Source: a virus
Length of the DNA: 64,000 bases
IMG/VR virus record: IMGVR_UViG_2209111000_000009
Coordinates: 8,867 to 72,866 of that record
Strand: one strand, 5' to 3'
In this document: piece after piece, positions 1 through 64,000 of the stretch
Layout of the letters: the number at the start of each line of letters is the position of its first letter
Position numbering within the stretch: position 1 is the first letter of the stretch
Program-made: the position numbers and the translations under genes
Notes under the pieces: model-generated
The model's database searches: none
Told to the model about the DNA's origin: nothing
The model's input: only the letters and a program-made list of their open reading frames with translations

Positions 1-2
1 TC

Positions 3-932
3 ATGAGGGCTTTAGACCTGTTTGCCGGGGCTGGCGGTTTCACCCAAGGCATGAAACAAGCAGGGGTGGTGACAGTAGGAGCGGTTGATTCTAACGGTAG
101 TGCTGTAGACACTTACAATCGCAATCATGCAGGGACTCTTAAAGACCGTTACTACTGCACGCATTCTGATATTAAGGAGATTTTTACACTGGGTCATCAC
201 CCAGGTGGCATAGATCTAGTATATGGGAGTCCGCCTTGCCAAGGTTTTTCTACTCAAGGCAAGCGCGACCCTAATGACCATCGGAATGACCTTTGTTGGG
301 AGTTCGCCCGTGTGGTAAACCTAGTTCGTCCTAAATACTTCGTGATGGAAAACGTGGAGGGGGTTAGCAAGGTTATCCCTTCACTTAAGGCTATTTATAA
401 GGAGTACGGGTATGATGTGCTGGAGCCTTGGGTGCTTAATGCTTACGACTACGGTGTGCCGCAAAACCGTCGCCGCTTGTTTTTGGTGGGTCACTTGGAG
501 GGTACTCTTACACCGTCTAAACCCTCGCCAGTACCGCACACTGAGAAAGTCACAGCAGGCGAAGCGCTAGCTAAGCTAACAAGTTCTTGGGATGCAGACA
601 CTTGGACAAAAGAGCTAGCACTCCACACCCCCGAGGTTGAGCGGCGCTTTGACCTATGCCCGCCCGGAACCAAAGAGCCGATATCCCGGTTTATGAGGGT
701 GGCTTACGGTAGCCCCGCTCCAACAGTCTTGGCGGCTAGCAGGCTTATACACCCTATAAAGTCTCGTATACTTACCCCCCGCGAAGTGGCTTGCCTCCAA
801 AGCTTTCCTGACGATTACTACTGGCCCACATCAAAAGTCCAAGCTTACCTGCAAATTGGGAATGCAGTACCTCCACTACTTGGCGAAGCCGTAGGTAAAG
901 CAATTATGCAATGTATAACTCACGAGGTATAA
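3..932 (+). CDS. C5-cytosine DNA methyltransferase (orphan)
   Basis: Ordered C5-MTase motifs: DLFAGAGG (I), GSPPCQGFS (IV), MENV (VI), PQNRRR (VIII), REVACLQSFPD (IX), IGNAVPP (X). Confidence 0.95.
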   Translation: MRALDLFAGAGGFTQGMKQAGVVTVGAVDSNGSAVDTYNRNHAGTLKDRYYCTHSDIKEIFTLGHHPGGIDLVYGSPPCQGFSTQGKRDPNDHRNDLCWEFARVVNLVRPKYFVMENVEGVSKVIPSLKAIYKEYGYDVLEPWVLNAYDYGVPQNRRRLFLVGHLEGTLTPSKPSPVPHTEKVTAGEALAKLTSSWDADTWTKELALHTPEVERRFDLCPPGTKEPISRFMRVAYGSPAPTVLAASRLIHPIKSRILTPREVACLQSFPDDYYWPTSKVQAYLQIGNAVPPLLGEAVGKAIMQCITHEV

Positions 933-933
933 A

Positions 934-1185
934 ATGGCAACAACAAATGGCAACAATGACCGCTGGCTTGACCCTGAAAGCTTAGAGGAAATTGAACTTA
1001 CTTATCAACGTCTCAGGGCGGGTGACACTGAGGGTGTGGTTACAGAGATGGAGGAGTCTATAGGTAGGGTTTATGACCACCTAGAGGCGCAAAACCCCGG
1101 CTATGAGCGCCCAAACACTGCTAAGGTTGATTTAGACGCGGCTGACCACCCAAACAGCGTAGAGCTAGAAGGACATGATAGTTAA
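934..1185 (+). CDS. hypothetical acidic protein (83 aa)
   Basis: ORF starts 1 nt after the MTase stop, with GAGG upstream. Confidence 0.6.
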   Translation: MATTNGNNDRWLDPESLEEIELTYQRLRAGDTEGVVTEMEESIGRVYDHLEAQNPGYERPNTAKVDLDAADHPNSVELEGHDS

Positions 1186-1253
1186 CAATGATTTAGAACC
1201 TTTTGGTCAATGGTCACACCAGCCCTACCCTGTAATACCGCACAACACTGATT

Positions 1254-1817
1254 ATGGACAACTACGATACTCCCGATTATATTGCGCAAAAGATGGCAAA
1301 GCTAGCCTATGGTCGGTGTTGCGAACCAGCAGCCGGATTAGGAGCGATCGCAAACCATCTCCCGTCTTTTACGACTTGTATTGAAATAGACCCAGAGAGG
1401 TTTGAAAGGGGGAGGTTGTCTAGCCCGCATTCTATTTATTGGCACCTTTTTGACTTCTTAGACCGTGAAAAGTGTAATTCCCGTTTTGATACAATAATCA
1501 CTAACCCACCCTTTAGCCAGTTGTTACCATATATCCGCAGGGGTCTTGAGGTAGTTAACGAAGGTGGCCAGCTAGTTTATCTAATGCCCCTTAGCTGGAT
1601 GGGGGCGCAAGGTCGGGCGGCAGAGTGGCAAGCAATGGACGCCCATATTTCCCGAGTGCTTGTTATCCCTGGTCGGGTGGACTACCTAACTGACGGGGTG
1701 CCTATGTCACAGCAAGTACGCGCCAAAGATGGCAAGAAAATGGGAGGGAGGCGTGAGACTGATGCCGTCTTCATCATCAAACCGGGCGCTGGTCCTAAGT
1801 TTCATGACTACATCTAG
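1254..1817 (+). CDS. amino-type (likely N6-adenine) DNA methyltransferase
   Basis: DNYDTP start, EPAAGLG SAM-binding motif, IEID, catalytic TNPPF. Confidence 0.85.
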   Translation: MDNYDTPDYIAQKMAKLAYGRCCEPAAGLGAIANHLPSFTTCIEIDPERFERGRLSSPHSIYWHLFDFLDREKCNSRFDTIITNPPFSQLLPYIRRGLEVVNEGGQLVYLMPLSWMGAQGRAAEWQAMDAHISRVLVIPGRVDYLTDGVPMSQQVRAKDGKKMGGRRETDAVFIIKPGAGPKFHDYI

Positions 1818-1825
1818 GGGGCTAA

Positions 1826-1930
1826 ATGCTGTTTATCACTGGATTACTATTTCTGGCAATTATCGTTTACATTGTGCTATTGTTAGTAGGGTTCATTCTT
1901 TTCATCATAGAGGTGTCAAACCATGGTTAA
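1826..1930 (+). CDS. small single-pass membrane protein (34 aa), not in ORF track
   Basis: Hand translation MLFITGLLFLAIIVYIVLLLVGFILFIIEVSNHG; GGGG upstream. Confidence 0.6.
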   Translation: MLFITGLLFLAIIVYIVLLLVGFILFIIEVSNHG

Positions 1931-2033
1931 CGCGCTAATTCTTGGTTTTTGCTTAGCGGCTATCTTTTGCGGAGCAATGCTCACTTTTTACGGTTTCTTA
2001 GCGTTCTTAAAAGAGGTATTTGGTGATGATTGA
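1923..2033 (+). CDS. small single-pass membrane protein (36 aa), not in ORF track
   Basis: MVNALILGFCLAAIFCGAMLTFYGFLAFLKEVFGDD; GAGGT RBS; overlaps the previous stop. Confidence 0.6.
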   Translation: MVNALILGFCLAAIFCGAMLTFYGFLAFLKEVFGDD

Positions 2034-2109
2034 AGTGTACATCTTGTTAGGGTTAATAGCTGTGGTGCTGATTCTGAGCGCCAGTGAACCTCCTACACCA
2101 GGGTTTTGA
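2026..2109 (+). CDS. small single-pass membrane protein (27 aa), not in ORF track
   Basis: MIEVYILLGLIAVVLILSASEPPTPGF; GAGGT RBS; overlaps the previous stop. Confidence 0.55.
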   Translation: MIEVYILLGLIAVVLILSASEPPTPGF

Positions 2110-2110
2110 C

Positions 2111-2374
2111 ATGAGAGTCTATCACATTGCCCATGAAAGCGCGCACCAGAAAGCAACGGCGCTAGCATCACTAAAAAGCTTAATCCGTTGCTTAGAGATA
2201 GATTTAGAGCTACCTGTTGAGTGTAGCCCCGTCCAAAGGGTTAACGGGGCTAACTGGGAATCGGTTATAGGTCACACTCGTACCGTAGTTTCGGCATTAG
2301 TGCGGGTTCACGGGGGCAAACAGCCTGAGCTTAATTTGCCTTTCTTGACTTGGTGGGACACTACCACCTGTTAA
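2111..2374 (+). CDS. hypothetical protein (87 aa)
   Basis: ATG at 2111, directly after the preceding stop, is preferred over the GTG at 2084. Confidence 0.6.
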   Translation: MRVYHIAHESAHQKATALASLKSLIRCLEIDLELPVECSPVQRVNGANWESVIGHTRTVVSALVRVHGGKQPELNLPFLTWWDTTTC

Positions 2375-2378
2375 GGTT

Positions 2379-2408
2379 TAAGACCCGCCAAGTATCTAGC
2401 GGGTCTTA
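2379..2408. terminator. hairpin between convergent operons
   Basis: TAAGACCCGC / GCGGGTCTTA 10-bp stem. Confidence 0.6.
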
Positions 2409-2411
2409 ATT

Positions 2412-2873
2412 TTAGATATTGATATTTCGTTGTAAACCAGTCTGTGAGGCTCTACGAGGCGAAACCCTTCCGCTTCGTTTAGCTCTTTTTACATTGGATT
2501 TACCGCTTATCGCCCTTTCATCAGCAGCGTTCTGATTTCTAATTTTTCTTTGTGCTGCTTTCTGTGCGCCTGATCTAGTAGTTGCATCACCGCCCTTGGG
2601 AGCTTGACCTAGTTTCCTAGCTCGTCTTGCTATTGACTTTTCTGTCGCCGCCACCTCAGAGCCACTTCTACGACCTGAATTGACCACCGCTCTTGTCCCC
2701 GCACTTTTTGCGGTATTAATAAGAGCTACCGAAGGTTTTTGACCTACCTGAGTACGGCTATTCATTCTCGTATTGACAGCCTGATCCACATTGCCAAACT
2801 TGTCTCTAAGTTGTTGGCCCCTAGAGGTGCCTCCACCCTTACCGCTGCCTGTACCGCCACTGCCTTTAGCCAT
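2412..2873 (-). CDS. basic protein with MAKGSGGTG tag (copy 4, 153 aa)
   Basis: Starts MAKGSGGTGSGKGGG; very K/R-rich; GGAGG RBS. Confidence 0.8.
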   Translation of the reverse strand: MAKGSGGTGSGKGGGTSRGQQLRDKFGNVDQAVNTRMNSRTQVGQKPSVALINTAKSAGTRAVVNSGRRSGSEVAATEKSIARRARKLGQAPKGGDATTRSGAQKAAQRKIRNQNAADERAISGKSNVKRAKRSGRVSPRRASQTGLQRNINI

Positions 2874-2894
2874 AAGTCCTCCTAAATTTACTAA

Positions 2895-3167
2895 TTACCG
2901 CAACCCCTTAACCTTTTTCTGTAAGTCAGAGCCGGGGGTGAGGGTTACTTGAGTCTCGCCTATTTGGATCTTGTTGGGCAAGAAACTCTCTTTCCACCTG
3001 CTAGCTTTTAACTCATCAGCTATAAGCCTAGCTTGTTTATCAATGTCCCCGGACTTCACAGCACTAGCAAAGTTGGCACTCCGCTGTTTTGTTTCCTCTG
3101 CACGGTTAGGTCTTTTTGTGCTTGCTCCGCCCTTTCCTTTGCCCGTCCCTCCGCTACCTTTTGCCAT
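2895..3167 (-). CDS. basic protein with MAKGSGGTG tag (copy 3, 90 aa)
   Basis: Starts MAKGSGGTGKGKGGA. Confidence 0.8.
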   Translation of the reverse strand: MAKGSGGTGKGKGGASTKRPNRAEETKQRSANFASAVKSGDIDKQARLIADELKASRWKESFLPNKIQIGETQVTLTPGSDLQKKVKGLR

Positions 3168-3173
3168 ATTGTT

Positions 3174-3473
3174 CTAAATGTCTGCAATTTTGCTTAATAT
3201 GCCATCACGCCGCTTATTTAAAGCCCTTTCCCGAGCGTTTACACTCCTCATTTGTCCTTGTAACCGCTTAACCCCCTCAGTGTCTCCACTAGATCGAGCT
3301 TGGTCAATTTTCGAGGTAAAAGCTTTTTGCTCCTTATTGACCTTCTGTAGCTGGTTGCTAGCCGTTTTATAAGCCCTCTGTCCGCGCTCTAAAGCGGGGG
3401 TACGGGTTTTAGTACGCTTACCATCTCCGCCACCGCTTTTTCCTGCACCCGTACCACCGCTGCCTTTAGCCAT
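3174..3473 (-). CDS. basic coiled-coil-like protein with MAKGSGGTG tag (copy 2, 99 aa)
   Basis: Starts MAKGSGGTGAGKSGG. Confidence 0.8.
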   Translation of the reverse strand: MAKGSGGTGAGKSGGGDGKRTKTRTPALERGQRAYKTASNQLQKVNKEQKAFTSKIDQARSSGDTEGVKRLQGQMRSVNARERALNKRRDGILSKIADI

Positions 3474-3479
3474 ATCTTA

Positions 3480-3947
3480 TTAATACCCTTTATAAGTGGT
3501 CTGACCTTTTCTATCAAAGCGAATCACACCACTTTTAGACCGTTTTGCTTTCCCAACTACTTCCCGTGCAGCTTTGTTACCTAAACGGTTAGGATTTGTT
3601 CTGGCTTTTTTAGCTCTGTTTGTTTGTGATCCTGGGGTGGAGTCTTTAACAGGCTTAGAGCCTATATTTACTTTAGGTTTTTTCGGGTTGAAGTAGTTAT
3701 CCATAAACTCCTGTCGCCCCTTTTTACCCATCTTTTTTCGTACCTTGTCATTATACCTAGTTACAGAGTTTAACCAAGTAGTAGCATTTTCCTCGGGTCT
3801 ACCTTTTTCCTCTAAATTTCTCCTACCTCTGTCACTCCGAATAGAGGAATCACCATATTTTGCACGGAGTTCAGCACCCCTTGATACGGTAGATTTACCC
3901 CCCGCCCCGCTTTTGCCCCTCCCTGTACCCCCACTGCCTTTAGCCAT
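3480..3947 (-). CDS. basic protein with MAKGSGGTG tag (copy 1, 155 aa)
   Basis: Internal Met at 3947 gives MAKGSGGTGRGKSGA; start overlaps the stop of the upstream gene. Confidence 0.8.
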   Translation of the reverse strand: MAKGSGGTGRGKSGAGGKSTVSRGAELRAKYGDSSIRSDRGRRNLEEKGRPEENATTWLNSVTRYNDKVRKKMGKKGRQEFMDNYFNPKKPKVNIGSKPVKDSTPGSQTNRAKKARTNPNRLGNKAAREVVGKAKRSKSGVIRFDRKGQTTYKGY

Positions 3948-4653
3948 AGATAACACCCCGCGAACGTTGGTCTTCACTTGCTAACCATTGCCAGCCGCGC
4001 TCTTTGCAAAGCGCCCAAATCTTGCGCTCACCCCCGTAAACCAGGAAGAAGATATTATCGGTTCCGGCGTGTTCAACAGCCAGTGCGTGTTCACGTTCCA
4101 AAGATTCAATCCGAGTCGGGTAGCCACGGGTAGCATATGATCGCCATCCTTTGGGGACACCCATTAGGCTCAAAGGGTAGAACTCAGTAGGCACGTTTAA
4201 ATCAACAATCACCTTGTAGCCGAGTTGTTGCCAGTACCGAGCAAGCCAGCGCTTCTTGTAGGTACTCCACACCACCCAAGACAGAGGACTGTCTAACGAC
4301 AAGGTATAGTTAGGCTCTACGAACGCAGAGCATTGGGTTTTAGTAACTTTGTTAGGGTTGACCCACAAGCTAGGATCAAAGCGCGTATCATCCACGTAGA
4401 AGTGCAAAATGCCTTCCATACGGCTTAGCGCAGTCTTACCGTAAGGTAGGCAAGGGATAATCAATTCCTCTTGCTGGTGCGTAAGCAGTAAGTCCGGAAT
4501 ACCGAGAATATTGGAGGAAGGGAAAACGATGTCACCAGATACCTTTTGCGGTGCCTTGGCTTCATCCTTAACGAGAGCGATGCTAGCCGCAGGGGTGCTA
4601 AAGCACTTTTCTAACTCACTTAAAATTTGTAGTCCTAAAGTTTGTGTTACCAA
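3940..4653 (-). CDS. DUF4417-like protein
   Basis: HFYVDDxRF, FVEPNYTL, WSTYKKRWLARYWQQLGYKVI, GVPKG and YGG match my recollection of the DUF4417 consensus. Confidence 0.75.
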   Translation of the reverse strand: MVTQTLGLQILSELEKCFSTPAASIALVKDEAKAPQKVSGDIVFPSSNILGIPDLLLTHQQEELIIPCLPYGKTALSRMEGILHFYVDDTRFDPSLWVNPNKVTKTQCSAFVEPNYTLSLDSPLSWVVWSTYKKRWLARYWQQLGYKVIVDLNVPTEFYPLSLMGVPKGWRSYATRGYPTRIESLEREHALAVEHAGTDNIFFLVYGGERKIWALCKERGWQWLASEDQRSRGVIYG

Positions 4654-4681
4654 AGTTAAAACTCCTGAACGCTTACAATAT

Positions 4682-4690
4682 AGTATACCC
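4682..4690 (-). promoter_or_regulatory. putative late promoter (GGGTATACT) for the DUF4417 operon
   Basis: Same GGGTAT box as at 21451, 27806, 44183 and 52003. Confidence 0.45.
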
Positions 4691-4732
4691 TGGGCGGGTA
4701 CTTTAGGTTAAGCACTCTCACAAAACCTCACA

Positions 4733-6754
4733 ATGGATACTATACAGCTAGGAAATATTGAAACTCTTTACCCCTTAGTATACGGTGATGACCCGGAGGG
4801 GTTTGTCATAACCAGACCCGAACTCTACGACCCTGATAATGGTCAGCGAGTTGAGGAAGTACCAGCTACCATGTACGAAACACGGTTTTTGGTTCCGGTT
4901 ATTGACTTTCCTGTTGTTAAAACATTAATTCAGACAGCGTTTAGGGTATTTGAGGAGACTAATGAAGTAACCCAAACGCTTGTTGTAGTAACTACTGACG
5001 AGAGTTCCCCCTCCGAGTCTGGTAACTACCTGGTTTTTTGGGTGTCTGAGGTTCATGAGAGACTAGGGGACAAGGTATTAGTTACTCTAAAAGGATACGG
5101 GGAGCCAGATAGTCAGACTATTGCCCCAGGGCAGACCTTTACAGTAACAGAAGGAGCGACAACAGGTACGATATTGGGTACGGTTAGGGGGGCTAAGCCG
5201 GGTTTAACTTTGCAAAGCCGCCCGGACATCCCTTTCGCCTATGATTCAGCAAGCGGTGTGCTGTCAGTAGCGGGCAAGCTAGACTTTGAGACTACAGACG
5301 AATGGACGCTAACAATTGGTGGGCAAGATGTAACTGTGTGGGTACTAGATACCCTTGAAGACCCCCTACCAGTACAGTCAACCTATACGTTTTACTTAGA
5401 ACCAGACACTAAACCCGGCACAGTGGTGGGTACGATCGAGGTTGAGAAACAAGGTGATACTGGTAAAGCCCCCGTTTACGCAATAGCTAGCGGTAATACA
5501 GGGGGTTGGGCGATCGACAGCACCAAAGGGGATATCACTTACTTAGGGAGTCAGCCCTTAGTTGACGGGCAGATTTTGGGGATAGTCTATGGGGGTACTG
5601 ACCCACTCACAGTGACTCTTAGGGTAATGCCTGCTAGTGAGATTGTGCTTCCCATAGTCCGTTTCAACCTACCCGCTACCCTTTCCGATGGTATGCTAGT
5701 AGGTTTGGTTGGGGCTGAGGGGGTGCAAGCTTCTATAACAGACCCTGCTTATAGTATTACTGATAACAAGCTGTATGTAGCTGACAAGAGGCAAGCAGTA
5801 CCAGGTCTTACCGAGCTTACGCTAGACCTTAAAGGGCAAGGTAGGCAAGGCACCCAGCAAGTTTACGTTACCGTAGCTGAAACACCTACAATAAATGAAT
5901 TTTGGTTGGCAGAGGATACCGAGAATGGTGGAGGAGTTGGGCAAGTTGAGCTACCAAGCACAGGTGCTTATGCTCTAACACCTACTACTGTGTTTGGTAT
6001 TAATTCAGGTACGGGTGAAATACTGGTCACTAACTCTAGCGCCCTTAGAGTTGGTAACTACTTACTGACCATCACAAAGGGTACTGAGTCCATCACAGCA
6101 ACGGTCAAGGTCTATGCAGTCATTACCTCTAACACGCTAGAACTGACAGCCCCTCCCGCCACGCTGATTGGGACAACCTTGGGTACTGTGCAAGGGTTAG
6201 CACCTTTCACTACCACGGCGATCGCGCCTTACAGCCTAAACAGCACGACGGGGGCGATAACCCTCGCAGCTACCCCTCCAGCCGCTTTAAGCTTCACGGT
6301 AACGGATGCAGCGGGTGATACAACCCAAGTGACTATAAGCCTTGAGGAAGCGCCAGACACGGGTGATGCAGGCTTTATCGGAGCAGTGTACCCCGGTTTT
6401 AATGGTCAGGCAGTAGCTACCCGTGCGGGTGTAGTGTTCTCCGTAGGCTCGATAGGATTCGGTCAAGGGAGCTTAAACACTGATCCGGATAACCTCGGTA
6501 GCGTAGCTCGCAATACCGAGGGGGTGGTAGTGGCGTCCAAAATGCCAGGTCTTCAGCACGGCGTTAGCGGGCGGGCTACAAAGGAGATGTACCTTGCCCT
6601 TAAAGCGCTTTGGCTCCTACCGTTAGAAACCCCCATCACTGTCTCTACGGCAGCAACGGGGGAGGATTATATATGCACTTTAGTAAACTTCAAACGAGTA
6701 ATAGACCCTGAAGGCATCAGCGTTAGCTTAGAGCTGAGGTCTATGGGGCTTTAA
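4733..6754 (+). CDS. virion/tail-associated protein with cadherin-like beta-sandwich repeats
   Basis: TFTVTEGATTGTILGTV, LDFET and YTFYLEPDTKPGTVVGTI repeats; T/G/V-rich. Confidence 0.6.
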   Translation: MDTIQLGNIETLYPLVYGDDPEGFVITRPELYDPDNGQRVEEVPATMYETRFLVPVIDFPVVKTLIQTAFRVFEETNEVTQTLVVVTTDESSPSESGNYLVFWVSEVHERLGDKVLVTLKGYGEPDSQTIAPGQTFTVTEGATTGTILGTVRGAKPGLTLQSRPDIPFAYDSASGVLSVAGKLDFETTDEWTLTIGGQDVTVWVLDTLEDPLPVQSTYTFYLEPDTKPGTVVGTIEVEKQGDTGKAPVYAIASGNTGGWAIDSTKGDITYLGSQPLVDGQILGIVYGGTDPLTVTLRVMPASEIVLPIVRFNLPATLSDGMLVGLVGAEGVQASITDPAYSITDNKLYVADKRQAVPGLTELTLDLKGQGRQGTQQVYVTVAETPTINEFWLAEDTENGGGVGQVELPSTGAYALTPTTVFGINSGTGEILVTNSSALRVGNYLLTITKGTESITATVKVYAVITSNTLELTAPPATLIGTTLGTVQGLAPFTTTAIAPYSLNSTTGAITLAATPPAALSFTVTDAAGDTTQVTISLEEAPDTGDAGFIGAVYPGFNGQAVATRAGVVFSVGSIGFGQGSLNTDPDNLGSVARNTEGVVVASKMPGLQHGVSGRATKEMYLALKALWLLPLETPITVSTAATGEDYICTLVNFKRVIDPEGISVSLELRSMGL

Positions 6755-7873
6755 GCTTGATTGTTTAGCGAGGAAATAAAATTCCTTACCACCTAGGCAA
6801 ATTTCGATTCTACAACTGTCTTCACCTACTATTCCTACTACCTCACCTTTGTCACCGGAATGAAACCAAACAGAAGGTTCTATTTTGATATTTGGCTCAC
6901 CCTGATTTAACGTAACTTTCTCGTTCATACGGGCTTGGTAAGTATCTCTCTCTATATCCCAAGTGTCAACCGTGTAAAGCACCCAAATACCATCAGATTC
7001 GGATTTTATCCTCACCTTAGCTAGTGATAGCTGCTCAATTATTATTGCCTTACTACCAGGGCTGACACGCGCAAAGCCCCCATTATGATATGTTTTAGCC
7101 CCCTGTTTCAGTCGAACTTTCTCACTTGGTTTGAAGCTAGTAGCGCTAGGAGGAGCGTCGGCAAGGTCGCACACTAGGTACAAGCCGTGCAAAGCGTCGA
7201 TCACACAGTCTGGCTCGTAGAAACCCCGCTGCTTAAGGTCTTGGAGGACTAAAGCGTGATAGAGAGGCTTAGTAGGGTTATCCCACATATCTTCGGTTAT
7301 CTTGTGCTGCAAACCCGTCTTGCTTTCGTAAACATACTGGCACCCCTCAGGGTCAAACACCAAGTCACGCTCTGGTCGGCGGCGCATCCTCGCAATAGCA
7401 GGCTTAATATAATTTAGCATTTCACGTTTACTAGGGTAATCGTGGTGATACCCCAGTCTTTCACAAAGATGTTTTAGGGATGCTAAAGAGTAGTTACTTA
7501 ATTTTGACCAACTGAGTCCTAAAACCTTGTCAAGGCTAGGCAACGGCTCGGAGGGTGGGTATTTTTGGCGAGCAATTCCCAGCGCTTGATGATGAAAGGT
7601 GTAAAGGTCTGCTATATCTTCGCTGGTTACAGTTTGACCCCAGTAGTGCATTAACCCAACTAATGTACACAGGGGGTAGTTTAAACCACTGACTAAACCC
7701 TGTGCAATCTTCTCAGCTTCTTTGTCATTACACGTAAAGTCATGTCTGTAAGCAAAACGATTTAACGTATCAATCAGCGGCGCTTTGCGAGTGGTAGTAC
7801 CTACCCATTCAACCCCCCAAGAGTTAAGGATAGCTACGAGTTGTGGTATGGTTAGCTTGTTTAAGGCGGTCAT
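6728..7873 (-). CDS. protein with two HeH/SAP-like motifs and C-terminal KOW/SH3-like repeats
   Basis: LNKLTIPQLVAILNSWGV..RKAPLI and LSNYSLASLKHLCERLG..SKREML; PGSKAIIIEQ and SGDKGEVVGI. Confidence 0.55.
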   Translation of the reverse strand: MTALNKLTIPQLVAILNSWGVEWVGTTTRKAPLIDTLNRFAYRHDFTCNDKEAEKIAQGLVSGLNYPLCTLVGLMHYWGQTVTSEDIADLYTFHHQALGIARQKYPPSEPLPSLDKVLGLSWSKLSNYSLASLKHLCERLGYHHDYPSKREMLNYIKPAIARMRRRPERDLVFDPEGCQYVYESKTGLQHKITEDMWDNPTKPLYHALVLQDLKQRGFYEPDCVIDALHGLYLVCDLADAPPSATSFKPSEKVRLKQGAKTYHNGGFARVSPGSKAIIIEQLSLAKVRIKSESDGIWVLYTVDTWDIERDTYQARMNEKVTLNQGEPNIKIEPSVWFHSGDKGEVVGIVGEDSCRIEICLGGKEFYFLAKQSSLKPHRPQL

Positions 7874-7898
7874 AAGTTTTAGGTGTGTTGACTTGATG

Positions 7899-8000
7899 AC
7901 CTAATACTACCCGCCCTTGCCAAAGGTTGTCTAGTAGTGTTACCCGTACTCGCGAGGTTCGGTTTCTACTACCTACCCCTTAGCAAGGCGGGTTAGTATT
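7899..8000. promoter_or_regulatory. divergent pair of degenerate early-promoter elements
   Basis: Two inverted, degenerate copies of the 45-bp element, each with GTWCGGT..ACTAC and a TAGTAT box. Confidence 0.5.
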
Positions 8001-8023
8001 AAATAGTTGGTATCGGAGATATT

Positions 8024-8212
8024 ATGAGTACACTAGAACTAATAAAAGCACAAGAATTGATGCACCGTATTATTTACGGTAGCCTAGGGTTTAACTTAAA
8101 AGCTGCTGTCCTTGTGAGAAAGGCTACCACCTTGTTTAACTCTTATAGTGAGGGTACATGGAGCGATCGAGCTTACCGCGCTATCTGGCACGCTTGCCCG
8201 GAGAGAATATAA
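8024..8212 (+). CDS. hypothetical protein (62 aa)
   Basis: GGAG RBS; follows the promoter element. Confidence 0.55.
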   Translation: MSTLELIKAQELMHRIIYGSLGFNLKAAVLVRKATTLFNSYSEGTWSDRAYRAIWHACPERI

Positions 8213-8415
8213 TGCTAGATATATACCCGCGCACAGGTTTTGTAACGTTAAGTGATTATTATCCTTATCAACACCACGGGGTTTTAGAAATGTTGATTGG
8301 GTTGGATTGTCCTTTTATCTTCACATTTCATGACTACGGGCGTTATATCCCCCGTTGCTTCAGAGTCTACGTTCCTGTTGATTATATCGTTGTATTAAGG
8401 CTACTAAGTCCCTAA
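8212..8415 (+). CDS. hypothetical protein (67 aa)
   Basis: TAATG overlap with the previous gene gives the start at 8212. Confidence 0.55.
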   Translation: MLDIYPRTGFVTLSDYYPYQHHGVLEMLIGLDCPFIFTFHDYGRYIPRCFRVYVPVDYIVVLRLLSP

Positions 8416-8416
8416 T

Positions 8417-11400
8417 CTACCTGCAAGTATCACACTCTTTCTTGCGGTTGTTAATAAGATTCTTAACCGTCACTTGTGGTTTAGGCCCTCCGCCTGCCAC
8501 ATTGACGGTTACTTGATTTTTAACTGTTGTATCTTGCCCGCCGCCCTTGCTGACCTCGATCGCCTTAACCGCTTTAGTCACTGCATCTAGTTTACCTGCT
8601 AACGGTGCTACCGACTTGCCAACCCCTTTAAGCTGGTTGGTTTGCTCAGTGCTAGCCCTCTGAATAGCGCGAAGTGGGGCAACAGTGCGATCGTCCTTAA
8701 CCTTCACCTCAATATTACTAGGGGTCAGCTTGAGGGTGGGTAGTGATACCGTCGCCACTTTCTTAATCTCTTCCCGAATATCTTTGATTTTATTGGAGAA
8801 AGCATCAACAGATTTAGTGTCGATACGAGGGCTTAACCCTTTTAGTGACCGCTCGTAGTTCTGTTGGCTGTTTAAAAGTTTTTGCTGGGTGTCTAACGTC
8901 TCCTCTTGTGACTTTGACTGTAATTCGCTTATTTTGGCTTGACTGTCTAACAGTTTATTGCGAAGTTCTGCCTCTTGTTCGGAGGACTGGCGCTGAGCTT
9001 CGCCTAGTTCCTTGGTGCGGTCTACTTGGTTTCGCAGGTTAGCTGCTTGAGCAGCTAAGGCTTTAGCCTCGTCTTTATCCTTAGTTAGTCCTGCTTGTGC
9101 CTCTAATTGGTCAGCCTGAATTGCCAGCTTTTGAGCTTCTAACTCTAATTCTTGTGCTTTAAAGTCGGCTCTAATCTTATCCATCTCTATCGCCGCTCGC
9201 TGGTTAGCTAGCTCTAACGCACCCATCTCTATGCTGAGTGCTAACTGCTCTCGCTTGACCTTAATCTGGTTCTGTTCCGCTTGTTGCCGTTGGTTTATTA
9301 ATTGCTCTTCGGTCTTACCCCCTTCCTTTCCTAGGGCGGCAAGCTGTGATCGCAGCGCTAAAGCTTCACGCTCCATCGCTGTCCGCTGTTCCGCTGTCAG
9401 CTTGGTGTCGGTAGCTAACTGTTTTTCGATGTCTGACAATTTGGTACGGGCGGCTAGGGCGGCATTGACCAGCGACAGTTCATTACTTAACCCTGTTTCT
9501 AAACTTTGCAGTTGCGCAGACACCAGCCCCGACTGAGCTTGCCGTAATTGTGAAGTACGAGCTACCGACTGAGCCTCTAGTTCACTGAGTGCCACAATTT
9601 GGGCTAGGTTTTGCTTTTGGTTCTCAAACGACAAGTTGCGTAACTCACTAGCCTTTTGAAGAGCTGCTAGTTGCTCGTTACCTTTCTCTGACATCTGGGT
9701 GTCCAAGTCTAGTAACTGGGCCTTAAGCTTTAGCTGGTCTTGCTGGTTTTTCTGCTTATCTGATTCATCTCCTTTACCTTCCAGACCCCTTAGTAGTTCA
9801 AGCTCAGCCTCGATTCTTGCACGGGCGAACCCTAGCTTTTTCTTCTCGGCTTGCTCCTTGGTGATAGTGCCTTCATTAACTTGCTGAGCCAGAGCTAGCT
9901 CGTCCTCTAAGATATTTATCTCCCCCTCACCCTTGCGCAGGTCAAGGCGCTTCTTAAGTAGGTCTAGCTCGTTTTTAATGGCACTCTGTAAGGCTTTCTC
10001 GGCTGCTATCTCAGCATCTATTAGCCCAATCGCTAGTTTCCTTAAATCCTTCTTTTTGGCTGCTACTCCTTGGGTATCACCAACCCTAGCTAGTTTCTCA
10101 AGCGCTCTCTCTTCCTCCGCCATCTGTGCCTTAATACGCTCAATCGCTAGATTAGCTATCTCAGTCTGGGCTTTAGCCTCACTATCGACGTTACGTCGTA
10201 TCTGTGCCTCTTGCTCAGCGTATGACAGGTCGAGCTGTTGCTTGCGCTCATCTAAAGCGGCTTTAACAATGTTTTGTAAGGATTTTTCTGCCGCTATTTC
10301 AGCGTCAATCAAACCTATCGCTAGCTTGCGGACTTCAAGGCGCTTTTGTTCGGCACCTTTGGTGTCCCCCAATGAAGCTAGCTGGTTGGCGGCTTCCTCC
10401 TCGGCTTGCATCTGCGCCCGGATGCGATCGATGTTGATTTTAGCTATATCGGATTGCGCCTGAGCTTCATTATCGACACTCTGCCGGACTTTAGCGGCTT
10501 GCTCAGAGAATCCTAAGTCAGCAGCTTGCAACTTCTGAGCCAGTTGCTCCTTATATGCACTAATAATCTTGTCACGGGCTTGTAATTCAAGGTCTAGCAG
10601 TGACTCAGTGGCTTTCTTAGAACGTTCCTTGGCGGCAGTAATCTTGTCTTCAAGCTCTTTACGCTCGTCACCTTTAGCGGAACCCAGTAGGGCTTGCAGT
10701 TTAGAGACATTTTCAGCCTCAGCAGCTTGTTCGGCTTGTATTCTGGTGCGACGGTTAGCTAGTACCTCTGCATCATACTGTTCTTGAGTTTTGGTACGGT
10801 CAAGCAACCCTTGCTTAAGGGCGATCGTTGCTTCCGTTTCCGCCGCCCCCGCTTCCCCCATTGATTTCTGATATCCTTCCTCGATCGCTTTTAAGCGGGC
10901 GGCGGTAGCATCTTTCTGACCTTTAATATCTACATCGGCAAGCTGCTGTGATATAGCTATTTGCTTTTTCTTAGCTTCGGTCAGAGCTTCGGTAGCTGCT
11001 TGATTTCCGCCTTGACTTGCTGCTAGGGCGGCTAACTTTGTTACTTGCTCATTAGTAGCCTTAAGCTCTATGGACAGTCGGGTTTTGGTCGCGTTGCTTA
11101 CTTTCTGGTCATACTCTTGCTGAGATATTTGGCGATCTGCTAGCTGTTTCTTAAGAGTTAAGGTAGTTTGAGATTCTGCTAACTCTGCCACACCCTTAGA
11201 CTTATCAAAGCTATCCTTGACCGCCTTTAAACGCTCCTCTGCCGCCGCTTTAACTGCTGCGCCCTCGGTTTTAGTGGCATTGAGAGTTAATTCGGCTGAC
11301 TTCTGCTTTGAGTCGGCTATTTTCTTTTCAATTTCTTCGCGTTGGTCAGCCGTTGCAGCTCCCTTAAGCAGGTCTTGCAGTTTAGCTTGGTTATCTTCCT

Positions 11401-13648
11401 CAGCCTCTATCTCAGCCCCTAGGCGCTCCTTGGTAGCTTCCAAGGTCTGTGTGTTGTACTGCCCCTCCGTGACCTTTTTAGAGGCTAAGCCCTTCTCAAG
11501 AGCCAATAATCGCTGGGTTTCCGAAGCTTTAGCAGCGCTAAGAGTTTTTTGGTAAGCGTCCTCTTGATCTTTCTCTCTTATTTCTGCTATTTTCTCTAAG
11601 CTGTCCAACTCGGTATCTGCTTGTTTAGAAACCAGTTGCTCACGTTCTAGGGCTAGTTTTTCGGTAGACTGCCCTAATTCTTTAGCCTTTTCAATTTGAC
11701 TATCAAGGCTTGCCACCTGCACATCGGTTTGCTTCTTAGAGATATCTAAGCCAGCCTTAGCCCCCTCGATCGCGCTCATCGTGCCTTGCTTGACCTTGCG
11801 CTCAACTGCCGCAGCTTCCAGGTCTAACTGAGCCACCTTAAAATCAGTAAAGTCCTTTTCAAGACCTTTCATTGCCTCCAAGGCTGATTCTCTAGTTTCT
11901 AACTCTAACTTGGTATTTTTTACGACAGTATCAAGTCTACCTATACCCTGAGCAGCAGTAATCTGTCCGTACTCTACTTGCTTAGCAGTTAGTTCGGTTA
12001 CAGACTTGGCGGCCTCTTCAAATACCTCCTTTTTACCTCCGCCGTCACGGTTCAAGGTGGCTAAAGCACTCTCAGCATTTTTGCCTAGAACCTCCATCAT
12101 CGTACCGAGTTTTTGAAGTTCTGGAGCTTTAAAAGTTAAGTCGTCCTGAGCTGTTTTTAACCCCTCTAAGGTCTTGATAGACTTCTCAATAGCTGTTATC
12201 TGGGCTTCTACTGCTACATTGTCAGCCTCTCTAAAAGTTTTCATCCCTTTTAAGGACTCTTTTTGCTTTTCCAGGGCGTCAATTTGACCCCTTACCATTG
12301 CAGAACTAGCTTTGCCCGAACTGGCTATCTTCTCAGCTTGGGCGGTCAGAGTGGCAGTTACATCACGGTAAGTTTCTACAGCCTCAATTGAATCTTGATA
12401 TTCCCCTGTAAGTTTAGCTACATTGGCTTGTGCATCATTAAAGACTTTACCAAGATCAAACCCTCCCCCTAAGCTCGCTGTTGCTTGTGTAAAATTACCC
12501 AAAGCATCAGTGGCCACAGTTAGCAAGTTGGCAAGTTTACCTATGCCCTCTAAGCCAAAGCTTAGAGTGGTGAAAGTATTACCCAAAGCCGTACTTAAAA
12601 TAGGCCCAAATATACCAGCAATACTGACACCTAGCTTAATAAGTCCTTCGGCGGCGGTAATGAGATTACCTATCAACTCAGAACCCCCCGTTAAGAAACC
12701 CTCGGGGGTGATATTGAAAGCATCTCCTATATCTTTAACTGACTGTGTGAGGGTATTAAACAAGCTAAGCAGGTCTGCTACATTTTCCTTGGTTAGTTCC
12801 TCGATTAGGTCACGGTTCTTAAGCAAGGTCTGGTAAACCTCGTTTAAAGAGGATGTAACCGGGGCTAACAGGGGTTCGCCTGCCATCCGAGCAGTATCTT
12901 CAAACAAACTTTGGATGTTAGACGCGACCGCTCCGATCGACACCGATGCAAGCTTATTACCCTCTACGTACACTGCCAGTTTTTTGTTTATCTCGTCTAT
13001 TAGTACCCCGTTAGACACCCACTGGTCATACTGCTCGCGTGAGATAGCTAAGGTCTTGGCAATTACTGAGTCTGGGTTATTAACATCCCCCTGTAAAATA
13101 CTTCTTATTTCCTGGTTAGCTTGTTCAAGAGGTAGCCCGAGTGTACCCAGTGCGGCCGCCCACCCTTTTGTAGCGTTGGTGGCGGCGTCTATGGGATTAG
13201 AGAACTCTTTAGACTGCCCGATAAAAGAGCTAGCGTTCTGTAACAATATTTGAAAGACACCATTAACTTGCTGGGTTGTAACCCCGGCTAGTTCGGTTGT
13301 GTCCTTTTCGATCTGCTTAAGCGAATCTTTAAGGGTTCCGGCGCTAGATATAATCTTGTCGCCGATATTGTCAATTTTAGTACCGTTTTGATAAATATCT
13401 AAGGTGCTAGCAAGAGCTACTTGAGACTTTAACAACTCCGCATTTAGCTGCTCGTTACTATCAATAAGTGATCCGTAGAGCGCGCCTGCTATCCCTTGTA
13501 AACCCCCTAACGCGGCAGTAAACAACTCTAGCTGGGAGTTCAGTTCGGTGAACCCCCCGATCGCATTGTTTTGCAAGTCATCAATCTGCCCTTGTGTTTG
13601 GGGCAGATTTTGTGTGGTGAATTCTACGACGATACGCTCATCTGGCAT
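8417..13648 (-). CDS. tape measure protein
   Basis: 1743 aa, A/E/K/Q/L-rich and helical, with a G/L-rich hydrophobic stretch around aa 320-400 and internal repeats. Confidence 0.8.
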   Translation of the reverse strand: MPDERIVVEFTTQNLPQTQGQIDDLQNNAIGGFTELNSQLELFTAALGGLQGIAGALYGSLIDSNEQLNAELLKSQVALASTLDIYQNGTKIDNIGDKIISSAGTLKDSLKQIEKDTTELAGVTTQQVNGVFQILLQNASSFIGQSKEFSNPIDAATNATKGWAAALGTLGLPLEQANQEIRSILQGDVNNPDSVIAKTLAISREQYDQWVSNGVLIDEINKKLAVYVEGNKLASVSIGAVASNIQSLFEDTARMAGEPLLAPVTSSLNEVYQTLLKNRDLIEELTKENVADLLSLFNTLTQSVKDIGDAFNITPEGFLTGGSELIGNLITAAEGLIKLGVSIAGIFGPILSTALGNTFTTLSFGLEGIGKLANLLTVATDALGNFTQATASLGGGFDLGKVFNDAQANVAKLTGEYQDSIEAVETYRDVTATLTAQAEKIASSGKASSAMVRGQIDALEKQKESLKGMKTFREADNVAVEAQITAIEKSIKTLEGLKTAQDDLTFKAPELQKLGTMMEVLGKNAESALATLNRDGGGKKEVFEEAAKSVTELTAKQVEYGQITAAQGIGRLDTVVKNTKLELETRESALEAMKGLEKDFTDFKVAQLDLEAAAVERKVKQGTMSAIEGAKAGLDISKKQTDVQVASLDSQIEKAKELGQSTEKLALEREQLVSKQADTELDSLEKIAEIREKDQEDAYQKTLSAAKASETQRLLALEKGLASKKVTEGQYNTQTLEATKERLGAEIEAEEDNQAKLQDLLKGAATADQREEIEKKIADSKQKSAELTLNATKTEGAAVKAAAEERLKAVKDSFDKSKGVAELAESQTTLTLKKQLADRQISQQEYDQKVSNATKTRLSIELKATNEQVTKLAALAASQGGNQAATEALTEAKKKQIAISQQLADVDIKGQKDATAARLKAIEEGYQKSMGEAGAAETEATIALKQGLLDRTKTQEQYDAEVLANRRTRIQAEQAAEAENVSKLQALLGSAKGDERKELEDKITAAKERSKKATESLLDLELQARDKIISAYKEQLAQKLQAADLGFSEQAAKVRQSVDNEAQAQSDIAKINIDRIRAQMQAEEEAANQLASLGDTKGAEQKRLEVRKLAIGLIDAEIAAEKSLQNIVKAALDERKQQLDLSYAEQEAQIRRNVDSEAKAQTEIANLAIERIKAQMAEEERALEKLARVGDTQGVAAKKKDLRKLAIGLIDAEIAAEKALQSAIKNELDLLKKRLDLRKGEGEINILEDELALAQQVNEGTITKEQAEKKKLGFARARIEAELELLRGLEGKGDESDKQKNQQDQLKLKAQLLDLDTQMSEKGNEQLAALQKASELRNLSFENQKQNLAQIVALSELEAQSVARTSQLRQAQSGLVSAQLQSLETGLSNELSLVNAALAARTKLSDIEKQLATDTKLTAEQRTAMEREALALRSQLAALGKEGGKTEEQLINQRQQAEQNQIKVKREQLALSIEMGALELANQRAAIEMDKIRADFKAQELELEAQKLAIQADQLEAQAGLTKDKDEAKALAAQAANLRNQVDRTKELGEAQRQSSEQEAELRNKLLDSQAKISELQSKSQEETLDTQQKLLNSQQNYERSLKGLSPRIDTKSVDAFSNKIKDIREEIKKVATVSLPTLKLTPSNIEVKVKDDRTVAPLRAIQRASTEQTNQLKGVGKSVAPLAGKLDAVTKAVKAIEVSKGGGQDTTVKNQVTVNVAGGGPKPQVTVKNLINNRKKECDTCR
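9935..10510 (-). repeat. 96-aa (288-nt) tandem duplication inside the tape measure gene
   Basis: KLAIGLIDAEIAAEK occurs twice, exactly 288 nt apart (10033 and 10321). Confidence 0.85.
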
Positions 13649-14301
13649 CCGAACCCCTCATATATCTCGCCTACATTTTGTAGTAGCTCTGATATAGAGT
13701 ACCCGCAGCGGTCTAAAGCGCCTAACCACTCTGGGCCTTTTAACTCTGTCAGGGGTTCAGGGTGGTTAGGGGGGATGTTGTCGCTTTTATCACCCATCAC
13801 CCGCTTAAGGTTGCCAACATAGCTAGGGTGAGGTATCCACATCTTGTGTATGCGAAAGGCCCACTCTATTACCTCTTGGTTGCGCCGTAGCCCCGGAGTG
13901 TGTCTGCCAAAGTTCTCCCACTCTATGCCGTTCTGATCATCTACGAGTTGGAGCCAGTCCGTATCCACTGTTAACAGCCTAAGTGTACCCGGCACCTTAT
14001 TAATGGTCTTGTAGTAACAAAGCAGCCCGGCCCAATCATCTGCCTCTAAACCCTCTTTGCAAAGGGTAGGCAGTCCCAAGGTAGTGCCGCTCTCAATGAG
14101 TTCGCGCTCAAGCGGAGCGCTAGTCCTTCCCGCCTTGTACTCAGGGTATAGCAAGGTACGCCAGTAGGGTTTAGAGTCTACTAGCAAGACTATGTGAGGG
14201 TCGCGAGTGAGGATGCTTTGCCAAAGTTTAGTGATACCCTCAGGGGTTTCTTCAAGGGCGCGTATGTTGTGTAGGAGGCAGAAAAGATCGATCGCAAGCA
14301 T
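13624..14301 (-). CDS. 5'-3' exonuclease / flap endonuclease
   Basis: YPEYKAGR, GLEADD, TVDTDWLQL, GDKSDNIP. Confidence 0.9.
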   Translation of the reverse strand: MLAIDLFCLLHNIRALEETPEGITKLWQSILTRDPHIVLLVDSKPYWRTLLYPEYKAGRTSAPLERELIESGTTLGLPTLCKEGLEADDWAGLLCYYKTINKVPGTLRLLTVDTDWLQLVDDQNGIEWENFGRHTPGLRRNQEVIEWAFRIHKMWIPHPSYVGNLKRVMGDKSDNIPPNHPEPLTELKGPEWLGALDRCGYSISELLQNVGEIYEGFGCQMSVSS

Positions 14302-14376
14302 TATTAATTACCATGATTATGTATTTGGATGTCCTTAAAGCCTTTACCTGGTAAGGGTTGCAAGGTTTATAGGGTG

Positions 14377-14862
14377 TTATTTGGGTGAATCAGAAAGCTT
14401 GTTGCTTTTTTTTATGTTTTCAGCAGGGCTTAGTAATTGGTATTGAGCCATAGCAAGGTGGTATTGGTCAAAGCTGGGGTAGTGTCTGGCCGTTACCTTA
14501 TCCCATGTCAGCCCGTGGAGGCTTAGCCAGTCGTTGACGATCGCCTCGAAAGGGTAAACATGGTCTACGTGCCAGCCGTGCTTACGGTGTGGCTTAACTT
14601 GGTACTCTATGACCTTACGAAGGTGTCCTAGTACCCTAGTCTTTTTAGACAACGAGTGGGATAGCTCTCGCTTGGGGATAGGGATACCTCGCCCGTTTTT
14701 CCAGCCGTACAGCATACGGTTGCCTTTGTACCAGCCGACGGTGAAGTGTGATAGGGTGGGTTCTAGGTTCCGGTAGCGAGAGATTTTAGCCATCTTCTCT
14801 CGGAGCCAAATGGTGTGGGCTGCGGATACCGGGTTGCCTTTTGCTAAAATGTCATCTATCAT
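14377..14862 (-). CDS. HNH-like endonuclease
   Basis: WHVDHVYPF and LLSPAENIKKSNK. Confidence 0.6.
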   Translation of the reverse strand: MIDDILAKGNPVSAAHTIWLREKMAKISRYRNLEPTLSHFTVGWYKGNRMLYGWKNGRGIPIPKRELSHSLSKKTRVLGHLRKVIEYQVKPHRKHGWHVDHVYPFEAIVNDWLSLHGLTWDKVTARHYPSFDQYHLAMAQYQLLSPAENIKKSNKLSDSPK

Positions 14863-14982
14863 AATTACACCTAGTATAGCACCATTGTGAAGGTGCCAGA
14901 GTACCTTAAGATTAAAACAGGGATTTTTTACCTTGTAACTTTCAGTCTACTGCCCACCCATCACTAAGGCCCATAAATACCA

Positions 14983-15108
14983 ATGAAACGCTACTACACT
15001 TTTACAGCCGACGGTGCCGAACACGTTACGCAAGTCATGACCGACCAAAGTATGACTTACACCTTAAGGATGCTCACGAGGCATTACAGGGCGATTAAAA
15101 GAAGTTAG
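14983..15108 (+). CDS. small hypothetical protein (41 aa), not in ORF track
   Basis: Hand translation MKRYYTFTADGAEHVTQV...; RYY start resembles the neighbouring genes. Confidence 0.4.
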   Translation: MKRYYTFTADGAEHVTQVMTDQSMTYTLRMLTRHYRAIKRS

Positions 15109-15197
15109 GCGGGGTAGGTACTTGGCAGAGTATCGGAAACTTCGCAAATTTTACGCTACAATCTACTAAGCATCCTTTGTAAAGGTCATAGAGTACC

Positions 15198-15527
15198 ATG
15201 AATATACAAGACTTTGTGAGATCACTTCAACAAGATGAGACTTATCCTAAGCTTTTTGTAGGTAAGTACAGTTTGCGAAGATACAAGGCGGTGCTGCGCT
15301 ACTATATCTGCACTAAACCCACAGGCGAATCCAACGTATTGATTACTTATGACTCTTGGTTTGTGGTCAGATACAAGATGACCCATATGGGCTATAATTG
15401 GCACCTTAAGGAGGTTTGCCGAAGTAGGTACTTAGCAGAGCAAAGGAAGAGAACTAATGCTCTTAACCCTCTGCTTCCTTGGGTTAAACGCCCTACATTA
15501 CAGTTAAGGAGTACCCATGTTAACTAG
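15198..15527 (+). CDS. hypothetical protein, paralog of 15517..15789
   Basis: RYYICT...LKEVCRSRYLAEQRKRTNAL. Confidence 0.65.
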   Translation: MNIQDFVRSLQQDETYPKLFVGKYSLRRYKAVLRYYICTKPTGESNVLITYDSWFVVRYKMTHMGYNWHLKEVCRSRYLAEQRKRTNALNPLLPWVKRPTLQLRSTHVN

Positions 15528-15789
15528 ATACTATATCTACACCACTGTCTTAGCTGATAAATCTAAAATTACAGGAGCTTTACCTCCTACTTCCGATAGT
15601 TCAGATGTAGTCCGTTCTGTTATGCTGGCTCATGGTTTAACTTTCACAAGAATAAAAGAGGTGTGTAAAAGTCGTTACGAAGCGGAAAGAAGGGGCAGAT
15701 TTAACTCTCTTAGCCTCCCGGTTCAAGAGTCTATAACGAAAATTGTAGGTAAACCGGAATACCTGATTGTCCATACAAAGGCCTCCTAA
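15517..15789 (+). CDS. hypothetical protein, paralog of 15198..15527
   Basis: RYYIYT...IKEVCKSRYEAERRGRFNSL. Confidence 0.65.
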   Translation: MLTRYYIYTTVLADKSKITGALPPTSDSSDVVRSVMLAHGLTFTRIKEVCKSRYEAERRGRFNSLSLPVQESITKIVGKPEYLIVHTKAS

Positions 15790-15825
15790 TCTACTAGCCC
15801 ACCATTGCAAAGGTCATAGAATATT

Positions 15826-16062
15826 ATGAAATCAGAGATAGTCAGAGAACTTGTAGCCATCAAAAAGCGGCGAGGACTTACTCAGCGAGATTTATCTGAA
15901 AAGACGGGTATCAAGCAACCGCAGATAGCTTGAATCAAATCCGGTGAGCAAATACCTAGAATTGGCACACTGCTATCAATATCTACAGCTTTGGGTTACA
16001 AATTAACTTTCACCATTAAATCTAATGAGGAGTTTTACCATGAACCAAGCAGAAATTCTTAA
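15826..16062 (+). pseudogene. XRE-family HTH regulator with an in-frame TGA
   Basis: MKSEIVRELVAIKKRRGLTQRDLSEKTGIKQPQIA*IKSGEQIPRIGTLLSISTALGYKL; the stop at 15931-15933 falls where XRE proteins usually have Arg. Confidence 0.85.
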
Positions 16063-16696
16063 CGCCGTCGCCGACCTCCGGTGGTCTAACCCGCACTTTA
16101 GCCAGTGGTACAAGGCACAGTCCGCGGTTAGCCTCAGCAACCCGGAGACACATCACTTAATACCTGCTGATATCAGAGGCATAGCAGAGTTTAAGGCGCA
16201 ACTGGCTCCCCTTACCGATGCCTTACGGGGGTTGGTATCTAAAAATAAGCAGGCAGATTTGACCCGCAGCACTTGTTTTAAGTACCTAGCCTACGCTAAG
16301 AAGTGGCTAGGGTTTGCTATGCCCCCTAACCTCTCTAAGCTGTCCTTAGCGGCGCTTAGGCAGCGCGTGAGCGAGTGCTACCCGGACAAGCTACCCAAGT
16401 TAGTACCTGTCACCTACGAGGGTGTAATGACGATTCTACGCGGGCTAAGGAAGGCAGGGCATAAGGTGACGTTACGGGCTAAGCTGCCTAAGCTGCTAGC
16501 ACAGGTTACAGCGTTGGTCAAGGACTGGGAGAACAATTATAAGCATTTGGTGGAAATTGTCAGGGTGCATGAGGAAACAGCCAAGCTACAATACAGGCTC
16601 TTTCTGTACGACGTGCAAGATTGGGTAGTGGCTACTCCCGACCCTCGTAAAGGTCACATAGTAGAAGTGCCAACTTTCGAGAGGGCGGTAGCATGA
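16040..16696 (+). CDS. hypothetical basic protein with HeH-like segments
   Basis: GAGGAG RBS before ATG 16040; LSKLSLAALRQ; LRGLRKAGHKV. Confidence 0.6.
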   Translation: MNQAEILNAVADLRWSNPHFSQWYKAQSAVSLSNPETHHLIPADIRGIAEFKAQLAPLTDALRGLVSKNKQADLTRSTCFKYLAYAKKWLGFAMPPNLSKLSLAALRQRVSECYPDKLPKLVPVTYEGVMTILRGLRKAGHKVTLRAKLPKLLAQVTALVKDWENNYKHLVEIVRVHEETAKLQYRLFLYDVQDWVVATPDPRKGHIVEVPTFERAVA

Positions 16697-16962
16697 ACGG
16701 GCAAACTTTGACCAGCATGGAGTGGGACAACCCCGCAGAGCCGCTAAGAATTTATGGTGATGTAGTACGGCTATACGTCTACCCGCCACTTAAGTTTAAA
16801 GCCCCGTGTTGCAATATGCAAGATGACCTAGTGGTGCAAGCACCCCCTGTTATACCTGGGTATCTAGAGGTAAGGTTTAGGCTGAGGCAATTTTATGAGG
16901 AAACTGAGGGGCAATGGGGGCAAACCCAAATCAGGTACTACTGGCGTTATGTGCGGGAATAG
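16693..16962 (+). CDS. hypothetical protein (89 aa)
   Basis: ATGA overlap with the previous gene. Confidence 0.6.
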   Translation: MNGQTLTSMEWDNPAEPLRIYGDVVRLYVYPPLKFKAPCCNMQDDLVVQAPPVIPGYLEVRFRLRQFYEETEGQWGQTQIRYYWRYVRE

Positions 16963-17042
16963 GTACGGTTATCACCACTAGGCACCCTTGATGATGGCAG
17001 GGTAGTATGTAAGTGTTCTGTAATCCATAACCTAAAAACCCA

Positions 17043-17300
17043 ATGCCAAAAACCAACTTAAAACGTTTAGAGGCACATCAAAAGCACTTAGACAAGCTTT
17101 CAAGCTTGTATATAGATGCTAATGAGTTTACTTACATCTTTTTGAATCAACAGAGCGGTGAACACGAGCTTTACTTGCAAGGCTTGACTCACGCAACCTG
17201 TATCGGTTGGGGTACTTTAGAACGTTGCCAAAGGTTGGCGAATAAAGTCAAAACCAATCCTACGCCATACCGCCGCTATTTCAAGGTAGGTTTACCATGA
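17043..17300 (+). CDS. hypothetical protein (85 aa)
   Basis: Follows a promoter-like element; ATGA overlap with the next gene. Confidence 0.6.
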   Translation: MPKTNLKRLEAHQKHLDKLSSLYIDANEFTYIFLNQQSGEHELYLQGLTHATCIGWGTLERCQRLANKVKTNPTPYRRYFKVGLP

Positions 17301-18214
17301 AGCTAGTATCATTGTTTAGCGGGGCAGGTGGCTTAGACCATGGGTTTGAGACAATCTGGGCTAACGAGTATGACCGGGTTACTGCGGGTGTCTGGGAGCG
17401 CAATTTTGAGAACGGCGCTAAGATTATGAACTGCCTACCCATTGATAAGGTGCGGGAGTTCCCAAAAGCGGATGGCGTAGTTGGTGGGCCACCTTGCCAA
17501 AGTTTCTCAATCGGCGGCGCTAAACGTGGCGTAGATGACCCACGCAGTAAGCTGTTCTACAGTTACGTCAACGCGATCAAGGTAATCCTCCCAAAGTTCT
17601 TTCTGGCTGAAAATGTCTCAGGACTCTTTAGCCCTCGGAACCGAGACACTTATGATGATATCTTGCGACGCTTTCGTGAACTAGGCTACCTTTGTGATGG
17701 TCAGGTACTAGACGCGGTTGACTATGGTGTGCCTCAGAACCGAAAGCGGTTGTTTATCTTGGGCTACCGTTCAGACTTGGGTATCTCCCCAACTTTTTCG
17801 ACCCCCTTAGAGTATAAACTCAATTTGCTCCATGCTTTGACTGACGTGCCGTACCTCCCCGTACTTAGTGGTAGAGGAAAGGACAGCTACAGCTCACAAT
17901 ATATGACCTGTAACCGGGTGCGAAAGTGGCTAGAGCCTAGCTACACCATAGTGGCTACCCGTCGCTCTAACCCTAAGCACCCTGACGTTACAATGATTAA
18001 AGACGTGGGGATAGAGCAATGGGTGTTTGGGGCATCCGGTTCTAAGAGGCTAAGCGCGATCGAGTGCGCCCGGATTCAGACTTTTTCAGATACTTTTAAC
18101 TGAGAGGGGGTATCACTTGACGCGGTTTACCGTATGATAGGCAACGCTGTACCTGTTAACCTTGCCCGCGCGTTAGCCGAGCATATCTTGGAAAAGTTGC
18201 AAAAGGTTCGGTAA
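17297..18214 (+). pseudogene. C5-cytosine methyltransferase (M.HaeIII-like) interrupted by an in-frame TGA
   Basis: SLFSGAGG, GGPPCQSFS, AENV, PQNRKR; after the TGA at 18101-18103 the frame continues EGVSLDAVYRMIGNAVPVNLA (motif X) to TAA at 18214. Confidence 0.85.
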
Positions 18215-18287
18215 TTACTACTCCTACCGTACTAGCCTACCTTCTCAATGGTGGGTTAGTATGTAGGGACAAACAGCAAGAAGCACT

Positions 18288-19013
18288 ATGAACACCGTAA
18301 TCGAATTGACCGTTGTCCGTCTTAAGCCCGCTATCAAACATTTAGGTCTGTCGGTGGTACTCCAAGACCCTCCTTATCATCCCGAGTGTTTGAAGGAGTG
18401 GGAAGTGAGAGATGAGGATGGTTTGATATATGCCTCTATCGGGGTTTTAACAGATGGTCACTATATAACTTTTGCTAATGATTACTCATTGCGAGGTGTC
18501 GGTGAGATTAGTCGTTTCTCTACCCGAGACCGAGTTGACAAGGCTATTGAGGAGGCTTACAACCTAGCCTCAAACCCCCCTAGCAAGCTGGTAGAGCTAG
18601 AGAATGAGTACCTAGCTCTAGAAATTGAGGAAGAGTTGCTGCAAAACAAGGTCAAGGCGGCTACCCAGCAGATAGAGCTTGACAAAAAGCGCCTAAACAT
18701 TATAGGGGGGTTGTGGAAAGGGGATTGGGGACTTAAAAAATCTCTACAAGAAGACATTAAAAAAGAAAAAGTGAGGCTTGAAAACGACCTTTTAGCCCGC
18801 CCGGTATTCCGTGACCGACCACAAGATGAGGAGGACTACAGGGTGTCAAGGGTTACACCTAAATGTGTCTTTTTAAGGAGAGCTGGGGGTTCAGTACAGG
18901 AAGATCGTATTATGAAAGACGGTTCTAACTGGCACTTGTACGGTTTTACGGTCAAAGGTTTTGACTTGGAAGCTACTATCAAACGTTTTGAGGAGGCTAA
19001 AAAGAATGGTTGA
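18288..19013 (+). CDS. hypothetical protein with central coiled coil (241 aa)
   Basis: Long ORF after a promoter-like element. Confidence 0.65.
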   Translation: MNTVIELTVVRLKPAIKHLGLSVVLQDPPYHPECLKEWEVRDEDGLIYASIGVLTDGHYITFANDYSLRGVGEISRFSTRDRVDKAIEEAYNLASNPPSKLVELENEYLALEIEEELLQNKVKAATQQIELDKKRLNIIGGLWKGDWGLKKSLQEDIKKEKVRLENDLLARPVFRDRPQDEEDYRVSRVTPKCVFLRRAGGSVQEDRIMKDGSNWHLYGFTVKGFDLEATIKRFEEAKKNG

Positions 19014-19182
19014 GTTAACGATTGAGCAACAGTTTCGGCTCCGCAGCCTTGAAGCTGAATTAGCCCGTATGACCTCTGAGCAAAAGTCTGATTACATTTT
19101 AGAGCTAGTACGCCAAAGTATGGCTAAAGAATTGCTGTTTAAACAGTTCACTAAAGGGGAGAGCGACTCATGGAAAGTTTAA
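19006..19182 (+). CDS. nblA: phycobilisome degradation protein NblA
   Basis: MVELTIEQQFRLRSLEAELARMTSEQKSDYILELVRQSMAKELLFK fits the NblA pattern LSLEQQF..R.....V..MS.EQ....L..L..Q.M.RE; GAGGAGG RBS. Confidence 0.85.
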   Translation: MVELTIEQQFRLRSLEAELARMTSEQKSDYILELVRQSMAKELLFKQFTKGESDSWKV

Positions 19183-19355
19183 TGCGGTATTACCTCTACT
19201 CGGTTCCGGGATGTCCGCACCCTCACACTCTGAACACTTCCGAGCATCCCGATAGCGTCCGATCACGCTTCTGTTTCGGCGAGTACAATCTAACCCGTGT
19301 ACCATACGAGGTGTATTTGAATCGATTGCGTGAGAATTTTAAGAGGTTCGGTTAG
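19170..19355 (+). CDS. hypothetical protein (61 aa)
   Basis: Overlaps the nblA end; GGGGAG RBS. Confidence 0.55.
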   Translation: MESLMRYYLYSVPGCPHPHTLNTSEHPDSVRSRFCFGEYNLTRVPYEVYLNRLRENFKRFG

Positions 19356-19393
19356 CACTACTAGGCACCCTTAAGCAAGGTGCTATAGTAGGT
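19349..19393 (+). promoter_or_regulatory. 45-bp repeated early promoter-like element, copy 1
   Basis: CGGTTAGCACTACTAGGCACCCTTAAGCAAGGTGCTATAGTAGGT; contains an extended -10 TGCTATAGT and an imperfect inverted repeat. Confidence 0.8.
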
Positions 19394-19420
19394 TTAACAT
19401 TAACAGAAAAGATACAAACA

Positions 19421-19642
19421 ATGAAAACCACTTCAAACCACCACGGATACCAAGTAAAAATTCATACCACTTCAGAGGACTATCAAACAGACCCAGGCGA
19501 GTATCTTTGGAATAAAGGCAAAATATACAAAACTCGTCCAACCGCCTTAAAAGTAATAGGCAATATAGGTTGTGCGCTAGACGCAGGAAAATTAAACATA
19601 CCGGGATATAGACATTGTGAGATAATAGAGTGGTTCGGTTAA
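19421..19642 (+). CDS. hypothetical protein (73 aa)
   Basis: Single gene between two identical 45-bp elements. Confidence 0.6.
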   Translation: MKTTSNHHGYQVKIHTTSEDYQTDPGEYLWNKGKIYKTRPTALKVIGNIGCALDAGKLNIPGYRHCEIIEWFG

Positions 19643-19658
19643 TACTACCAACCTTGGG

Positions 19659-19703
19659 CGGTTAGCACTACTAGGCACCCTTAAGCAAGGTGCTATAGTA
19701 GGT
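19659..19703 (+). promoter_or_regulatory. 45-bp repeated element, copy 2 (identical to copy 1)
   Basis: Exact repeat 310 bp downstream of copy 1. Confidence 0.8.
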
Positions 19704-19732
19704 ACATACAAACGAAAGAGAGCTAAAACAAA

Positions 19733-20197
19733 GTGAAAAAACTACTACTTACAATCGTCCAAGTCAAAGCACTTCCGACCTCCACCGAATACGACACCGC
19801 CGAACTACAACCCTTAGCTGAATCTAGCCTCGCTCTCGGAGGGTTCATCTACCCACCAGTAGTACGCCGAAGCGCCGAAGGATATGAGATCATCAGCGGA
19901 CACCGTGAAGTCGCTGCTGCCCACCTCGCTCGCATCATTGACCCACGAGGTGGTGAAAATATCCCAGTCATGCTAATCGAAGAAGAAATGGAGGAAACCG
20001 CAGCCGTCCAACTAGAGGCACCCACCGCGCCCGCTAAGGCACCCCAAATCATCTCAACCCCTGAGCCGACCGAAGCTACTCCACTGCCCGAAATTAAGCG
20101 TTACTGCCAAGAGCGGGGCATTACCCCAGACGGTAACAAACGTTACAAATCTACATGGCTGGCAGCCGTCCGGGGTATGGCTATCACTACTAAGTGA
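19733..20197 (+). CDS. ParB/Srx-like N-terminal domain plus C-terminal HeH-like motif
   Basis: PPVVRRSAEGYEIISGHREVAAA..DPRGGE; C-terminal LPEIKRYCQERGITPDGNKRYKSTW. Confidence 0.7.
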   Translation: MKKLLLTIVQVKALPTSTEYDTAELQPLAESSLALGGFIYPPVVRRSAEGYEIISGHREVAAAHLARIIDPRGGENIPVMLIEEEMEETAAVQLEAPTAPAKAPQIISTPEPTEATPLPEIKRYCQERGITPDGNKRYKSTWLAAVRGMAITTK

Positions 20198-20372
20198 GGG
20201 CGGTTAACCTTACCACACACCATTCGCGATGGAGGTACAGTAGATGTACCCACTCTGACCAAATTATATAGGTACGGTTACTACTACCTTTTGTGTACGG
20301 TTTTCTCTACTATACAACCAAATTGGGGAGTGTTATTCTATAAATATAGAAACGAACAAAGGAAGTAAAACG

Positions 20373-20708
20373 ATGCACCACTCACTAATTTCAACCGCAC
20401 TCCTCGCCCTTCAAGCCGAAGGAAGCCTGAACTTCAGAACTAAGCTAAAAACAATACCGACCGGATTTCATAAGACTGTAGAAACCGATGAATACCTTCA
20501 TCCGATGGGAAAATACCGCCACACTTTCTATATGGATAGCAAATCACCGACGGGTTATTCGGTACTGGTAGAAGCTACTCACGAACTCCCCGCTCTCCCT
20601 CTTGTTGACCGCCACATCGAATCCTTCGAGGATTTTGAGGAGGAGTATGACAAATACTACGCGGTAGAAGCTACCAAAGCCACCCGCCGACGCCAGCTAG
20701 GTAAATAG
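20373..20708 (+). CDS. hypothetical protein (111 aa)
   Basis: ORF with AGGA upstream. Confidence 0.6.
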   Translation: MHHSLISTALLALQAEGSLNFRTKLKTIPTGFHKTVETDEYLHPMGKYRHTFYMDSKSPTGYSVLVEATHELPALPLVDRHIESFEDFEEEYDKYYAVEATKATRRRQLGK

Positions 20709-20727
20709 CCCACCGGGGCGGGAGGTA

Positions 20728-20772
20728 CGGTTTACTCTACTAAGCACCCTTAAGCAAGGTGCTATAGTAGGT
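20728..20772 (+). promoter_or_regulatory. 45-bp repeated element, copy 3
   Basis: 4 mismatches to copy 1. Confidence 0.8.
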
Positions 20773-20797
20773 TTAACAACCGAGAGAAAAAAAAAAT

Positions 20798-20998
20798 ATG
20801 AAACCCTTTAGCCGACTGACCCGCTACGAAATGAGTAAGATGACCTTAAGAGAGATTGCAGATAGTCAAATCTACGAGATTAACCCAGAACACTTTAAGA
20901 ATTCTTTGGAGTCAACAGCCCCACAGAAGCTTACACCAGGTCACACCTTTGGTACCCCTAGACCGTGGCGACCACTAAAAAAGAGCAAAAGACGTTAA
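20798..20998 (+). CDS. hypothetical protein (66 aa)
   Basis: Follows the repeated element and an A10 run. Confidence 0.55.
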   Translation: MKPFSRLTRYEMSKMTLREIADSQIYEINPEHFKNSLESTAPQKLTPGHTFGTPRPWRPLKKSKRR

Positions 20999-21107
20999 AC
21001 ATCCCGTTTGTACGGTTATCACTATTTACATAGTTCGGTTTACCCTACTACCTAATTATCGCGACGGTGTTATAGTAAACATATACAAGCGATAAAAAAA
21101 AAAAAAA

Positions 21108-21392
21108 ATGTTAAAGACCACACTAACACCCGAAAAAGTCAACACTTTATTAAATCAATTAACTCATATACCTTACCGAGTGGCACTGATACCATCTAAA
21201 GGTAAGTACAACCTAATGAAGGGTACACGACCGGACTACCAAGGCTCTCTCCATCACTGCTTAAAGTACGCTCAAGGTCAAATAGAAATTTTCAACTACT
21301 ATGAGGAAGTTAGAGCTATAGAGAAACTACACTTATTTTGCTATCTACCTCACGTAACCTACCGTACTGAGAGGTCTTACCCGCCAGGTTAA
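21108..21392 (+). CDS. hypothetical protein (94 aa)
   Basis: Follows TGTTATAGT and 14 A immediately before the ATG. Confidence 0.55.
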   Translation: MLKTTLTPEKVNTLLNQLTHIPYRVALIPSKGKYNLMKGTRPDYQGSLHHCLKYAQGQIEIFNYYEEVRAIEKLHLFCYLPHVTYRTERSYPPG

Positions 21393-21450
21393 CTAATTTA
21401 TATATATAGATTTTACTATAGCACCTTATGCGGGTGCTATTGCCGTTTAT

Positions 21451-21465
21451 GGGTATATTAGGGTA
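21451..21465 (+). promoter_or_regulatory. putative late promoter GGGTATATTAGGGTA
   Basis: Identical 15-mer at 27806; sits at the head of the tail operon. Confidence 0.6.
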
Positions 21466-21839
21466 TGGAAGACTCACTAGAGGACTTAATTCGCGAACAG
21501 TGCCGCCCGTTAGCCATCAACCCCCGCATAGAGGTCGAATGGAACGGTAGCTCTTTCACGCGCTCAAACACGTCTAACCTTGAGGCAAAGATACTAGGCA
21601 TCTACAACGTGAGTTTTACACTGTTGTGCAAAACCCGTGATCGTAGGTCGGTGTTTAAGCTAGGACTAAAGGTGCGCGACGCTGTTAACGGGTTACGTCC
21701 TGAGTCGGTTAGCCCTCTAATACCTGCCTTATGCTGCACTAATATGTCTTATACGGGCATAGATGGTGATGAGTTGCACGGGGTCAGTATTACGGTTAAC
21801 ACTCAATTCCCTTATATAAAGGAGCAAACTAAATGTTAA
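21465..21839 (+). CDS. putative tail terminator / tail completion protein
   Basis: Size (124 aa) and position directly before the tail tube gene; position-based call. Confidence 0.45.
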   Translation: MEDSLEDLIREQCRPLAINPRIEVEWNGSSFTRSNTSNLEAKILGIYNVSFTLLCKTRDRRSVFKLGLKVRDAVNGLRPESVSPLIPALCCTNMSYTGIDGDELHGVSITVNTQFPYIKEQTKC

Positions 21840-22576
21840 GTGGAGTGGGCAACTTATGCCTGTTATCTCTTGACTACGGCGATGATAACTTCGCCTTTCC
21901 TCAAGCTTTCGTGGATTTCAACATTAACTCGGATGTTAGTTCCAAAGAAGCCCGAGGCTGGGTTAACGGCAAAAAGCAGGTGCTAGCCTCAGCGATCGAC
22001 AGTGAGAGCTATACCCTTACGTTGGCGATGGAATTCGTCAACTGGCAAATTCTTGCTTGGGCTTTTGACCAACGTCCCCAAAAAGTTACCAATGCGGTAT
22101 TGCCCTATACCAAGTCGGCTATTGCCAATAATAGTGGCGTAGTGACTGACCCGCAGATTAAAGCAGGTACTAAGTTATTTGCCTATGTAGCGGCTAAGGG
22201 GCCTTGGGGGAATGCTCGCCCGTTAAAGAAAACTGAGGTTACTGTATCAGCAGGATCATTTAGTGTTGGTGCTGGTTTTGCTGCGGCTCCTATCACCTAT
22301 CACTTTACTGACACGGTGGCAGAGATTGACTCGATCGGCGCGGTAACAGGCGCTCAAAAGTTTGGCAAGCTAGGGTTTTCCGGTTTGGGCTACGGGCCAG
22401 AGTTCCCTAACGGCATTCTGATTGTAGTACCTGAAATTACTCGTAAGAGTTCGCCGAGCTTTGAGACGGGCGATGTCCCGAAGTTCAGTGTGGAATACGG
22501 GATTAACATTCCGCAAGGCTCTGATTCGCCTTTCCGTTTCTATGACATGAGCAGTATACCACCAGCGGCGGCATAA
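21833..22576 (+). CDS. major tail (tube) protein
   Basis: 247 aa, beta-rich composition, SESYTLTLAME-type segment; position. Confidence 0.6.
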   Translation: MLSGVGNLCLLSLDYGDDNFAFPQAFVDFNINSDVSSKEARGWVNGKKQVLASAIDSESYTLTLAMEFVNWQILAWAFDQRPQKVTNAVLPYTKSAIANNSGVVTDPQIKAGTKLFAYVAAKGPWGNARPLKKTEVTVSAGSFSVGAGFAAAPITYHFTDTVAEIDSIGAVTGAQKFGKLGFSGLGYGPEFPNGILIVVPEITRKSSPSFETGDVPKFSVEYGINIPQGSDSPFRFYDMSSIPPAAA

Positions 22577-22577
22577 T

Positions 22578-23399
22578 ATGGATTATCTGGGACAGTCGGG
22601 GGAAAAAGCGTTAGTTAATGACCGGGGGCGGATACTCCGGTTGCCTTTTGCTGGCGACGGTCAGCCCCCGGAACCCGGAACCCGGATTAACCCTAAGCGA
22701 GATAGCTGCTGTTGTCCTAAAAGTGTAGATTTGATGTCTAAGCAAGAAGACCATAAAAGATCTGACCCTCGCAGAACTTCGGATAAAAATAAAAACGGTA
22801 ATTTAGTCTTTATGGGGATAGATAGCCCTGTTGACCGAGATCTTTGGGTTTCTGAGTTTAAGGGGCATAAAATAAAGCTTCTACTATACCCTCTTGACAC
22901 TATCATTACCCCTCTCCCTACTTATTGGCTCTACTTTGATATCGACAAAAATAAAGTCAATATTGTAGATGTAATGACAAAAGCTACAACCATTTACTTG
23001 TATAGCCGTCGCACTTTTGGGAGTTTAGGTAATCACGACAATAATCTTAATGAAAAAAATGAATTAAAAAGTATAATAAGAAAGTTTTATCAGCCTCAGG
23101 AATATGACCAAATACTTGATAAATTAACTAGATCTCACCCTAGACCTAGAAGTATAAGAATACATTTTAAAGTATTTGATATATGGGACAATTTGATTGC
23201 TGTTGAGCATGATATTAATAAAGAAAAAAAATGGGTAAAGAAATTTAAAGAAATACACCCAAATACTAGGTTATCAAAATATAACCATTATGTAAAAAGT
23301 ATTAACGGAAAAGGAGATGGAAATGGTGTTTTAGAGCCGCTTAAAGATTGGTACAAAAAGCCTGAAGATAAGAGATATAAATATGTCCGCATATATTAA
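22578..23399 (+). CDS. hypothetical protein with AT-rich, K/N-rich C-terminal part
   Basis: Open 273-aa frame with an abrupt compositional shift after about 22780. Confidence 0.55.
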   Translation: MDYLGQSGEKALVNDRGRILRLPFAGDGQPPEPGTRINPKRDSCCCPKSVDLMSKQEDHKRSDPRRTSDKNKNGNLVFMGIDSPVDRDLWVSEFKGHKIKLLLYPLDTIITPLPTYWLYFDIDKNKVNIVDVMTKATTIYLYSRRTFGSLGNHDNNLNEKNELKSIIRKFYQPQEYDQILDKLTRSHPRPRSIRIHFKVFDIWDNLIAVEHDINKEKKWVKKFKEIHPNTRLSKYNHYVKSINGKGDGNGVLEPLKDWYKKPEDKRYKYVRIY

Positions 23400-23916
23400 C
23401 ATCCCCCTCACTAACGGGCGTTGGCTAACTTTGCAGCGCTTACCCGTATTTGCACGGCTTGATTTCTCCTACCACATTAAAGCCGCCTATGAACTTCTAG
23501 CAAAGGATAAACAACAAGACATCAGGGAGTTTTATGTCCGTAATAGTGAGTTTAGGCACCATTGCAATATAGCTCTCGAATTACATCACATACCCCCAGA
23601 CCATATATCAGATGACCAATTTATAGCTTTGCTGTTTGGATCTCCTAAATTTCCCTTTGGAGTCCTTAACCAGTTTAATTTCGATATCACCGAAGCTACC
23701 AAAAACGCTAAGGCACCAGGGAAGGAGACTAAGGGGTCATTGCTGGGGAAACTCTTTAAAGCTACTGGAGACGTATCGGTAGCCCTTAAAATGGCTCAAG
23801 AGCTACCTGTTGATGTTCTAGAGGACTTGTTCGCTGAGATGAAGCCTCAAGATACCAAGGACAAAGAGAAAGCCAGACGAGCTTTATTACAGTATCAAGC
23901 GCATGGAGAAGGCTAA
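23383..23916 (+). CDS. putative tail assembly chaperone
   Basis: Helical 177-aa protein after the tail tube gene; position-based call. Confidence 0.4.
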   Translation: MSAYINIPLTNGRWLTLQRLPVFARLDFSYHIKAAYELLAKDKQQDIREFYVRNSEFRHHCNIALELHHIPPDHISDDQFIALLFGSPKFPFGVLNQFNFDITEATKNAKAPGKETKGSLLGKLFKATGDVSVALKMAQELPVDVLEDLFAEMKPQDTKDKEKARRALLQYQAHGEG

Positions 23917-25293
23917 ATGTTATTTGAAGACTTACCGGAGTTGACCACAACCCCTGTTGATGAAAGCTTGATAATGGTTGGTAGTGAAGGTGAGATATAC
24001 CAGACGGGAAACCTCTTTGAGGAGGTAAACGATGCTGAGATGGTGCGCTTGGTACTTAGCAAAGTAACCCCAAACCAACAGCTAAACAATCATATTGCCG
24101 ACCCCTCTCTCCACAAACCCATAGCCGATACCACGGTGTCGGTAAACAGCACTTGGAGTTCAGAGCGTATCAACACGGCAATAATTGGCTCTAACCCTTG
24201 GTTTAACTTAGATGCTATACCAGAGGGAGCTACAAACCGCTATTATACCGAGGAAAGGGCTAGAGAGGTAGTAGCAGCAACTACGCAAGGCATTCCAATA
24301 CTAGACCACAGGGCGATCGCTACTCAGATAGTATCTGTACTCTTAGGGTTTAACTCTAACACCTTCCGCTATCATAGGGCGAACATTTCAGACTCTACCC
24401 CTGTTATCAGCGTATCAGTGGACGGGGGGACTTCAACTGCTAACTTTTTCGATGTCATTCCGGGTGTAAGGAATATTCAGCTAACACCTGCTAACGCATT
24501 GGGAGAAACTTGGATATGTGATGAGCTAGTACACTCTGTTGTTATTAGCAGCAACGGTTCTCGGCAAGTTACCCCTAAGCTCACATTAGACTCCTTTGTA
24601 GATGGGACAGTAAACAAGCTATGGAACACCGTAAGCTATGCCAATAGCCCATTAGTCCAATCAATTAACAACCATCTAACAGGTGCTACCTTTAGGGACG
24701 TTCACGCACGTATAAATGACGCTTCAAACGGTGCTAATGATACTACTTGGTCATCTAATAAAATTATAAATTTTGTTTCTAGCGAGATAGCCCGCAACCG
24801 GACGGCGATCGGGGCTAACGCCAAAGCGGTGATAATAGGTCACGAGGTGGCAGCATCTGGTCAAAATGCAACAGGTTACACATGGGATACTGCTACTGTC
24901 GGGTCTACTCACACCCATCACATTTCTAGAGTACCTACTAGCTCTGCTTACAACAGTGGCTCCGGGGGCAGCATAAGTTCAAACCTTGTGATACCTCCTG
25001 GTACTTGGATGGTGTATTGGGAAGCGGACATGACCTTAAGATCAGGCTTATTTGCATCGGTAACAGGGCAAACATCATACATTGCTTTAGCTACTACCCC
25101 CCGCACACCAGTATTGACAGCACCGGGGGTCATAACAGTGACAGGTAGTAGCTCAGTTAACTATCGCTTGGTAAGTCGATTCAATACTACCACCCCCTAC
25201 AATGCTAGCTTTCAGAGTACTTGGTTACAGCCTCAGTCAGTAGCAGGAGTTGGGGAACTTTACGCTACAGTACACATTGAGAGGGTAAGGTAA
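23917..25293 (+). CDS. tail fibre-like structural protein
   Basis: Two NNH...D....TWSS.(R/K)I repeats; IPEGATNRYYT motif; T/S-rich beta C-terminus. Confidence 0.55.
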   Translation: MLFEDLPELTTTPVDESLIMVGSEGEIYQTGNLFEEVNDAEMVRLVLSKVTPNQQLNNHIADPSLHKPIADTTVSVNSTWSSERINTAIIGSNPWFNLDAIPEGATNRYYTEERAREVVAATTQGIPILDHRAIATQIVSVLLGFNSNTFRYHRANISDSTPVISVSVDGGTSTANFFDVIPGVRNIQLTPANALGETWICDELVHSVVISSNGSRQVTPKLTLDSFVDGTVNKLWNTVSYANSPLVQSINNHLTGATFRDVHARINDASNGANDTTWSSNKIINFVSSEIARNRTAIGANAKAVIIGHEVAASGQNATGYTWDTATVGSTHTHHISRVPTSSAYNSGSGGSISSNLVIPPGTWMVYWEADMTLRSGLFASVTGQTSYIALATTPRTPVLTAPGVITVTGSSSVNYRLVSRFNTTTPYNASFQSTWLQPQSVAGVGELYATVHIERVR

Positions 25294-26435
25294 TGGACAG
25301 GATACTAGCTTTCCACCCAGGTTTATCAACATTGTTTAGGCAGAGGGTTACTACCTTACCACTCCAAACTCCTAGCAGTATTTTCGACCCAAGCCGTTTA
25401 ACAAATCACTTAGCTACTGACCACCCTAACCAACCCCTTGTTAGTAGCGCTTTGATAAGCGAGGCGATTCTTAGCGGGCAAAAAGCCAAAGGATTTAATA
25501 GCGATAGAGTGAGAGGTCGTTTCCTGGGGGACTTTACCCCTCAAGCGCCTATTAAAGGGTTAAACTATCCTACTGTAGGGGCGGCGTGGAATTTCTTTGA
25601 GAATAAGATAACTAGCTTTTTCCTGGTTGCCTCGTCGGTTCCCTTGCGCTTCCTCAGTCCCACAGGTAAAGCTTTTGTTAGCTTGAATTACGGTAGCTCC
25701 TTCCCCAACCAAACTTTAACACCTGTTGAAAGCTTAGAGTTTGGCAAACTTGGGCAGAAGTACAGAGTCGTACAGCCCACGCAATTTAACACGGGAGGGG
25801 TGATAACGGCCCCTCAGTTACTCACTCAAGGTTTTGTGCAAATCAGACCTAACGTTTTTGAGGCGGACATTAAAGATGTGCCTAACTTCGGCGTAGCTAA
25901 TACATTAATCAACTCATCACTCTTTGCAACGGTAAGGGAGTTCACCTTATCCAGTGATATCTTCCCTCCTGGAGAGGTTGGATTTTTTAACGAGGCTGAG
26001 TTTACTGCCAACCCTTTGATACCCTCGGTAGTAGACCACATCAATACCTACCCTCACCACGGCATTAGAGATGAGATACTGTCTAACACTACCTGTATGT
26101 CTACCTTTTGGTTGCAAGGTCGGTACACTAACAACGTGCAGCAACAGGGGTATGGGGGGGATACATGGTTTAACGGTGATGGTTCCAACAATTCACACCC
26201 GATCGAACCCGTATTACCGGGAACAGTCATCTACTGGGTGGCCTACTACAACGGTGAGGAGTCAGGTAAGAGGGTGAGACACCCCAATGGAAGCATACTA
26301 GCGGCACCTGTTAATGGCAAAAAACGTATTCGTTGCGCTTTCACTTTACCCGTTGAACTCACCCCCCTTGCCGACCAAGGGGTAGTTCTGCGACGGTGTA
26401 ATCCTACCCTAGGCTACCGCCCGGGGTTAGCCTAG
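25293..26435 (+). CDS. putative structural protein (380 aa)
   Basis: TAATG coupling inside the tail operon. Confidence 0.5.
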   Translation: MDRILAFHPGLSTLFRQRVTTLPLQTPSSIFDPSRLTNHLATDHPNQPLVSSALISEAILSGQKAKGFNSDRVRGRFLGDFTPQAPIKGLNYPTVGAAWNFFENKITSFFLVASSVPLRFLSPTGKAFVSLNYGSSFPNQTLTPVESLEFGKLGQKYRVVQPTQFNTGGVITAPQLLTQGFVQIRPNVFEADIKDVPNFGVANTLINSSLFATVREFTLSSDIFPPGEVGFFNEAEFTANPLIPSVVDHINTYPHHGIRDEILSNTTCMSTFWLQGRYTNNVQQQGYGGDTWFNGDGSNNSHPIEPVLPGTVIYWVAYYNGEESGKRVRHPNGSILAAPVNGKKRIRCAFTLPVELTPLADQGVVLRRCNPTLGYRPGLA

Positions 26436-26773
26436 CTTTTACCTTCAGCGTAATTTTGCAACCACTCCCTTAGTACCTCTGCCCTTGGTTGACCTATGAA
26501 CTTGTTACCTGTGCGCCTTTGTACTTCCGCAGCGTAAGGGCAGTCTACTACCGTGGTGTTTTGTACCGCCTTGATAGACTTTAAGAGGTTTCCTGACTCA
26601 AATAGCGGCTTACCCCCCCGCTTGTCCGGAGGCATAGCGCTGCCATCTATATTGGTGGCTGTGCGGATATTATTACGAGCGTGTTCCGCCATGCTACGTG
26701 CTAGGTAGCTTAAGAACTGGGGCTTCTGGTACTTCTTCAGGAGTTGTACCTGTGTTGTCGGTTTGCTTGTCAT
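26432..26773 (-). CDS. Mu gpG-like virion morphogenesis / tail completion protein (start uncertain)
   Basis: IDGSAMPP...PLFESGNLLKSI...PYAAEVQ pattern. Confidence 0.65.
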   Translation of the reverse strand: MTSKPTTQVQLLKKYQKPQFLSYLARSMAEHARNNIRTATNIDGSAMPPDKRGGKPLFESGNLLKSIKAVQNTTVVDCPYAAEVQRRTGNKFIGQPRAEVLREWLQNYAEGKS

Positions 26774-27764
26774 AACTTAGCTCTAGCGGTTCCTCCCCCG
26801 GAAAGTTTAACTCACCAATCCACTTGGCGATCGTGTCAGAAATAGTCTGTGATATCAGTCCACCTAGCAGGTATGCTCTAGTACCACGTAAATCACTCGA
26901 TACCTCGTCTTGAGTGGCAGTACCCCCTACGTGCTGTCTACCCGCTGTACCTTCACCCATTATTAACAGGGCTATGTCTTGGCTAACTTGGGAGTACAGG
27001 TCAGCTTGAGTAGTGCCTGTCTCAGGAGGGTTGATGTATGTAACGTCAAAACCTACTGGAAGAGTTACGGCCCTTGCAGAGCCTAGGGCATTTATAAACC
27101 CGTTAAACGCCTTGACCTCCTCATCCGCAGCACCAGCAGGGAAATGACCCACTCTTGTAGGTTCTGCGTAGGTGCTGCTGGACTTTGCCCAGTCCTCAAG
27201 CGCCCGCCCTCTAGCTTGCACTAATGGGTATAAACACTCCCCTAGACCATTGCCGTAGGGGTCTGAGTTAGGTATCGCCCAGTAATGAGCAATTATGAAC
27301 TGCCGAGGAAAGTCCTCAATCTTATGCTCTCTGTCACGCGCCCAAATAACAGGGTAGTGACCGTCTAGCGCGTTATCCCACTTATAAATTAGAAACTCTC
27401 CTGGGCGCGGTAAGAACTTGGTAGGTACTAACTGACCTTTCACATCCCCCCACAGTAGCTCATTGACTGAGCGCCCGGTTATCAGAGTGGCGGCGATCGT
27501 CATAGCCACCCTAATGTAACCCAAGCGCTTAAGCGTATCAGTAACGGTTTTAAGGTAATTAGGGTTAAAAGATTTATTGGAAGGTACTAATGGGTGTTTC
27601 AAAACCTCACATAGCAACCCTGTTAAACACTCCACTACCCGAGGGTCATAAAGTACCCCCTCTATAAGTTGGTATGACAAACCACGGGTTAAAGAGGGCT
27701 GGACATAACCAGGGTAATGAGGGTAGGCTACCTCGGTTTTAGGAAAGGTTTTTTTATCAACCAT
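26694..27764 (-). CDS. portal protein, Mu gp29/DUF935-like
   Basis: DPYGNGLGECLYP, LEDWAK..TYAEPTRVGHFPAGA, ALGSARAVTLPVGFDV. Confidence 0.8.
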   Translation of the reverse strand: MVDKKTFPKTEVAYPHYPGYVQPSLTRGLSYQLIEGVLYDPRVVECLTGLLCEVLKHPLVPSNKSFNPNYLKTVTDTLKRLGYIRVAMTIAATLITGRSVNELLWGDVKGQLVPTKFLPRPGEFLIYKWDNALDGHYPVIWARDREHKIEDFPRQFIIAHYWAIPNSDPYGNGLGECLYPLVQARGRALEDWAKSSSTYAEPTRVGHFPAGAADEEVKAFNGFINALGSARAVTLPVGFDVTYINPPETGTTQADLYSQVSQDIALLIMGEGTAGRQHVGGTATQDEVSSDLRGTRAYLLGGLISQTISDTIAKWIGELNFPGEEPLELSYDKQTDNTGTTPEEVPEAPVLKLPST

Positions 27765-27805
27765 ATCACTTAATATAAGACTCTCTCACTAAGAGTACCC
27801 CCGCT

Positions 27806-27820
27806 GGGTATATTAGGGTA
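27806..27820 (+). promoter_or_regulatory. putative late promoter GGGTATATTAGGGTA
   Basis: Identical to 21451..21465; heads the capsid operon. Confidence 0.6.
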
Positions 27821-27840
27821 GAGCAAACCTTAGCCCCAGT

Positions 27841-28965
27841 ATGAAGACATTAAACCGGGTACATATTTTAAAACCTGACCCTCAAGTAGGTATTACCCCC
27901 GCTCATGTCCTAGGCTTGGCCAATGAGTACAAGCGGAATGGGCAATTAGCCCCTGTTGTCATAGGTCATCCCGAGAGCGATGCGGAACCCGCTTGGGGCT
28001 GGGTAGAAAAACTGTACTCTGAGGGCGAAGGTGACGATATTAACCTATACAGTGACTTAGACGTTACTGACGAGTTTTACCAGCTATTGCGAGAGCGTCG
28101 CTTTAGTGAGCGCTCAGTAGCCTTTTTTGATCGTGAACCTTATCAGCTAAGGCATTTAGCTTTCCTTGGTGCTGTACCCCCGCGAATTAAGGGTTTAGCA
28201 CCCGTCAACTTATCCGATAAAGAACCTTTTATGTCTCAAAATGCACCTGCACCAGTGGTTACTGAACTACCTTTGGCAACCCCCCCTAGTACATCACCAG
28301 CACCAGCTACTAACGTGCCGACCCCTACGGCAGCGCCAGCAGTTACCACACCCCCTCCCGAAGCACCACGCCCAGTTGTGGATAGTGCCGTTGCACCAGC
28401 GATCGCTCACTATGCTCTTTCGGATGTGACCCCCGGCATCAAAACCTCAAGTCTAACCACAGAGTCTATTACTGACACGAAAATCAGCGGCACCTTTGAG
28501 CTTAGCGATGGCAAGTCGTACTCCTACACCGTTGAGAAGGTAGGAGAGAAATGGAATGCCAGCACTACCTTGCGTAACCCGGAAATGGTCACGCTATCTG
28601 ATCAAGTAAAATCTTTGCAATCTCAGCTAGCTCACCAACGGGCTACCGCTACGGCAGATGCTTTCTACAAGGAACATCGGTTGTCTGATGGCATTTTGCC
28701 CCGTACTGATTGCGTCAAGCTGTTAGCTCTTAGCGAGGGTACAGAGTTAGGGGTCACAATCCTTAAGCTGTTATCTAATTTGCCTCCCTTGGTTTCAGCA
28801 GCCCCCGTGACTGCCGCACCAGAAGCACCTGTAGCTGGCTTTGGTAGTTTTGAGCTTTCGGAAACTGCGGAGTATAAGCGAGTGGTCGCTAAATGTCTTG
28901 AAATGGGTCTTGACCCTAAAGACCCAAAGGATTTCACCAAAGCTCTTAACGCCCTTTCAATGTAA
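27841..28965 (+). CDS. Mu gpI-like prohead protease / scaffold
   Basis: APVVIGHP, PAWGWV, SERSVAF, LRHLAFLGAVPPRIKGL; P/A/T-rich linker. Confidence 0.8.
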   Translation: MKTLNRVHILKPDPQVGITPAHVLGLANEYKRNGQLAPVVIGHPESDAEPAWGWVEKLYSEGEGDDINLYSDLDVTDEFYQLLRERRFSERSVAFFDREPYQLRHLAFLGAVPPRIKGLAPVNLSDKEPFMSQNAPAPVVTELPLATPPSTSPAPATNVPTPTAAPAVTTPPPEAPRPVVDSAVAPAIAHYALSDVTPGIKTSSLTTESITDTKISGTFELSDGKSYSYTVEKVGEKWNASTTLRNPEMVTLSDQVKSLQSQLAHQRATATADAFYKEHRLSDGILPRTDCVKLLALSEGTELGVTILKLLSNLPPLVSAAPVTAAPEAPVAGFGSFELSETAEYKRVVAKCLEMGLDPKDPKDFTKALNALSM

Positions 28966-28968
28966 TCC

Positions 28969-29298
28969 ATGAACACCAATCCGGCTCACGTCATTATCCA
29001 AGCTACAACCGTCCGCGCCAAAGCGAACTTGAAAGCCGCCACACTCGTAAGGTACGCCAGTATCCCGGGCGGTACTACTCCCGTGCTAGGTGTTGTCCTT
29101 TTTGATTGCAAAGAGGGTGATTTAGCTTCGGTGGGTGTCAAAGGTCAATATCAAGTGCAAGTAGCACCCGGTGTTACCTTGGCACCGGGCGATCCTATGG
29201 CTCTCAACGCCCAAGGTCAAGGCATTGCTGGCACCCCGGAGACAAAGGTAGCAACTGTTTTTGAGTTCGTACCGACACTAGCAACCATTATTTTATAA
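28969..29298 (+). CDS. capsid decoration/cement protein (DUF2190-like)
   Basis: VLGVVLFDCKEGD..SVGVKG...GDPMALNAQGQGI; lies between the protease and capsid genes. Confidence 0.65.
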   Translation: MNTNPAHVIIQATTVRAKANLKAATLVRYASIPGGTTPVLGVVLFDCKEGDLASVGVKGQYQVQVAPGVTLAPGDPMALNAQGQGIAGTPETKVATVFEFVPTLATIIL

Positions 29299-29301
29299 CC
29301 T

Positions 29302-30279
29302 ATGCCCCCTTTGAATTTGGCTCAGATTCGGGTAATTGACCCGATTTTAACAACCGTTGCTCACGGTTTCACTAACCCGTTACCCGGTGTAGCGAACTTT
29401 ATCGCGCCACGGGTGCCAGTGCTTACCCGTGCTGGTAAAGTGATGGTCTTTGGGAAGGAAAGTTTCGCTATCACTAATACTAAAAGAGCGCCTGCAACCA
29501 ACATCAAGCGCTTGATGCCTAACTTTGGGACAGAGAACTACAGCGTTGAACAAGACGCGCTAGGTGCTGAAATCCCCTATGAGTTCTTGGAAGAGGCAGC
29601 AGCTACGGCAGTCCTTAACGGGATTCCGATGAACTTGCAACAAATGGCACTGAACGCCGCTATGTCGAGCCTAGACCTTAACTGGGAAAATGAGGTTTTA
29701 TCGCTTGTTACCCGTGCTGAACAGTTTGAACCGATACTGACATCAGTACCTTCGACTAAAATTAACACACCTGACTTTGACTTGCTCAAGTTAATTTTAG
29801 CGGCAAAGGAAGCCGTTAGGTCCCAAAGCGCGGTTTATCCGAACTCGATGGTAGTCGGGCCTAAGGTCTTTAGCGCGATGCAACAGATAACCGCCGTCAG
29901 AGAAACCATAAAGTACCAACAGCGATGGGCGGCAACAGTGGCCGACTTATCTACCTACTTCGGTTTATCGCGAGGAATACGGGTAGCTGAAGGTGTCAAG
30001 CTTGACGAGGCTGGCAACTTGATCGACATCATGGGCAATGACATTTTGCTGTTTTACGCCCCTGAACAACCTGTCGGCTTGATGAATAAAGGGGTACCTA
30101 GCTTTGCTTACACCTATGCTTTAGAAGGCTACCCAGTTGTGACCCCGTTTAGGGCTGACCCCGATCGCCGTGTTATTGTTGCAGACGCTATTCGTGAGCA
30201 AAGTGTTCAGATTACGGGTATCGGCACCACAGGCAAAGCTGCTGCGGGCTACTTGTTTAAAGACGTTCTGACGGCTTAA
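29302..30279 (+). CDS. major capsid protein
   Basis: 325 aa; DPILTTVAHGF, PNSMVVGPKVF, PSFAYTY; position. Confidence 0.8.
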   Translation: MPPLNLAQIRVIDPILTTVAHGFTNPLPGVANFIAPRVPVLTRAGKVMVFGKESFAITNTKRAPATNIKRLMPNFGTENYSVEQDALGAEIPYEFLEEAAATAVLNGIPMNLQQMALNAAMSSLDLNWENEVLSLVTRAEQFEPILTSVPSTKINTPDFDLLKLILAAKEAVRSQSAVYPNSMVVGPKVFSAMQQITAVRETIKYQQRWAATVADLSTYFGLSRGIRVAEGVKLDEAGNLIDIMGNDILLFYAPEQPVGLMNKGVPSFAYTYALEGYPVVTPFRADPDRRVIVADAIREQSVQITGIGTTGKAAAGYLFKDVLTA

Positions 30280-30283
30280 ACCT

Positions 30284-30586
30284 ATGCTAGCATCGGTAGC
30301 ACAATTCGTTGATTTTGTAGGGCGTGAAGAGGCAATACAGCACTCCCAACTTAGCAACCCTGAGTCCGAGGTAATTGACCATGAGCGGATTATTAATTAC
30401 CTTGACCAGGCGGCGGTATTGCTTAGGCAAAAGGTGCCGGATACCTGGGAGTGTTTTACCTTTTGCCAGCTAAGAATAGCTCGCTACCTTTTTGACCCGC
30501 ATACCACCCGAGAGGCTGTGATTAAGGGTTATGAGGAGGCTTGGCGGGTAGTGGATAACAGACCGAGGCTAATCGCATGGACGTAA
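30284..30586 (+). CDS. head-tail adaptor (Mu gp36/DUF1320-like)
   Basis: ASVAQFVDFVG..E..Q.S......ID.ERI...L..A; IARYLF; position after the capsid gene. Confidence 0.65.
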   Translation: MLASVAQFVDFVGREEAIQHSQLSNPESEVIDHERIINYLDQAAVLLRQKVPDTWECFTFCQLRIARYLFDPHTTREAVIKGYEEAWRVVDNRPRLIAWT

Positions 30587-31290
30587 ACGCACTATATGAC
30601 AGAGAGATAGCCTACTATGGAGCTGATAGGTCAATAGTGGTTTACATACCTTCAACAGGCGAAGAGTTAACCGCTGATGTCTTAGTGCGTAAAACTGACT
30701 TAGGGGTAGTAACTACCATAAGCGCGCCTTACAGCCCTACATCTACCGAAATTGTTGACGAACTCCTAGTCCTTAACAAACCCCTCGGAGTACCAGTTGA
30801 ATACACAGGTACTTTTATTGCCGCCGATACTGCTACTCTAGCCCCCTCACCTAACCTAACAGTAGGGCAAAAAGTGAAAATCGGTAACAATACTTACCAA
30901 GTAGCAACGGTTACAGGGTCTGAGGTGAGGCTTGACAAAGCAGTTTCCGAGCTTTTGGTATTTGTGGCACAAGCGATCGCCCCCGATGTTGTTTACCAGT
31001 GGCAAGTCCTCAACGGTGAGCTTTGGTCTAACATCCCTGGTGCTACTGCTCGGACATACGAACCCCTAGTGAGTGACCTTGGTAAACAATTGAGGGTAAT
31101 TGTCACTTACACCGATGGTCAAGGTGTAGTAGGACAGAGTTCGGTAGTGTCAACAGCTACTTTGACACCAGGGCAGCAATACACTATTAGCCCGGTTTTC
31201 CCGGTTATTGCCCGTGTTGAGCTAGACGTACAGAGAACCTACCCTGCTAACTCTATTAATACACTCACTATTGAGATAGAAAATCTATGA
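30577..31290 (+). CDS. structural protein with Ig-like insert
   Basis: YQWQ....WSNIPGAT..TY....SDLGKQLRVIVTYTDGQG. Confidence 0.55.
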   Translation: MDVNALYDREIAYYGADRSIVVYIPSTGEELTADVLVRKTDLGVVTTISAPYSPTSTEIVDELLVLNKPLGVPVEYTGTFIAADTATLAPSPNLTVGQKVKIGNNTYQVATVTGSEVRLDKAVSELLVFVAQAIAPDVVYQWQVLNGELWSNIPGATARTYEPLVSDLGKQLRVIVTYTDGQGVVGQSSVVSTATLTPGQQYTISPVFPVIARVELDVQRTYPANSINTLTIEIENL

Positions 31291-31784
31291 AAATGAAGTA
31301 TTTTAGCCAACACGCCAATCGCGTAGACGGGTGGAGAACTTGTGGCACTACTAGCCTAGCTATGGCACTGTCGGCACTCGGTATCAATGTTACACCAGAC
31401 ACTCTGACTCGGCGAGCTTATGCTTTGGGTCGGGATGTCACAGAAACTGGGGTCATTCGTGTTTTAGCTGCTGAGTACGGAGTTGAAGACCTCTATACAG
31501 ACCGTGGCACCTTGAAAGGTATCAAGGATGCAATCGATAAAAAGCGCCCAGTCATACTCCGGGGTAATTTTACAGGCTCAGGTCACGTTATAGCTGTTGA
31601 AGGTTATGACAAAAATGGTTTAAAGGTCAAAGACCCCAATGGCGAATGGTTCTGGGACGGGTACGACACAAATTTAACAGGAGACAATTTGCATTACAGT
31701 TTTGCAATGATAGCAAAAAATTGTTCTCCTGAGTCTATCAACAGCCCTCAGCACATCTGGTTCCACCAACTTTATAAGAAATGA
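31287..31784 (+). CDS. C39-like cysteine peptidase (candidate endolysin)
   Basis: YFSQ, TCGTTSLAM (Cys), SGHVIAVEGYD (His), VKDPNG (Asp). Confidence 0.8.
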   Translation: MKMKYFSQHANRVDGWRTCGTTSLAMALSALGINVTPDTLTRRAYALGRDVTETGVIRVLAAEYGVEDLYTDRGTLKGIKDAIDKKRPVILRGNFTGSGHVIAVEGYDKNGLKVKDPNGEWFWDGYDTNLTGDNLHYSFAMIAKNCSPESINSPQHIWFHQLYKK

Positions 31785-32221
31785 AAGAGATTACTCACTA
31801 CGGTCGGGCTTCCATTAACTCAGTAATAGACCTCAAGCTGTTTACAGCAGGCGTTACAGGGCTAATGTTTACCAGTGTAAATGCCTCCGGACTAACTTTA
31901 AAAGCAGAGCTAGCAAGGGGAGGTACTGTTCTACTCTCTAGTAATCCTGTGGGCGCTGGACTGGGTTACGGGGACAGCTTGCTTGTTTCGGGTAATGGAG
32001 ATATCTTTGTCACTTTCTACGGCACTCTAGAGGAAACCTACCGTATTAACGGGGGGGCTTTAGAAGTTTTGGTGGCTACCCCTATAACCTTTAACAAGGC
32101 GGGCAACATCGGCAGTATCCCTGTAGTTTCAGGAAAGGCAGTGATGGTCAAGCCAGGTATTTACACCGACAGAGTTTACTCTCTGGTTTCAGCCAACGAT
32201 AAGAGGGTAACATGGCCTTAG
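31781..32221 (+). CDS. hypothetical structural protein (146 aa)
   Basis: ATGA overlap; beta-rich. Confidence 0.5.
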   Translation: MKEITHYGRASINSVIDLKLFTAGVTGLMFTSVNASGLTLKAELARGGTVLLSSNPVGAGLGYGDSLLVSGNGDIFVTFYGTLEETYRINGGALEVLVATPITFNKAGNIGSIPVVSGKAVMVKPGIYTDRVYSLVSANDKRVTWP

Positions 32222-34548
32222 TTACAGGACAGCTTCGCTCGGCTACCGGGCAACCATTGACAACCCCCTTTAGTATCTCGTTGACAGACTACGGGGTAAA
32301 GGCGGGCTTACTTTACCTACCTGCGAAGGTTGTAGTCACACCCGATATAGGTGGTGGTTTTGCAGTCGAGTTATGGTCTAACCAAGAATCCGATACACCC
32401 GTGTTATACCGGGTAGACACACCACAAGGTAGTAGCTTCTTTATCTCCATACCTAGCGGTGTACTAGGCCCCCTTGACATAGGTAAGGTAGTAGTTACCA
32501 AATCTGATCTAAAACACGACACTAATATCTTAAATCGGTTAGCCCAACTAGAAGCTCGACCACTAGGGGGGGGTGGTAATGGCTTAGGAGTAATTCAAGT
32601 TTTGACCTTTGGGGAAGGTTTAACAAGTGGATCATTTGATGGGTCGGAACCCATAACAATCAATGTATCCACGGCGATCGCACGCGTGAACTCACCCACC
32701 TTTACAAACCCCAAGAGTAACCATCCACCCTCGGGGGATTCTAGTGAGTTGCTTGCTACTACGGGTTGGGCAAGCAACGCGGCTAACCTCTCCGCAGGTG
32801 TCATACCTTCAGCAAGGTTGCCTAGTAACCTAGCTGCGGTTACTGCCCAACGGTTAGCAACCCCCCGGAGTATTCTTGGTGTTCCTTTTGACGGTACAGC
32901 AGACTTGCCACCCTTATCATTAGGGGCGGGGTTACTAGCACCAAGTAGTACATCCATAAATATTGACTTTAACCTTATCCCTACCCTAGGGGATTCTCGA
33001 TTTACCAACAGTCGTGAGTGGTTAGCCCCTACAGTTACACTGTTAGAGGCTCAAGGGGGTAGCGATACTAATCGAAAGGCCTGGACAGTTCAAAGGGTCT
33101 GGCAAGCTATTGCTGCGTGGTGGGAGACTGTTCAAGGTTCACTGGCTAGATTATCCAACCCAGCCTTTACTGGTACCCCTACAGCCCCAACACCGCCCTC
33201 TAATGATGCCAGTACCCGCTTAGCTACCACGGCTTGGTCTAGCAATGCAGCTAACCTTACTCAGGGGGTCATACCTTTAGGACGCATCCCGGTTTTAAAT
33301 CAGGACACTACGGGAATTGCGGCAACAGCCAACAAACTTAGTACACCCAGAACTATCTTGGGTTACCATTTTGACGGTACAGCAGACTTACCCCTTACCC
33401 TCGGTAACGGTCTAGCAGTAACCTCAAATGTGCTAGGTCTTGATCCTGCTGACATTAGGCTAACAAACGCCAGAGAATGGACAGCTAGCACTATCACTCA
33501 AACGGACGCGGAGGCTGGCACTAATACGACCAGAACCGCTTGGACTGCACAACGGGTTAGACAAGCGCTGGTGGCTTGGTGGGCGGGGTTTGAAAATACG
33601 ATCGCCCGTCTTAATTCCCCCGCTTTTACTGGTACCCCTACAGCACCCTCCCCAAGTGCCGGAGATGTTAGCACTAGCTTGGCTACCACTGAGTGGTCTA
33701 GTAATGCTAGTAACCTAACGCAAGGTGTAATCCCGGCTGCAAGGGTTCCAACCCTAAACCAAAGCACAACTGGGAACTCTGCTACCACCACCCGATTAGC
33801 AACTGGTAGGACTATAGCTTTATCAGGGGGAGCTACAGCGGCGACCGTCACGTTCGATGGGACGGCTAACATCGCTTTAGCTGTCACAGCGTTAGATGCA
33901 ACCACTTTAACGGGGATTATTGCGGATGCAAGGTTAAGTGCTAACATTCCGAGACTCAATACCACTCCTGTTTACACCCTAGGCTTACAAGTCCAAGGGG
34001 CGATCGCCAATCTGGCGACTTTGGTTGCTAATACTCAAGCAGCTAATTTTACATCGGGGGCTACGGGTAATGCTTATCAAGCACTAATAAATGCTAATGG
34101 CCCTGTAGGAGGAAAAATAATAGATTGGGAGTTAAATTTTAACGGCACCTTGAGTTTAAGAAGGGTTAACGACACTTATTCTGGTACAGTTAATACCCCC
34201 CTAACTGTTAGCCCTACAGGTAATATTAGTTTTTCGGGTTTTACTAGCTTAGGGCATACGGGCATTAAAACTCTTATTCTAGATTTTACAGCCCCTTCAG
34301 TAACCGCTAATACTTTGCTGTTGTCGGGACAAATGCCAACTATGGCGAAAGTTAGAAGCTTGTCCTCTATGCTGAGATCTTCGGATGGTGACTATTTCCC
34401 GCCAAGTTTTTACTCGGCAAGTATTGGCTATACCAAGTGGTATAGTATTTATACGTGGAGTGGTGGTCTCTATATCAACATTCATCCGGATGCTTTAACA
34501 AAACTAAGCGGGCAAGCTGGCACAGTAATTGTTACTTACGTAGCTTAA
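32212..34548 (+). CDS. tail fibre protein with internal repeats
   Basis: Three ARLxSPAFTGTPTAP...LATT.W.SNA.NL..GVIP-type units, LxTPRxILG..FDGTADL twice, TN(S/A)REW..AWT.QRV twice. Confidence 0.8.
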   Translation: MALVTGQLRSATGQPLTTPFSISLTDYGVKAGLLYLPAKVVVTPDIGGGFAVELWSNQESDTPVLYRVDTPQGSSFFISIPSGVLGPLDIGKVVVTKSDLKHDTNILNRLAQLEARPLGGGGNGLGVIQVLTFGEGLTSGSFDGSEPITINVSTAIARVNSPTFTNPKSNHPPSGDSSELLATTGWASNAANLSAGVIPSARLPSNLAAVTAQRLATPRSILGVPFDGTADLPPLSLGAGLLAPSSTSINIDFNLIPTLGDSRFTNSREWLAPTVTLLEAQGGSDTNRKAWTVQRVWQAIAAWWETVQGSLARLSNPAFTGTPTAPTPPSNDASTRLATTAWSSNAANLTQGVIPLGRIPVLNQDTTGIAATANKLSTPRTILGYHFDGTADLPLTLGNGLAVTSNVLGLDPADIRLTNAREWTASTITQTDAEAGTNTTRTAWTAQRVRQALVAWWAGFENTIARLNSPAFTGTPTAPSPSAGDVSTSLATTEWSSNASNLTQGVIPAARVPTLNQSTTGNSATTTRLATGRTIALSGGATAATVTFDGTANIALAVTALDATTLTGIIADARLSANIPRLNTTPVYTLGLQVQGAIANLATLVANTQAANFTSGATGNAYQALINANGPVGGKIIDWELNFNGTLSLRRVNDTYSGTVNTPLTVSPTGNISFSGFTSLGHTGIKTLILDFTAPSVTANTLLLSGQMPTMAKVRSLSSMLRSSDGDYFPPSFYSASIGYTKWYSIYTWSGGLYINIHPDALTKLSGQAGTVIVTYVA

Positions 34549-34549
34549 C

Positions 34550-34822
34550 ATGGTATCAGAACTTATACGACTTCTTGATAAGAATCTATCTAACGCTATC
34601 GCCTTATTAGCTTTAAGCTCTAGTATGAGTGCCGAGGAACAACTGACTGTAAACTTATTTATAGAGGAGGTATTAGATACAACCAGTTTAACGGACTTAA
34701 AAGAAAAAGAGGTCTTAAATTACATGAAATTGTATTTAAAGACAAGGAAAGAAACTATGGTTAGTTTGGAGGATTTAGTAAATGACACCCAACGACAAAG
34801 GCTCGAAGGACTCGGACAGTAA
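34550..34822 (+). CDS. hypothetical protein (90 aa)
   Basis: Coupled to the tail fibre gene. Confidence 0.55.
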   Translation: MVSELIRLLDKNLSNAIALLALSSSMSAEEQLTVNLFIEEVLDTTSLTDLKEKEVLNYMKLYLKTRKETMVSLEDLVNDTQRQRLEGLGQ

Positions 34823-35312
34823 TATATTCTCGGAGTTCTTACAAGGGATATTACAAATTCAAACATGGAAGCAGCTTGTATTTGTCATAATAATAAGTAT
34901 TATAGGTGCTTTAGGGTGGGACTGGGTTTATAATGGTTCAAAAAATCAGCGTGAGCTAGTCACTACCTTTGTTAATGCAGGTTCCCGCCCTGTATTATTT
35001 CCAGAAGACTTTAAATTTCTTAACGACTTACTCTCTCGCTACCCTAACGCAAAGCTCTCTGTAGTACAAGTTGAATACGTTGCGGGGGTACCTGGCAAAC
35101 CTCTTAGAGATATTACACAGTCAGAGAAGGTGGTACTATTGAGGGGTGGCGTACCTATAGCAGTAATACTGATTTCTAAAGACTCTCCCCCTGTTGTAAA
35201 AAAAGAAATAGCTGATTATTTCCTAGGAAATACCAACGACACACCCTCTGTACCACTGATTGAGCAATCTAATGATAAACCTCAACCCGCCCAGCCCAGC
35301 CCAGGCAATTAA
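34782..35312 (+). CDS. membrane-anchored protein (holin-like candidate)
   Basis: One hydrophobic segment QLVFVIIISIIGALGWDW. Confidence 0.5.
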   Translation: MTPNDKGSKDSDSNIFSEFLQGILQIQTWKQLVFVIIISIIGALGWDWVYNGSKNQRELVTTFVNAGSRPVLFPEDFKFLNDLLSRYPNAKLSVVQVEYVAGVPGKPLRDITQSEKVVLLRGGVPIAVILISKDSPPVVKKEIADYFLGNTNDTPSVPLIEQSNDKPQPAQPSPGN

Positions 35313-37155
35313 GAATTGGCTAAGCCTAGAAATTACTAGAGACGGGGGGTTTACCCAAGCAGCAGGGACAACCACTAACCGCTCAACACTTAAGCCCGGT
35401 GATTTGGTAGAACTGGGCTTGCCCTTTTGTAAACGTCTGATAGTTCAGTCGGTTAACCGTTCGCGGGTAACAATGGGCTGCTGGCTGTCGGTATACCTTA
35501 GTGCTAGCCCGGTTGAACCGGAAAGAAAGCTATCTAGGCAACTAGGGGAGGCTCTTAAAGGTATCCTAGTAGCTCGTGGAATACCTCTGAACGCAATCGC
35601 AATAGATGCAACCGAAAGCACGGGGGCTATCCCTTTGGTAGGCAGCGACCCTATTGAGATAGCCAATTCCCTCGGTTATATCTTATACTGTGATGCTGAG
35701 CTAAAGGTTAGATTAGCTCCCCGGGTTTCCGAAGGTCTGTTAGTAGGTAAATTTACTCTAGCGGAATTGGCATCTTATCAGCCCGGGGAAGACGGCCCCT
35801 TGTCAGCTAATCGCGTTGTGGCTAAAGGTGATTTAGTAAAGATTGAAACTGTCAAGGGTCGCGAAGGTAGCAGAGTAAGGGAGCGGGTAGCCACAGGCTG
35901 GCGCACTATAATCACGTCTAGTGAGGTTAAGGGTAGGCAATTCATCGAGAGAGAACTCATTTTAGAACCACCTAGCGAGATATCTAGGTTTAGTGCCTCT
36001 TTTGAAAAGACTACAGACCCCAACGCACTTATAGCTAGCTTCACCCAACCAAACGAGGAGTCGGCTATTAAGTCCCAAGAGACTGTCACTACTACTACGA
36101 GGGATAGGAAAGGGTATATAGTAAAACGTGAGAAGGTGATAACCGGGTGCGCCGCCAAAGGTATCAGCTCGTTTTTTAGCGCCTGGGCAGGGGCTTCAAT
36201 GCCCAAGCCCGATCAGAGCGCTGTAGAACCAGAAGCACCCCCCAATCCCTTACAAGGCCCTAGAGAATACACTATTTTTGGAGCAAGCGGCGACCAAGTT
36301 AACAGCAGTGCCAGCAATGTCCCCTCGGCCTTTTCCGATAATCCTACCTCGCAGACCATGACGCTGCTAAGACCGAGCGGGATGTTTGCAGTCATACCCT
36401 TGTTAATCGAAGTTGAAACATGGGATTTCGGTAAAGACCTTGTTACATACCAACGGGTTCAGCAAATACCTCTGGGCGCTATACTACCAGAGATTGGCAA
36501 CCCGTTGGCAGGGTATCAAGAACCAACTGAGCAATCCCCCCCCATCTACCGTGACCCTACTACCCTCTGCCCTTCAGAAAAGGAGGTAATAAAGTGGGTT
36601 AAGGATGATTTAGGTCGCTGGGAATCCCGCCGAACATTAAGCCAAGCTATCGGAGTGAGGAACGCCCAGGAACCCCGAGACGCTATGGGGGCAGTACAGT
36701 ATGGAGAGGATGCCCCGGAGCGCTATCGGGTGGACAGGTCAAATGTTGCGATCGCAGTGGCTACACAGATGAAAGTCTCTACCAGCAGCCAGCAGTATAG
36801 CTCGCCCCCGAGTCCTTCGCCTATTGAAGAGATGCAAGAGGTGGAGACTTTCACGCCTTACTCAGTGACCATAGAGTTAAACGGTAATGACCTGTTAAAC
36901 CGTACAGTAGAGATAAACCCTAGCCCCTTTTGTGCCAACTTAGAGGGGATTAGGAAGGTAGCAGAGTATGCCGCCTTAGAGTTAAGAGGTCAAGCAAATA
37001 CCACGCGAGTAGGCATACCATTAACGGCGCTACCTTTTGACATCCCGCCTAACTCGGTTATTGAGCTAGCAAGTAAAAAGTATCTAACCGTTAGCATGAC
37101 CAGTCGCACAGACTCAGCGCAAGGGGTGCTAGAGATAGACTTATGGGAATTATAA
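35260..37155 (+). CDS. tail tip / hub-like protein (631 aa)
   Basis: Last gene of the tail operon; hub-like C-terminus; position-based call. Confidence 0.5.
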   Translation: MSNLMINLNPPSPAQAIKNWLSLEITRDGGFTQAAGTTTNRSTLKPGDLVELGLPFCKRLIVQSVNRSRVTMGCWLSVYLSASPVEPERKLSRQLGEALKGILVARGIPLNAIAIDATESTGAIPLVGSDPIEIANSLGYILYCDAELKVRLAPRVSEGLLVGKFTLAELASYQPGEDGPLSANRVVAKGDLVKIETVKGREGSRVRERVATGWRTIITSSEVKGRQFIERELILEPPSEISRFSASFEKTTDPNALIASFTQPNEESAIKSQETVTTTTRDRKGYIVKREKVITGCAAKGISSFFSAWAGASMPKPDQSAVEPEAPPNPLQGPREYTIFGASGDQVNSSASNVPSAFSDNPTSQTMTLLRPSGMFAVIPLLIEVETWDFGKDLVTYQRVQQIPLGAILPEIGNPLAGYQEPTEQSPPIYRDPTTLCPSEKEVIKWVKDDLGRWESRRTLSQAIGVRNAQEPRDAMGAVQYGEDAPERYRVDRSNVAIAVATQMKVSTSSQQYSSPPSPSPIEEMQEVETFTPYSVTIELNGNDLLNRTVEINPSPFCANLEGIRKVAEYAALELRGQANTTRVGIPLTALPFDIPPNSVIELASKKYLTVSMTSRTDSAQGVLEIDLWEL

Positions 37156-37221
37156 CGCCGTAGGAGGGGGTTGAACCCTCATCTCCCGCCATAGCGGGCA
37201 GTTTGCTTAACATACTACGAT
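37156..37221 (-). tRNA. degenerate tRNA-like gene, isotype undetermined
   Basis: T-arm GAGGG-TTCAACC-CCCTC; 6/7 acceptor pairs; short D arm; anticodon arm CCCG-CTATGG-CGGG has a 6-nt loop. Confidence 0.5.
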
Positions 37222-37226
37222 ACCAA

Positions 37227-37299
37227 GAGAACAGCCAGGAATCGAACCTAGGTATAACCCGCTTGATGGCGATCGCCTAACCACTAGACTACAGTTCTC
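37227..37299 (-). tRNA. tRNA-like gene with aberrant anticodon arm
   Basis: Acceptor AGAACTG/CTGTTCT plus an extra G-C pair; D arm GTCT-AGTGGTT-AGGC; T arm CTAGG-TTCGATT-CCTGG; anticodon arm TCGC-CATCAA-GCGG. Confidence 0.65.
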
Positions 37300-37304
37300 T
37301 TATA

Positions 37305-37386
37305 TGGGTCAGGCTGGAATTGAACCAGCAACGCTTTAAGCTACTGTTTTACAGACATCTACCCACACCAATAGGTGAGCCAACCC
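37305..37386 (-). tRNA. tRNA-Tyr(GTA)
   Basis: Acceptor GGGTTGG/CTGACCC-A; loop CT-GTA-AA; long variable arm; T arm GCTGG-TTCAATT-CCAGC. Confidence 0.85.
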
Positions 37387-37396
37387 TAAAAAAACG

Positions 37397-37510
37397 CTGG
37401 GAGTTTGGGATTTGAACCCAACTATTATCTAGTTCGCTAGTCTTACAAGATCTATCCGGATAGATCTTGTAATCGTTCTAGGTGCTTAGCCAAACTCAGC
37501 ACACCTCCCA
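37397..37510 (-). tRNA. class II (Ser-like) tRNA gene with a 30-bp palindrome in the anticodon arm
   Basis: Acceptor TGGGAGG/ACTCCCA-G; GCTGAG..GG..AAGC D arm; variable arm; T arm TTGGG-TTCAAAT-CCCAA. Confidence 0.65.
37443..37472. repeat. perfect 30-bp palindrome
   Basis: TTACAAGATCTATCC / GGATAGATCTTGTAA. Confidence 0.95.
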
Positions 37511-37524
37511 TTAAATTAATTATA

Positions 37525-37803
37525 TCACACTAACCAGTTTTGCAACTTGTTTGGGTCATCCTCCTTGAAGAAGCCCTTAACTTGGCTCTCAAGCTCGTCT
37601 AACTGGTTACTGTACAAAGCCTTGATTATCAATCGGCTGCTTGTAAAAGCACCACCAAGGTACACTTGCTCTTGTGATACCAGTATAGGTGTAGCCCGTT
37701 CAAAACCGCAAGGAACAGCTACATACACAGGGGGCTTAGCCATACTAAAACCACCCCCCGGATTAGGTACTAAGGCTTCAGAAATTACAACACCTTCTAT
37801 CAT
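37525..37803 (-). CDS. hypothetical protein (92 aa)
   Basis: ATGA overlap at 37800-37803 gives the start MIEGVV. Confidence 0.55.
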   Translation of the reverse strand: MIEGVVISEALVPNPGGGFSMAKPPVYVAVPCGFERATPILVSQEQVYLGGAFTSSRLIIKALYSNQLDELESQVKGFFKEDDPNKLQNWLV

Positions 37804-38300
37804 AACGATATTATTTCCACACCTTGTGTTTTCAAGATATCTTTGGCTATTGGGGCAATGTTGCCAAACAGTGCAACAGCAGGCTCTCGTCCCGTAACTA
37901 CCGAATAGGCTAGCGCTTGCCCTAGCGCGTGTTTCCAACTAGAAGCCTCCTTAACCTCTATGACCCAATTTTGGGTCATAACATCCACGATACCAGCCGA
38001 TGTGAAGACCTCTACCTGTGAATCTAGATAAAGCCCTGCTACCAGGTTACGGTAACAGAATTCAGGGGGGCTGTCAAGGTAGGTGAGCATCAACAGATTG
38101 CGAATCTGATGGTCAGTCATCCGAGACAAGCACCCCGCGTCCTCTAGAGTAACCTCATCCCACCCTTTACCCGATGGTACCTGAACGGGTACCACTGTCA
38201 AGGCGGTTGGAAACCGAGAGAGGTTACGCACCACTTGGGCTTTTGGGTGCCATTTAACCGCCTCGGCTACTTTAGGTGGTACGACTATCTTACGCTTCAC
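37800..38300 (-). CDS. PD-(D/E)XK nuclease-like protein
   Basis: EVFTSAGIVDVMT..WVIEVK...WKHALGQALAY. Confidence 0.7.
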   Translation of the reverse strand: MKRKIVVPPKVAEAVKWHPKAQVVRNLSRFPTALTVVPVQVPSGKGWDEVTLEDAGCLSRMTDHQIRNLLMLTYLDSPPEFCYRNLVAGLYLDSQVEVFTSAGIVDVMTQNWVIEVKEASSWKHALGQALAYSVVTGREPAVALFGNIAPIAKDILKTQGVEIISL

Positions 38301-39078
38301 GGCTGGTATACAAGTGGTTATTATCTACCTCGAAAGGTGGCGTGTGAGTTGTGTACCATGTTAGTTTGTCAAACTGAGGACTTTCGCGGTCTATCATTAG
38401 CTCCCGTGACCACCGCTTCAGATTGTCGATCGTCCAATCGCCCTCCCCGTACCAACCCCCCATAATCCACTCAAGGGTCATGTCAATGCAAGCCCCCTCA
38501 TAACCTGGACTCCATGCCCCGACTGCTTTCGCTACCGCTACGTTGGTAACGACGTGTCTGTTTTCATCCTCAGCGATCTGCATAGCTAGCCGGGTGAGGG
38601 AGGGGCCACCAAACACCCGTAACAGACCAAGACTAACTAGAAACACGCCAGCCTCAAGCAATCCTGCTATAAATATAGGATGCTGATTAAGGGTCTTAGC
38701 CCCCCAGACCCTTGCTAGACTGCTCACATCCCCTTCAGAGCCGTACTGAGCCTCAGCGAACTGAAACCCCTTGAAGTGTCTACTTTCGTCCGATGCGTTT
38801 GACTTTAATAATGGCAGCAGGTACTTACCAGCATTAGGTAGCTTTTTAGTAAGCCCTTGGAGGACGTACCCACCAACCTCCACCTCTAAACCTAACCCTA
38901 AGGATATGATGCGCTTGACCACCGCTTGCCATTCAGGGCTGGTAGGACGGCGGCGATCGCTGTATACACACATTGGCTCTTTGGCTAAATCAGTAGGGTT
39001 CCAAAAGGTAGGCACCAGATGACCATTAGTATCTAGGCGGCAACGATCGGCATAAATGGACGCAATTGAGGATGGCAT
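38290..39078 (-). CDS. nrdB: ferritin-like di-iron protein, ribonucleotide reductase beta subunit
   Basis: DESRH, LEAGVF and DENRH iron ligands; adjacent to the alpha subunit. Confidence 0.7.
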   Translation of the reverse strand: MPSSIASIYADRCRLDTNGHLVPTFWNPTDLAKEPMCVYSDRRRPTSPEWQAVVKRIISLGLGLEVEVGGYVLQGLTKKLPNAGKYLLPLLKSNASDESRHFKGFQFAEAQYGSEGDVSSLARVWGAKTLNQHPIFIAGLLEAGVFLVSLGLLRVFGGPSLTRLAMQIAEDENRHVVTNVAVAKAVGAWSPGYEGACIDMTLEWIMGGWYGEGDWTIDNLKRWSRELMIDRESPQFDKLTWYTTHTPPFEVDNNHLYTSREA

Positions 39079-39279
39079 TGGATTTCAATCTGGGGGTAAG
39101 GGTTAGCGAGGTACTCAACCAGTAGACTAACTTTGACGTTGCTACTGTGTGTAATCTTAAATTTTATAGGGTCTGAAACGGCGACTTTGGTTCGGTGGCG
39201 GGTAGTAATCTTAGTAGCAGGTTGGGAAGCTACTAAGTCACCACCCGAAGATGTGGCAGACTTAGCAAAGGGCATAATA

Positions 39280-40899
39280 TCAGTCGGTACAAGCCGAACA
39301 GAGTTCTATGTTGTCATACTTCTTACGGGCGAAAGTACGGGTGGCATAATCTCCCGCCATGTTGTAGTAAAGTGTCTCCAAATCGCTACCGTACCACTTA
39401 TCAAACTCCACTTGGTCAAAGTTGATCCAAGTGTCGTAGCTAATGGTATGAGGTTTTCCGCACTCATTAATCATTTGTTGCCACCCCTCACACAATCTAA
39501 ATTGCTGTTCAGGGGTAATCTGCTCAATCTCGCCGTGGTTATAGGTTGCAACAGGTTCGGCTGTACTATGGCTGTAACGGTTGACGTGCTGGCTAAAAGG
39601 GGGCCAAATGCCACGGCAAGTAGTGAACCCTTCTAGGTCGGTAGTGCGATACGAGTGTGCTTGTGCAGGCTCGATCGTGTGTAACCGCTCCATATTTGGC
39701 ACACCTAAGAAGGAGCAATACTTGTCTGCGGCTCTAACCGAACTTTTATAAGCTTCTCGTAAAGCGGATATTAGGTTGAAAACTTTAGTGTCTGTTGGGA
39801 CAGTATATCCGAATGAAACAGCCCTTAACGTAGCTATAAAAAGATCATAACTGATGCCCATGCGCCGTAACAGGTTAGCAAGCCCCATCACATCGATCGC
39901 CACCTGGTTATCGTTTTCTAGGTTAGCCCACTGCTTAGCGCGTTCTGGTTGTTGTTGCCGCCATGTAACGTGAGCATCAATTGCTTGCCTAGTAGCCGTG
40001 CGAAAAAAGAACGGGATATCAAAAGCGAGGTTATCTAGTGGCAATCTGCCCAGGTTTATCCTGTTAATCAAGCAAGTGCCTCTGTCCTCAAGCAAAATCC
40101 CTTGGCACACGTTGGCGTAGAGACCTGGTTCGCGTTGCTTTTGCAAAAACAAGCTCTCGTAGTTAACGAGTTCACATAATTGCTCAACATTATTAGGGTA
40201 CTCGGTCAGTATTACTCCTTTCTTATGTGAACCTCTCAGAGATACCAGAGGAACCTTGAGATACTCTTGGTAGTAGGGTGACTGATCATGGCAGGCTGAG
40301 GTAATAATGCCTTTTTTGTAGCCGCCTCTCAAAATTACCGCATTTAACACCCCGAACATCTTAAGCAAAGTGTGCATGGATGGGGAGCGACGGTAATGCG
40401 CGATCGCGTGATAGACTGCTGCGAACGTCAAAGGGCCGCTAGCCAGTAGACCGTCTGAGTTTACTGAATCACGGGGTCTTAGCTCTGACAGGTCAACTAA
40501 CACCTCGTTTTGGTTTAAGCTAGTAAGTTCTCGCCATGTGTGAGTTATGGACTCAATCGAGTCAAATGGGTAGAGGTCTGCAAAAGTTTTAGGGTAGATG
40601 ACGTTAGCTAAAGAGGCTTCTTCAAAAGGCACTATCTCCCAGTCTTTATGGCCTTTCTTAAGCTGCACCTCAACCTTAAAGTTAGGTTGAGGTTCTGGGA
40701 GTCTAAAACTTGGGTCGATAATTAACTTAACCCCCGCGCCAGCTTTAAGACTTAATACTGTAAACTCAATTACATCCCCAATATCGGTATTTGCTTTCAA
40801 TACTGCTAAAGTACAGCTAAAGGGCAAGCGCTTGCCGTCGGGGGCATCAATCCATGTTTGCAACCTTTCTGGGGCTGAAACTACTGAGTCGTTAGTCAT
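39280..40899 (-). CDS. nrdA: class I ribonucleotide reductase alpha subunit (short cyanophage type)
   Basis: RLPFSCT, NVCQG..RGTCL, GLANLL, TIEPA, LYY tyrosine pair, C-terminal CSAC. Confidence 0.85.
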   Translation of the reverse strand: MTNDSVVSAPERLQTWIDAPDGKRLPFSCTLAVLKANTDIGDVIEFTVLSLKAGAGVKLIIDPSFRLPEPQPNFKVEVQLKKGHKDWEIVPFEEASLANVIYPKTFADLYPFDSIESITHTWRELTSLNQNEVLVDLSELRPRDSVNSDGLLASGPLTFAAVYHAIAHYRRSPSMHTLLKMFGVLNAVILRGGYKKGIITSACHDQSPYYQEYLKVPLVSLRGSHKKGVILTEYPNNVEQLCELVNYESLFLQKQREPGLYANVCQGILLEDRGTCLINRINLGRLPLDNLAFDIPFFFRTATRQAIDAHVTWRQQQPERAKQWANLENDNQVAIDVMGLANLLRRMGISYDLFIATLRAVSFGYTVPTDTKVFNLISALREAYKSSVRAADKYCSFLGVPNMERLHTIEPAQAHSYRTTDLEGFTTCRGIWPPFSQHVNRYSHSTAEPVATYNHGEIEQITPEQQFRLCEGWQQMINECGKPHTISYDTWINFDQVEFDKWYGSDLETLYYNMAGDYATRTFARKKYDNIELCSACTD

Positions 40900-40908
40900 T
40901 AGGAGACC

Positions 40909-42759
40909 TCAAGCTTCAAAGAATATGTCTAGTTCAGGTTTAATGTCTACAGGCATCGAGCGCAAAGTCCGAATACTGTAACTATGTGCCATTTTATCAT
41001 ACAATCCTTGAATTCTGCCAAGCGAGAATTCATTGCTAATTAGATTAGTCCACCTCGGTAAAATAGCCCCCGGATCGGAGTAACATTGATTACCATCACG
41101 CAAGCTAAGCGCCTTAAACGCTTTACGGGTTAACTCATTCGGGTCGGTAGCAACCCCGCCGGATGTAAGCACGTTGTGAGAGGTGAGCAAACTTTGAGGG
41201 TTAACCCAGTAGCACCCAGATGCAGGACTCCAAGCAGGTATTTTGCGTGTATCTCCTAGCTCTTGGGCTAGTTCAGGTGTTTGTTTAATGGTTAAAAAAC
41301 CTTTAAGACCGCTTAGCATGGTGTCTTTGCTTAGGCGCTTTGATGGCACCTTGCCTCCGTTTTCCAGCATATACCCCAGCGCCAAGCCAGCCAAAGTGCC
41401 GTCTAAGGGGTCAGATGATGTGCTGTTTGACATATCTGCCAACTCTTTGACTCTAACCTCAAGTTTAGAAGAGTTCTCATTAATGTACAGCGCAAATTCA
41501 TCAGCAGCTAAGCGGCAAGCCCATAACATAATGGTGTCTCTATCAACCCCTAACTGGTTAGCTAATGCAGGAATACGGGTAAAGGGTAACATTTCAGCAG
41601 GGAGAGAGCCTTCTGGTTCGGTGCTACACAGTGTGACACGCGATCGCATCCCGTCATCAAGCCCCCAGAACGCCCGAGCCTCCACCCTATTAGCTAGAAT
41701 CATCATTGCCGCCGTACATCGTGTGGCGATCGCGTCTACCCCTTTTTGTTCGGTGGACACCGTGCCATTAGTGGCGAGAATCTTGGCATTAGGGCTGTTT
41801 AGCTCTTTACCCAAGTGTTCGGTAGTAATGTCATCAGATAGTATCAGATCGCTGGTAAAGGCTTTGTGGTGGTTGAATCTGCCTGATAACGAGGGGCAAG
41901 CCTTATCAACAGCAAAACCTACGCGGCTCAAAGCATCCGACAAGAAGTTAAATATAGTAGTCTTACCTTGTCCCGCAAAAGCCCCGTCTACAACAAGAAT
42001 ATTTCTGTAAGTGTGCCGAAGCTTCACCTTGGTCTGGGGGTCTGTAGTGCCTTGATGACCCAGTATTACGCGCCCGATAAACAGTTGTACTTGTTCAAGA
42101 GATGCGCCCTTAAATATTGTAAAAATATCCCCGAACTCTAACCCCCTGACGGCGGCGGGGAACTGACTACGCGCCGGGATAAGCTTGCGGGGTATATATC
42201 CCCGTGGTGTTTGACCACCGACCCCGCGCCAGTTGCAATCAGAAAACTCTTCCTCCGCAGGTTGCCACTCCTTGACAAAGTGACCCAAAGCCTTGATGTC
42301 TTTATCGCTTGTCAGGGGGTGCCAAAGGGATTTAGCTACCTTACGCTGGAATTCGGTTAAGGTCTGTGCAGATTCAGAGTCATCGGCTAACACCCCTATA
42401 AGGTTGTGGCGATCGGTTGTTGTAGCGTTAGATTTATCCCGGAGCAATAATTGTCCGCTGACTGGTTCAATTTCTTTCGGTAAGTTTGGGTAAGAAATAA
42501 AATCTAATGTAGCGTCAAGGTTTAGGCGGAACCCTTCGGCTGCTAGTTTGGCAGCGATAGCTTCCCAATCTTGAATAACGTCGTTTTGATGTCCAATATG
42601 AAGCTTACGAGGGGCTTTAGCTGCGTTACTCGCCGTACCTGATAACGGGTGTGTTTGATCTTGATATTTTGGGTCAATGCTCGCAGTGTTAACCGGATTT
42701 CCGTCGGCATCGGTTAAGCCATCAAACTCATGGGGTAGGGGGCGGCGCTTATTTGTCAT
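40909..42759 (-). CDS. SF3-type replicative helicase (D5/primase-associated-like)
   Basis: Walker A GAFAGQGKTT, Walker B LILSDD, motif C MMILAN. Confidence 0.7.
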   Translation of the reverse strand: MTNKRRPLPHEFDGLTDADGNPVNTASIDPKYQDQTHPLSGTASNAAKAPRKLHIGHQNDVIQDWEAIAAKLAAEGFRLNLDATLDFISYPNLPKEIEPVSGQLLLRDKSNATTTDRHNLIGVLADDSESAQTLTEFQRKVAKSLWHPLTSDKDIKALGHFVKEWQPAEEEFSDCNWRGVGGQTPRGYIPRKLIPARSQFPAAVRGLEFGDIFTIFKGASLEQVQLFIGRVILGHQGTTDPQTKVKLRHTYRNILVVDGAFAGQGKTTIFNFLSDALSRVGFAVDKACPSLSGRFNHHKAFTSDLILSDDITTEHLGKELNSPNAKILATNGTVSTEQKGVDAIATRCTAAMMILANRVEARAFWGLDDGMRSRVTLCSTEPEGSLPAEMLPFTRIPALANQLGVDRDTIMLWACRLAADEFALYINENSSKLEVRVKELADMSNSTSSDPLDGTLAGLALGYMLENGGKVPSKRLSKDTMLSGLKGFLTIKQTPELAQELGDTRKIPAWSPASGCYWVNPQSLLTSHNVLTSGGVATDPNELTRKAFKALSLRDGNQCYSDPGAILPRWTNLISNEFSLGRIQGLYDKMAHSYSIRTLRSMPVDIKPELDIFFEA

Positions 42760-42824
42760 TGATTTACTACTTAAAGAGCTAAAAGGAGGGCAATCTCTAC
42801 CCTCCCACTATAACCGAAATCGAG

Positions 42825-43169
42825 TTAGCTGTCTTCGTCTTCCTCAGACTCGTCCGCTCCCGGCGCGCTTTCACCGTTAACTGCCGCTTTCAATGTGGGT
42901 GATGGTTTGAACACAACCGTATAGTGCGCGGGGGTAGTAACAGTGATAGGGTTTCCATCAGCATCTTTTTGCGGGGTAGTGGTGGTGCGTTCGGCTCGCA
43001 AAACCTTTTTAAAGGTGCCACAATCACCAAAACGTACACTTTCTCCACCTTGCTCGAAAAACCAGCAGATAATATCACAGACTTTTTCGAGCAACACCTT
43101 TGAGAAGACCTGGGTAAGGTCTAAGTCTGTCGCAATAGCCTTGATAAATTCGGGTTTGGTTAGTTTCAT
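42825..43169 (-). CDS. hup: HU/IHF-like DNA-binding protein
   Basis: LTKPEFIKAIA, VRFGDCGTF, RAER..TP, TPAHYTVVFKPSPTLKAAVN. Confidence 0.85.
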   Translation of the reverse strand: MKLTKPEFIKAIATDLDLTQVFSKVLLEKVCDIICWFFEQGGESVRFGDCGTFKKVLRAERTTTTPQKDADGNPITVTTPAHYTVVFKPSPTLKAAVNGESAPGADESEEDEDS

Positions 43170-43170
43170 G

Positions 43171-43839
43171 TTAGTTGAATGCTACTCTTACAACAGTTTT
43201 CCCGGCTTTTGTCACATCCTTAGACGTGACTCGCATCGGCATATTGAGCGCTTTAGTTTCCCCCTCATTATGGGGCAATAACCCCATAATACCGAGTACG
43301 TCCAAAGTGCCGGAATTCGCCCAATATTCTTTTTTGCTGATGCTCAAAACGTGCTTAAGCCCGTACTTGGTCTTAACTAGCTTGACAGTTTCCAGCGTGT
43401 ACGCCCCTACCTCTAGCTCTCCCATGCTGACGGTTGAACCCGTACCACCCTTTAACGGGTCTTCCTTTTTAAAAGGAAAAGAAATTTTTTTATCTCCCAC
43501 CGTTACCATTACGATAGCGACAGGAGGGTTAACCGCGTCATTGACACCGAACTTGGTTTTAAAATCATCCAGAGGTATCTCAATGCTCCTGTCCCACTTA
43601 AGGATATAGGAGTCCGAGTCTTCCTCAACAGGGTAGACATAGGCAGTTAGTGCTTTTTGGTAAGCGCCTTCTTCAGCCAACACGGTTAAAGGGGCGATTG
43701 TTTGACCAAATAAGCTGCAAATTTCTTGACCTTCAGGTGTCAGATACTCTGCTGGTACTTGATTGTACTTTTCAGGGTAAATGGTGGTGACTGCAAGGGG
43801 TAGAAGTAGCTTTGAATCAATGACGATAGTTGCTGGCAT
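43171..43839 (-). CDS. hypothetical protein in the replication operon (222 aa)
   Basis: Coupled ORF; no motif recognised. Confidence 0.6.
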   Translation of the reverse strand: MPATIVIDSKLLLPLAVTTIYPEKYNQVPAEYLTPEGQEICSLFGQTIAPLTVLAEEGAYQKALTAYVYPVEEDSDSYILKWDRSIEIPLDDFKTKFGVNDAVNPPVAIVMVTVGDKKISFPFKKEDPLKGGTGSTVSMGELEVGAYTLETVKLVKTKYGLKHVLSISKKEYWANSGTLDVLGIMGLLPHNEGETKALNMPMRVTSKDVTKAGKTVVRVAFN

Positions 43840-44165
43840 TATTTTTTTGTCAGGATAAGGGATTTTAGGGTGTTTAGGACGGTTCGCCTTGTACCACTAA
43901 GAGGGAAAACTATGTTCAGACCCCAGTTAGTGGTATCAATAAGAGGCATTACAGTCACAAGAGCTTCAGGAAGTCCAGACTCTAGGCTGGTTTCCCTACC
44001 GCCTTGAATACATACTAGCACCTGCGCTAAATGGGTGTCAAGCATTTTGTTCGCAATTGCCGTCGGATTAGGATCTACACCCAAAATTTCCGCTTGCTTC
44101 TTTACGGCGGAAGTTTTTTGATAGGGTAGTACCCTGTTAAGGTACTGAAGGGTGGGGTCATCCAT
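43839..44165 (-). CDS. hypothetical protein (108 aa)
   Basis: TAATG coupling with the next gene. Confidence 0.6.
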   Translation of the reverse strand: MDDPTLQYLNRVLPYQKTSAVKKQAEILGVDPNPTAIANKMLDTHLAQVLVCIQGGRETSLESGLPEALVTVMPLIDTTNWGLNIVFPLSGTRRTVLNTLKSLILTKK

Positions 44166-44182
44166 GAGAATTTCTAAGGTGT

Positions 44183-44197
44183 TACCCTATTATACCC
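44183..44197 (-). promoter_or_regulatory. GGGTATAATAGGGTA promoter-like motif
   Basis: One mismatch to the 15-mer at 21451 and 27806. Confidence 0.55.
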
Positions 44198-45708
44198 TAT
44201 CCCCGGTCTTGCACGTACTTATGATCTGAGAAAGCTTTTTGGATTTCTAGTCCAAGGTAAGCAGCATGAGCGGGGTCAATAGAGGGATTGGCGGCAACCA
44301 CCTCTCTTATAAGCAGTAAAGGAGAAGTAGCAGTAAATAGACTTACTACTTCTCCTTCGGGAGTGGTTTGCTCTACTTGCACTTTGTCAAACTGACGCTC
44401 TATGACAAAGTTGCCCACCGGGTCGGAGTAGATTACTCGGCAGGGTTTGTAATGGGTGCGTAGTACCCTATCGGCTGAGTCAAAAGTCTCATCATAGAAA
44501 TGAGCGCTTTGACTAACGGTTATTAGCGGGCCTAAAGGGAGGGTTAGGTCTAAACCGTCACGCACAATCCGTTGAAGGTGTCGCAGTCCCATAGCGTTAG
44601 CGGGCCACGCTGAGTACATATCATTACTGCGGAAGGTTGCCGTTAGTGACAACCTTTCCGAACCCCCCAGGGTAACTACCCTGAACCAGAGATGATTAAG
44701 GCAAGGGCTACCCCCTACAAGGTTGTCGCGTGAAGCATCCCAAAGGCTTATCACGGCGCTGGCGCTGTCTCTCTCTGCTTTGAGCTTGTTTACCACGTCT
44801 TGCACTTGGTCACGTCCGAAGTGCGATCGCACCCTTTGTCCATAGGTGTATTTAACACCCTCTTTAACCGGAGCATCATCTACCATCGAGCTAAGGTAGC
44901 TTTTGATAAAAGGACGGTCAACGGGTAAATAGTTAGGCTCAGGAAAGTAAAAATCATCAGGCTCATTATTGACTACAGCTACGAGGTCTATCAGTTCTTG
45001 CCATTGACCATCGTAACCTGTAGGTCTTAGAGTTCCGTTAGTGCGAATTCTGTGGAGAATTTTAAGCCAGCACTCGGCTATCGTGTCTGCCTCAACCTTG
45101 TGACCAAATACTGAAGAGGGTTTAGTGTTAGAAACAGGCAAGGTGAAAGGGTAAGTTTTTGGTACTAGAGGGGGGTAGTGATACCCATGACTAGAGATAC
45201 CATTCAAAGTACCTCGTAAGTGTCTCATAATTTCATCAAATTTCATGTAGGTACCCCCACACTTTAGTTGTAATATGCGCTCTCGTAAAGCCTCTAAGTC
45301 CTCTAAGGGTATAACTCTGTCAAGATATCCTGGTACTTTGCTATTTATGACCCAGCATTCGCGCCCTTCATCCGACACTCCCTCTGTAACCCCATGAGTA
45401 AAAAAGTGGTTGAGACTGTCTACAGCCCCCGCGTTGTCATCTTCCTTAGTAACCCCTAGAGTTACTAACCACCTTATGTGAGGGTTAGCGAGTAAGTTGC
45501 GGACTAAGTAGTTAATTCCCCTAGCTGGGTTATACAGTTGCCCAATTGCTGCATAATGTTTAGCATCTATATGGCGGGCGACTGTTTCCTTGGGTGTCCA
45601 GCCGCAGACAATCACGGTTTGACTGTCTGGGTTTCCGTAAATTAGTTGGTTTGGTTTGAACTGGGGGGTGTATGGCACGGTGCAGTAGTAAATAATGGTT
45701 AACCACAT
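44197..45708 (-). CDS. thyA: thymidylate synthase (ThyA-type) with MtrA/DUF4346-like flanking domains
   Basis: SPCL catalytic Cys, FRSND, PAN, SAHFYD; N-terminal IGQLY...GINYLVRNLLANPHIR; C-terminal DPVGNF..HAAYLG.EIQKA. Confidence 0.8.
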   Translation of the reverse strand: MWLTIIYYCTVPYTPQFKPNQLIYGNPDSQTVIVCGWTPKETVARHIDAKHYAAIGQLYNPARGINYLVRNLLANPHIRWLVTLGVTKEDDNAGAVDSLNHFFTHGVTEGVSDEGRECWVINSKVPGYLDRVIPLEDLEALRERILQLKCGGTYMKFDEIMRHLRGTLNGISSHGYHYPPLVPKTYPFTLPVSNTKPSSVFGHKVEADTIAECWLKILHRIRTNGTLRPTGYDGQWQELIDLVAVVNNEPDDFYFPEPNYLPVDRPFIKSYLSSMVDDAPVKEGVKYTYGQRVRSHFGRDQVQDVVNKLKAERDSASAVISLWDASRDNLVGGSPCLNHLWFRVVTLGGSERLSLTATFRSNDMYSAWPANAMGLRHLQRIVRDGLDLTLPLGPLITVSQSAHFYDETFDSADRVLRTHYKPCRVIYSDPVGNFVIERQFDKVQVEQTTPEGEVVSLFTATSPLLLIREVVAANPSIDPAHAAYLGLEIQKAFSDHKYVQDRG

Positions 45709-45764
45709 TATAAGGCAAAACCCCGTAATTAGCGAGGTTTTATAGTTCAGTCAAGTGCTATAAG

Positions 45765-46361
45765 TTAAGCGTATCGCCCGCCGTAAATAAAGCGCGGTTT
45801 AGGTGGTGGTGGCTTTAAAACGCTTTCTTCCGTCAAATGCCACAAAGGGAGGTCAAAATGTGGTCCTAAACACTGATAAACACGCTTTAAAGCACCCAGA
45901 GGATTCATATAGCCAGGAATTACTGATGTCCATTCGTAATCTAGCCGATACCTCTCTGCTATTGCTTCGCGCTGTTTAACGGTAATGTCGGTATCTTTCC
46001 CAATGGCTGCACACCTGTTAAACGACTCAAGCGGGTCTACATCTAGCAGAAAGCTAAAGTCTGGCTTAGGCAACATACACGTTAACTCAAGGGCAATCGT
46101 CAAAGTCTGGCAGTACCGTCCGCCGTAAGCCCCGTGGCTCTGATAGTACCTATCAACCACCCAGTTTTGCTTTGGGTCGGGTGGGTTGTTGAGCATATCT
46201 ATGATCAGGTAAAAATCAAGATTTTTGCCCGGGTGTAGCTTCTGCGCGGCTTCCAAGTCAACAGGGTAGTGTCTGTAGTTATACCCTAAAACTTCGGCTA
46301 GTTTAGTTGCTAAAGTTGTTTTGCCCGCGCCATCTAATCCTTCAATCACAATTATTGTCAT
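45765..46361 (-). CDS. tmk: thymidylate kinase
   Basis: IEGLDGAGKTT, VVDRY, PKPDFSFLLDVDP; start at the internal Met 46361. Confidence 0.9.
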   Translation of the reverse strand: MTIIVIEGLDGAGKTTLATKLAEVLGYNYRHYPVDLEAAQKLHPGKNLDFYLIIDMLNNPPDPKQNWVVDRYYQSHGAYGGRYCQTLTIALELTCMLPKPDFSFLLDVDPLESFNRCAAIGKDTDITVKQREAIAERYRLDYEWTSVIPGYMNPLGALKRVYQCLGPHFDLPLWHLTEESVLKPPPPKPRFIYGGRYA

Positions 46362-46626
46362 TTTCGTCACCTGTGTGATATAGGTTGTCAAGATAATAAG
46401 CTTCGTTGGAGTCTTCATCAGTTACAGGGTGTAGTATCTCTGTAACACAAATACTAGGGTCTGCGGGGGACTGAGGCAGATCTTGAAAGATATCAATGTC
46501 TGCCGAGCTTGCGGTAGTTTCACCCACCCTTTCAACAAGAGCGTCACGGTTGGGGTCAACGTCTATAACCCTATCATGTTCAATAGCTACGTGTTGCCCT
46601 AAACCCGCTACATAAATGATTGTCAT
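46342..46626 (-). CDS. hypothetical acidic protein
   Basis: Likely start MTIIYV at 46626. Confidence 0.5.
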   Translation of the reverse strand: MTIIYVAGLGQHVAIEHDRVIDVDPNRDALVERVGETTASSADIDIFQDLPQSPADPSICVTEILHPVTDEDSNEAYYLDNLYHTGDENDNNCD

Positions 46627-46688
46627 GGTATTAACAGGTAAAACCTTATTATAACATGACAAGGGGGCGGCTAAGCCCCTTTCACTCT

Positions 46689-46904
46689 TTAATCCTCTAA
46701 AAGGTCATCTAGTGAGTCGTCGTACTCGTCACCTTTCTTTTGGTTAGGGGGTACCGGGTCAGGCTCTACAAACCCTTGCTCTTGCATAAACTCAGTAGTG
46801 GACTGACCCTCTGTTTGGGTAGCTAAGATTTTAGACCCGCCTCCGGGTTGTACTTGGCTGACTTGGAGTTTGCCCGTGCGTTTGTTAGCCGATAGCTTGG
46901 TCAT
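46689..46904 (-). CDS. hypothetical protein (71 aa) with acidic tail
   Basis: GGAG RBS; hairpin downstream at about 46662-46682. Confidence 0.6.
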   Translation of the reverse strand: MTKLSANKRTGKLQVSQVQPGGGSKILATQTEGQSTTEFMQEQGFVEPDPVPPNQKKGDEYDDSLDDLLED

Positions 46905-46965
46905 AGTGGTTGTCTCCGTTAATTTGGTTCTAGTGTAACACCTTTGCTATGATCGGTAAGTACGG

Positions 46966-47259
46966 CTAACCGTACTGAATCATTGACTCTTTAGCAACCG
47001 TTTCTACAGGGCAACCATTGCTAATCATTTTAATCACTCTTGCCTCGTGATTATCAATTAGCCTTTGAAAGGATTCTATCGCGTCTTCTTTCTCGCGGTA
47101 CGTCTCACGCCACCGAATGAAGCTATCAGAGGGCAAGTGGTATATCTTGTTTACGAACTTATTCCCCTCTCGCTCTAAAACTAAGTAGTTATCAGTAGTC
47201 AGCATCTTTTCAAGCCGAAATAGATTGCCAGTTGTCATTAATGCGTTGATTGTCTGCAT
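46966..47259 (-). CDS. hypothetical protein (97 aa)
   Basis: GAGG RBS; degenerate early element at about 47284-47322. Confidence 0.6.
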   Translation of the reverse strand: MQTINALMTTGNLFRLEKMLTTDNYLVLEREGNKFVNKIYHLPSDSFIRWRETYREKEDAIESFQRLIDNHEARVIKMISNGCPVETVAKESMIQYG

Positions 47260-47332
47260 AGTGCCTCGTTATGGTGGTTGGTCTTACTATAACACCTTTG
47301 CAAAGGAGCTTAGTTATGTACCTGACAGTTTA

Positions 47333-47527
47333 CTAACGGTTATTCCTTTTTGAATTGTACCTCTGAGTTTGTGCGTACCAGGCTTTAGATACCTCGGTAG
47401 GTGTCCAACAATCATCAGGTTTTGCACCCGTCATTTCTATTGCCTCATCTGCGGTCATTTCTTCACCACAGACAGTTTGAATTTTTTCCCAGCCACTTAC
47501 ACGAATTTCCCAGTATCTTACAGCCAT
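47333..47527 (-). CDS. hypothetical protein (64 aa)
   Basis: GAGGT RBS. Confidence 0.6.
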   Translation of the reverse strand: MAVRYWEIRVSGWEKIQTVCGEEMTADEAIEMTGAKPDDCWTPTEVSKAWYAQTQRYNSKRNNR

Positions 47528-47541
47528 CTTTACCTCATTAT

Positions 47542-48018
47542 TTAAGATTTTACAATGTCTATTTTTTTCTTTTTGCCTGTTTCCGGGTTAGTATAAATTT
47601 CCCATCCTAGGGGGTACTGGCGACTCACATCTGTTGATTTTAGGGGGAAATGACAAGCACTTGTTAGTTTTCTAGCTTCCTGGCTATAGTATAGCCTAAA
47701 CAATTTTGACCTTTCAGCAGGTGTGTAATCTGACAGAATGCCAAAGTGATCACGTATTTTCAGTTTACGGATTTCGTGATGTATAGTGCCGAAACAAACA
47801 TAACCGGACTTTCTTGTGATAACCTCTATGTCTTCAATTAACTCCTCAATAGTAGCGTTTTCCCAGTCTATTATTCGCCAGCTAAGGTTTATAGCGGTTA
47901 AAGGTATTGAAGAACTAGAGACATAATAAACTGGTTTTCCCTCGAAAATCCGCTTTGTTACTTCTAGATGAGCGTAATAAGAATCATTAACCAGTAATCG
48001 GTAGGTATTTACAATCAT
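47542..48018 (-). CDS. hypothetical protein (158 aa)
   Basis: GAGGG RBS; follows the 45-bp element. Confidence 0.6.
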   Translation of the reverse strand: MIVNTYRLLVNDSYYAHLEVTKRIFEGKPVYYVSSSSIPLTAINLSWRIIDWENATIEELIEDIEVITRKSGYVCFGTIHHEIRKLKIRDHFGILSDYTPAERSKLFRLYYSQEARKLTSACHFPLKSTDVSRQYPLGWEIYTNPETGKKKKIDIVKS

Positions 48019-48037
48019 GACTTCCCTCAGTTGTTAA

Positions 48038-48082
48038 ACCTACTATAGCACCTTGCCAAAGGGTGCCTAGTAGTGCTAACCG
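48038..48082 (-). promoter_or_regulatory. 45-bp repeated element, copy 4
   Basis: 2 mismatches to copy 1; inverted orientation. Confidence 0.8.
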
Positions 48083-48088
48083 TACATC

Positions 48089-50527
48089 TTAGGTGTGGTT
48101 AACCGCCCAAGTGCTAACCCCTTTAAGGTCAGCAGGTAATAATTTGTACCCTTGTGGAGGTTCCACCGTGTTAGAGGGGGTGAGGCAAGAGGCTGTGACC
48201 TCTTTACGGCATACGGTGTCGATGTTAACATCCTCAAACCACATACCAATCGTCGGCATCTGATACAGCCCTAGCGCCTCGTGTAGCGCTGCCCAAGTAA
48301 AGGCGTGGGCTTGTTGAATTAACTCGGTAGCCATCTCTACCTCGTGGTCAGGGGCAACTATCATAACCTCATCATGGCGCGTCCAAGCAATAAAAGCGCT
48401 TAGTCTAAAGTGCTTACACAGGTAGGCAAAACCCGTGCAGAGCAGATCTAAACCGTCCCGAGCCGTGGCTTGAATGATAAAATTGTTTCTGGTTGTGGCA
48501 TAATCACGCCCTACATAGAGGGGCATCAAAGGGTCTGGCATCTCACGCCGTAGCAAAGGGGTGCGAGGGCGATCACTGTTGGCAATAGCTGCGATCGCGT
48601 TAACAGCGTCACTGTCAGTGCCACCGACATATATCCGCTCATCATTCACGTATTGTCCCGTACCTCGCTTAAAGGTTATAGCCTCTCGTGCAATTGCTTC
48701 TGCTTCACTAGGGGTTAAGTGAGGGCAATTAAGCCTAATCGTGTTACTAACCGAAGGTACACCCGCACCATATTGCATGGCGTAGACGATGTTTTTACTC
48801 GTATCACGGTTGATAGGTGAGCCAGCCTTGGCGGTCAGATTAGCACTGAGCATAGAATGCCCATCAGTGCCTTTTGATTTGTCACCTGCAATGCCCGCTC
48901 TGCTCATAGGTGTCCCGCCTACTTTACCTACTCTCCCGTCGCCCAGAGTCCACGCAATACGCAATTCTTGGCTTGAGAAGTCGGCTATCACTAGCTTATG
49001 CCCAGGTGGTGCCTGTATTCGGCTTTTAAGCTCAGAACCGATACGCCCCGGTTTACTACCCTTGGGTGGCTTAGGGTCACAAGTAGTAAGCCAAAGTGGT
49101 TCGGTCACGCGCCCCGTAACAGTGCCGCCACCTGTTAGAGGTACTACCCACCCATCTTGAACCCTCACGCCTAACGCTCGACTCCTTACCGATGTCCAGT
49201 AGGCCACTGAGTAGGCCAAGTCTACCAGTTTTTGGCATTTAGGGTCGCTTGAGGACAGCACCCCGGACTCGAAAGCGGAGTTAAAGTCTTTGCTGAACAA
49301 GTAGCCTACGTTACCGTTAGACCCTTTAGGGTGAGGTATAGAGCCATCCGTGGTGTAGTAGCCTTGCTTTCGTGACCACATAACAGGCTTGCCCAAGTAG
49401 CGCATTTTGAGCAATATGTGACCCATAACTTGATGGATGGAGAATTCACCGTCACACTTACGATACCATTCAGGGTATCCTTTAAGCTTCCGAGTACGGG
49501 GCTTGACTGTCCAATCTACCATCAGGTGCCAAGGGTCTTTAGGGTCAAAACCTTTGGCTACCCAGTCCTCTGCGATTGCCTTCAGCGCGTCGGCAATCTC
49601 TTGTTGTGCTTTTTCGTACACTCGCTCTGTATTAGCTAACCACTCCTCCCAGTCGGGCGCGATCGGTAAGCGATAACTGTTCGCCACGATCGCGCCCCAG
49701 AGAGACGCCGAATGAGGTGCCTTACCTTTCCAAAGGAACCAGAGTACCTTAAGCACCTTATGGGTAACTCGCACATCTTTAGCACAGTAGGCTAATAAGC
49801 TGCACCATACGGGGTGTAGCTCCTCATAACTGTCAGCTTCTACAAACAGGTTGCGCTCAGTTTTATCCAAGGACTCTCCGAGGTAAAACTCGGCGGTGTC
49901 GCTCAAGCTTTTGTAATTACCTTTACCGAACCCTTTGAGCGCCCAGAAAGGCAAAGTATGCTTAGGTTTGTCAGAGTAGCAGACCCACTGCTGATCTGTA
50001 CAGAATCCGCTAACTTGGGTAGCTAGTACCTGAGTATCTAGTGCCATTACCGGGCCTTGCACCAGTGCCGCATCAAAAGAGACGTTATGCCCGATTATCA
50101 GCGAACCAGGTAAGAGTTTAATATACTCACCTACCTTTGGAGTCTTCCAACAGTACCAAACCCCGTTAGACCCTAAATAGGTAGCCATTACTGGGTAGCC
50201 TTTAAATTTAACCAATGTCTCAGCGTCAAATACACCCACCTTAGTAGGGGGGGTTTCAATAGGTTCGTAAGTACCCATCACCGACCAACCGATCGGTTGA
50301 GATGCCCAGTCAGTAGCAAGGGGTATAACGTACTCACTGATCTTGAGAAGGTCTAGGAGTTCGGTCATAAAAGGGGCGAGTAAAGATTGAGCCATTCGTT
50401 CAAGGCTAGCTAGAACCCCTTCTTTAGCTAGCTGAAGCACAGGTGGTTCTGGGTGCGCGTCAAACTCGGTCGGGCCTTGGTAGGGTTGCCCAAGAAACAG
50501 ACGGTTATGGGTGAACTGTGTGACCAT
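48089..50527 (-). CDS. polA: family A DNA polymerase, mitochondrial Pol-gamma-like
   Basis: Exo motifs FDAET, GHNVSFD, YCAKDV; GTVTGR..EPLWLT; RIGSELK..IQAPPG..ADFSSQELRIA; KNIVYAMQYGAG; HDEV. Confidence 0.92.
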   Translation of the reverse strand: MVTQFTHNRLFLGQPYQGPTEFDAHPEPPVLQLAKEGVLASLERMAQSLLAPFMTELLDLLKISEYVIPLATDWASQPIGWSVMGTYEPIETPPTKVGVFDAETLVKFKGYPVMATYLGSNGVWYCWKTPKVGEYIKLLPGSLIIGHNVSFDAALVQGPVMALDTQVLATQVSGFCTDQQWVCYSDKPKHTLPFWALKGFGKGNYKSLSDTAEFYLGESLDKTERNLFVEADSYEELHPVWCSLLAYCAKDVRVTHKVLKVLWFLWKGKAPHSASLWGAIVANSYRLPIAPDWEEWLANTERVYEKAQQEIADALKAIAEDWVAKGFDPKDPWHLMVDWTVKPRTRKLKGYPEWYRKCDGEFSIHQVMGHILLKMRYLGKPVMWSRKQGYYTTDGSIPHPKGSNGNVGYLFSKDFNSAFESGVLSSSDPKCQKLVDLAYSVAYWTSVRSRALGVRVQDGWVVPLTGGGTVTGRVTEPLWLTTCDPKPPKGSKPGRIGSELKSRIQAPPGHKLVIADFSSQELRIAWTLGDGRVGKVGGTPMSRAGIAGDKSKGTDGHSMLSANLTAKAGSPINRDTSKNIVYAMQYGAGVPSVSNTIRLNCPHLTPSEAEAIAREAITFKRGTGQYVNDERIYVGGTDSDAVNAIAAIANSDRPRTPLLRREMPDPLMPLYVGRDYATTRNNFIIQATARDGLDLLCTGFAYLCKHFRLSAFIAWTRHDEVMIVAPDHEVEMATELIQQAHAFTWAALHEALGLYQMPTIGMWFEDVNIDTVCRKEVTASCLTPSNTVEPPQGYKLLPADLKGVSTWAVNHT

Positions 50528-50571
50528 AGTAAAGGTGTGCTAGTATAAGAGGGTTGGTACTTTGTAGAACA

Positions 50572-50736
50572 ATGGAAACAATTAAAGCGCTGTGCGTGTA
50601 CTTTGAACTTTGCCTGGTACACCCTTGTTTACACGCACAGTACATTAAGCAAGAATTTGGCGGTGAGGATAAGTTTTGGGATGCTTTAGAGAGTACGGGG
50701 ATAGACCTACCCTACGTCAAATCAACAGTGTCCTAA
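50572..50736 (+). CDS. possible small hypothetical protein (54 aa)
   Basis: ORF in an otherwise empty gap; weak support. Confidence 0.4.
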   Translation: METIKALCVYFELCLVHPCLHAQYIKQEFGGEDKFWDALESTGIDLPYVKSTVS

Positions 50737-51035
50737 ACATCCCAATAATCCCATGCCTCGGGTGGGTGATTAGCATAAAAGTGCTGGAAACCCTCCTCTG
50801 TGTCGGCATAAACTTCATCTTCAAAGTCTCCCCAGACTTTACCGTACAATGGGTGCGTCGCCTCAAACTCATTCATATAAGTCCAGTAATCCCCCGTTAC
50901 TTCACCTTTAATAGTCCAACCGCTAGAAAAAGTCTCCTCGTGGGACGTTCCACACTGAATGTCATCAAATGGCAAGGTTAAAGCACCACCCTCCGAGTAA
51001 AAATCTTTGTCCTCGCCATATTCTTTGGTAATCAT
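50733..51035 (-). CDS. hypothetical acidic, aromatic-rich protein (100 aa)
   Basis: Intact ORF; no motif recognised. Confidence 0.6.
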   Translation of the reverse strand: MITKEYGEDKDFYSEGGALTLPFDDIQCGTSHEETFSSGWTIKGEVTGDYWTYMNEFEATHPLYGKVWGDFEDEVYADTEEGFQHFYANHPPEAWDYWDV

Positions 51036-51088
51036 TTAGCTTTTTTCAACTCAACATCTTAATCATAGAGATTATTGAGTTTAAGTAA

Positions 51089-51106
51089 AGTACGGTTAAC
51101 CGTACT
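51089..51106. promoter_or_regulatory. perfect 18-bp palindrome AGTACGGTTAACCGTACT between divergent genes
   Basis: Two back-to-back GTACGGTT half-sites; 1-mismatch copy at 46959-46976. Confidence 0.7.
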
Positions 51107-51125
51107 AGCCACCCTTTGCTAAGGT

Positions 51126-51467
51126 GTGACAGTATATAGGAAATTCACAATAATAGTTATGGAAACTGACACTAACGATTTACTGAGACAAGCAGCGCCT
51201 TACTCTCCAACCCTCAGGGCATATTTAGCCAACCAAAACCCTCTGGTAGTCACATTAATGCTTCGCCCAAAGTCTTTTCGAGGGGTAGACAGTTACTGGG
51301 CATACGGTGAAGATGCCATCAAGGTAGCCAATAACACTGACTTGGTGCTGCATTATATGGAAGTTGAGGGCTTACGGATTCCGTCGGTAAGTGTCCCGCA
51401 CTACGGTGTAGATTTCTACCGCCGAGAACTTACTCGAAAGGGTGTTAATGCTACATGGGTGTGCTAA
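51126..51467 (+). CDS. stand-alone MutS domain I-like protein
   Basis: DSYWAYGEDAIKVA...L.L......IPSVSVPHY....Y..EL..KG parallels MutS-I GDFYELFGEDA...IPMAGVP. Confidence 0.6.
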   Translation: MTVYRKFTIIVMETDTNDLLRQAAPYSPTLRAYLANQNPLVVTLMLRPKSFRGVDSYWAYGEDAIKVANNTDLVLHYMEVEGLRIPSVSVPHYGVDFYRRELTRKGVNATWVC

Positions 51468-51558
51468 AATAGCTTGCAGGTTGAACTTTTCTAGAAACTA
51501 AAATTTGGTGACGCCGTAACAAAAGGGATAAGCCCAGGGGTAGTCGTAAGACTGCCGC

Positions 51559-51585
51559 AGAAAACCTTCTTTAGGGAGGTTTTCT
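51559..51585. terminator. hairpin between convergent genes
   Basis: AGAAAACCTTC-TTTAG-GGAGGTTTTCT. Confidence 0.6.
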
Positions 51586-51589
51586 TGTA

Positions 51590-52000
51590 TCAGGATTCAA
51601 CCCAACGTAGGTAGGCATTAGCGAAGCGCTTCCCGTATTTGCGACTTTCGAGGCAGTTCAAAGCCCACTCCGGTATGCCTCTTAAGTCTGACTCCTCGCC
51701 CCGGGTTATGTTTTCAGAGTCCTCCTCAAGCTCGATCAAGGTAGTCTGCATAGGTGGCTGGTTGCGCGGGGTTTTTATCAAGTTCATCTCATCACGCAGA
51801 CAATGACGCATATAACCCCTAAGAGACTTAATCACGTACACTTTCTTAGCCTTATCTGGGAGGTCTGGGTTAATTCTTGCCAGTAACGCAGGGATGCGAG
51901 GGTGACAATAGCTTACTAAGTCTTGATAATTTAGGCGGTGCTGAGCCGCCAAGTGCGCGGCTGTAATCTTGGTGTAGATAAGGGCTTGTTTAACATCCAT
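51590..52000 (-). CDS. truncated sigma-70-family factor (region 2 only; SigF/SigB-like)
   Basis: YQDL...ARINP....VYVIKSLRGYMRHCLRDEMNLIKTPR resembles sigma 2.1-2.4 (IRG.I.HYLRD....IR.PR); no region 4 HTH. Confidence 0.6.
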   Translation of the reverse strand: MDVKQALIYTKITAAHLAAQHRLNYQDLVSYCHPRIPALLARINPDLPDKAKKVYVIKSLRGYMRHCLRDEMNLIKTPRNQPPMQTTLIELEEDSENITRGEESDLRGIPEWALNCLESRKYGKRFANAYLRWVES

Positions 52001-52002
52001 AA

Positions 52003-52011
52003 GGGTATATT
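52003..52011 (+). promoter_or_regulatory. GGGTATATT box upstream of terminase
   Basis: Same first 9 nt as the late 15-mer. Confidence 0.5.
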
Positions 52012-52041
52012 GTTATAGTTAGTATACCTGTTAATTATATC

Positions 52042-53271
52042 ATGCGAGATAGTATAAGAGCTTCGCTTTTAAAGTTTTTAGTAGCCTCCAACCCAAAGTA
52101 CATCCCGACTAAATTTCATATTTATTTAGCTAATTTGGTTCAGGACAGAGTAGAGAAGGGCGGTGCGCGTCTTTGTGTATCTGTCCCCCCTCGTCATGGT
52201 AAGTCTGAGATAATTTCTAGAGGGTTGCCAGCTTGGTTTTTAGGGCATCATAATGATGCTGAGATAATGACAATTAGCCACAACTCTAATTTAGCAAAAA
52301 GTTTCGGTAAAAAAGTGAGGGCTATGATGTCTAGCCCTTTCTATGCCCAGATTTTTCCTGGTTGTGCCTCGGTTGGTTCAGGCGTAGCAGGGGAGGACTG
52401 GGAAACAGAAAGCGGGGGCATTTACAAGGGTGAGGGGGTTGACGGCTCTATAACCGGGTTCGGGGGGGATTTACTTTTAATAGATGATATTGTAAAAAAT
52501 CGCAAACAAGCCCATAGCCCCGCATTTCAGAAACAGACTAGGGATACATTTGGCTCAACTCTCTTTACTCGCTTGGAACCTGACGCCACATTGATAATAA
52601 TTAACACCCGCTGGACTGCTAACGATTTAATAGGTTTTACAGCCGGAGAGTTAGGATGGGAGTATGTGAATCTACCCGCGATCGCCTTAGAAAACGACCC
52701 GATGGGCAGACTACCGGGGGAGGCTTTATGTCCCGATAGATATGATATTGATGCCCTTTTGGAGAAAAAGAGCATTCTAACCCCCTATGACTGGGAATCG
52801 CTTTATCAAGGTATACCCCCTGATGAAGTTAAAAATCAAACTTACAAAATAACCCCCGAGGACTTAACGCCTTTAGTGGGGGTTTGGACTAGCGATCGGG
52901 TGCTGCTGTTTAACGGCGAAGCTTGTACCCACATCGGGGCGGCTGAAACACTTTCGGAGTTGGAGACGTGGTTAGAGACTTTCGGAGGCAAACAGTTACC
53001 TGTATTTTGTTCAGAGACAGGGGTTGCTAATCACCCGCACACCAAAGAGGTACTACCTAACCTTGCCTACCACCCCTTACTAGACGGGTACTTGCCCCCT
53101 GTAACTTTAAGTTTTCCGATTGGTGCAATAACCCCCCGAGACATTCAAGCCGCCCGGTACTACATGACCTTACCAAAGGTGGCAGAGTACAAACCCGGGC
53201 GGCTTGGTTTAGGGATGCTACTCGGACGCCCCCCTAGCCCCCAACTGATTGTCAACCCCTACCAGCGGTAG
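52042..53271 (+). CDS. terL: terminase large subunit (ATPase intact, nuclease domain not recognisable)
   Basis: VSVPPRHGKSE (Walker A), LLLIDD (Walker B), INTRW..NDL, WESLYQ. Confidence 0.85.
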   Translation: MRDSIRASLLKFLVASNPKYIPTKFHIYLANLVQDRVEKGGARLCVSVPPRHGKSEIISRGLPAWFLGHHNDAEIMTISHNSNLAKSFGKKVRAMMSSPFYAQIFPGCASVGSGVAGEDWETESGGIYKGEGVDGSITGFGGDLLLIDDIVKNRKQAHSPAFQKQTRDTFGSTLFTRLEPDATLIIINTRWTANDLIGFTAGELGWEYVNLPAIALENDPMGRLPGEALCPDRYDIDALLEKKSILTPYDWESLYQGIPPDEVKNQTYKITPEDLTPLVGVWTSDRVLLFNGEACTHIGAAETLSELETWLETFGGKQLPVFCSETGVANHPHTKEVLPNLAYHPLLDGYLPPVTLSFPIGAITPRDIQAARYYMTLPKVAEYKPGRLGLGMLLGRPPSPQLIVNPYQR

Positions 53272-53568
53272 GCTCATCAAACCCTTGGTGATAGCGTCAG
53301 ACTGTTCTAAGAAATAGATGCTATCAGTCCTTAGTTTCTCAACATCTACAGGCTGGGTGTAAAAGTCAGTACGACCTAAAACCCCCCTGAAACTTATTGT
53401 CTCTGTAGCTTCGTGTACCTCTAGGTGAGAAATGTGTACATGAGACAACAAAAACAGGCTCAACCTCGTAACATACTTACCTGTTTTATCAAAACTTTCT
53501 GATATTACTTGCAACAGTCGGCGCTGCACTTGTCGGTACACAGAATCATAATTGGGGGTGCTAGTCAT
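53218..53568 (-). CDS. hypothetical protein (116 aa)
   Basis: Intact ORF convergent with terL. Confidence 0.5.
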   Translation of the reverse strand: MTSTPNYDSVYRQVQRRLLQVISESFDKTGKYVTRLSLFLLSHVHISHLEVHEATETISFRGVLGRTDFYTQPVDVEKLRTDSIYFLEQSDAITKGLMSLPLVGVDNQLGARGASE

Positions 53569-53645
53569 TGTTTTAAGGTGTGTTAAGAGTGCTAAACGTA
53601 GAAAGATACCCCTGAAGTGCAGGGGTCTTAAAGGCTTAATTAAGC

Positions 53646-54668
53646 CTATGCTTGGTTATGGCTGTCATAAAGATTGTTGACCCGTAGTAGATCCGAGACA
53701 AGGTTTTCGGCGGACGCGATCGCAGTGGGGCTGAGAGGCTTAGGAGCGATAGGCAGCACCACCAGGTATTTATCCCCTATTTCTTTGATAGTTTCCAAAG
53801 CCTCTTCTAGGGTGTCAAACTCCCATCGAAAGTTAGCATCTGTAGTTAGCGCCCAGCCTTCATCAGTGTCACAACCGTCAGCAAGGTATTCAGTGACTAA
53901 CACGCTATATCCGTCTAGATGCGTCTCAGACTCCCGCAGCACCACAAAGGTAGTGCATTCTAAGTAGTGAATGTCATTGACCGTTAAAGCTTCAACCACT
54001 AAGCGTTTATCCGCTTCAGTGGCTTTTAAAGCCTCGTCATAGCTGCCAAATTGACAAGCCTCAAAAATGTCATTTGTTATATAAAATCCCCCTACATCCT
54101 CAACCTTCTTTGCCAAGTATTTACTGTATCCCTCCTCGACCTCTAACCGCACTACAAATTTAGAGGCGTTCTTAAGTAAGGGTGGTAGTTCACCCTTCAC
54201 AGAGTCTTTAGCTATAGGGACTACAACGAGAGTGTCATCAGCCCAACTTCTACCCCCGTAAATGCGTAAGATATCACTTAATACCTCATTAGCGTGTTCA
54301 CGGCTGGTAAAGTTAGCGCGTTCCTCTTGTCTAGTAGTGAGTGACCACCCACCGCCGTCTTTCTTAACCCACTCTACAAAGTGATAGCTTGTTCGGATGA
54401 TACCATAATGGCGGGGCAAGTGTAGCTCGGGTTGGTTTTCACTATCTTGAACCGCAATTAATTCTATTTCAGTTTTATTGTCACAGGGTGAAGTATAAAT
54501 GGCACTCTCTTTAATGAGCCATTTACCTACTAAGAACTTAGAAACTACGGCGTCAACATAATTTGTGTCGTCTATTCGGTAGACAGACATAAAACCTAAG
54601 TAAGCTGGTACTTCTGGGTACAAATCAGTGACGGTACCGATATTTAAAGGCTGTGTAGTTAATTTCAC
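53646..54668 (-). CDS. hypothetical protein with three GW.LT.D....F.S.EEA-type repeats
   Basis: Repeats visible in the translation; follows a degenerate 45-bp element at about 54689-54733. Confidence 0.65.
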   Translation of the reverse strand: MKLTTQPLNIGTVTDLYPEVPAYLGFMSVYRIDDTNYVDAVVSKFLVGKWLIKESAIYTSPCDNKTEIELIAVQDSENQPELHLPRHYGIIRTSYHFVEWVKKDGGGWSLTTRQEERANFTSREHANEVLSDILRIYGGRSWADDTLVVVPIAKDSVKGELPPLLKNASKFVVRLEVEEGYSKYLAKKVEDVGGFYITNDIFEACQFGSYDEALKATEADKRLVVEALTVNDIHYLECTTFVVLRESETHLDGYSVLVTEYLADGCDTDEGWALTTDANFRWEFDTLEEALETIKEIGDKYLVVLPIAPKPLSPTAIASAENLVSDLLRVNNLYDSHNQA

Positions 54669-54750
54669 GGTATTACCTTAAAGGATGTGCCTACTATAGC
54701 ACCTTCGCAATGGTAGGGTAGTAGTGTTAACCCCACCAAGAAAGTAGTGT

Positions 54751-54996
54751 TTACCGTACCGTGTAGCTGGCTACGAAAGCGTCAACAGCGGCGCGCTGCT
54801 TAGGGGTAAGCCTGTCACCGGGGTATACCTCAAAGTCAAAATGGTTGTAACAGTACCCAACTAGCTCAATTCTCGCCCTGTCACCTTGGGTCGGTATACG
54901 GGAAATGATTTCTGAGACAATCTCTTGTATAAAGGTATCTGACCGTTCCGAGTTTCCAACAGGGTTGCTAAAGTAGTCGTCAACATCATAAGCCAT
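54751..54996 (-). CDS. hypothetical protein (81 aa)
   Basis: GAGGGG RBS; degenerate element at about 55018-55055. Confidence 0.6.
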   Translation of the reverse strand: MAYDVDDYFSNPVGNSERSDTFIQEIVSEIISRIPTQGDRARIELVGYCYNHFDFEVYPGDRLTPKQRAAVDAFVASYTVR

Positions 54997-55187
54997 AGCT
55001 ATCCCCTCAAAGGTTTTGCCTACTCTAGCACCTTTCCAAGGGTTGCTAGTAGAGGGTATGACCCATTACAGTCAACAATCTTTGAGCATAGGACTTTGAC
55101 AACTCAACAGGGGTGCAATCGTTTCTAACAAATAGAAAAAAGCGAGCTTTCTTGCCCGCTTTAATGACCTTAATTACAGGCGTCCCT

Positions 55188-55508
55188 TTAAATCTCTGAA
55201 TTTTCATTACTTATAGGGGTTTTAAAGGGCCAAAGCATAGGTTCAAACCACTTCACCCTTTGCTGACGCTTAATCTGCCTTATCAGTCGAGGGGTTAAAC
55301 CTTTAGACCGGGCATAGCGCCAGTAAGGGCCAGCATTAAACCGCCGTTGCAGAGTCAGCGTATCCTCTACCGTTAACAACCTTGATGGCCTGTTGTCATG
55401 AAAGTGTAACTCCCCATAGCGATAATTTTTCAAGGTTAAATAGGCACCTGCTATCTCTGATAATGGTATGCCTTGAAAGCGGCGTATCGGCATCTCAAAA
55501 CGTCTCAT
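55188..55508 (-). CDS. hypothetical basic protein (106 aa)
   Basis: GGAGG RBS. Confidence 0.6.
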   Translation of the reverse strand: MRRFEMPIRRFQGIPLSEIAGAYLTLKNYRYGELHFHDNRPSRLLTVEDTLTLQRRFNAGPYWRYARSKGLTPRLIRQIKRQQRVKWFEPMLWPFKTPISNENSEI

Positions 55509-55728
55509 ATTTCCTCCAAAAGTTAAACCCCCGAAGACGGGGGCGGTTGTTTACCAAACAGCAGGTATGTTGTGCAGAACTACTTTAATACTGAGTGTCA
55601 GCACTTCCCATCTTAACCAATAGATAATCTCGTAATCAGTTGATGATGTACAGTATCGGTAAAAACAGTACAACCAATTCAAAGTCAATACAATTTGCAG
55701 GGAATTCAAAAAAATTTCAAGCATTAGG

Positions 55729-55920
55729 TTAACCAGTAATTAAGGGCAAGAAAAAGTCTGCTAACAAGTTCAGAATCTGCGGTAGACACGAAAGAAGGAC
55801 TAACCGCGTGAGCCATTTAAGGCGCTCAGTATCATTAGGGGCGAACCAGTACCGCCACATCAAGTAAACCGATAGGAAGAAATAAGCGAGTAGTAGACCG
55901 AAAAACAGGTGGTTAAGCAT
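55729..55920 (-). CDS. small two-TM membrane protein (63 aa)
   Basis: MLNHLFFGLLLAYFFLSVYLMWRYW...; start 1 nt after the upstream stop. Confidence 0.55.
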   Translation of the reverse strand: MLNHLFFGLLLAYFFLSVYLMWRYWFAPNDTERLKWLTRLVLLSCLPQILNLLADFFLPLITG

Positions 55921-55921
55921 C

Positions 55922-56113
55922 TTATTCGACGGGGGTAATGTTAAGGGCAAAGTCTGAGAGTTGGGCGCGAATCGCTTGGGCGCGAGGGCTACTGACAAAC
56001 TCCCAAGCGCGATCGTAATTGTCTACGAGGCACCAAGCCCCGTTTAGGTCTTTGCCTACCCATACCCGCTGCCCTTTCTCAACCTTGGTCAGTACGAAAC
56101 TTTGTTCTATCAT
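55922..56113 (-). CDS. hypothetical protein with one W.L...AWEF repeat-family unit
   Basis: GAWCLVDNYDRAWEFVS. Confidence 0.6.
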   Translation of the reverse strand: MIEQSFVLTKVEKGQRVWVGKDLNGAWCLVDNYDRAWEFVSSPRAQAIRAQLSDFALNITPVE

Positions 56114-56379
56114 TTCAAAAAAACCTGTAATAGTAGTTCAATTTCCGGGGTGGTAAACCAACATGGATTATAATCCTCCGTGTCTATAACTAAAAGCTCG
56201 TTTTGTCTAGCTATCCAAAATCCGTCTCCTCTGGCCCACCCATAAAAAGCTTGATAACCTCTGAACTTTAAGCCGCAAAGTGCTACATACGCTCTATGAT
56301 ATTTAGGTTCAGTAAATTGTTTGTTTCTTAGCTCTTCCTCAAGCTCTTCTATTGTATAAACTTTTTGTTCTGTGTTCAT
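56110..56379 (-). CDS. hypothetical protein (89 aa)
   Basis: ATGA overlap. Confidence 0.6.
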   Translation of the reverse strand: MNTEQKVYTIEELEEELRNKQFTEPKYHRAYVALCGLKFRGYQAFYGWARGDGFWIARQNELLVIDTEDYNPCWFTTPEIELLLQVFLK

Positions 56380-56381
56380 AG

Positions 56382-56570
56382 CTAAATAAATTCAATTTCC
56401 TTTGATTGTACACCGTACCATGAAGCCAGAGTAATTATATTCGCCAGTGTTGCTTGATATCTAATAGGGCCTACAAAGCCGCTAGACCTATCAGAATCAT
56501 TAACGGCGGCAACCACCCAGCAAGGCGGGGAAGCCCCGCTGTCCCAAGCTACTCGGAACCTAATAGCCAT
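56382..56570 (-). CDS. hypothetical protein (62 aa)
   Basis: GGAGG RBS. Confidence 0.55.
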   Translation of the reverse strand: MAIRFRVAWDSGASPPCWVVAAVNDSDRSSGFVGPIRYQATLANIITLASWYGVQSKEIEFI

Positions 56571-56863
56571 GCTGCCTCCTTAATTTGCTCGGGTTGTGCG
56601 TGTCTCACCTTGAAGACCTCTAGGTCTTCCGAAGTAACATTAGACCACAATGCCGAAAACAGAAACGGGTTAACCCTTGTCATTGGTATGTCAAATTTAA
56701 AACCTAGCACCTGTTTTGTGTCTGGACAACTATCAATTAAAGACACGGTACCGTCATCATACAGGCTGACCATTCGGCGTACACCAAAATGCTCGGGGAA
56801 GTCAAACCACTTGTGCGCTATCGGTAACGGTGGTGACTCGTTGCTATCAAATTCTGTTGTCAT
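56549..56863 (-). CDS. hypothetical protein (104 aa)
   Basis: ATGA overlap. Confidence 0.55.
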   Translation of the reverse strand: MTTEFDSNESPPLPIAHKWFDFPEHFGVRRMVSLYDDGTVSLIDSCPDTKQVLGFKFDIPMTRVNPFLFSALWSNVTSEDLEVFKVRHAQPEQIKEAAWLLGSE

Positions 56864-57180
56864 ATTACCACTATTGCGTTAAGGACTTGAGTAGAAATGC
56901 GATCACTTGGGCTGAAGTGTCCTTTTTCCAAAATACGAACAAATTCTCGGTTGTATTGATTCACAAAGTTGTCAAACCCTAGGTAAGCTGCCTCGTGACT
57001 GGGGTAGTAAGCAGCGGGGACAGAATAGTCTCCCTCTGAATCAAACAACTCTAGGCTAAAATAATCCCCTCTATGGGATAATAAAAAGTATCTCGGTCTG
57101 CCTGCTACATTACAAGCTAACTTTTCAAGTTTCCTTACGGCTCCCGAGTCAATTAGCGCATTAAACTGTTCACGATTCAT
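56860..57180 (-). CDS. hypothetical protein (106 aa)
   Basis: GGAGG RBS before MNREQF. Confidence 0.55.
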   Translation of the reverse strand: MNREQFNALIDSGAVRKLEKLACNVAGRPRYFLLSHRGDYFSLELFDSEGDYSVPAAYYPSHEAAYLGFDNFVNQYNREFVRILEKGHFSPSDRISTQVLNAIVVI

Positions 57181-57361
57181 TAGTGCTGTCCTCCGCTGGG
57201 TTGTCAATCACGATAGATGTCCGGGGTTCGTAGTCAACCCTTTCAAGGTAGTCTTGCAGTTGTGCTACTTGCTCAGGCGTTAGGTGAAACTCAAAGAAGG
57301 CACTACCGTCAGAATTTAGCTGCATTTCAAAATTATCACGGTCAACAGGTATTTTGTGCAT
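57170..57361 (-). CDS. hypothetical protein (63 aa)
   Basis: TAATG coupling; shares LT.EQ.A.L..YLE with 57584..57847. Confidence 0.55.
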   Translation of the reverse strand: MHKIPVDRDNFEMQLNSDGSAFFEFHLTPEQVAQLQDYLERVDYEPRTSIVIDNPAEDSTNES

Positions 57362-57603
57362 TACTTGCCCCACAAGTTGTTAAAGGTTTGCTCAAAAAGT
57401 TTTACGGCGCTATCCCACTTTACAACCTCACATAGTATAGTTTCTGAACCAAGAGGGTCAAAAATTACGATGTGTCCAACATCCGAAAAAAATGTGGCTT
57501 TGTATAAAACGAGATAGCTACTTTCATCTAGCTTTCTCATGCACTCAATATTACCACATTTGAGAGAGTAAACCAGTTGCTCATTAGTTTGAAGCATTAA
57601 CAC
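57361..57603 (-). CDS. hypothetical protein (80 aa)
   Basis: GGAGGT RBS. Confidence 0.55.
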   Translation of the reverse strand: MLMLQTNEQLVYSLKCGNIECMRKLDESSYLVLYKATFFSDVGHIVIFDPLGSETILCEVVKWDSAVKLFEQTFNNLWGK

Positions 57604-57847
57604 TGACCTCCGGCTTGCCCGTCAAAATGTACGATATGGCGGCGGGGCTAACCCCCTCAAGATGCTCTCGCAGTTTAGCAGCTTGTTCAGCAGTTAAGGT
57701 TACATCTGCCACTTGGTAACCGTTAACTTCATAGTACACCCCGATTTGATCAGGTAAAATCTCAATTATGGTGCCTTTACCTGAATAACTAGGGAATTCT
57801 ACGTCATTGTCTTTCGGTTTAATCCAATCTTGATTAATTTCTTTCAC
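57584..57847 (-). CDS. hypothetical protein (87 aa)
   Basis: GTG start at 57847 after GGAGG. Confidence 0.5.
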   Translation of the reverse strand: MKEINQDWIKPKDNDVEFPSYSGKGTIIEILPDQIGVYYEVNGYQVADVTLTAEQAAKLREHLEGVSPAAISYILTGKPEVSVNASN

Positions 57848-58442
57848 TAACTGCTGCCTCCTTAACCGCGTGATGTACCGCCTTCTGTGCCATATCGCGC
57901 AAGCTTCCGTCAAATCCCCTGAATGTATCTATTGCCCTAGCTTTTATTGCTGCCCGGAATTCTAAAGGGATAGCAGGGTGGTAGCTCTCGACAAGTAGAC
58001 TGATGTAGTCACCCGCAAGGACGCTAGCTTTGTGCTTAGGGGGTACATATTTAATATCTTTTGCATCCACAGGGTCATAAGTCAAATGAACTTTGTGTGT
58101 AGGGGCGAAATTTTTGGCTTGCTCTCCTAACGCACGGATAGACTGGTTAAGGCAGTCAAACGGGTTTACAGGCTTTGATACATCTTGGCACTGTATTGGT
58201 GTGCCTATCGCCCCTAGCCCGTTTAACACGTCCTTAAGCGGTTCCACCTTAATCAGCTTGTAGGTGCAAGCTTTGTCACCCTCAACCCTCGTAAAGCAGT
58301 TAGTATTGTGAGTAGTTGGCACCGTGCGGTATACCGTTGAAAGGCTAACCCCTAGTATTTCTGATATGTGCTTGCGGGACACGCCTTCGCGGTGCAGGCG
58401 TTTAACATTTTCAATTGTTTCTCGGTCTAGTTTGCTGCTCAT
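57834..58442 (-). CDS. HTH DNA-binding protein with shared C-terminal motif
   Basis: VKRLHREGVSRKHISEILGVSLSTVYR (HTH). Confidence 0.7.
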   Translation of the reverse strand: MSSKLDRETIENVKRLHREGVSRKHISEILGVSLSTVYRTVPTTHNTNCFTRVEGDKACTYKLIKVEPLKDVLNGLGAIGTPIQCQDVSKPVNPFDCLNQSIRALGEQAKNFAPTHKVHLTYDPVDAKDIKYVPPKHKASVLAGDYISLLVESYHPAIPLEFRAAIKARAIDTFRGFDGSLRDMAQKAVHHAVKEAAVSERN

Positions 58443-58526
58443 GGTTTTCTAAGGTATTTAGTCAATTGTAGCACTTTTGTGTCAAAACGTCAGTAGATGT
58501 GAATAATTACCGACGTTTTGACACAT

Positions 58527-58982
58527 TTAGCCCGCGTTAAAGCTTGACATCACTACTGTGCCGGGTTGCAAGTGGTCATAAGCAATGCCTATTTCTTCAA
58601 CAGCTATAAGATGCGCTTGCTCTTTTGATACCCAAGAGCGGTCATACCTCCATCTCTCCCCAGTACCATAACGGGGGTGTATTAGGCGGGCTTCTTCTTC
58701 AGAGAGCGCCACGACTATGCAAGAGTCAAAGGTGTCATAACCTTTGTACTCGCCTTGACTGAGTTTGTAAAACTTTGCTTTTGCTTGTCGGGGTAAGGGT
58801 AGACCCTCTGTAGGTTCAATGTGATAGATACCTGGTTTACCGTCAATAGCTTCCCAAGCTTCTTCAACAGTATCAAACTCATAACGCTGGTTAATGTCCT
58901 CTGTATATAACCACCAACCTAAGTCTGTTTCAGACAACCATTCAACACGTTCTGGGATAATTTGCTTGATTACAAAACTCAT
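58527..58982 (-). CDS. hypothetical protein with one W.L.T.D...YEF repeat-family unit
   Basis: GWWLYTEDINQRYEFDTVEEA; GGAG RBS after an A13 run. Confidence 0.6.
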   Translation of the reverse strand: MSFVIKQIIPERVEWLSETDLGWWLYTEDINQRYEFDTVEEAWEAIDGKPGIYHIEPTEGLPLPRQAKAKFYKLSQGEYKGYDTFDSCIVVALSEEEARLIHPRYGTGERWRYDRSWVSKEQAHLIAVEEIGIAYDHLQPGTVVMSSFNAG

Positions 58983-59014
58983 AGCTCTCCTTTTTTTTTT
59001 TTTACTTTCGTACC

Positions 59015-59416
59015 TTAAGGCCAGGTTAAGCAGTCTGGGTGTGGCAACCTTTCGCCGTTGCTGTCGCGGGGGCAGTGCATATCAATGACAAAGAAGTGCT
59101 TAGTCGCTTCGCCCCAGTACAGCTTGCCAATTTTGCCACCTTTAGTGAGCCGCCAAGACACATCACCGCTTTTAGCAGTCTTAGGCAAGTTAAGAGTGTA
59201 GCCTAGGGGTAGAAGCCAAGCTACAATCGCCCTAAACTCTTCCCACCGTTGGTCATTGCCCCAGCTATCATCAGGTAGTAAGCCGTAACAGTCCTCGATA
59301 GTGACTTGCACCGCTCTTTTGTACTCCTCAAGCATATCAATCAGTTGATTGACTTCTTTAACTGGCGCACCCTTGGCAAGGTAGGTGTCCACAATGTCTA
59401 AAATGTGTCTGGTCAT
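59015..59416 (-). CDS. hypothetical protein (133 aa)
   Basis: GGAG RBS. Confidence 0.6.
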   Translation of the reverse strand: MTRHILDIVDTYLAKGAPVKEVNQLIDMLEEYKRAVQVTIEDCYGLLPDDSWGNDQRWEEFRAIVAWLLPLGYTLNLPKTAKSGDVSWRLTKGGKIGKLYWGEATKHFFVIDMHCPRDSNGERLPHPDCLTWP

Positions 59417-59447
59417 TTATAGCGCTCCTTAAATTGTTGTGGCTTTT

Positions 59448-59828
59448 TTATCCCCTATGAGAGAGCATTAGGTCAATGCCTCTTGCTAACTGAAATTTAC
59501 TCAAAGACAAAAGGGTTTGATTAGCTATCAATAAACCCCTGTACCCTATAAACACAGCCCGACAACAAAGGTATTCAGGGTCTTGTACAGAGACAAATTG
59601 AGGCTCACTAGAGAGGCATTCACTATCTTTTAGATAGCCTACTATCTCGGGTTTTTTGTTGTCAAAATAGCGATGTACTTCGACTAAAGTCCTAAACCGG
59701 GAATCCCAGAAAGGTTGTTGAGCAAGTTTTTTATACTGCTTCCCTTGCACCACATACTCAAAACCTCCTACCCTAATGTGACGAAACTCACAACCGTCTA
59801 GCATTAATCTATTTGACGTGTTTTTCAT
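59448..59828 (-). CDS. hypothetical protein (126 aa)
   Basis: Start immediately after the upstream stop. Confidence 0.55.
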   Translation of the reverse strand: MKNTSNRLMLDGCEFRHIRVGGFEYVVQGKQYKKLAQQPFWDSRFRTLVEVHRYFDNKKPEIVGYLKDSECLSSEPQFVSVQDPEYLCCRAVFIGYRGLLIANQTLLSLSKFQLARGIDLMLSHRG

Positions 59829-60140
59829 TTAAAACCCTAATTTGAGTGATAGTGCGATCGCACCTCCGACAGCCCGAATATTTAAAGGTTTAACGGGGCG
59901 AGCTTGCCAGTAGGATAAAGTAGCCTTAACGTCTGTCGCAGCCTTGCTCACGGCGCGTTTAACAACCGTTGCAACGACTTTAAGCAAGCGAGCTACCTCG
60001 TCGGCTATTGCCCGTGCTGAGGAGTTGAGCTTAACCAGAACTTCAATACCTTGTGAGCGCAGTAACTTGAGTGTAGCGATTTGAGACTTACGATCGGCGG
60101 TGCGGGCGGTGTTAAGAAAGGCGATTTGCTGAGTGTTCAT
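59829..60140 (-). CDS. hypothetical basic, Ala-rich protein (103 aa)
   Basis: First gene after 45-bp element copy 5. Confidence 0.6.
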   Translation of the reverse strand: MNTQQIAFLNTARTADRKSQIATLKLLRSQGIEVLVKLNSSARAIADEVARLLKVVATVVKRAVSKAATDVKATLSYWQARPVKPLNIRAVGGAIALSLKLGF

Positions 60141-60168
60141 AAGTTTAAGGTGTGTTTGACTTGTATGT

Positions 60169-60213
60169 GCCTACTATAGCACCTTTGCTAAGGGTGCCTA
60201 GTAGAGAGAACCG
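60169..60213 (-). promoter_or_regulatory. 45-bp repeated element, copy 5
   Basis: CTACTAGGCACCCTT....AAGGTGCTATAGTAGG conserved; 7 mismatches to copy 1. Confidence 0.75.
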
Positions 60214-60245
60214 CTCAAAGTAGGTAGTATTAACCGTACTTAGAT

Positions 60246-60560
60246 TTACTTGATAATGTCTGGGTAGTCCTTGACCAATCCCGCAACAATATCAACTATT
60301 GAACCTGTATAAGTTCGGCAAGCACCCGAAGACTCTAACGCTACCATGCCCGAGAAGAACTCTAAGATTGTCTCATAGTGCATTAGGTCTTGTGCCGTCT
60401 TCTTGTGTAACCCCTCTAGGGGGGTGTGATTGGTGCAGTAGTGCGAAAACTTACCAGCAAATACCCGAAATAGTAAAAGCTTGCTGGTGTCAATGGTAAA
60501 GCTGTACGCTATCGAACCATCTTTAAACTTGTCTGTAACAGTCTCAATGTAATTAGTCAT
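60246..60560 (-). CDS. hypothetical protein (104 aa)
   Basis: TAATG coupling; GGAGG RBS. Confidence 0.6.
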   Translation of the reverse strand: MTNYIETVTDKFKDGSIAYSFTIDTSKLLLFRVFAGKFSHYCTNHTPLEGLHKKTAQDLMHYETILEFFSGMVALESSGACRTYTGSIVDIVAGLVKDYPDIIK

Positions 60561-60844
60561 TAGTGGTAAATGCCTCCAACTTTACGGTTAGCTAGCACCT
60601 GTGCCTTGTAGGTTTCCAGCACCCATAGTTGGCGAGCGGCGTCCTCACGGGCGCATCGCCGCCCTATCTCAATGTCAAACTTGGAAGGGTCGGCGGCATT
60701 AGCAACCCCCGTGACTACGAATCCTGTCGCAGGTAAGCGGTAGCTCACAACAGTCACCTTGCCAAATAGAACGGCTTCCTCTGTCTCTGCGCTGTCTAAG
60801 AGGGCTTCAATGATAGCAGGTCTTACGGTTTGCATAATAGTCAA
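60560..60844 (-). CDS. phage N4 Gp49 / Sf6 gp66-family protein
   Basis: TGFVVTGVANAADPSKFDIEIGRRCAREDAARQLWVLETY. Confidence 0.75.
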   Translation of the reverse strand: MTIMQTVRPAIIEALLDSAETEEAVLFGKVTVVSYRLPATGFVVTGVANAADPSKFDIEIGRRCAREDAARQLWVLETYKAQVLANRKVGGIYH

Positions 60845-60917
60845 TCTTTAGGTACTCTTTAACCATTATAACCCTGTGTGAGTTATAATAGACCTATGAG
60901 TTTAGCTTACTTTACTT

Positions 60918-61379
60918 ATGAAACCATTGGTAGTTATAGAACCCGAGTTGTGTGACTTGGGAGACTGGGACGGAATGGTACGGCAATCTATCATAAACCA
61001 CTACCCACTCATTGATACCCCAGACTTGTTTAAACGAGTTTTTTCTAAAGCTTGCGCTCTTTACCCTTTAATGGGTATTGACAAGATATCACCAGACAAA
61101 TCCGAGTTAGTCGTGGAGTGTGCGGTTATTGCGGTATGTCCTGAGAAGCGCGGTTTAAATTTTGGCAAAGTAGTGATCAGTCCTACTGCTTTAATTGCAG
61201 GGATAATTGCAGAGCGCTGGCCCTTGAACAGTCTAGATGTTGAAGCCGAGCTTAAAATAGCTACTCTGGCGTTAGGGTTTTACAATGCTTACGGAAGCTA
61301 CCCTGTTGAACGGGCGGTTAAGGCTGTCACCCACGCACATCAGCAATGGTTAGAGCAACACCTTAGTGAACACGAATAA
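60918..61379 (+). CDS. hypothetical protein with shared C-terminal motif
   Basis: LKIATLALGFYNAYGSYPVERAVKAVTHA. Confidence 0.6.
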   Translation: MKPLVVIEPELCDLGDWDGMVRQSIINHYPLIDTPDLFKRVFSKACALYPLMGIDKISPDKSELVVECAVIAVCPEKRGLNFGKVVISPTALIAGIIAERWPLNSLDVEAELKIATLALGFYNAYGSYPVERAVKAVTHAHQQWLEQHLSEHE

Positions 61380-61488
61380 ACCACCCACTCTTGGTACAGT
61401 CCTAAGCCTGTGATATAATTAGATTACGTTATTTGATAGACCAAGCCGTCTTTGCATGGGGCGGCTTTTCTTTGTGCTATAATAGCAG

Positions 61489-62187
61489 GTGTACACCTTA
61501 AACGGAATAATTATGGTTACTAACGACGACGTTGATCGTGCTTTGAAAGCTTATGAGCTAGGTGCGACGGCTAAAAGTTTTAGAGCTTCAACGGGGATAG
61601 ATATTCTGGCTTTTATTTTAGGTCACTCTAAACCCGACGCTGTCCGATCTTATGAGATGGGAGTTTCGGCTAAAAACATTAGACAAACATCAGGAATAGA
61701 TATCTTAGGTTTCATTCTTAGCCACGCAAAACCGGATACTGAGACAAAACAAGAGGGGGCAAAGGACACAAAGAACGTACAGCGGATGAGATGTCAAGTA
61801 CATCGGCTTTACGAGCTGGGGGCTGACGTTAGCTTTATTTCTGAGCTAACTAGCTTAAGCCCCGAGACTATCTTTTGCATGGTGCCAGAGTTAGCCCCGT
61901 GCCTTGTTAGCGTCGCTCAGCCGACTAAGCAAGCTATGGCATGGGTTGACGGTAAGCGTGTATCCTTTGACACGGAAATACCAGTTGAGGCTCCTACACC
62001 GTCCCTCAAAGAGCGCCTCATTGACCGGGTTCTTGAGGGGCCTACCGTCACAAGGTCGGATGAAAATTTGAAACCACTTATCAAGGTTCGTGCCTTGGAC
62101 ACTTACAACGGTTTTCAAGGCAACCCGACAGAGAAGGCTGTCCAAGCTATCAATCACGCATACACTGAATTATCAACAGGTAACTAA
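61489..62187 (+). CDS. protein with tandem HTH-like repeats and shared C-terminal motif
   Basis: YELGATAKSFRASTGIDILAFILGHSKPD / YEMGVSAKNIRQTSGIDILGFILSHAKPD; TGCTATAAT promoter upstream. Confidence 0.65.
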   Translation: MYTLNGIIMVTNDDVDRALKAYELGATAKSFRASTGIDILAFILGHSKPDAVRSYEMGVSAKNIRQTSGIDILGFILSHAKPDTETKQEGAKDTKNVQRMRCQVHRLYELGADVSFISELTSLSPETIFCMVPELAPCLVSVAQPTKQAMAWVDGKRVSFDTEIPVEAPTPSLKERLIDRVLEGPTVTRSDENLKPLIKVRALDTYNGFQGNPTEKAVQAINHAYTELSTGN

Positions 62188-62188
62188 C

Positions 62189-62455
62189 ATGGAACCAAGC
62201 GAATTTAACCGGAAACTAGAGGAGCTATTCTCCTACCACCCTCCTCAGAATGCCGAGGAGCGGGCAAAGCATGACTTAGTTAACAAAGCAACTGTCATTT
62301 ACGCAAAAAGCTTGGCTGAGGTTATTAAAAACCATGCTGAGTTAACTGTTGCGTTGAGAAAGCTGCAAGAAGTGCGAAATACTGCCAACTTTGCAGTATC
62401 TTGCGAGCGGGAAGGCATAAGTTACCGTGGGCTGTTTGACCAGCAGAAGCAATAG
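62189..62455 (+). CDS. Acb2/Tad1-hairpin-like small helical protein (88 aa)
   Basis: FSYHPP...KHDLVN...A..L......AELTVALRKLQEVRNTANFAV. Confidence 0.6.
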   Translation: MEPSEFNRKLEELFSYHPPQNAEERAKHDLVNKATVIYAKSLAEVIKNHAELTVALRKLQEVRNTANFAVSCEREGISYRGLFDQQKQ

Positions 62456-62532
62456 TCACAGGTTAACTGTCTAGACAGATAAACCCCCTAATTAAGTGCT
62501 ATACTTGGAAGATACTTAACGAAAAGACAGTC

Positions 62533-62751
62533 ATGGAAACCATTTATAACTGCGTCGGGTTAGCATTACTCGCTTCTGTATTAGCCACTGAAAGGGCGGT
62601 GCTTACCGCACTCCCTATAATGTTGCTTTGGAATGCTGTAGTACCTTCAGTGTTCGGATTGGGAGTTATTGACTTTACCCAGGCTTTAATGCTTAGCCTC
62701 TTAAGCTCATGCTTCTTTAAGTTCTCTAATTCCTATTCTAGCAAAGATTGA
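62533..62751 (+). CDS. small membrane protein (72 aa)
   Basis: Hydrophobic; WNAVVPSVFGLGVIDFTQAL; TGCTATACT promoter upstream. Confidence 0.6.
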   Translation: METIYNCVGLALLASVLATERAVLTALPIMLLWNAVVPSVFGLGVIDFTQALMLSLLSSCFFKFSNSYSSKD

Positions 62752-62773
62752 CTTTAACCCATGTAAATTTCTC

Positions 62774-62801
62774 AAAGCCCCTTGATAGGGGCTTTTGTTT
62801 T
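62774..62801. terminator. bidirectional intrinsic terminator
   Basis: AAAGCCCC-TTGATA-GGGGCTTT-TGTTTT between convergent genes. Confidence 0.75.
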
Positions 62802-62807
62802 GGCAAC

Positions 62808-63605
62808 CTAGGGCAGGTCTTTGGTGTACTTCCGTACTGTTTTAAGCCCGCATCCAACTTTTTTCGCCACGCTTGAACGGGCAAGACCTTTATTAACTAA
62901 ATCCCGTATGATATCCACTTCTTCAGGTTTCTTCTTGTTGTTGCGTCCCTTGCCTACACAAGTAAAAGTACCAATAGCTAGGCAGTTGTCAACAATTTCT
63001 TTTTGAGTAGCCCAAGCAAGGTTATCAACCCTGTTATTTGAGACATTACCGTCTAAATGTTGGACACTAGGCTTATTTTCAGGGTTTGGGATAAAGGTTA
63101 AAGCTATCAAACGTGACACCAAGTGGACTTTATACCAGGTGTCTTTACACAAGTTTAGAACCTTGTAACCTTTGGTACTCATCTGTTGTTTTAAAACTCT
63201 CTCTTTCCGTAGGTAGTTTTTTCCATTACCTGACGTCATACCATGTTCTCTCTTAACCCTGCCAAGGGTGGAGGCTGAATAAAGCCCTTCATAACCCGGT
63301 ATCGGTCGCCATTCCTCGACCACCTGTGCAACCAAGGGTTGGCAGTCTAGCTCAACGCCATGCCTCACCAGTTCAGTCTGGTAGATAGCCTCCCGCCTCA
63401 GCCAGAACTAGGCGGTATTACCCAGTATCTCAAGCTTGAGAGCCGTTTCCTTTGTGACCGACGCTTTGCCCACTAGCAGTAGCTTGACGCTTTCAAGGGT
63501 ATAACCCATGCGGTCGGCTAACTCGGCGGGGGTCATGCCAAGGTCATCTATTAAATCTGCGATCGTGTCACCGGGAGGGGAAATAAAGTCAGGTAATATC
63601 GTCAT
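62808..63605 (-). pseudogene. HigA-like HTH - NUMOD4 - HNH - HTH fusion interrupted by one in-frame TAG
   Basis: ISPPGDTI..GMTPAELADRMG..ETALKLE (HigA-like); TAG at 63408-63410; then in frame FWLRREAIYQ...EEWRPIPGYEGLY (NUMOD4) and SVQHLDGNVSNNRVDNLAW (HNH). Confidence 0.8.
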
Positions 63606-64000
63606 AGTGTATAACTGTAGGTTGTGTCCTCATTATACAATACTCAAACCTGCGTTATAATAAACGGATACCTTACGTAAACATTACTTTAGACATTAAC
63701 GGGCGTCGGTTGACTTACACACTAACCCTGATAAGTGATGAGCCTGTACCAGTACAGCCGAAAGTAGATAATCAGTACAAAAGTCAGATAGACTCCTCTA
63801 GAGACCTACTGCTTAACATCGGTACTAGCATACTCATTGACCCTGTGCTATAATCAGAGGGTGATATATTGGACATATACTCCGCCCGCTCTCGGCAAAG
63901 GACGGGCTTTTTGTGTGAGAATGGTATTCTCCTACTAAGTGAACTTGTCCGCCCTAACCCGGTGGATTTTTTTTTTGCAAGAAAACTTGACACTCCAAAT

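Follow-up and report, generated by a model that had tools for sequence, protein, structure and literature searches.

The window, by which we mean the whole 64,000-nucleotide stretch analysed here, probably derives from a cyanophage. Near one end it carries four adjacent minus-strand open reading frames (2412-3947), each with the start MAKGSGGTG[RAKS]GK[SG]G (Table 1). A gene of the DUF4417 family lies directly upstream on the same strand, and its TAA stop (3942-3940) falls inside codons 2-3 of tagged gene 4. The gaps between the tagged genes measure only 6-21 nt, leaving no space for interleaved reading frames. The array and the DUF4417 gene constitute the variable and the constant half of one two-part module, with a cadherin-like protein and methylases as further neighbours. 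The module is located about 18 kb from the Mu-like head genes of the phage (portal, 26694-27764) and is thus not beside its packaging or head genes.

Table 1 The tagged gene array and flanking features in the window.
Feature	Position	Strand	Properties
Inverted repeat aagacccgc ... gcgggtctt	2380..2407	.	Between array end and convergent plus-strand gene 2084-2374; read from sequence
Tagged gene 1 (P0001)	2412..2873	-	153 aa, pI 12.0; N-terminus MAKGSGGTGSGKGG; AGGAGG ribosome-binding site
Tagged gene 2 (P0002)	2895..3167	-	90 aa, pI 10.3; N-terminus MAKGSGGTGKGKGG
Tagged gene 3 (P0003)	3174..3473	-	99 aa, pI 11.0; N-terminus MAKGSGGTGAGKSG
Tagged gene 4 (P0004)	3480..3947	-	155 aa, pI 11.0; N-terminus MAKGSGGTGRGKSG; translational coupling to DUF4417
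DUF4417 (PF14386) gene	3940..4653	-	237 aa, TTG start; Pfam E=5.7e-25; constant partner of tagged genes
Candidate sigma-70-like promoter	4682..4711	-	Weak match TTAACC-18-TATACT; upstream of DUF4417, divergent intergenic region

The inverted repeat behind the array is possibly a two-way terminator, judging from its sequence; a consensus terminator scan did not flag it. The promoter candidate matches at 9 of 12 positions, and such matches are no more numerous than in shuffled sequence. Synthesis of a polyprotein by stop-codon read-through was considered, as all four genes share one frame (about 1 in 27 by chance), but was rejected because the shared frame is missing in relatives.

A conserved N-terminal peptide on unrelated bodies

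The first-pass annotation described four adjacent genes that share an N-terminal tag, and the array is confirmed by the DNA itself. A degenerate DNA pattern for MAKGSGGT has four matches in the window and none in each of 100 shuffles, and no further match elsewhere in the 76,986-bp genome. Over codons 1-9, all 28 codon differences in the six pairwise comparisons of the tagged genes are synonymous (0 non-synonymous), while the 30 nt upstream of the starts are identical at only 7-12 positions between copies. Selection therefore acts on the peptide and not on the DNA, and the claim that the array is no recent DNA duplication holds. Leu, Ile and Glu are absent from residues 1-16 of each of the four proteins.

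Past residue 16, local alignment against 300 shuffles detects no significant similarity between the bodies (z ≤ 1.3 in all six pairs). Homology along the full length is thus not detected, in agreement with what had been claimed, but the bodies are not unrelated throughout. A short stretch behind the tag, SRGxELRxK(F/Y)G, is common to gene 4, gene 1 and a related protein, P0005, indicating that some cargoes are mosaic relatives at their N-terminal ends. A word-index homology search with P0004 returned P0005 as the sole relative, via the tag. Neither Pfam nor PHROGs returned a significant match for any of the four proteins, so that no effector, toxin or MuF domain is recognisable, and a search of the ESM Atlas yielded no relatives of these cargoes (Atlas models have a pLDDT of about 0.5). 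All four proteins are very basic (pI 10.3-12), with low-complexity bodies and poorly modelled structures. They are probably disordered and may well bind nucleic acid. The resemblance to histone H4/H2A tails noted earlier finds no support past composition.

The same peptide recurs in other phages. In IMG/VR, 24 of the 32 occurrences of AKGSGGT[RS] directly follow an ATG, i.e. the tag is a free N-terminus, and the remaining eight look like chance matches. One internal AKGSGGTR, in the 1,062-aa protein L282, was evaluated as a 'Rosetta stone' fusion; the protein has no family matches and an amidase-like downstream part, and the occurrence was judged a chance match. The tag takes the form MAKGSGGTG-x-GK-x-G in the window, M[AGS]K-x-SGGTR in gut phages, and MGGRG... 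or MGKRGG... in actinophages and streptococcal phages; the widespread SGGTR form lacks a GK[ST] motif. K3 is near-invariant. Position 9 is Arg in 30 of 42 cargo groups, a position at which Arg, Gly or Lys was built into the search pattern. An exact longer DNA pattern and a tag-alignment locus search yielded no confirmed relatives, and tblastn cannot confirm a nine-residue match.

Linkage of the tag to DUF4417 in other phages

The neighbourhood comparison that had been suggested, made here in IMG/VR, shows DUF4417 next to the tag in most cases. Among 27 public viral contigs with tagged genes, about 25 contain DUF4417, and the two that do not are fragments estimated to be 7% and 36% complete. 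On IMG/VR contigs found via the tag alone, DUF4417 is adjacent in most, and in three of the five others it is located elsewhere on the contig. Starting from DUF4417, 50 of 84 dereplicated loci have a core tag -60 to +1500 nt downstream, and 65 have one anywhere on the same strand; no core-tag gene is present in the retrieved DNA of the other 19. As a background, 27 of 9,040 ATG-initiated reading frames match the tag pattern. All 27 are further tagged genes on the DUF4417 strand, with 0 on the opposite strand. Among the 50 loci with a downstream core tag, 18 have the tag start no more than 10 nt from the DUF4417 stop; in 14 of these 18 the tag begins upstream of the stop and the genes overlap, as they do in the window.

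Four close relatives of the window DUF4417 (59-97% identity) all have one or two tagged genes directly downstream. Their cargo is partly orthologous to that of the window and partly new: gene 1 has orthologues in relatives L165 and L166, and gene 2 has one in L167 with the tag MAKSRGGTGRSS. Orthologous cargo keeps its identity across these relatives while the content of the array turns over rapidly. Distant named phages also have DUF4417 followed by a tagged gene. These are Mic1 (MVKTSGGDGR), the mycobacteriophages D29, SweetiePie, Rumpelstiltskin and Bromden, and Streptococcus phage Javan115, the last five with glycine-rich variants of the tag. One tagged gene (L076) was found in a bacterial metagenome-assembled genome in which no DUF4417 was detected. 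A DUF4417 search of 401 Bacillota genomes returned 0 matches above the cut-off and hence supplied no independent replicate from prophages.

In the AlphaFold2 model, the window DUF4417 protein adopts a TIM-barrel-like fold (pLDDT 89). The model and the conservation place the invariant residues D89 and E113 and the near-invariant D151 at strand ends, on what would be the C-terminal face of the barrel. The conserved pattern consists of DD, ExN and DxN at strand ends and a YGGG loop, and the protein looks more like an enzyme than a passive adaptor. Phosphate-binding barrels head its fold matches: ribulose-phosphate epimerase (Z 9.0), DpdA (8.0) and tRNA-guanine transglycosylase (7.8). The last two score in the same range as many unrelated barrels (Z 7.5-9.0). 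Searches of the PDB retrieved generic TIM barrels only, so that no specific chemistry can be named, and AFDB clusters retrieved only DUF4417 proteins or ParB fusions.

Clustered at 50% identity, the family numbers about 2,460 representatives, and fusions to a ParB/Srx domain are frequent. Of the best 150 hits of a representative search, all except about nine have the DUF4417 domain at the C-terminal end or close to it. Many of these hits have an N-terminal extension of about 150-200 aa, which is ParB in the seven inspected. A natural fusion of DUF4417 to the tag (P0175) was folded and gave a pLDDT of 39-54 over the tag stretch; the only source of this protein is one 1-kb contig, and it could be an artefact of assembly. 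[quoted passage not shown] In the papers searched we found no description of the tag-DUF4417 pairing, and for these papers the earlier statement that no system with this layout had been described holds.

Cargo and genomic position of the module

The constant tag on variable cargo, first noticed in the window, extends far beyond it. The tagged proteins counted number 107 and fall into 42 cargo groups. A few have known domains: ADP-ribosyltransferase, GIY-YIG nuclease or LPD3. In SweetiePie, for example, a Gly-rich start is followed by an ADP-ribosyltransferase. In PHROGs, homologues of these ADP-ribosyltransferase domains make up the C-termini of minor-head or virion proteins, and such domains have been argued to be packaged in the head (PMC9503650, PMC5512222).

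Unlike in the window, the module is located beside packaging or head genes in L167, L005, and gut and streptococcal phages. It abuts the head genes in L167; the tagged gene of L005 lies ahead of homologues of window genes 21465-25293. Gut phages have their tagged genes either just upstream of terS, terL and an SPP1-type portal or on the far side of the portal, before a large downstream gene. Other neighbours of the module include DNA methylases, ParB-methylase fusions and ArdA. In the literature searched we found no virion proteomics for any phage that bears the module, and nothing decisive for the actinophages among them.

Possible roles of the tag and of DUF4417

We propose, tentatively, that DUF4417 reads a label on interchangeable clients that are most likely carried in the virion. 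The four window genes would be clients of a two-part module with DUF4417 as its constant part, and the short, glycine-rich, basic N-terminal label would be the handle by which they are recognised. The clients would be accessory or effector proteins, swapped quickly between related phages. They would most likely be made late, travel in the particle and act upon DNA entry into the next cell, as functional analogues of the T4 internal proteins and Alt, the P1 Dar proteins and MuF-fused toxins. The parts of this proposal differ in strength. That DUF4417 binds or acts on the tag is rather likely, given their genetic linkage. Loading of the clients into the virion and their delivery may also take place, and we hold this with less confidence. 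The cargo types and the position beside head or packaging genes in relatives make a capsid-targeting or ejection role of the tag plausible. Among the options raised by the first-pass annotation, an enzyme-recognition leader gains most, since the tag is genetically tied to an enzyme-like protein, DUF4417, which that annotation left unmentioned; the recognition itself is what we infer.

T4 offers a likeness that had been put forward. The capsid-targeting sequence of its internal proteins IPI, IPII and IPIII and of Alt is a short N-terminal peptide on otherwise unrelated proteins, and the prohead protease removes this signal at an L/I-x-E site. The proteins of the T4 set are often small, basic, tandem-encoded and hypervariable between related phages, and they include an ADP-ribosyltransferase. 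The tagged proteins are alike in all these respects. However, the analogy fails at the level of sequence. There is no similarity between the signals, the tags cannot carry an L/I-x-E site since they lack Leu, Ile and Glu, and this phage has Mu-like head genes. No dedicated partner comparable to DUF4417 is known to go with the T4 signal either, and the tagged proteins here are known from the genes of an uncultured phage.

Swappable C-terminal effectors behind a constant N-terminal part are also known from the MuF polymorphic toxins of temperate phages (Jamet et al. 2017, PMC5576092) and from polyvalent virion proteins (Iyer et al. 2017, PMC5512222). As in other members of the module, these effectors are ADP-ribosyltransferases, nucleases and LPD domains, and the genes are located beside packaging or head genes. 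In those proteins the effectors are joined in one polypeptide to a folded scaffold (MuF, portal or polyvalent), whereas the constant part here is a peptide of 9-14 residues and a separate DUF4417 protein. MuF toxins further consist of a C-terminal toxin domain followed by a small immunity gene. The window array has neither a toxin domain nor an immunity-like gene. PF04233 (MuF) has no match anywhere in the phage genome, and toxin-type cargo does occur in other members of the module. RiPP precursors also combine a constant N-terminal recognition peptide with variable C-terminal parts, encoded in tandem beside one enzyme-like gene. In the module, however, the 'cores' have 40-230 residues (76-141 in the window), some with enzyme domains, and the leader only 9-14; no known RiPP maturase family is present beside the window array.

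A less likely explanation is an enzyme-substrate system without virion delivery. The catalytic DUF4417 barrel would covalently modify, process or activate the tag with ParB/Srx as a nucleotide- or DNA-binding helper, and the clients would act in the producing cell, e.g. on phage or host DNA prior to packaging. The enzyme-like conservation, the phosphate-binding barrels among the best fold matches and the translational coupling of DUF4417 to a tagged gene agree with this, as do the neighbouring methylases, ParB-methylase fusions and ArdA and the basic, DNA-binding look of the window clients. The fold matches are nevertheless generic for TIM barrels, and late synthesis of toxin-type cargo would be hard to explain without export in particles.

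It is doubtful that the tag acts without DUF4417, either read by a host or head component or serving itself as a flexible arm that binds nucleic acid or phosphate, with the adjacency reduced to conserved synteny. Common descent of a syntenic block could indeed account for part of the linkage. In P0004 and P0003 the tag reads GGTG-x-GKS, similar to a Walker A loop (GxxxxGK[ST]), and it may further resemble the tail at the N-terminus of ribosomal protein bL27. Similar tags occur in phages of four bacterial phyla despite different head gene sets, and the tagged gene in the metagenome-assembled genome has no DUF4417 match. Against this, DUF4417 is the sole gene that travels with the tag across unrelated phage backgrounds, and the widespread SGGTR form does not preserve the Walker-like residues. 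Less probable still are ordinary tandem paralogues with low-complexity bodies drifted past recognition and an N-terminus kept for expression (start-region codons, translational coupling): the tandem order in one reading frame and the extra motif SRGxELRxKFG in some copies would fit, but the synonymous pattern, the unrelated upstream regions, the same tag on folded, unrelated domains elsewhere (ADP-ribosyltransferase, GIY-YIG), the loss of the shared frame in relatives and the orthologous cargo that stays distinct as array content changes speak against them.

Should DUF4417 indeed read the label as an address, a small and portable system that marks arbitrary proteins for common handling would be shared by phages from four or more bacterial phyla. 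ADP-ribosyltransferase toxins and nucleases would be among the marked proteins, and the handling would probably be virion delivery. This would give a role to the DUF4417 family and to the variable small genes beside it, account for the fast-changing gene arrays that adjoin packaging genes, and require correction of gene starts and names in model-phage records. A tag of 9-14 residues could then be used to load foreign proteins into phage particles.

A bolder version, which we regard as improbable, is that DUF4417 is a new protein-handling enzyme that covalently modifies or ligates the free glycine-rich N-terminus of its clients, e.g. to a nucleotide, DNA or a head component. The TIM-barrel active site would act, and ParB/Srx would serve as a nucleotide or DNA clamp. 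Arbitrary effectors would then travel with the phage genome by a pan-phage addressing chemistry, unlike MuF fusions or T4-type signals, and model phages (D29, for one) as well as streptococcal ones (e.g. Javan115) would possess this chemistry. As the module is also found in culturable phages such as D29, SweetiePie and Mic1, the reading of the label as an address is directly testable.

Four basic proteins behind one N-terminal label

All four head-to-tail ORFs of the array (P0004 to P0001 in order of transcription) start with MAKGSGGTG-x-GK-x-G. A degenerate DNA pattern for MAKGSGGT matches the window four times vs none in each of 100 shuffles, and no further match lies outside the array in the whole 76,986-bp genome. 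In six pairwise comparisons of the four genes, tag codons 1–9 show 28 synonymous and 0 non-synonymous differences, while the 30 nt 5' of each start are unrelated (7–12 of 30 identical between copies). The tag peptide is thus under selection, and a recent DNA duplication is ruled out as the origin of the array, in agreement with the peptide-level conservation proposed in the first-pass annotation.

The common start and tandem order could suggest ordinary paralogues, a reading that we consider unlikely. From residue 17 onwards, similarity among the four does not exceed that of shuffled sequences (z ≤ 1.3 in 6/6 pairs). Their pI is 10.3–12.0 and their net charge +10 to +28, so the initial description, four tandem basic proteins sharing only the tag, holds. 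Hydrophobic residues are scarce (14–19%), P0004 and P0001 are modelled in the ESM Atlas at a pLDDT of only ~0.5, and Pfam and PHROG scans gave no match for any of the four. As these clients are basic and disordered, nucleic-acid binding is a natural guess. The TAA stop of the DUF4417 gene falls within codons 2–3 of P0004, and a weak promoter-like site lies upstream of the DUF4417 gene.

Features of the window around the tagged array and elsewhere
Feature	Position	Strand	Description
P0004	3947..3480	-	155 aa ORF, tagged
P0003	3473..3174	-	99 aa ORF, tagged
P0002	3167..2895	-	90 aa ORF, tagged
P0001	2873..2412	-	153 aa ORF, tagged
DUF4417 gene	4653..3940	-	PF14386, E=5.7e-25; directly upstream of array, same strand
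Inverted repeat	2380-2407		between array end and convergent gene
DNA methyltransferases (three)	3-932, 1254-1817, 17297-18103	+	
Cadherin-like gene	4733-6754	+	673 aa, weak repeats; divergent from DUF4417 operon
Giant ORF	8417-13648	-	1,743 aa, no Pfam match
Exonuclease-like gene	13624-14301	-	5'-3' exonuclease-like
ParB_N protein	19733-20197	+	stand-alone
Portal	26694-27764		Mu-type head gene
Protease/scaffold	27841-28965		Mu-type head gene
Cement protein	28969-29298		Mu-type head gene
Major capsid protein	29302-30279		Mu-type head gene
tRNA-like genes (two)	37156-37298	-	Rfam tRNA, 30.4 and 33.2 bits

Linkage of the label to DUF4417

DNA encoding MAKGSGGT is found at 33 IMG/VR loci. Nearly all matches are ORF starts, usually reading MAKGSGGTR, with very different bodies behind them and two or three tagged genes on several contigs. 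In 596 Gb of bacterial genomes most hits were due to chance, and the few genuine ones came from MAGs of gut Bacteroidales and Oscillospiraceae. When the initial Met was no longer required, 24 of 32 occurrences of AKGSGGT[RS] in IMG/VR stood directly after the ATG of an ORF and the other 8 looked like chance, so the label sits at a free N-terminus.

When the tag-derived loci were searched iteratively with the DUF4417 protein of the window, a homologue was identified beside the tagged gene in at least 22, and elsewhere on the contig in three of five further tag contigs. The remaining two lack DUF4417; both are fragments (estimated 7% and 36% complete). An autonomous or host-read function of the tag is unlikely. 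Approached from the other side, IMG/VR loci were fetched by the DUF4417 motif GxxHFYxDDxRF, with no use of the tag, and dereplicated to 84. The core tag was defined as M[AGS][KR], an optional residue, then [SGAKR][SGN][GSN][GTVIS][RKG]. A gene with this start begins within -60 to +1500 nt downstream of DUF4417 in 50/84 loci and is present anywhere on the DUF4417 strand in 65/84. Several of the other 19 have divergent glycine-rich starts (MGGRG..., MAPRKTRK..RRGGQAG) or short flanking DNA. Among 9,040 background ATG-ORFs the pattern occurs 27 times; all 27 are additional tagged genes a few kb off on the DUF4417 strand, and none is on the opposite strand. In 18 of the 50 loci the tag starts at the DUF4417 stop or ≤10 nt from it, and in 14 of these 18 upstream of the stop, so that the genes overlap. 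Only 436 of 50,697 phage genomes on deposit gave a tblastn hit to DUF4417, so chance co-occurrence is not a serious explanation. The linkage is tight and reciprocal, in phages of Cyanobacteria, Bacteroidota, Bacillota and Actinomycetota.

Close relatives show how the array changes. In four metagenomic contigs with DUF4417 proteins 97, 72, 67 and 59% identical to the window's (L165 to L168), tagged genes follow directly downstream in all four. L165 carries a P0001 orthologue and a new 100-aa cargo, L166 only a P0001 orthologue (tag MAKSSGGTGRSGSGNK), L167 a P0002 orthologue (tag MAKSRGGTGRSS) and a new 55-aa cargo, and L168 a single tagged gene starting MSKGGGGSGKGG. Tag and DUF4417 thus persist as the number and identity of the tagged genes vary, demonstrating rapid client exchange. 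Head genes adjoin the module in L167, and in another contig, L005, the tagged gene P0005 is closely followed by homologues of window genes 21465-25293. In L168 (7084-10261) at least three ArdA-like (anti-restriction) paralogues come after the DUF4417-tag pair.

The pair is also present in named phages. In Microcystis phage Mic1, DUF4417 is gp79 and, two genes on, gp77 starts MVKTSGGDGR. DUF4417 is ORF02 of mycobacteriophage D29, and the overlapping ORF03 opens with ~45 glycine-rich residues. In Mycobacterium phage SweetiePie, gp2 is DUF4417, annotated 'nuclease', and the frame of gp3 ('ADP-ribosyltransferase exoenzyme toxin') stays open 5' of the annotated start, from MGKRGGSGGGGG across ~80 glycine-rich residues. 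Rumpelstiltskin gp103/gp104 (MGGRGGGGTGGGKGGGKGG) and Bromden gp125/gp126 (VGGRGGGGGG) form similar pairs. In Streptococcus phage Javan115, the gene after DUF4417 overlaps it, encodes 136 aa from MGGRGASSG on, and precedes terS and terL. The GGTG-x-GKGGG part of the window tag resembles the Rumpelstiltskin form, which ties the MAKGSGGT and MGGRG variants together.

Two deposited records probably contain annotation errors. The SweetiePie gene 3 start at 1676 (L270, 1331-2269) omits ~110 in-frame upstream codons, including MGKRGGSGG and the glycine-rich stretch. Javan115_0028 (L273, 2456-3513), a DUF4417 protein, is named 'DNA modification methylase', and Javan115_0029 probably starts at locus position 3103, not 3235. 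On a single 1-kb contig (L283), P0175 joins DUF4417 in frame to MGSGRGGGGRG and a short body, and is either a natural fusion of the module's two parts or an assembly or frameshift artefact.

DUF4417 as candidate reader of the label

DUF4417 has 2,460 representatives at 50% identity (E ≤ 1e-3). Among the best 150, the domain is C-terminal or nearly so with ~9 exceptions, and many have an N-terminal extension of ~150–200 residues, with a ParB domain in 7/7 inspected. The ParB-DUF4417 fusion was noted in a 2025 preprint, with no function assigned (bioRxiv 10.1101/2025.10.10.680097). The AF2 model of the window protein (pLDDT 89, pTM 0.86) is a beta/alpha barrel. Its structural matches, ribulose-phosphate epimerase (Z 9.0), DpdA (8.0) and tRNA-guanine transglycosylase (7.8), are generic TIM barrels of which none stands out, and a search of AFDB clusters returned DUF4417 and ParB fusions only. 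Invariant or near-invariant residues (D89 of HFYxDDxRF, E113, N115, K134, R135, R139, D151, Y206-G207-G208) lie at the ends of strands or within the long helix. On this predicted fold the conservation pattern is enzyme-like, and the acidic residues would suit a pocket for a basic, flexible peptide.

The fetched loci encode 107 distinct tagged proteins, whose bodies fall into 42 groups by BLAST; the cargo behind the conserved peptide is unrelated. Most has no family; the domains recognised in the rest are ADP-ribosyltransferase, GIY-YIG nuclease and LPD3. In L010, the ADP-ribosyltransferase cargo aligns with the C-termini of PHROG families whose annotations are minor head, virion structural, Alt-like or RNA-polymerase ADP-ribosylase. 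Comparative studies have argued for head packaging and injection of phage ADP-ribosyltransferases and LPD domains when these are encoded next to packaging genes or are joined to MuF or portal (PMC9503650, PMC5512222, PMC5576092). In gut phages, tagged genes lie just 5' of terS, terL (Terminase_3) and an SPP1-type portal, and genes nearby encode ParB_N, ParB-methylase and DUF1064; two contigs have a tagged gene between the portal and a large downstream gene.

We consider DUF4417 the probable reader, which would recognise the glycine-rich label on its clients, because no other gene goes with the label through unrelated phage backgrounds and differing head gene sets. More tentatively, the clients may be accessory proteins made late and carried in the virion, a reading suggested by the kinds of cargo, by the proximity to packaging genes and by analogy with the internal proteins and Alt of T4, P1 Dar and MuF toxins. 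The main rival has DUF4417 as an enzyme modifying or processing the tag for a role within the producing cell. The enzyme-like residues would fit it, and it is compatible with the reader and virion model; we regard it as less likely than that model.

Polymorphic toxins, MuF toxins and T4 capsid-targeting signals follow the same logic, in which an invariant N-terminal address is combined with an exchangeable effector and a partner of its own, but those of their defining features that were tested are not found here. No paper containing the tag sequence was found in the searchable literature; four papers there mention DUF4417, and those consulted use it only as a domain or gene-product name. New from the window are the MAKGSGGT(G/R) form of the label, the array of four basic, disordered clients in a probable cyanophage, client turnover between close relatives, the test of the tag's N-terminal position and the predicted DUF4417 fold.

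The phage genome

The window covers bases 8867-72866 of a 76,986-bp viral record that is complete by CheckV. The opening bases of the record recur as its final ~47 bases, apart from a single mismatch at the extreme end, so it is probably a circular or permuted complete assembly, labelled 'linear' in IMG/VR. Among named phages, cyanophages are the closest: the capsid protein shares 39% identity with its counterpart in S-TIM5-type phages, and DUF4417 shares 40.6% with Mic1 gp79. A cyanobacterial host is likely. No MuF (PF04233) was detected in the whole 77-kb genome, despite the Mu-type portal and capsid genes. Two of the methyltransferases are C5-cytosine enzymes and one is weakly Dam/Eco57I-like N6; three in one phage fits heavy anti-restriction investment. 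The cadherin-like gene also adjoins DUF4417 in L165. Of the two adjacent tRNA-like genes ARAGORN called only one, tRNA-??? with the four-base anticodon 'caag', which may be an unusual or degenerate phage tRNA whose anticodon loop is enlarged.

Follow-up and report, generated by a model that had tools for sequence, protein, structure and literature searches.

Background

Promoter-early stem-loops (PeSLs) are known in RB49/phi1, PST/T4 and nt-1/KVP40, and mapping placed the crossovers of PeSL mini-circles in the interval from the -10 to the ATG (PMC2839356, PMC4122927). The window analysed here, a stretch of 64,000 nucleotides, is part of the 76,986-bp genome of an uncultured phage, probably a cyanophage. 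To our knowledge, almost nothing is known about promoter control in cyanophages beyond the T4 and T7 types. The initial annotation of the window had pointed out a 45-bp palindromic, promoter-like element bracketing single genes and had likened it to the PeSLs.

A repeated module ahead of small genes

A profile search of the genome yielded 29 copies of the element at E<1e-3, 27 of which are intergenic although the genome is 90% coding. All 27 are oriented with the downstream gene, as had been suggested for most copies, and 20 of them lie inside the window. There, a degenerate pattern of the core matched 20 times, against 0.01 matches expected from shuffles. The repeat is found between small, mostly orphan genes, as in a PeSL-type system, and most of the genes that it flanks have no family assignment. 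The degenerate copies listed previously (near 7.9, 14.9, 15.2, 15.8, 17.0, 18.2, 21.05, 46.9, 47.3, 54.7 and 55.0 kb) were all recovered by PWM, nhmmer or eye, and further copies were found at 7.96-8.0(+), 20.2(+) and 51.1(+) kb and at nine places outside the window. The intragenic look-alikes at 5648, 17657 and 32440 lack the hexamer described below.

Five near-identical copies were present where they had been reported, at 19349(+), 19659(+), 20728(+), 48039(-) and 60170(-), with 0, 0, 4, 2 and 6 mismatches to the first copy, respectively. The consensus core, composed of a CGGTTA box, the dyad and TGCTATAGT, occupies 19349..19392 (+; 52.6 bits) before ORF 19421-19642 and is repeated exactly at 19659..19702 (+), before a ParB_N-like ORF (19733-20197) and with an upstream box at 19636-19648. 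The gene between these cores (19421..19642, +; 73 aa) has no detectable homologue elsewhere and lies in a 310-bp repeat unit; the identity of its two flanking copies over 45 nt, already noted, ends sharply on both sides. Near-consensus modules are located at 20728..20771 (+), before ORF 20798-20998, at 48039..48082 (-; 58.1 bits), directly after the stop codon of the DNA polymerase gene, whose coding end contains the upstream box of this copy (48093-48105), and at 60170..60213 (-; upstream box 60224-60236), at the head of a long leftward row of small genes extending from 60140 down to ~53.2 kb.

Other modules on the minus strand are those at 54690..54733, before ORF 53646-54668 and with an upstream box at 54744-54756, and at 55019..55052, which is one nucleotide shorter in its centre and precedes ORF 54751-54996 (E 6e-7). 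The module at 7903..7946 (-), before ORF 6728-7873, stands back to back with a divergent partner at 7960..8001 (+), before ORF 8024-8212 (E 2e-4). At 51093..51136 (+), before ORF 51126/51159-51467, the box is perfectly palindromic (GTACGGTTAACCGTAC), and this is the only aligned copy without the TAnnnT hexamer. Degenerate modules precede ORF 14377-14862 (14870..14905, -), whose listed start codon lies only ~10 nt past the hexamer, ORF 15198-15527 (15154..15197, +), ORF 17043-17300 and a C5 methylase gene (16966..17009, +), and ORF 18288-19013 (18220..18263, +); another one, at 15782..15825 (+), is followed by the next listed gene ~200 nt downstream. The degenerate copy at 20201..20244 (+) is followed by boxes without a dyad at 20275-20287 and 20298-20310 and then by ORF 20373-20708. 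The last module of the rightward row (21036..21079, +) lies before ORF 21108-21392, just ahead of the structural genes.

The dyad, searched as an exact pattern in viral, metagenome and genome collections, gave no match, and the box pattern gave 35 single matches, a number judged no higher than expected by chance for a collection of that size. No copies of the element were found in the nearest cultured cyanophages (Mic1, A-HIS1, S-TIM5 and S-CBWM1) or in relatives whose polymerase is 42-46% identical. When the polymerase and a methylase were used as protein queries, no closer relatives emerged from the viral collection, and the genome collection yielded only a 26% match. By hexamer counts, CGGTTA is enriched (88 against 39 expected), and the counts of TACTAG and CTAG are within the ordinary range.

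Promoter-like features of the module

Our reading of the element is that of an extended -10 promoter of host type, enclosed in a 32-bp dyad. The initial description holds for the extended -10 TGCTATAGT, for the -35, which is weak or absent, and for the imperfect inverted repeat. TAnnnT is found on the top strand of the gene-proximal (right) arm in 23 of the 24 aligned copies, against 1/24 at the mirrored site in the left arm. It is preceded by TGn in 15 of the 24 and followed 7 nt further by a purine in 23, and in 22/24 genomic copies the start codon lies 22-37 nt from it. This hexamer on one arm, the frequent TGn and start purine and the set distance to the start codon lend support to the predicted promoter. 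The copies without TATAGT carry TAGTAT two bases further on, and the hexamer is therefore kept in one register or the other.

A consensus promoter scan calls TAGGCA-16-TATAGT with TG, in which the -35 (TAGGCA) matches at merely 4/6 positions; the upstream region contains boxes with G+C and is not AT-rich. The invariant A and C at -37/-36 fall outside the -35, and, in the TATAGT register, no more than 17 of 25 copies have an A at -11. The conservation profile matches the dyad arms (TACTA, TAGTA) better than the textbook -10 hexamer, and the strongly conserved blocks CGGTT, TACTA, CCTT, AxGGT and TAGTA are spaced ~9-10 bp apart. One or two GTACGGTTA-N4-CTAC boxes, 23 nt apart, are located upstream of the core and centred near -42.5 and -65.5, with the dyad centre near -21.5. 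Since these upstream boxes and the conserved leaders also belong to it, the full module is larger than the 45 bp first proposed, which hold for the core.

Probable turnover of the genes between modules

One metagenome fragment of 1,165 bp, from a relative named here L046, covers the region of the 48039 copy. It is ~90% identical to the window through the 3' end of the polymerase gene and this copy, which is conserved, and resumes at ~46920, in the leader of ORF 46689-46904, with 87% identity over the leader and the gene downstream of the degenerate copy at 46929..46972 (-). L046 lacks the intervening 1.1 kb. The absent segment (46921..48038, -) comprises two cassettes, of which the first contains ORFs 47542-48018 and 47333-47527 and the second ORF 46966-47259 with its own module at ~47283-47316, and the degenerate copy that bounds it. 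The suggestion that relatives would show indels ending at the element was thus borne out in one clear case, from a single relative fragment. The junction sequence of L046 matches neither copy of the window exactly, so that a direct exchange between the 48039 and 46929 copies as they now stand is not demonstrated.

Among 5.8 billion clusters, ORF158 and ORF73 had no homologue but themselves, although relatives of the polymerase exist at 93, 73 and 66% identity; that the cassette genes are absent from the closest relatives is based on a word-based search and on possibly incomplete contigs. The modules themselves are mosaic, as the core at 19659 is 100% identical to that at 19349, with a flank and leader closest to those of the 60170 copy. 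Given the location of the copies ahead of small genes and the cassettes missing in the relative, the modules are therefore probably both promoters and seams at which genes are gained and lost.

Proposed mechanism and alternative explanations

The explanation that we favour, and hold to be reasonably probable, is that the copies are promoter modules read by the host, co-switched by a dimeric regulator and doubling as recombination seams. It starts from what can be read in the DNA, namely a family of repeats with a regular placement and orientation, an asymmetry of promoter type and a single indel bounded by copies, from which we infer transcription itself, the regulator, the timing in infection and the mechanism of recombination. 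Each copy would be a portable regulatory module of ~45 to 100 bp, the core of which would be read by the host sigma-70-type RNA polymerase via the extended -10 (TGnTAnnnT), with a -35 that is at best weak (TAGNCA, 16-bp spacer) and the -10 hexamer in the right arm of the 32-bp dyad TACTAG.CACCCTT-N4-AAGGTG..TAGTA. The predicted start, the purine 7 nt after the hexamer, would leave a leader of 15-30 nt ahead of the start codon. A dimeric regulator, encoded by the phage or the host, would bind the dyad and the GTACGGTTA-N4-CTAC boxes and would switch all ~27 promoters together. Because the same sequence recurs ahead of many small accessory genes, the copies could also serve as homology patches, and exchange between them would delete, insert or swap the intervening genes. 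The more specific proposal that one dimeric regulator acts at the dyad and boxes of the ~27 promoters, so that the accessory genes form a single switchable regulon and the same modules are the seams at which orphan genes are traded, is put forward only tentatively; if true, it would represent a promoter architecture not described for cyanobacteria and a PeSL-type system outside the T4-like phages.

The modules could instead be middle-class promoters unusable by the unmodified host polymerase, at which a phage activator, a sigma-like factor or a sigma appropriator would replace the -35 contact. Such a factor would bind the boxes or the TACTAG arm; in the extreme form, the modules would be read by an unrecognised phage polymerase. 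The lack of a good -35, the strong conservation of the -37/-36 bases and of the regularly spaced blocks, and the geometry of the box near -42.5, where class II activator sites are usually centred, point in this direction. The few canonical sigma-70-like promoters found elsewhere in the genome could drive the true early genes, in which case the modules might form a later class that depends on an activator; moreover, many phage proteins have no family assignment. However, extended -10 promoters can function without a -35, and neither a phage RNA polymerase nor a sigma region 2 was detected in the genome, from which PF00940 was also absent, as it was everywhere in the control. The only ORF of no known function with the size expected for a single-subunit (T7/SP6/Syn5-type) or N4-type polymerase is a single giant ORF that looks like a tape measure protein, and the only clear helix-turn-helix proteins are the product of ORF 57834-58442 and a homing endonuclease. 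The spacing of the box is GTA-N10-TAC, whereas that of NtcA sites is GTA-N8-TAC. We regard this alternative as rather unlikely. Among known cyanobacterial regulator sites, the NtcA, LexA, CIRCE and Pho boxes differ from the module in their spacing or second half-site, and a T7/SP6/Syn5-like promoter, considered because of the CTATAG and GGCACCC in the element, was rejected as there is no polymerase gene and the element is too long.

The dyad might also act as a hairpin in RNA or single-strand DNA, as a terminator or attenuator insulating the cassettes, as in PeSLs, as a site of processing or as an element stabilising the 5' end of a long read-through transcript. Folding energies are ~-15 kcal/mol for the consensus copies (z -2 to -3) and -22 kcal/mol (z -5) for the most stable dyad, that of the 18220 copy (18226 in the folding), the location between co-directional genes suits insulation, and similar dyads in the distant relative L042 are followed by T runs. 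Nevertheless, pairing is the same as after shuffling (75.0 versus 75.3% of cells pair, and 63.6 versus 63.9% in the symmetric register), indicating no compensatory change, and several copies fold no better than shuffles (z +1.2 for 16972, which has no stable hairpin, -0.3 for 15160 and +0.2 for 46926). No T run follows the stem in the module copies, distinct canonical terminator hairpins already lie upstream of some modules, an Rfam search of the window at the gathering score returned only two tRNAs and no family matching the element, and the one-sided TAnnnT would be left unexplained. In view of the missing compensatory changes and the uneven folding, the dyad is therefore not thought to be a selected hairpin, and we rejected this explanation as improbable; the inverted repeat is present as annotated, whereas its upkeep as a hairpin is contradicted by the pair counts and folding. 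It looks more like a predicted protein-binding site. If it were only an operator, in a genome-wide repressor set like the stoperators of cluster A mycobacteriophages and without a promoter of its own, the ~27 oriented copies and their dyad-symmetric, sequence-conserved half-sites would be accounted for, but the one-sided hexamer, TGn, start purine and start-codon distance would be needless, and several copies stand at the front of operons in divergent intergenic regions, which must contain a promoter; we consider this very unlikely. We give the least credence to site-specific cassette recombination sites akin to integron attC, a most improbable interpretation: single genes are indeed enclosed by imperfect palindromes, and copies delimit one indel, but a tyrosine or serine recombinase was not found in the genome (no PF00589 or PF00239 match), the sequence rather than the structure is kept, which is the reverse of attC, and the copies, with their promoter features, are located ahead of genes. 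The lack of such a recombinase fits homologous exchange, as assumed for the promoter modules that we favour.

Comparison with known systems

Dozens of oriented motif copies near gene starts are also a feature of the stoperators and start-associated sequences of mycobacteriophages (clusters A and K), which are tied to genome-wide regulation. These are 13-17 bp long and repressor- or translation-associated, whereas the present copies are predicted to be full promoter modules, and we know of no established role for them as recombination seams. Extended -10 and class II promoters, such as those of NtcA type in cyanobacteria, share with the modules a TGnTAnnnT or TAnnnT that lacks a usable -35, together with a palindromic site centred ~42 bp ahead of the predicted start; the modules differ from the NtcA-type promoters by the GTA-N10-TAC box and by a second dyad over -37 to -6. 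Integron attC cassettes and lambdoid morons are similar in that single genes move with flanking regulatory or recombination sequence, but morons are independent of conserved flanking repeats (PMC2839356). Integrons have a dedicated tyrosine recombinase and structure-conserved sites, neither of which was found here, the genome containing no integrase.

The closest known system is the PeSL cassette of T4-type phages, of which the present modules may be a variant; the likeness lies in the way of working and does not extend to membership. As with PeSLs, a composite module of ~50-100 bp is repeated between small genes without known function (PMC2839356, PMC4122927). It starts at the stop codon of the upstream gene, and an inverted repeat lies over or between the boxes of its predicted promoter, which is of host type. 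In the one relative fragment compared, the difference ends at modules, and the homology of L046 with the window breaks just past the hexamer, like the crossovers of the PeSL mini-circles. Unlike PeSLs, the modules are carried by a phage that is not T4-type, have neither an AT-rich upstream region nor a good -35, and contain tandem GTACGGTTA-N4-CTAC boxes; their dyad, whose structure is not maintained, is no GC-rich terminator stem, and a stem-loop working as terminator or attenuator is not indicated by its covariation, stability or downstream sequence. The module offers a concrete, testable consensus for promoters of such cyanophages, helps to locate accessory genes and transcription units in a lineage of uncultured phages, and its dyad and boxes could be used as bait for the regulator. 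If our interpretation is true, it would explain the fast turnover of orphan genes alongside stable core genes and would add to the PeSLs a non-T4-like case of repeated regulatory modules serving as seams of phage genome mosaicism.

Genome setting and distribution of the repeated module

The virus record (76,986 bp, rated complete, with the window covering its bases 8867-72866) is that of a tailed phage, with genes for a head protease, an HK97-type major head protein, a portal and a tail fibre on the + strand at 21.5-37 kb. The replication block lies on the - strand at 37.5-50.5 kb and encodes a gamma-type family A DNA polymerase, a primase-helicase-like protein (DUF5906), ribonucleotide reductase, thymidylate synthase and thymidylate kinase. 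Judged from head protein and polymerase, the phage's closest cultured relatives are cyanophages (30-39% identity), and no part of the window between 19 and 23 kb was matched among deposited phages.

The genome was searched with a profile made from 24 aligned copies of the module. At E<1e-3, 29 sites were matched, 27 of them intergenic and two within genes (17666 and 32461), in a genome with a coding fraction of 90%. All intergenic copies are oriented toward the next gene. None of the 27 lies inside the structural block or in the replication block between 37.5 and 46.9 kb; the modules precede small genes at 7.9-8.0, 14.9-21.1, 46.9-48.1, 51.1, 54.7-55.1 and 60.2 kb, as well as at either end of the genome. 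A degenerate core pattern had 20 matches in the window versus 0.01 expected, and the five near-identical and all eleven degenerate copies listed in the initial annotation proved to be real.

Several other genes of this phage were noted. Of three genes at 3-932, 1254-1817 and 17297-18103 (all +), two encode C5 cytosine methylases and one a possible N6-adenine methylase, one of the C5 methylase genes being in an operon behind a module. The region 62090-62455 (+) weakly matches, below the cut-off (E 3.6e-4, 21 bits), the Acb2/Tad1 hairpin domain, a family of anti-defence sponge proteins. The 1743-aa ORF 8417-13648 (-) had no match in Pfam, PHROG or PDB; the proteins nearest to it in a language-model comparison are tape measure proteins, a lead only.

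Anatomy of the module

The information content of the module is focused on five blocks, CGGTT, TACTA, CC.TT, A.GGT and TAGTA, at a spacing of about 9-10 bp. The core contains a 32-bp dyad (TACTAG.CACCCTT + AAGGTG..TAGTA), upstream of which lies a box, gTACGGTTA-N4-CTAC, that is a perfect 16-bp palindrome, GTACGGTTAACCGTAC, at two places. Many modules have a second box exactly 23 nt farther upstream, and CGGTTA is counted 88 times versus 39 expected. The upstream gene often ends inside a box, with the TAA or TAG of CGGTTAA/G as its stop codon, and one box is read through by the polymerase gene. The core is followed by leaders of two types, GGTTTAACA and GG(C/T)ACATAC. Boxes, core and conserved leaders together make up a unit of up to about 100 bp.

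At 20268-20372, a pair of GTACGGTT boxes spaced by 23 nt has no dyad behind it, and an AT-rich stretch, TATTCTATAAATATAG, separates the pair from ORF 20373-20708. This region may be a different type of promoter using the same boxes.

The module as a predicted promoter

The initial annotation had interpreted the element as promoter-like and as bracketing gene cassettes, and this interpretation is supported, at the level of sequence, by a one-sided hexamer, by the distance to the start codon and by one copy-bounded indel. The dyad is read as a promoter because it is asymmetric, the hexamer being kept on the gene-proximal arm only: on the top strand, TAnnnT is present in this arm in 23 of 24 copies, and the mirror-image site in the distal arm has it in 1 of 24. 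Where TATAGT is missing, TAGTAT is found two bases farther on, so that a hexamer is retained in one or other register; intragenic look-alikes of the module are without it. The hexamer is preceded by TGn in 15 of 24 copies, is followed by a purine 7 nt past it in 23/24, and lies 22-37 nt from the start codon in 22 of the 24. A consensus scan calls TAGGCA-16-TATAGT with TG, the -35 being weak.

Neither a T7-type polymerase nor sigma region 2 was detected in the genome, and there was no candidate for a large polymerase. Sigma70_r2 matched nowhere in it, and ORF 51590-52000 (-), which had been guessed to be a candidate region-2-only sigma factor, had no Pfam or PHROG match. The modules are therefore probably read by the host polymerase.

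Intergenic DNA also contains a few canonical sigma-70-like promoters that carry TG, at 51990-52041 (TTAACA-18-TGTTATAGT, before the terminase gene), at 61391-61430 (TTGGTA-17-TGATATAAT) and at about 4660-4699 (-) of another sequence, L048 (TTGCTA-17-TGCTATAAT). They constitute a predicted second promoter class beside the modules.

The dyad as hairpin or protein site

A reading of the dyad as a selected hairpin was considered and rejected. The folding energy varies between -22 and -4 kcal/mol among the copies, several of which are no more stable than shuffled sequence. Pairing among the 24 copies was as expected from column composition alone, 75.0% versus 75.3% after shuffling and, in the symmetric register, 63.6% versus 63.9%, which also argues against a hairpin. 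Compensatory changes were no commoner in the 24 copies than in the shuffles, no T run follows the dyad stem and no Rfam family was matched by the dyad. Some modules have their own separate terminator-like hairpin upstream.

The half-sites, conserved in sequence and lying on one helix face, rather suggest a bound protein. Counted from the predicted start (+1), the centre of the box falls near -42.5 and that of the dyad near -21.5; judged from position, the box geometry would suit an activator and that of the dyad a repressor. The clearest helix-turn-helix protein of the phage is encoded by ORF 57834-58442.

Repeated intergenic dyads were also observed at 5260-5485, 7075-7125, 11105-11350 and 14255-14665 of L042, a 55-kb metagenome contig from a distant relative (polymerase 44% identical). 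Their arms are the same CTACTAG / CTAGTAG and their centre differs (GGGG...CCCC). T runs follow some of these dyads, as in terminators, and one dyad lies directly after the polymerase gene of L042.

Possible turnover of genes between modules

Indels ending at the element were sought in relatives, and one case was found in the single relative fragment compared, the 1,165-bp metagenome contig L046. This contig encodes the final 155 polymerase residues at 97% amino-acid identity, and its DNA homology spans the upstream box and the copy matching 48039, stopping right after TATAGTAGG. Past the break, L046 is 87% identical to the gene lying downstream of copy 46929 in the window. The intervening 1.1 kb, missing from L046, contains the genes of two modules: ORFs 47542-48018 and 47333-47527, followed by ORF 46966-47259. 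The few junction bases match neither window copy, which does not fit a simple exchange between today's sequences. As judged from the alignment, the difference is one indel bounded by copies, and may be a gain or a loss.

Neither ORF 47542-48018 nor ORF 19421-19642, which lies between two identical 45-bp cores, had a homologue other than itself among 5.8 billion protein clusters; the polymerase, by contrast, has relatives at 93, 73 and 66% identity, encoded on contigs of 70.7, 2.9 and 57.9 kb respectively. The modules themselves are mosaic. The core of 19659 is identical to that of 19349, and the best match to its upstream flank (60%) and to its leader (67%) is copy 60170, on the opposite strand.

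Since no tyrosine or serine recombinase is encoded in the genome, the simplest mechanism would be general homologous recombination, by which cassettes would be exchanged across 45-100 bp of module identity. The genome carries a 5'-3' exonuclease gene (13624-14301) and a homing-endonuclease-type gene (62808-63368, -) with NUMOD4, HNH_3 and C-terminal HTH_7 domains.

One cassette gene, ORF 19733-20197 (+), codes for a protein with a ParB N-terminal domain (25.1 bits, slightly below the 26.3-bit cut-off). ParB and DUF4417 genes adjoin the gamma-type polymerase gene of Microcystis phage Mic1 (L052), which hints at a gene neighbourhood shared by the two phages.

Comparison with promoter-early stem-loop cassettes

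The promoter-early stem-loop cassettes (PeSLs) of T4-type phages are composites of an early promoter and a stem-loop, beginning at the upstream stop codon (PMC2839356; extended in PMC4122927). They are placed between orphan genes, indels that distinguish relatives end at them, and mini-circles arise from them; the stem-loop can be situated between the promoter boxes or over them, and crossovers have been located between the -10 and the ATG (PMC2839356; PMC4122927). In cyanophage S-PM2, PeSLs were sought and judged unlikely (PMC4503421), and the literature searched contained no account of a similar module in cyanophages.

The likeness to PeSLs proposed in the initial annotation holds in part. 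Unlike PeSLs, the module has neither a good -35 nor an AT-rich upstream region, the dyad is more like conserved sequence than like a terminator hairpin, and the module carries tandem boxes; the phage itself is unrelated to T4. What the module shares with PeSLs is its position, its predicted promoter content and one indel at its copies.
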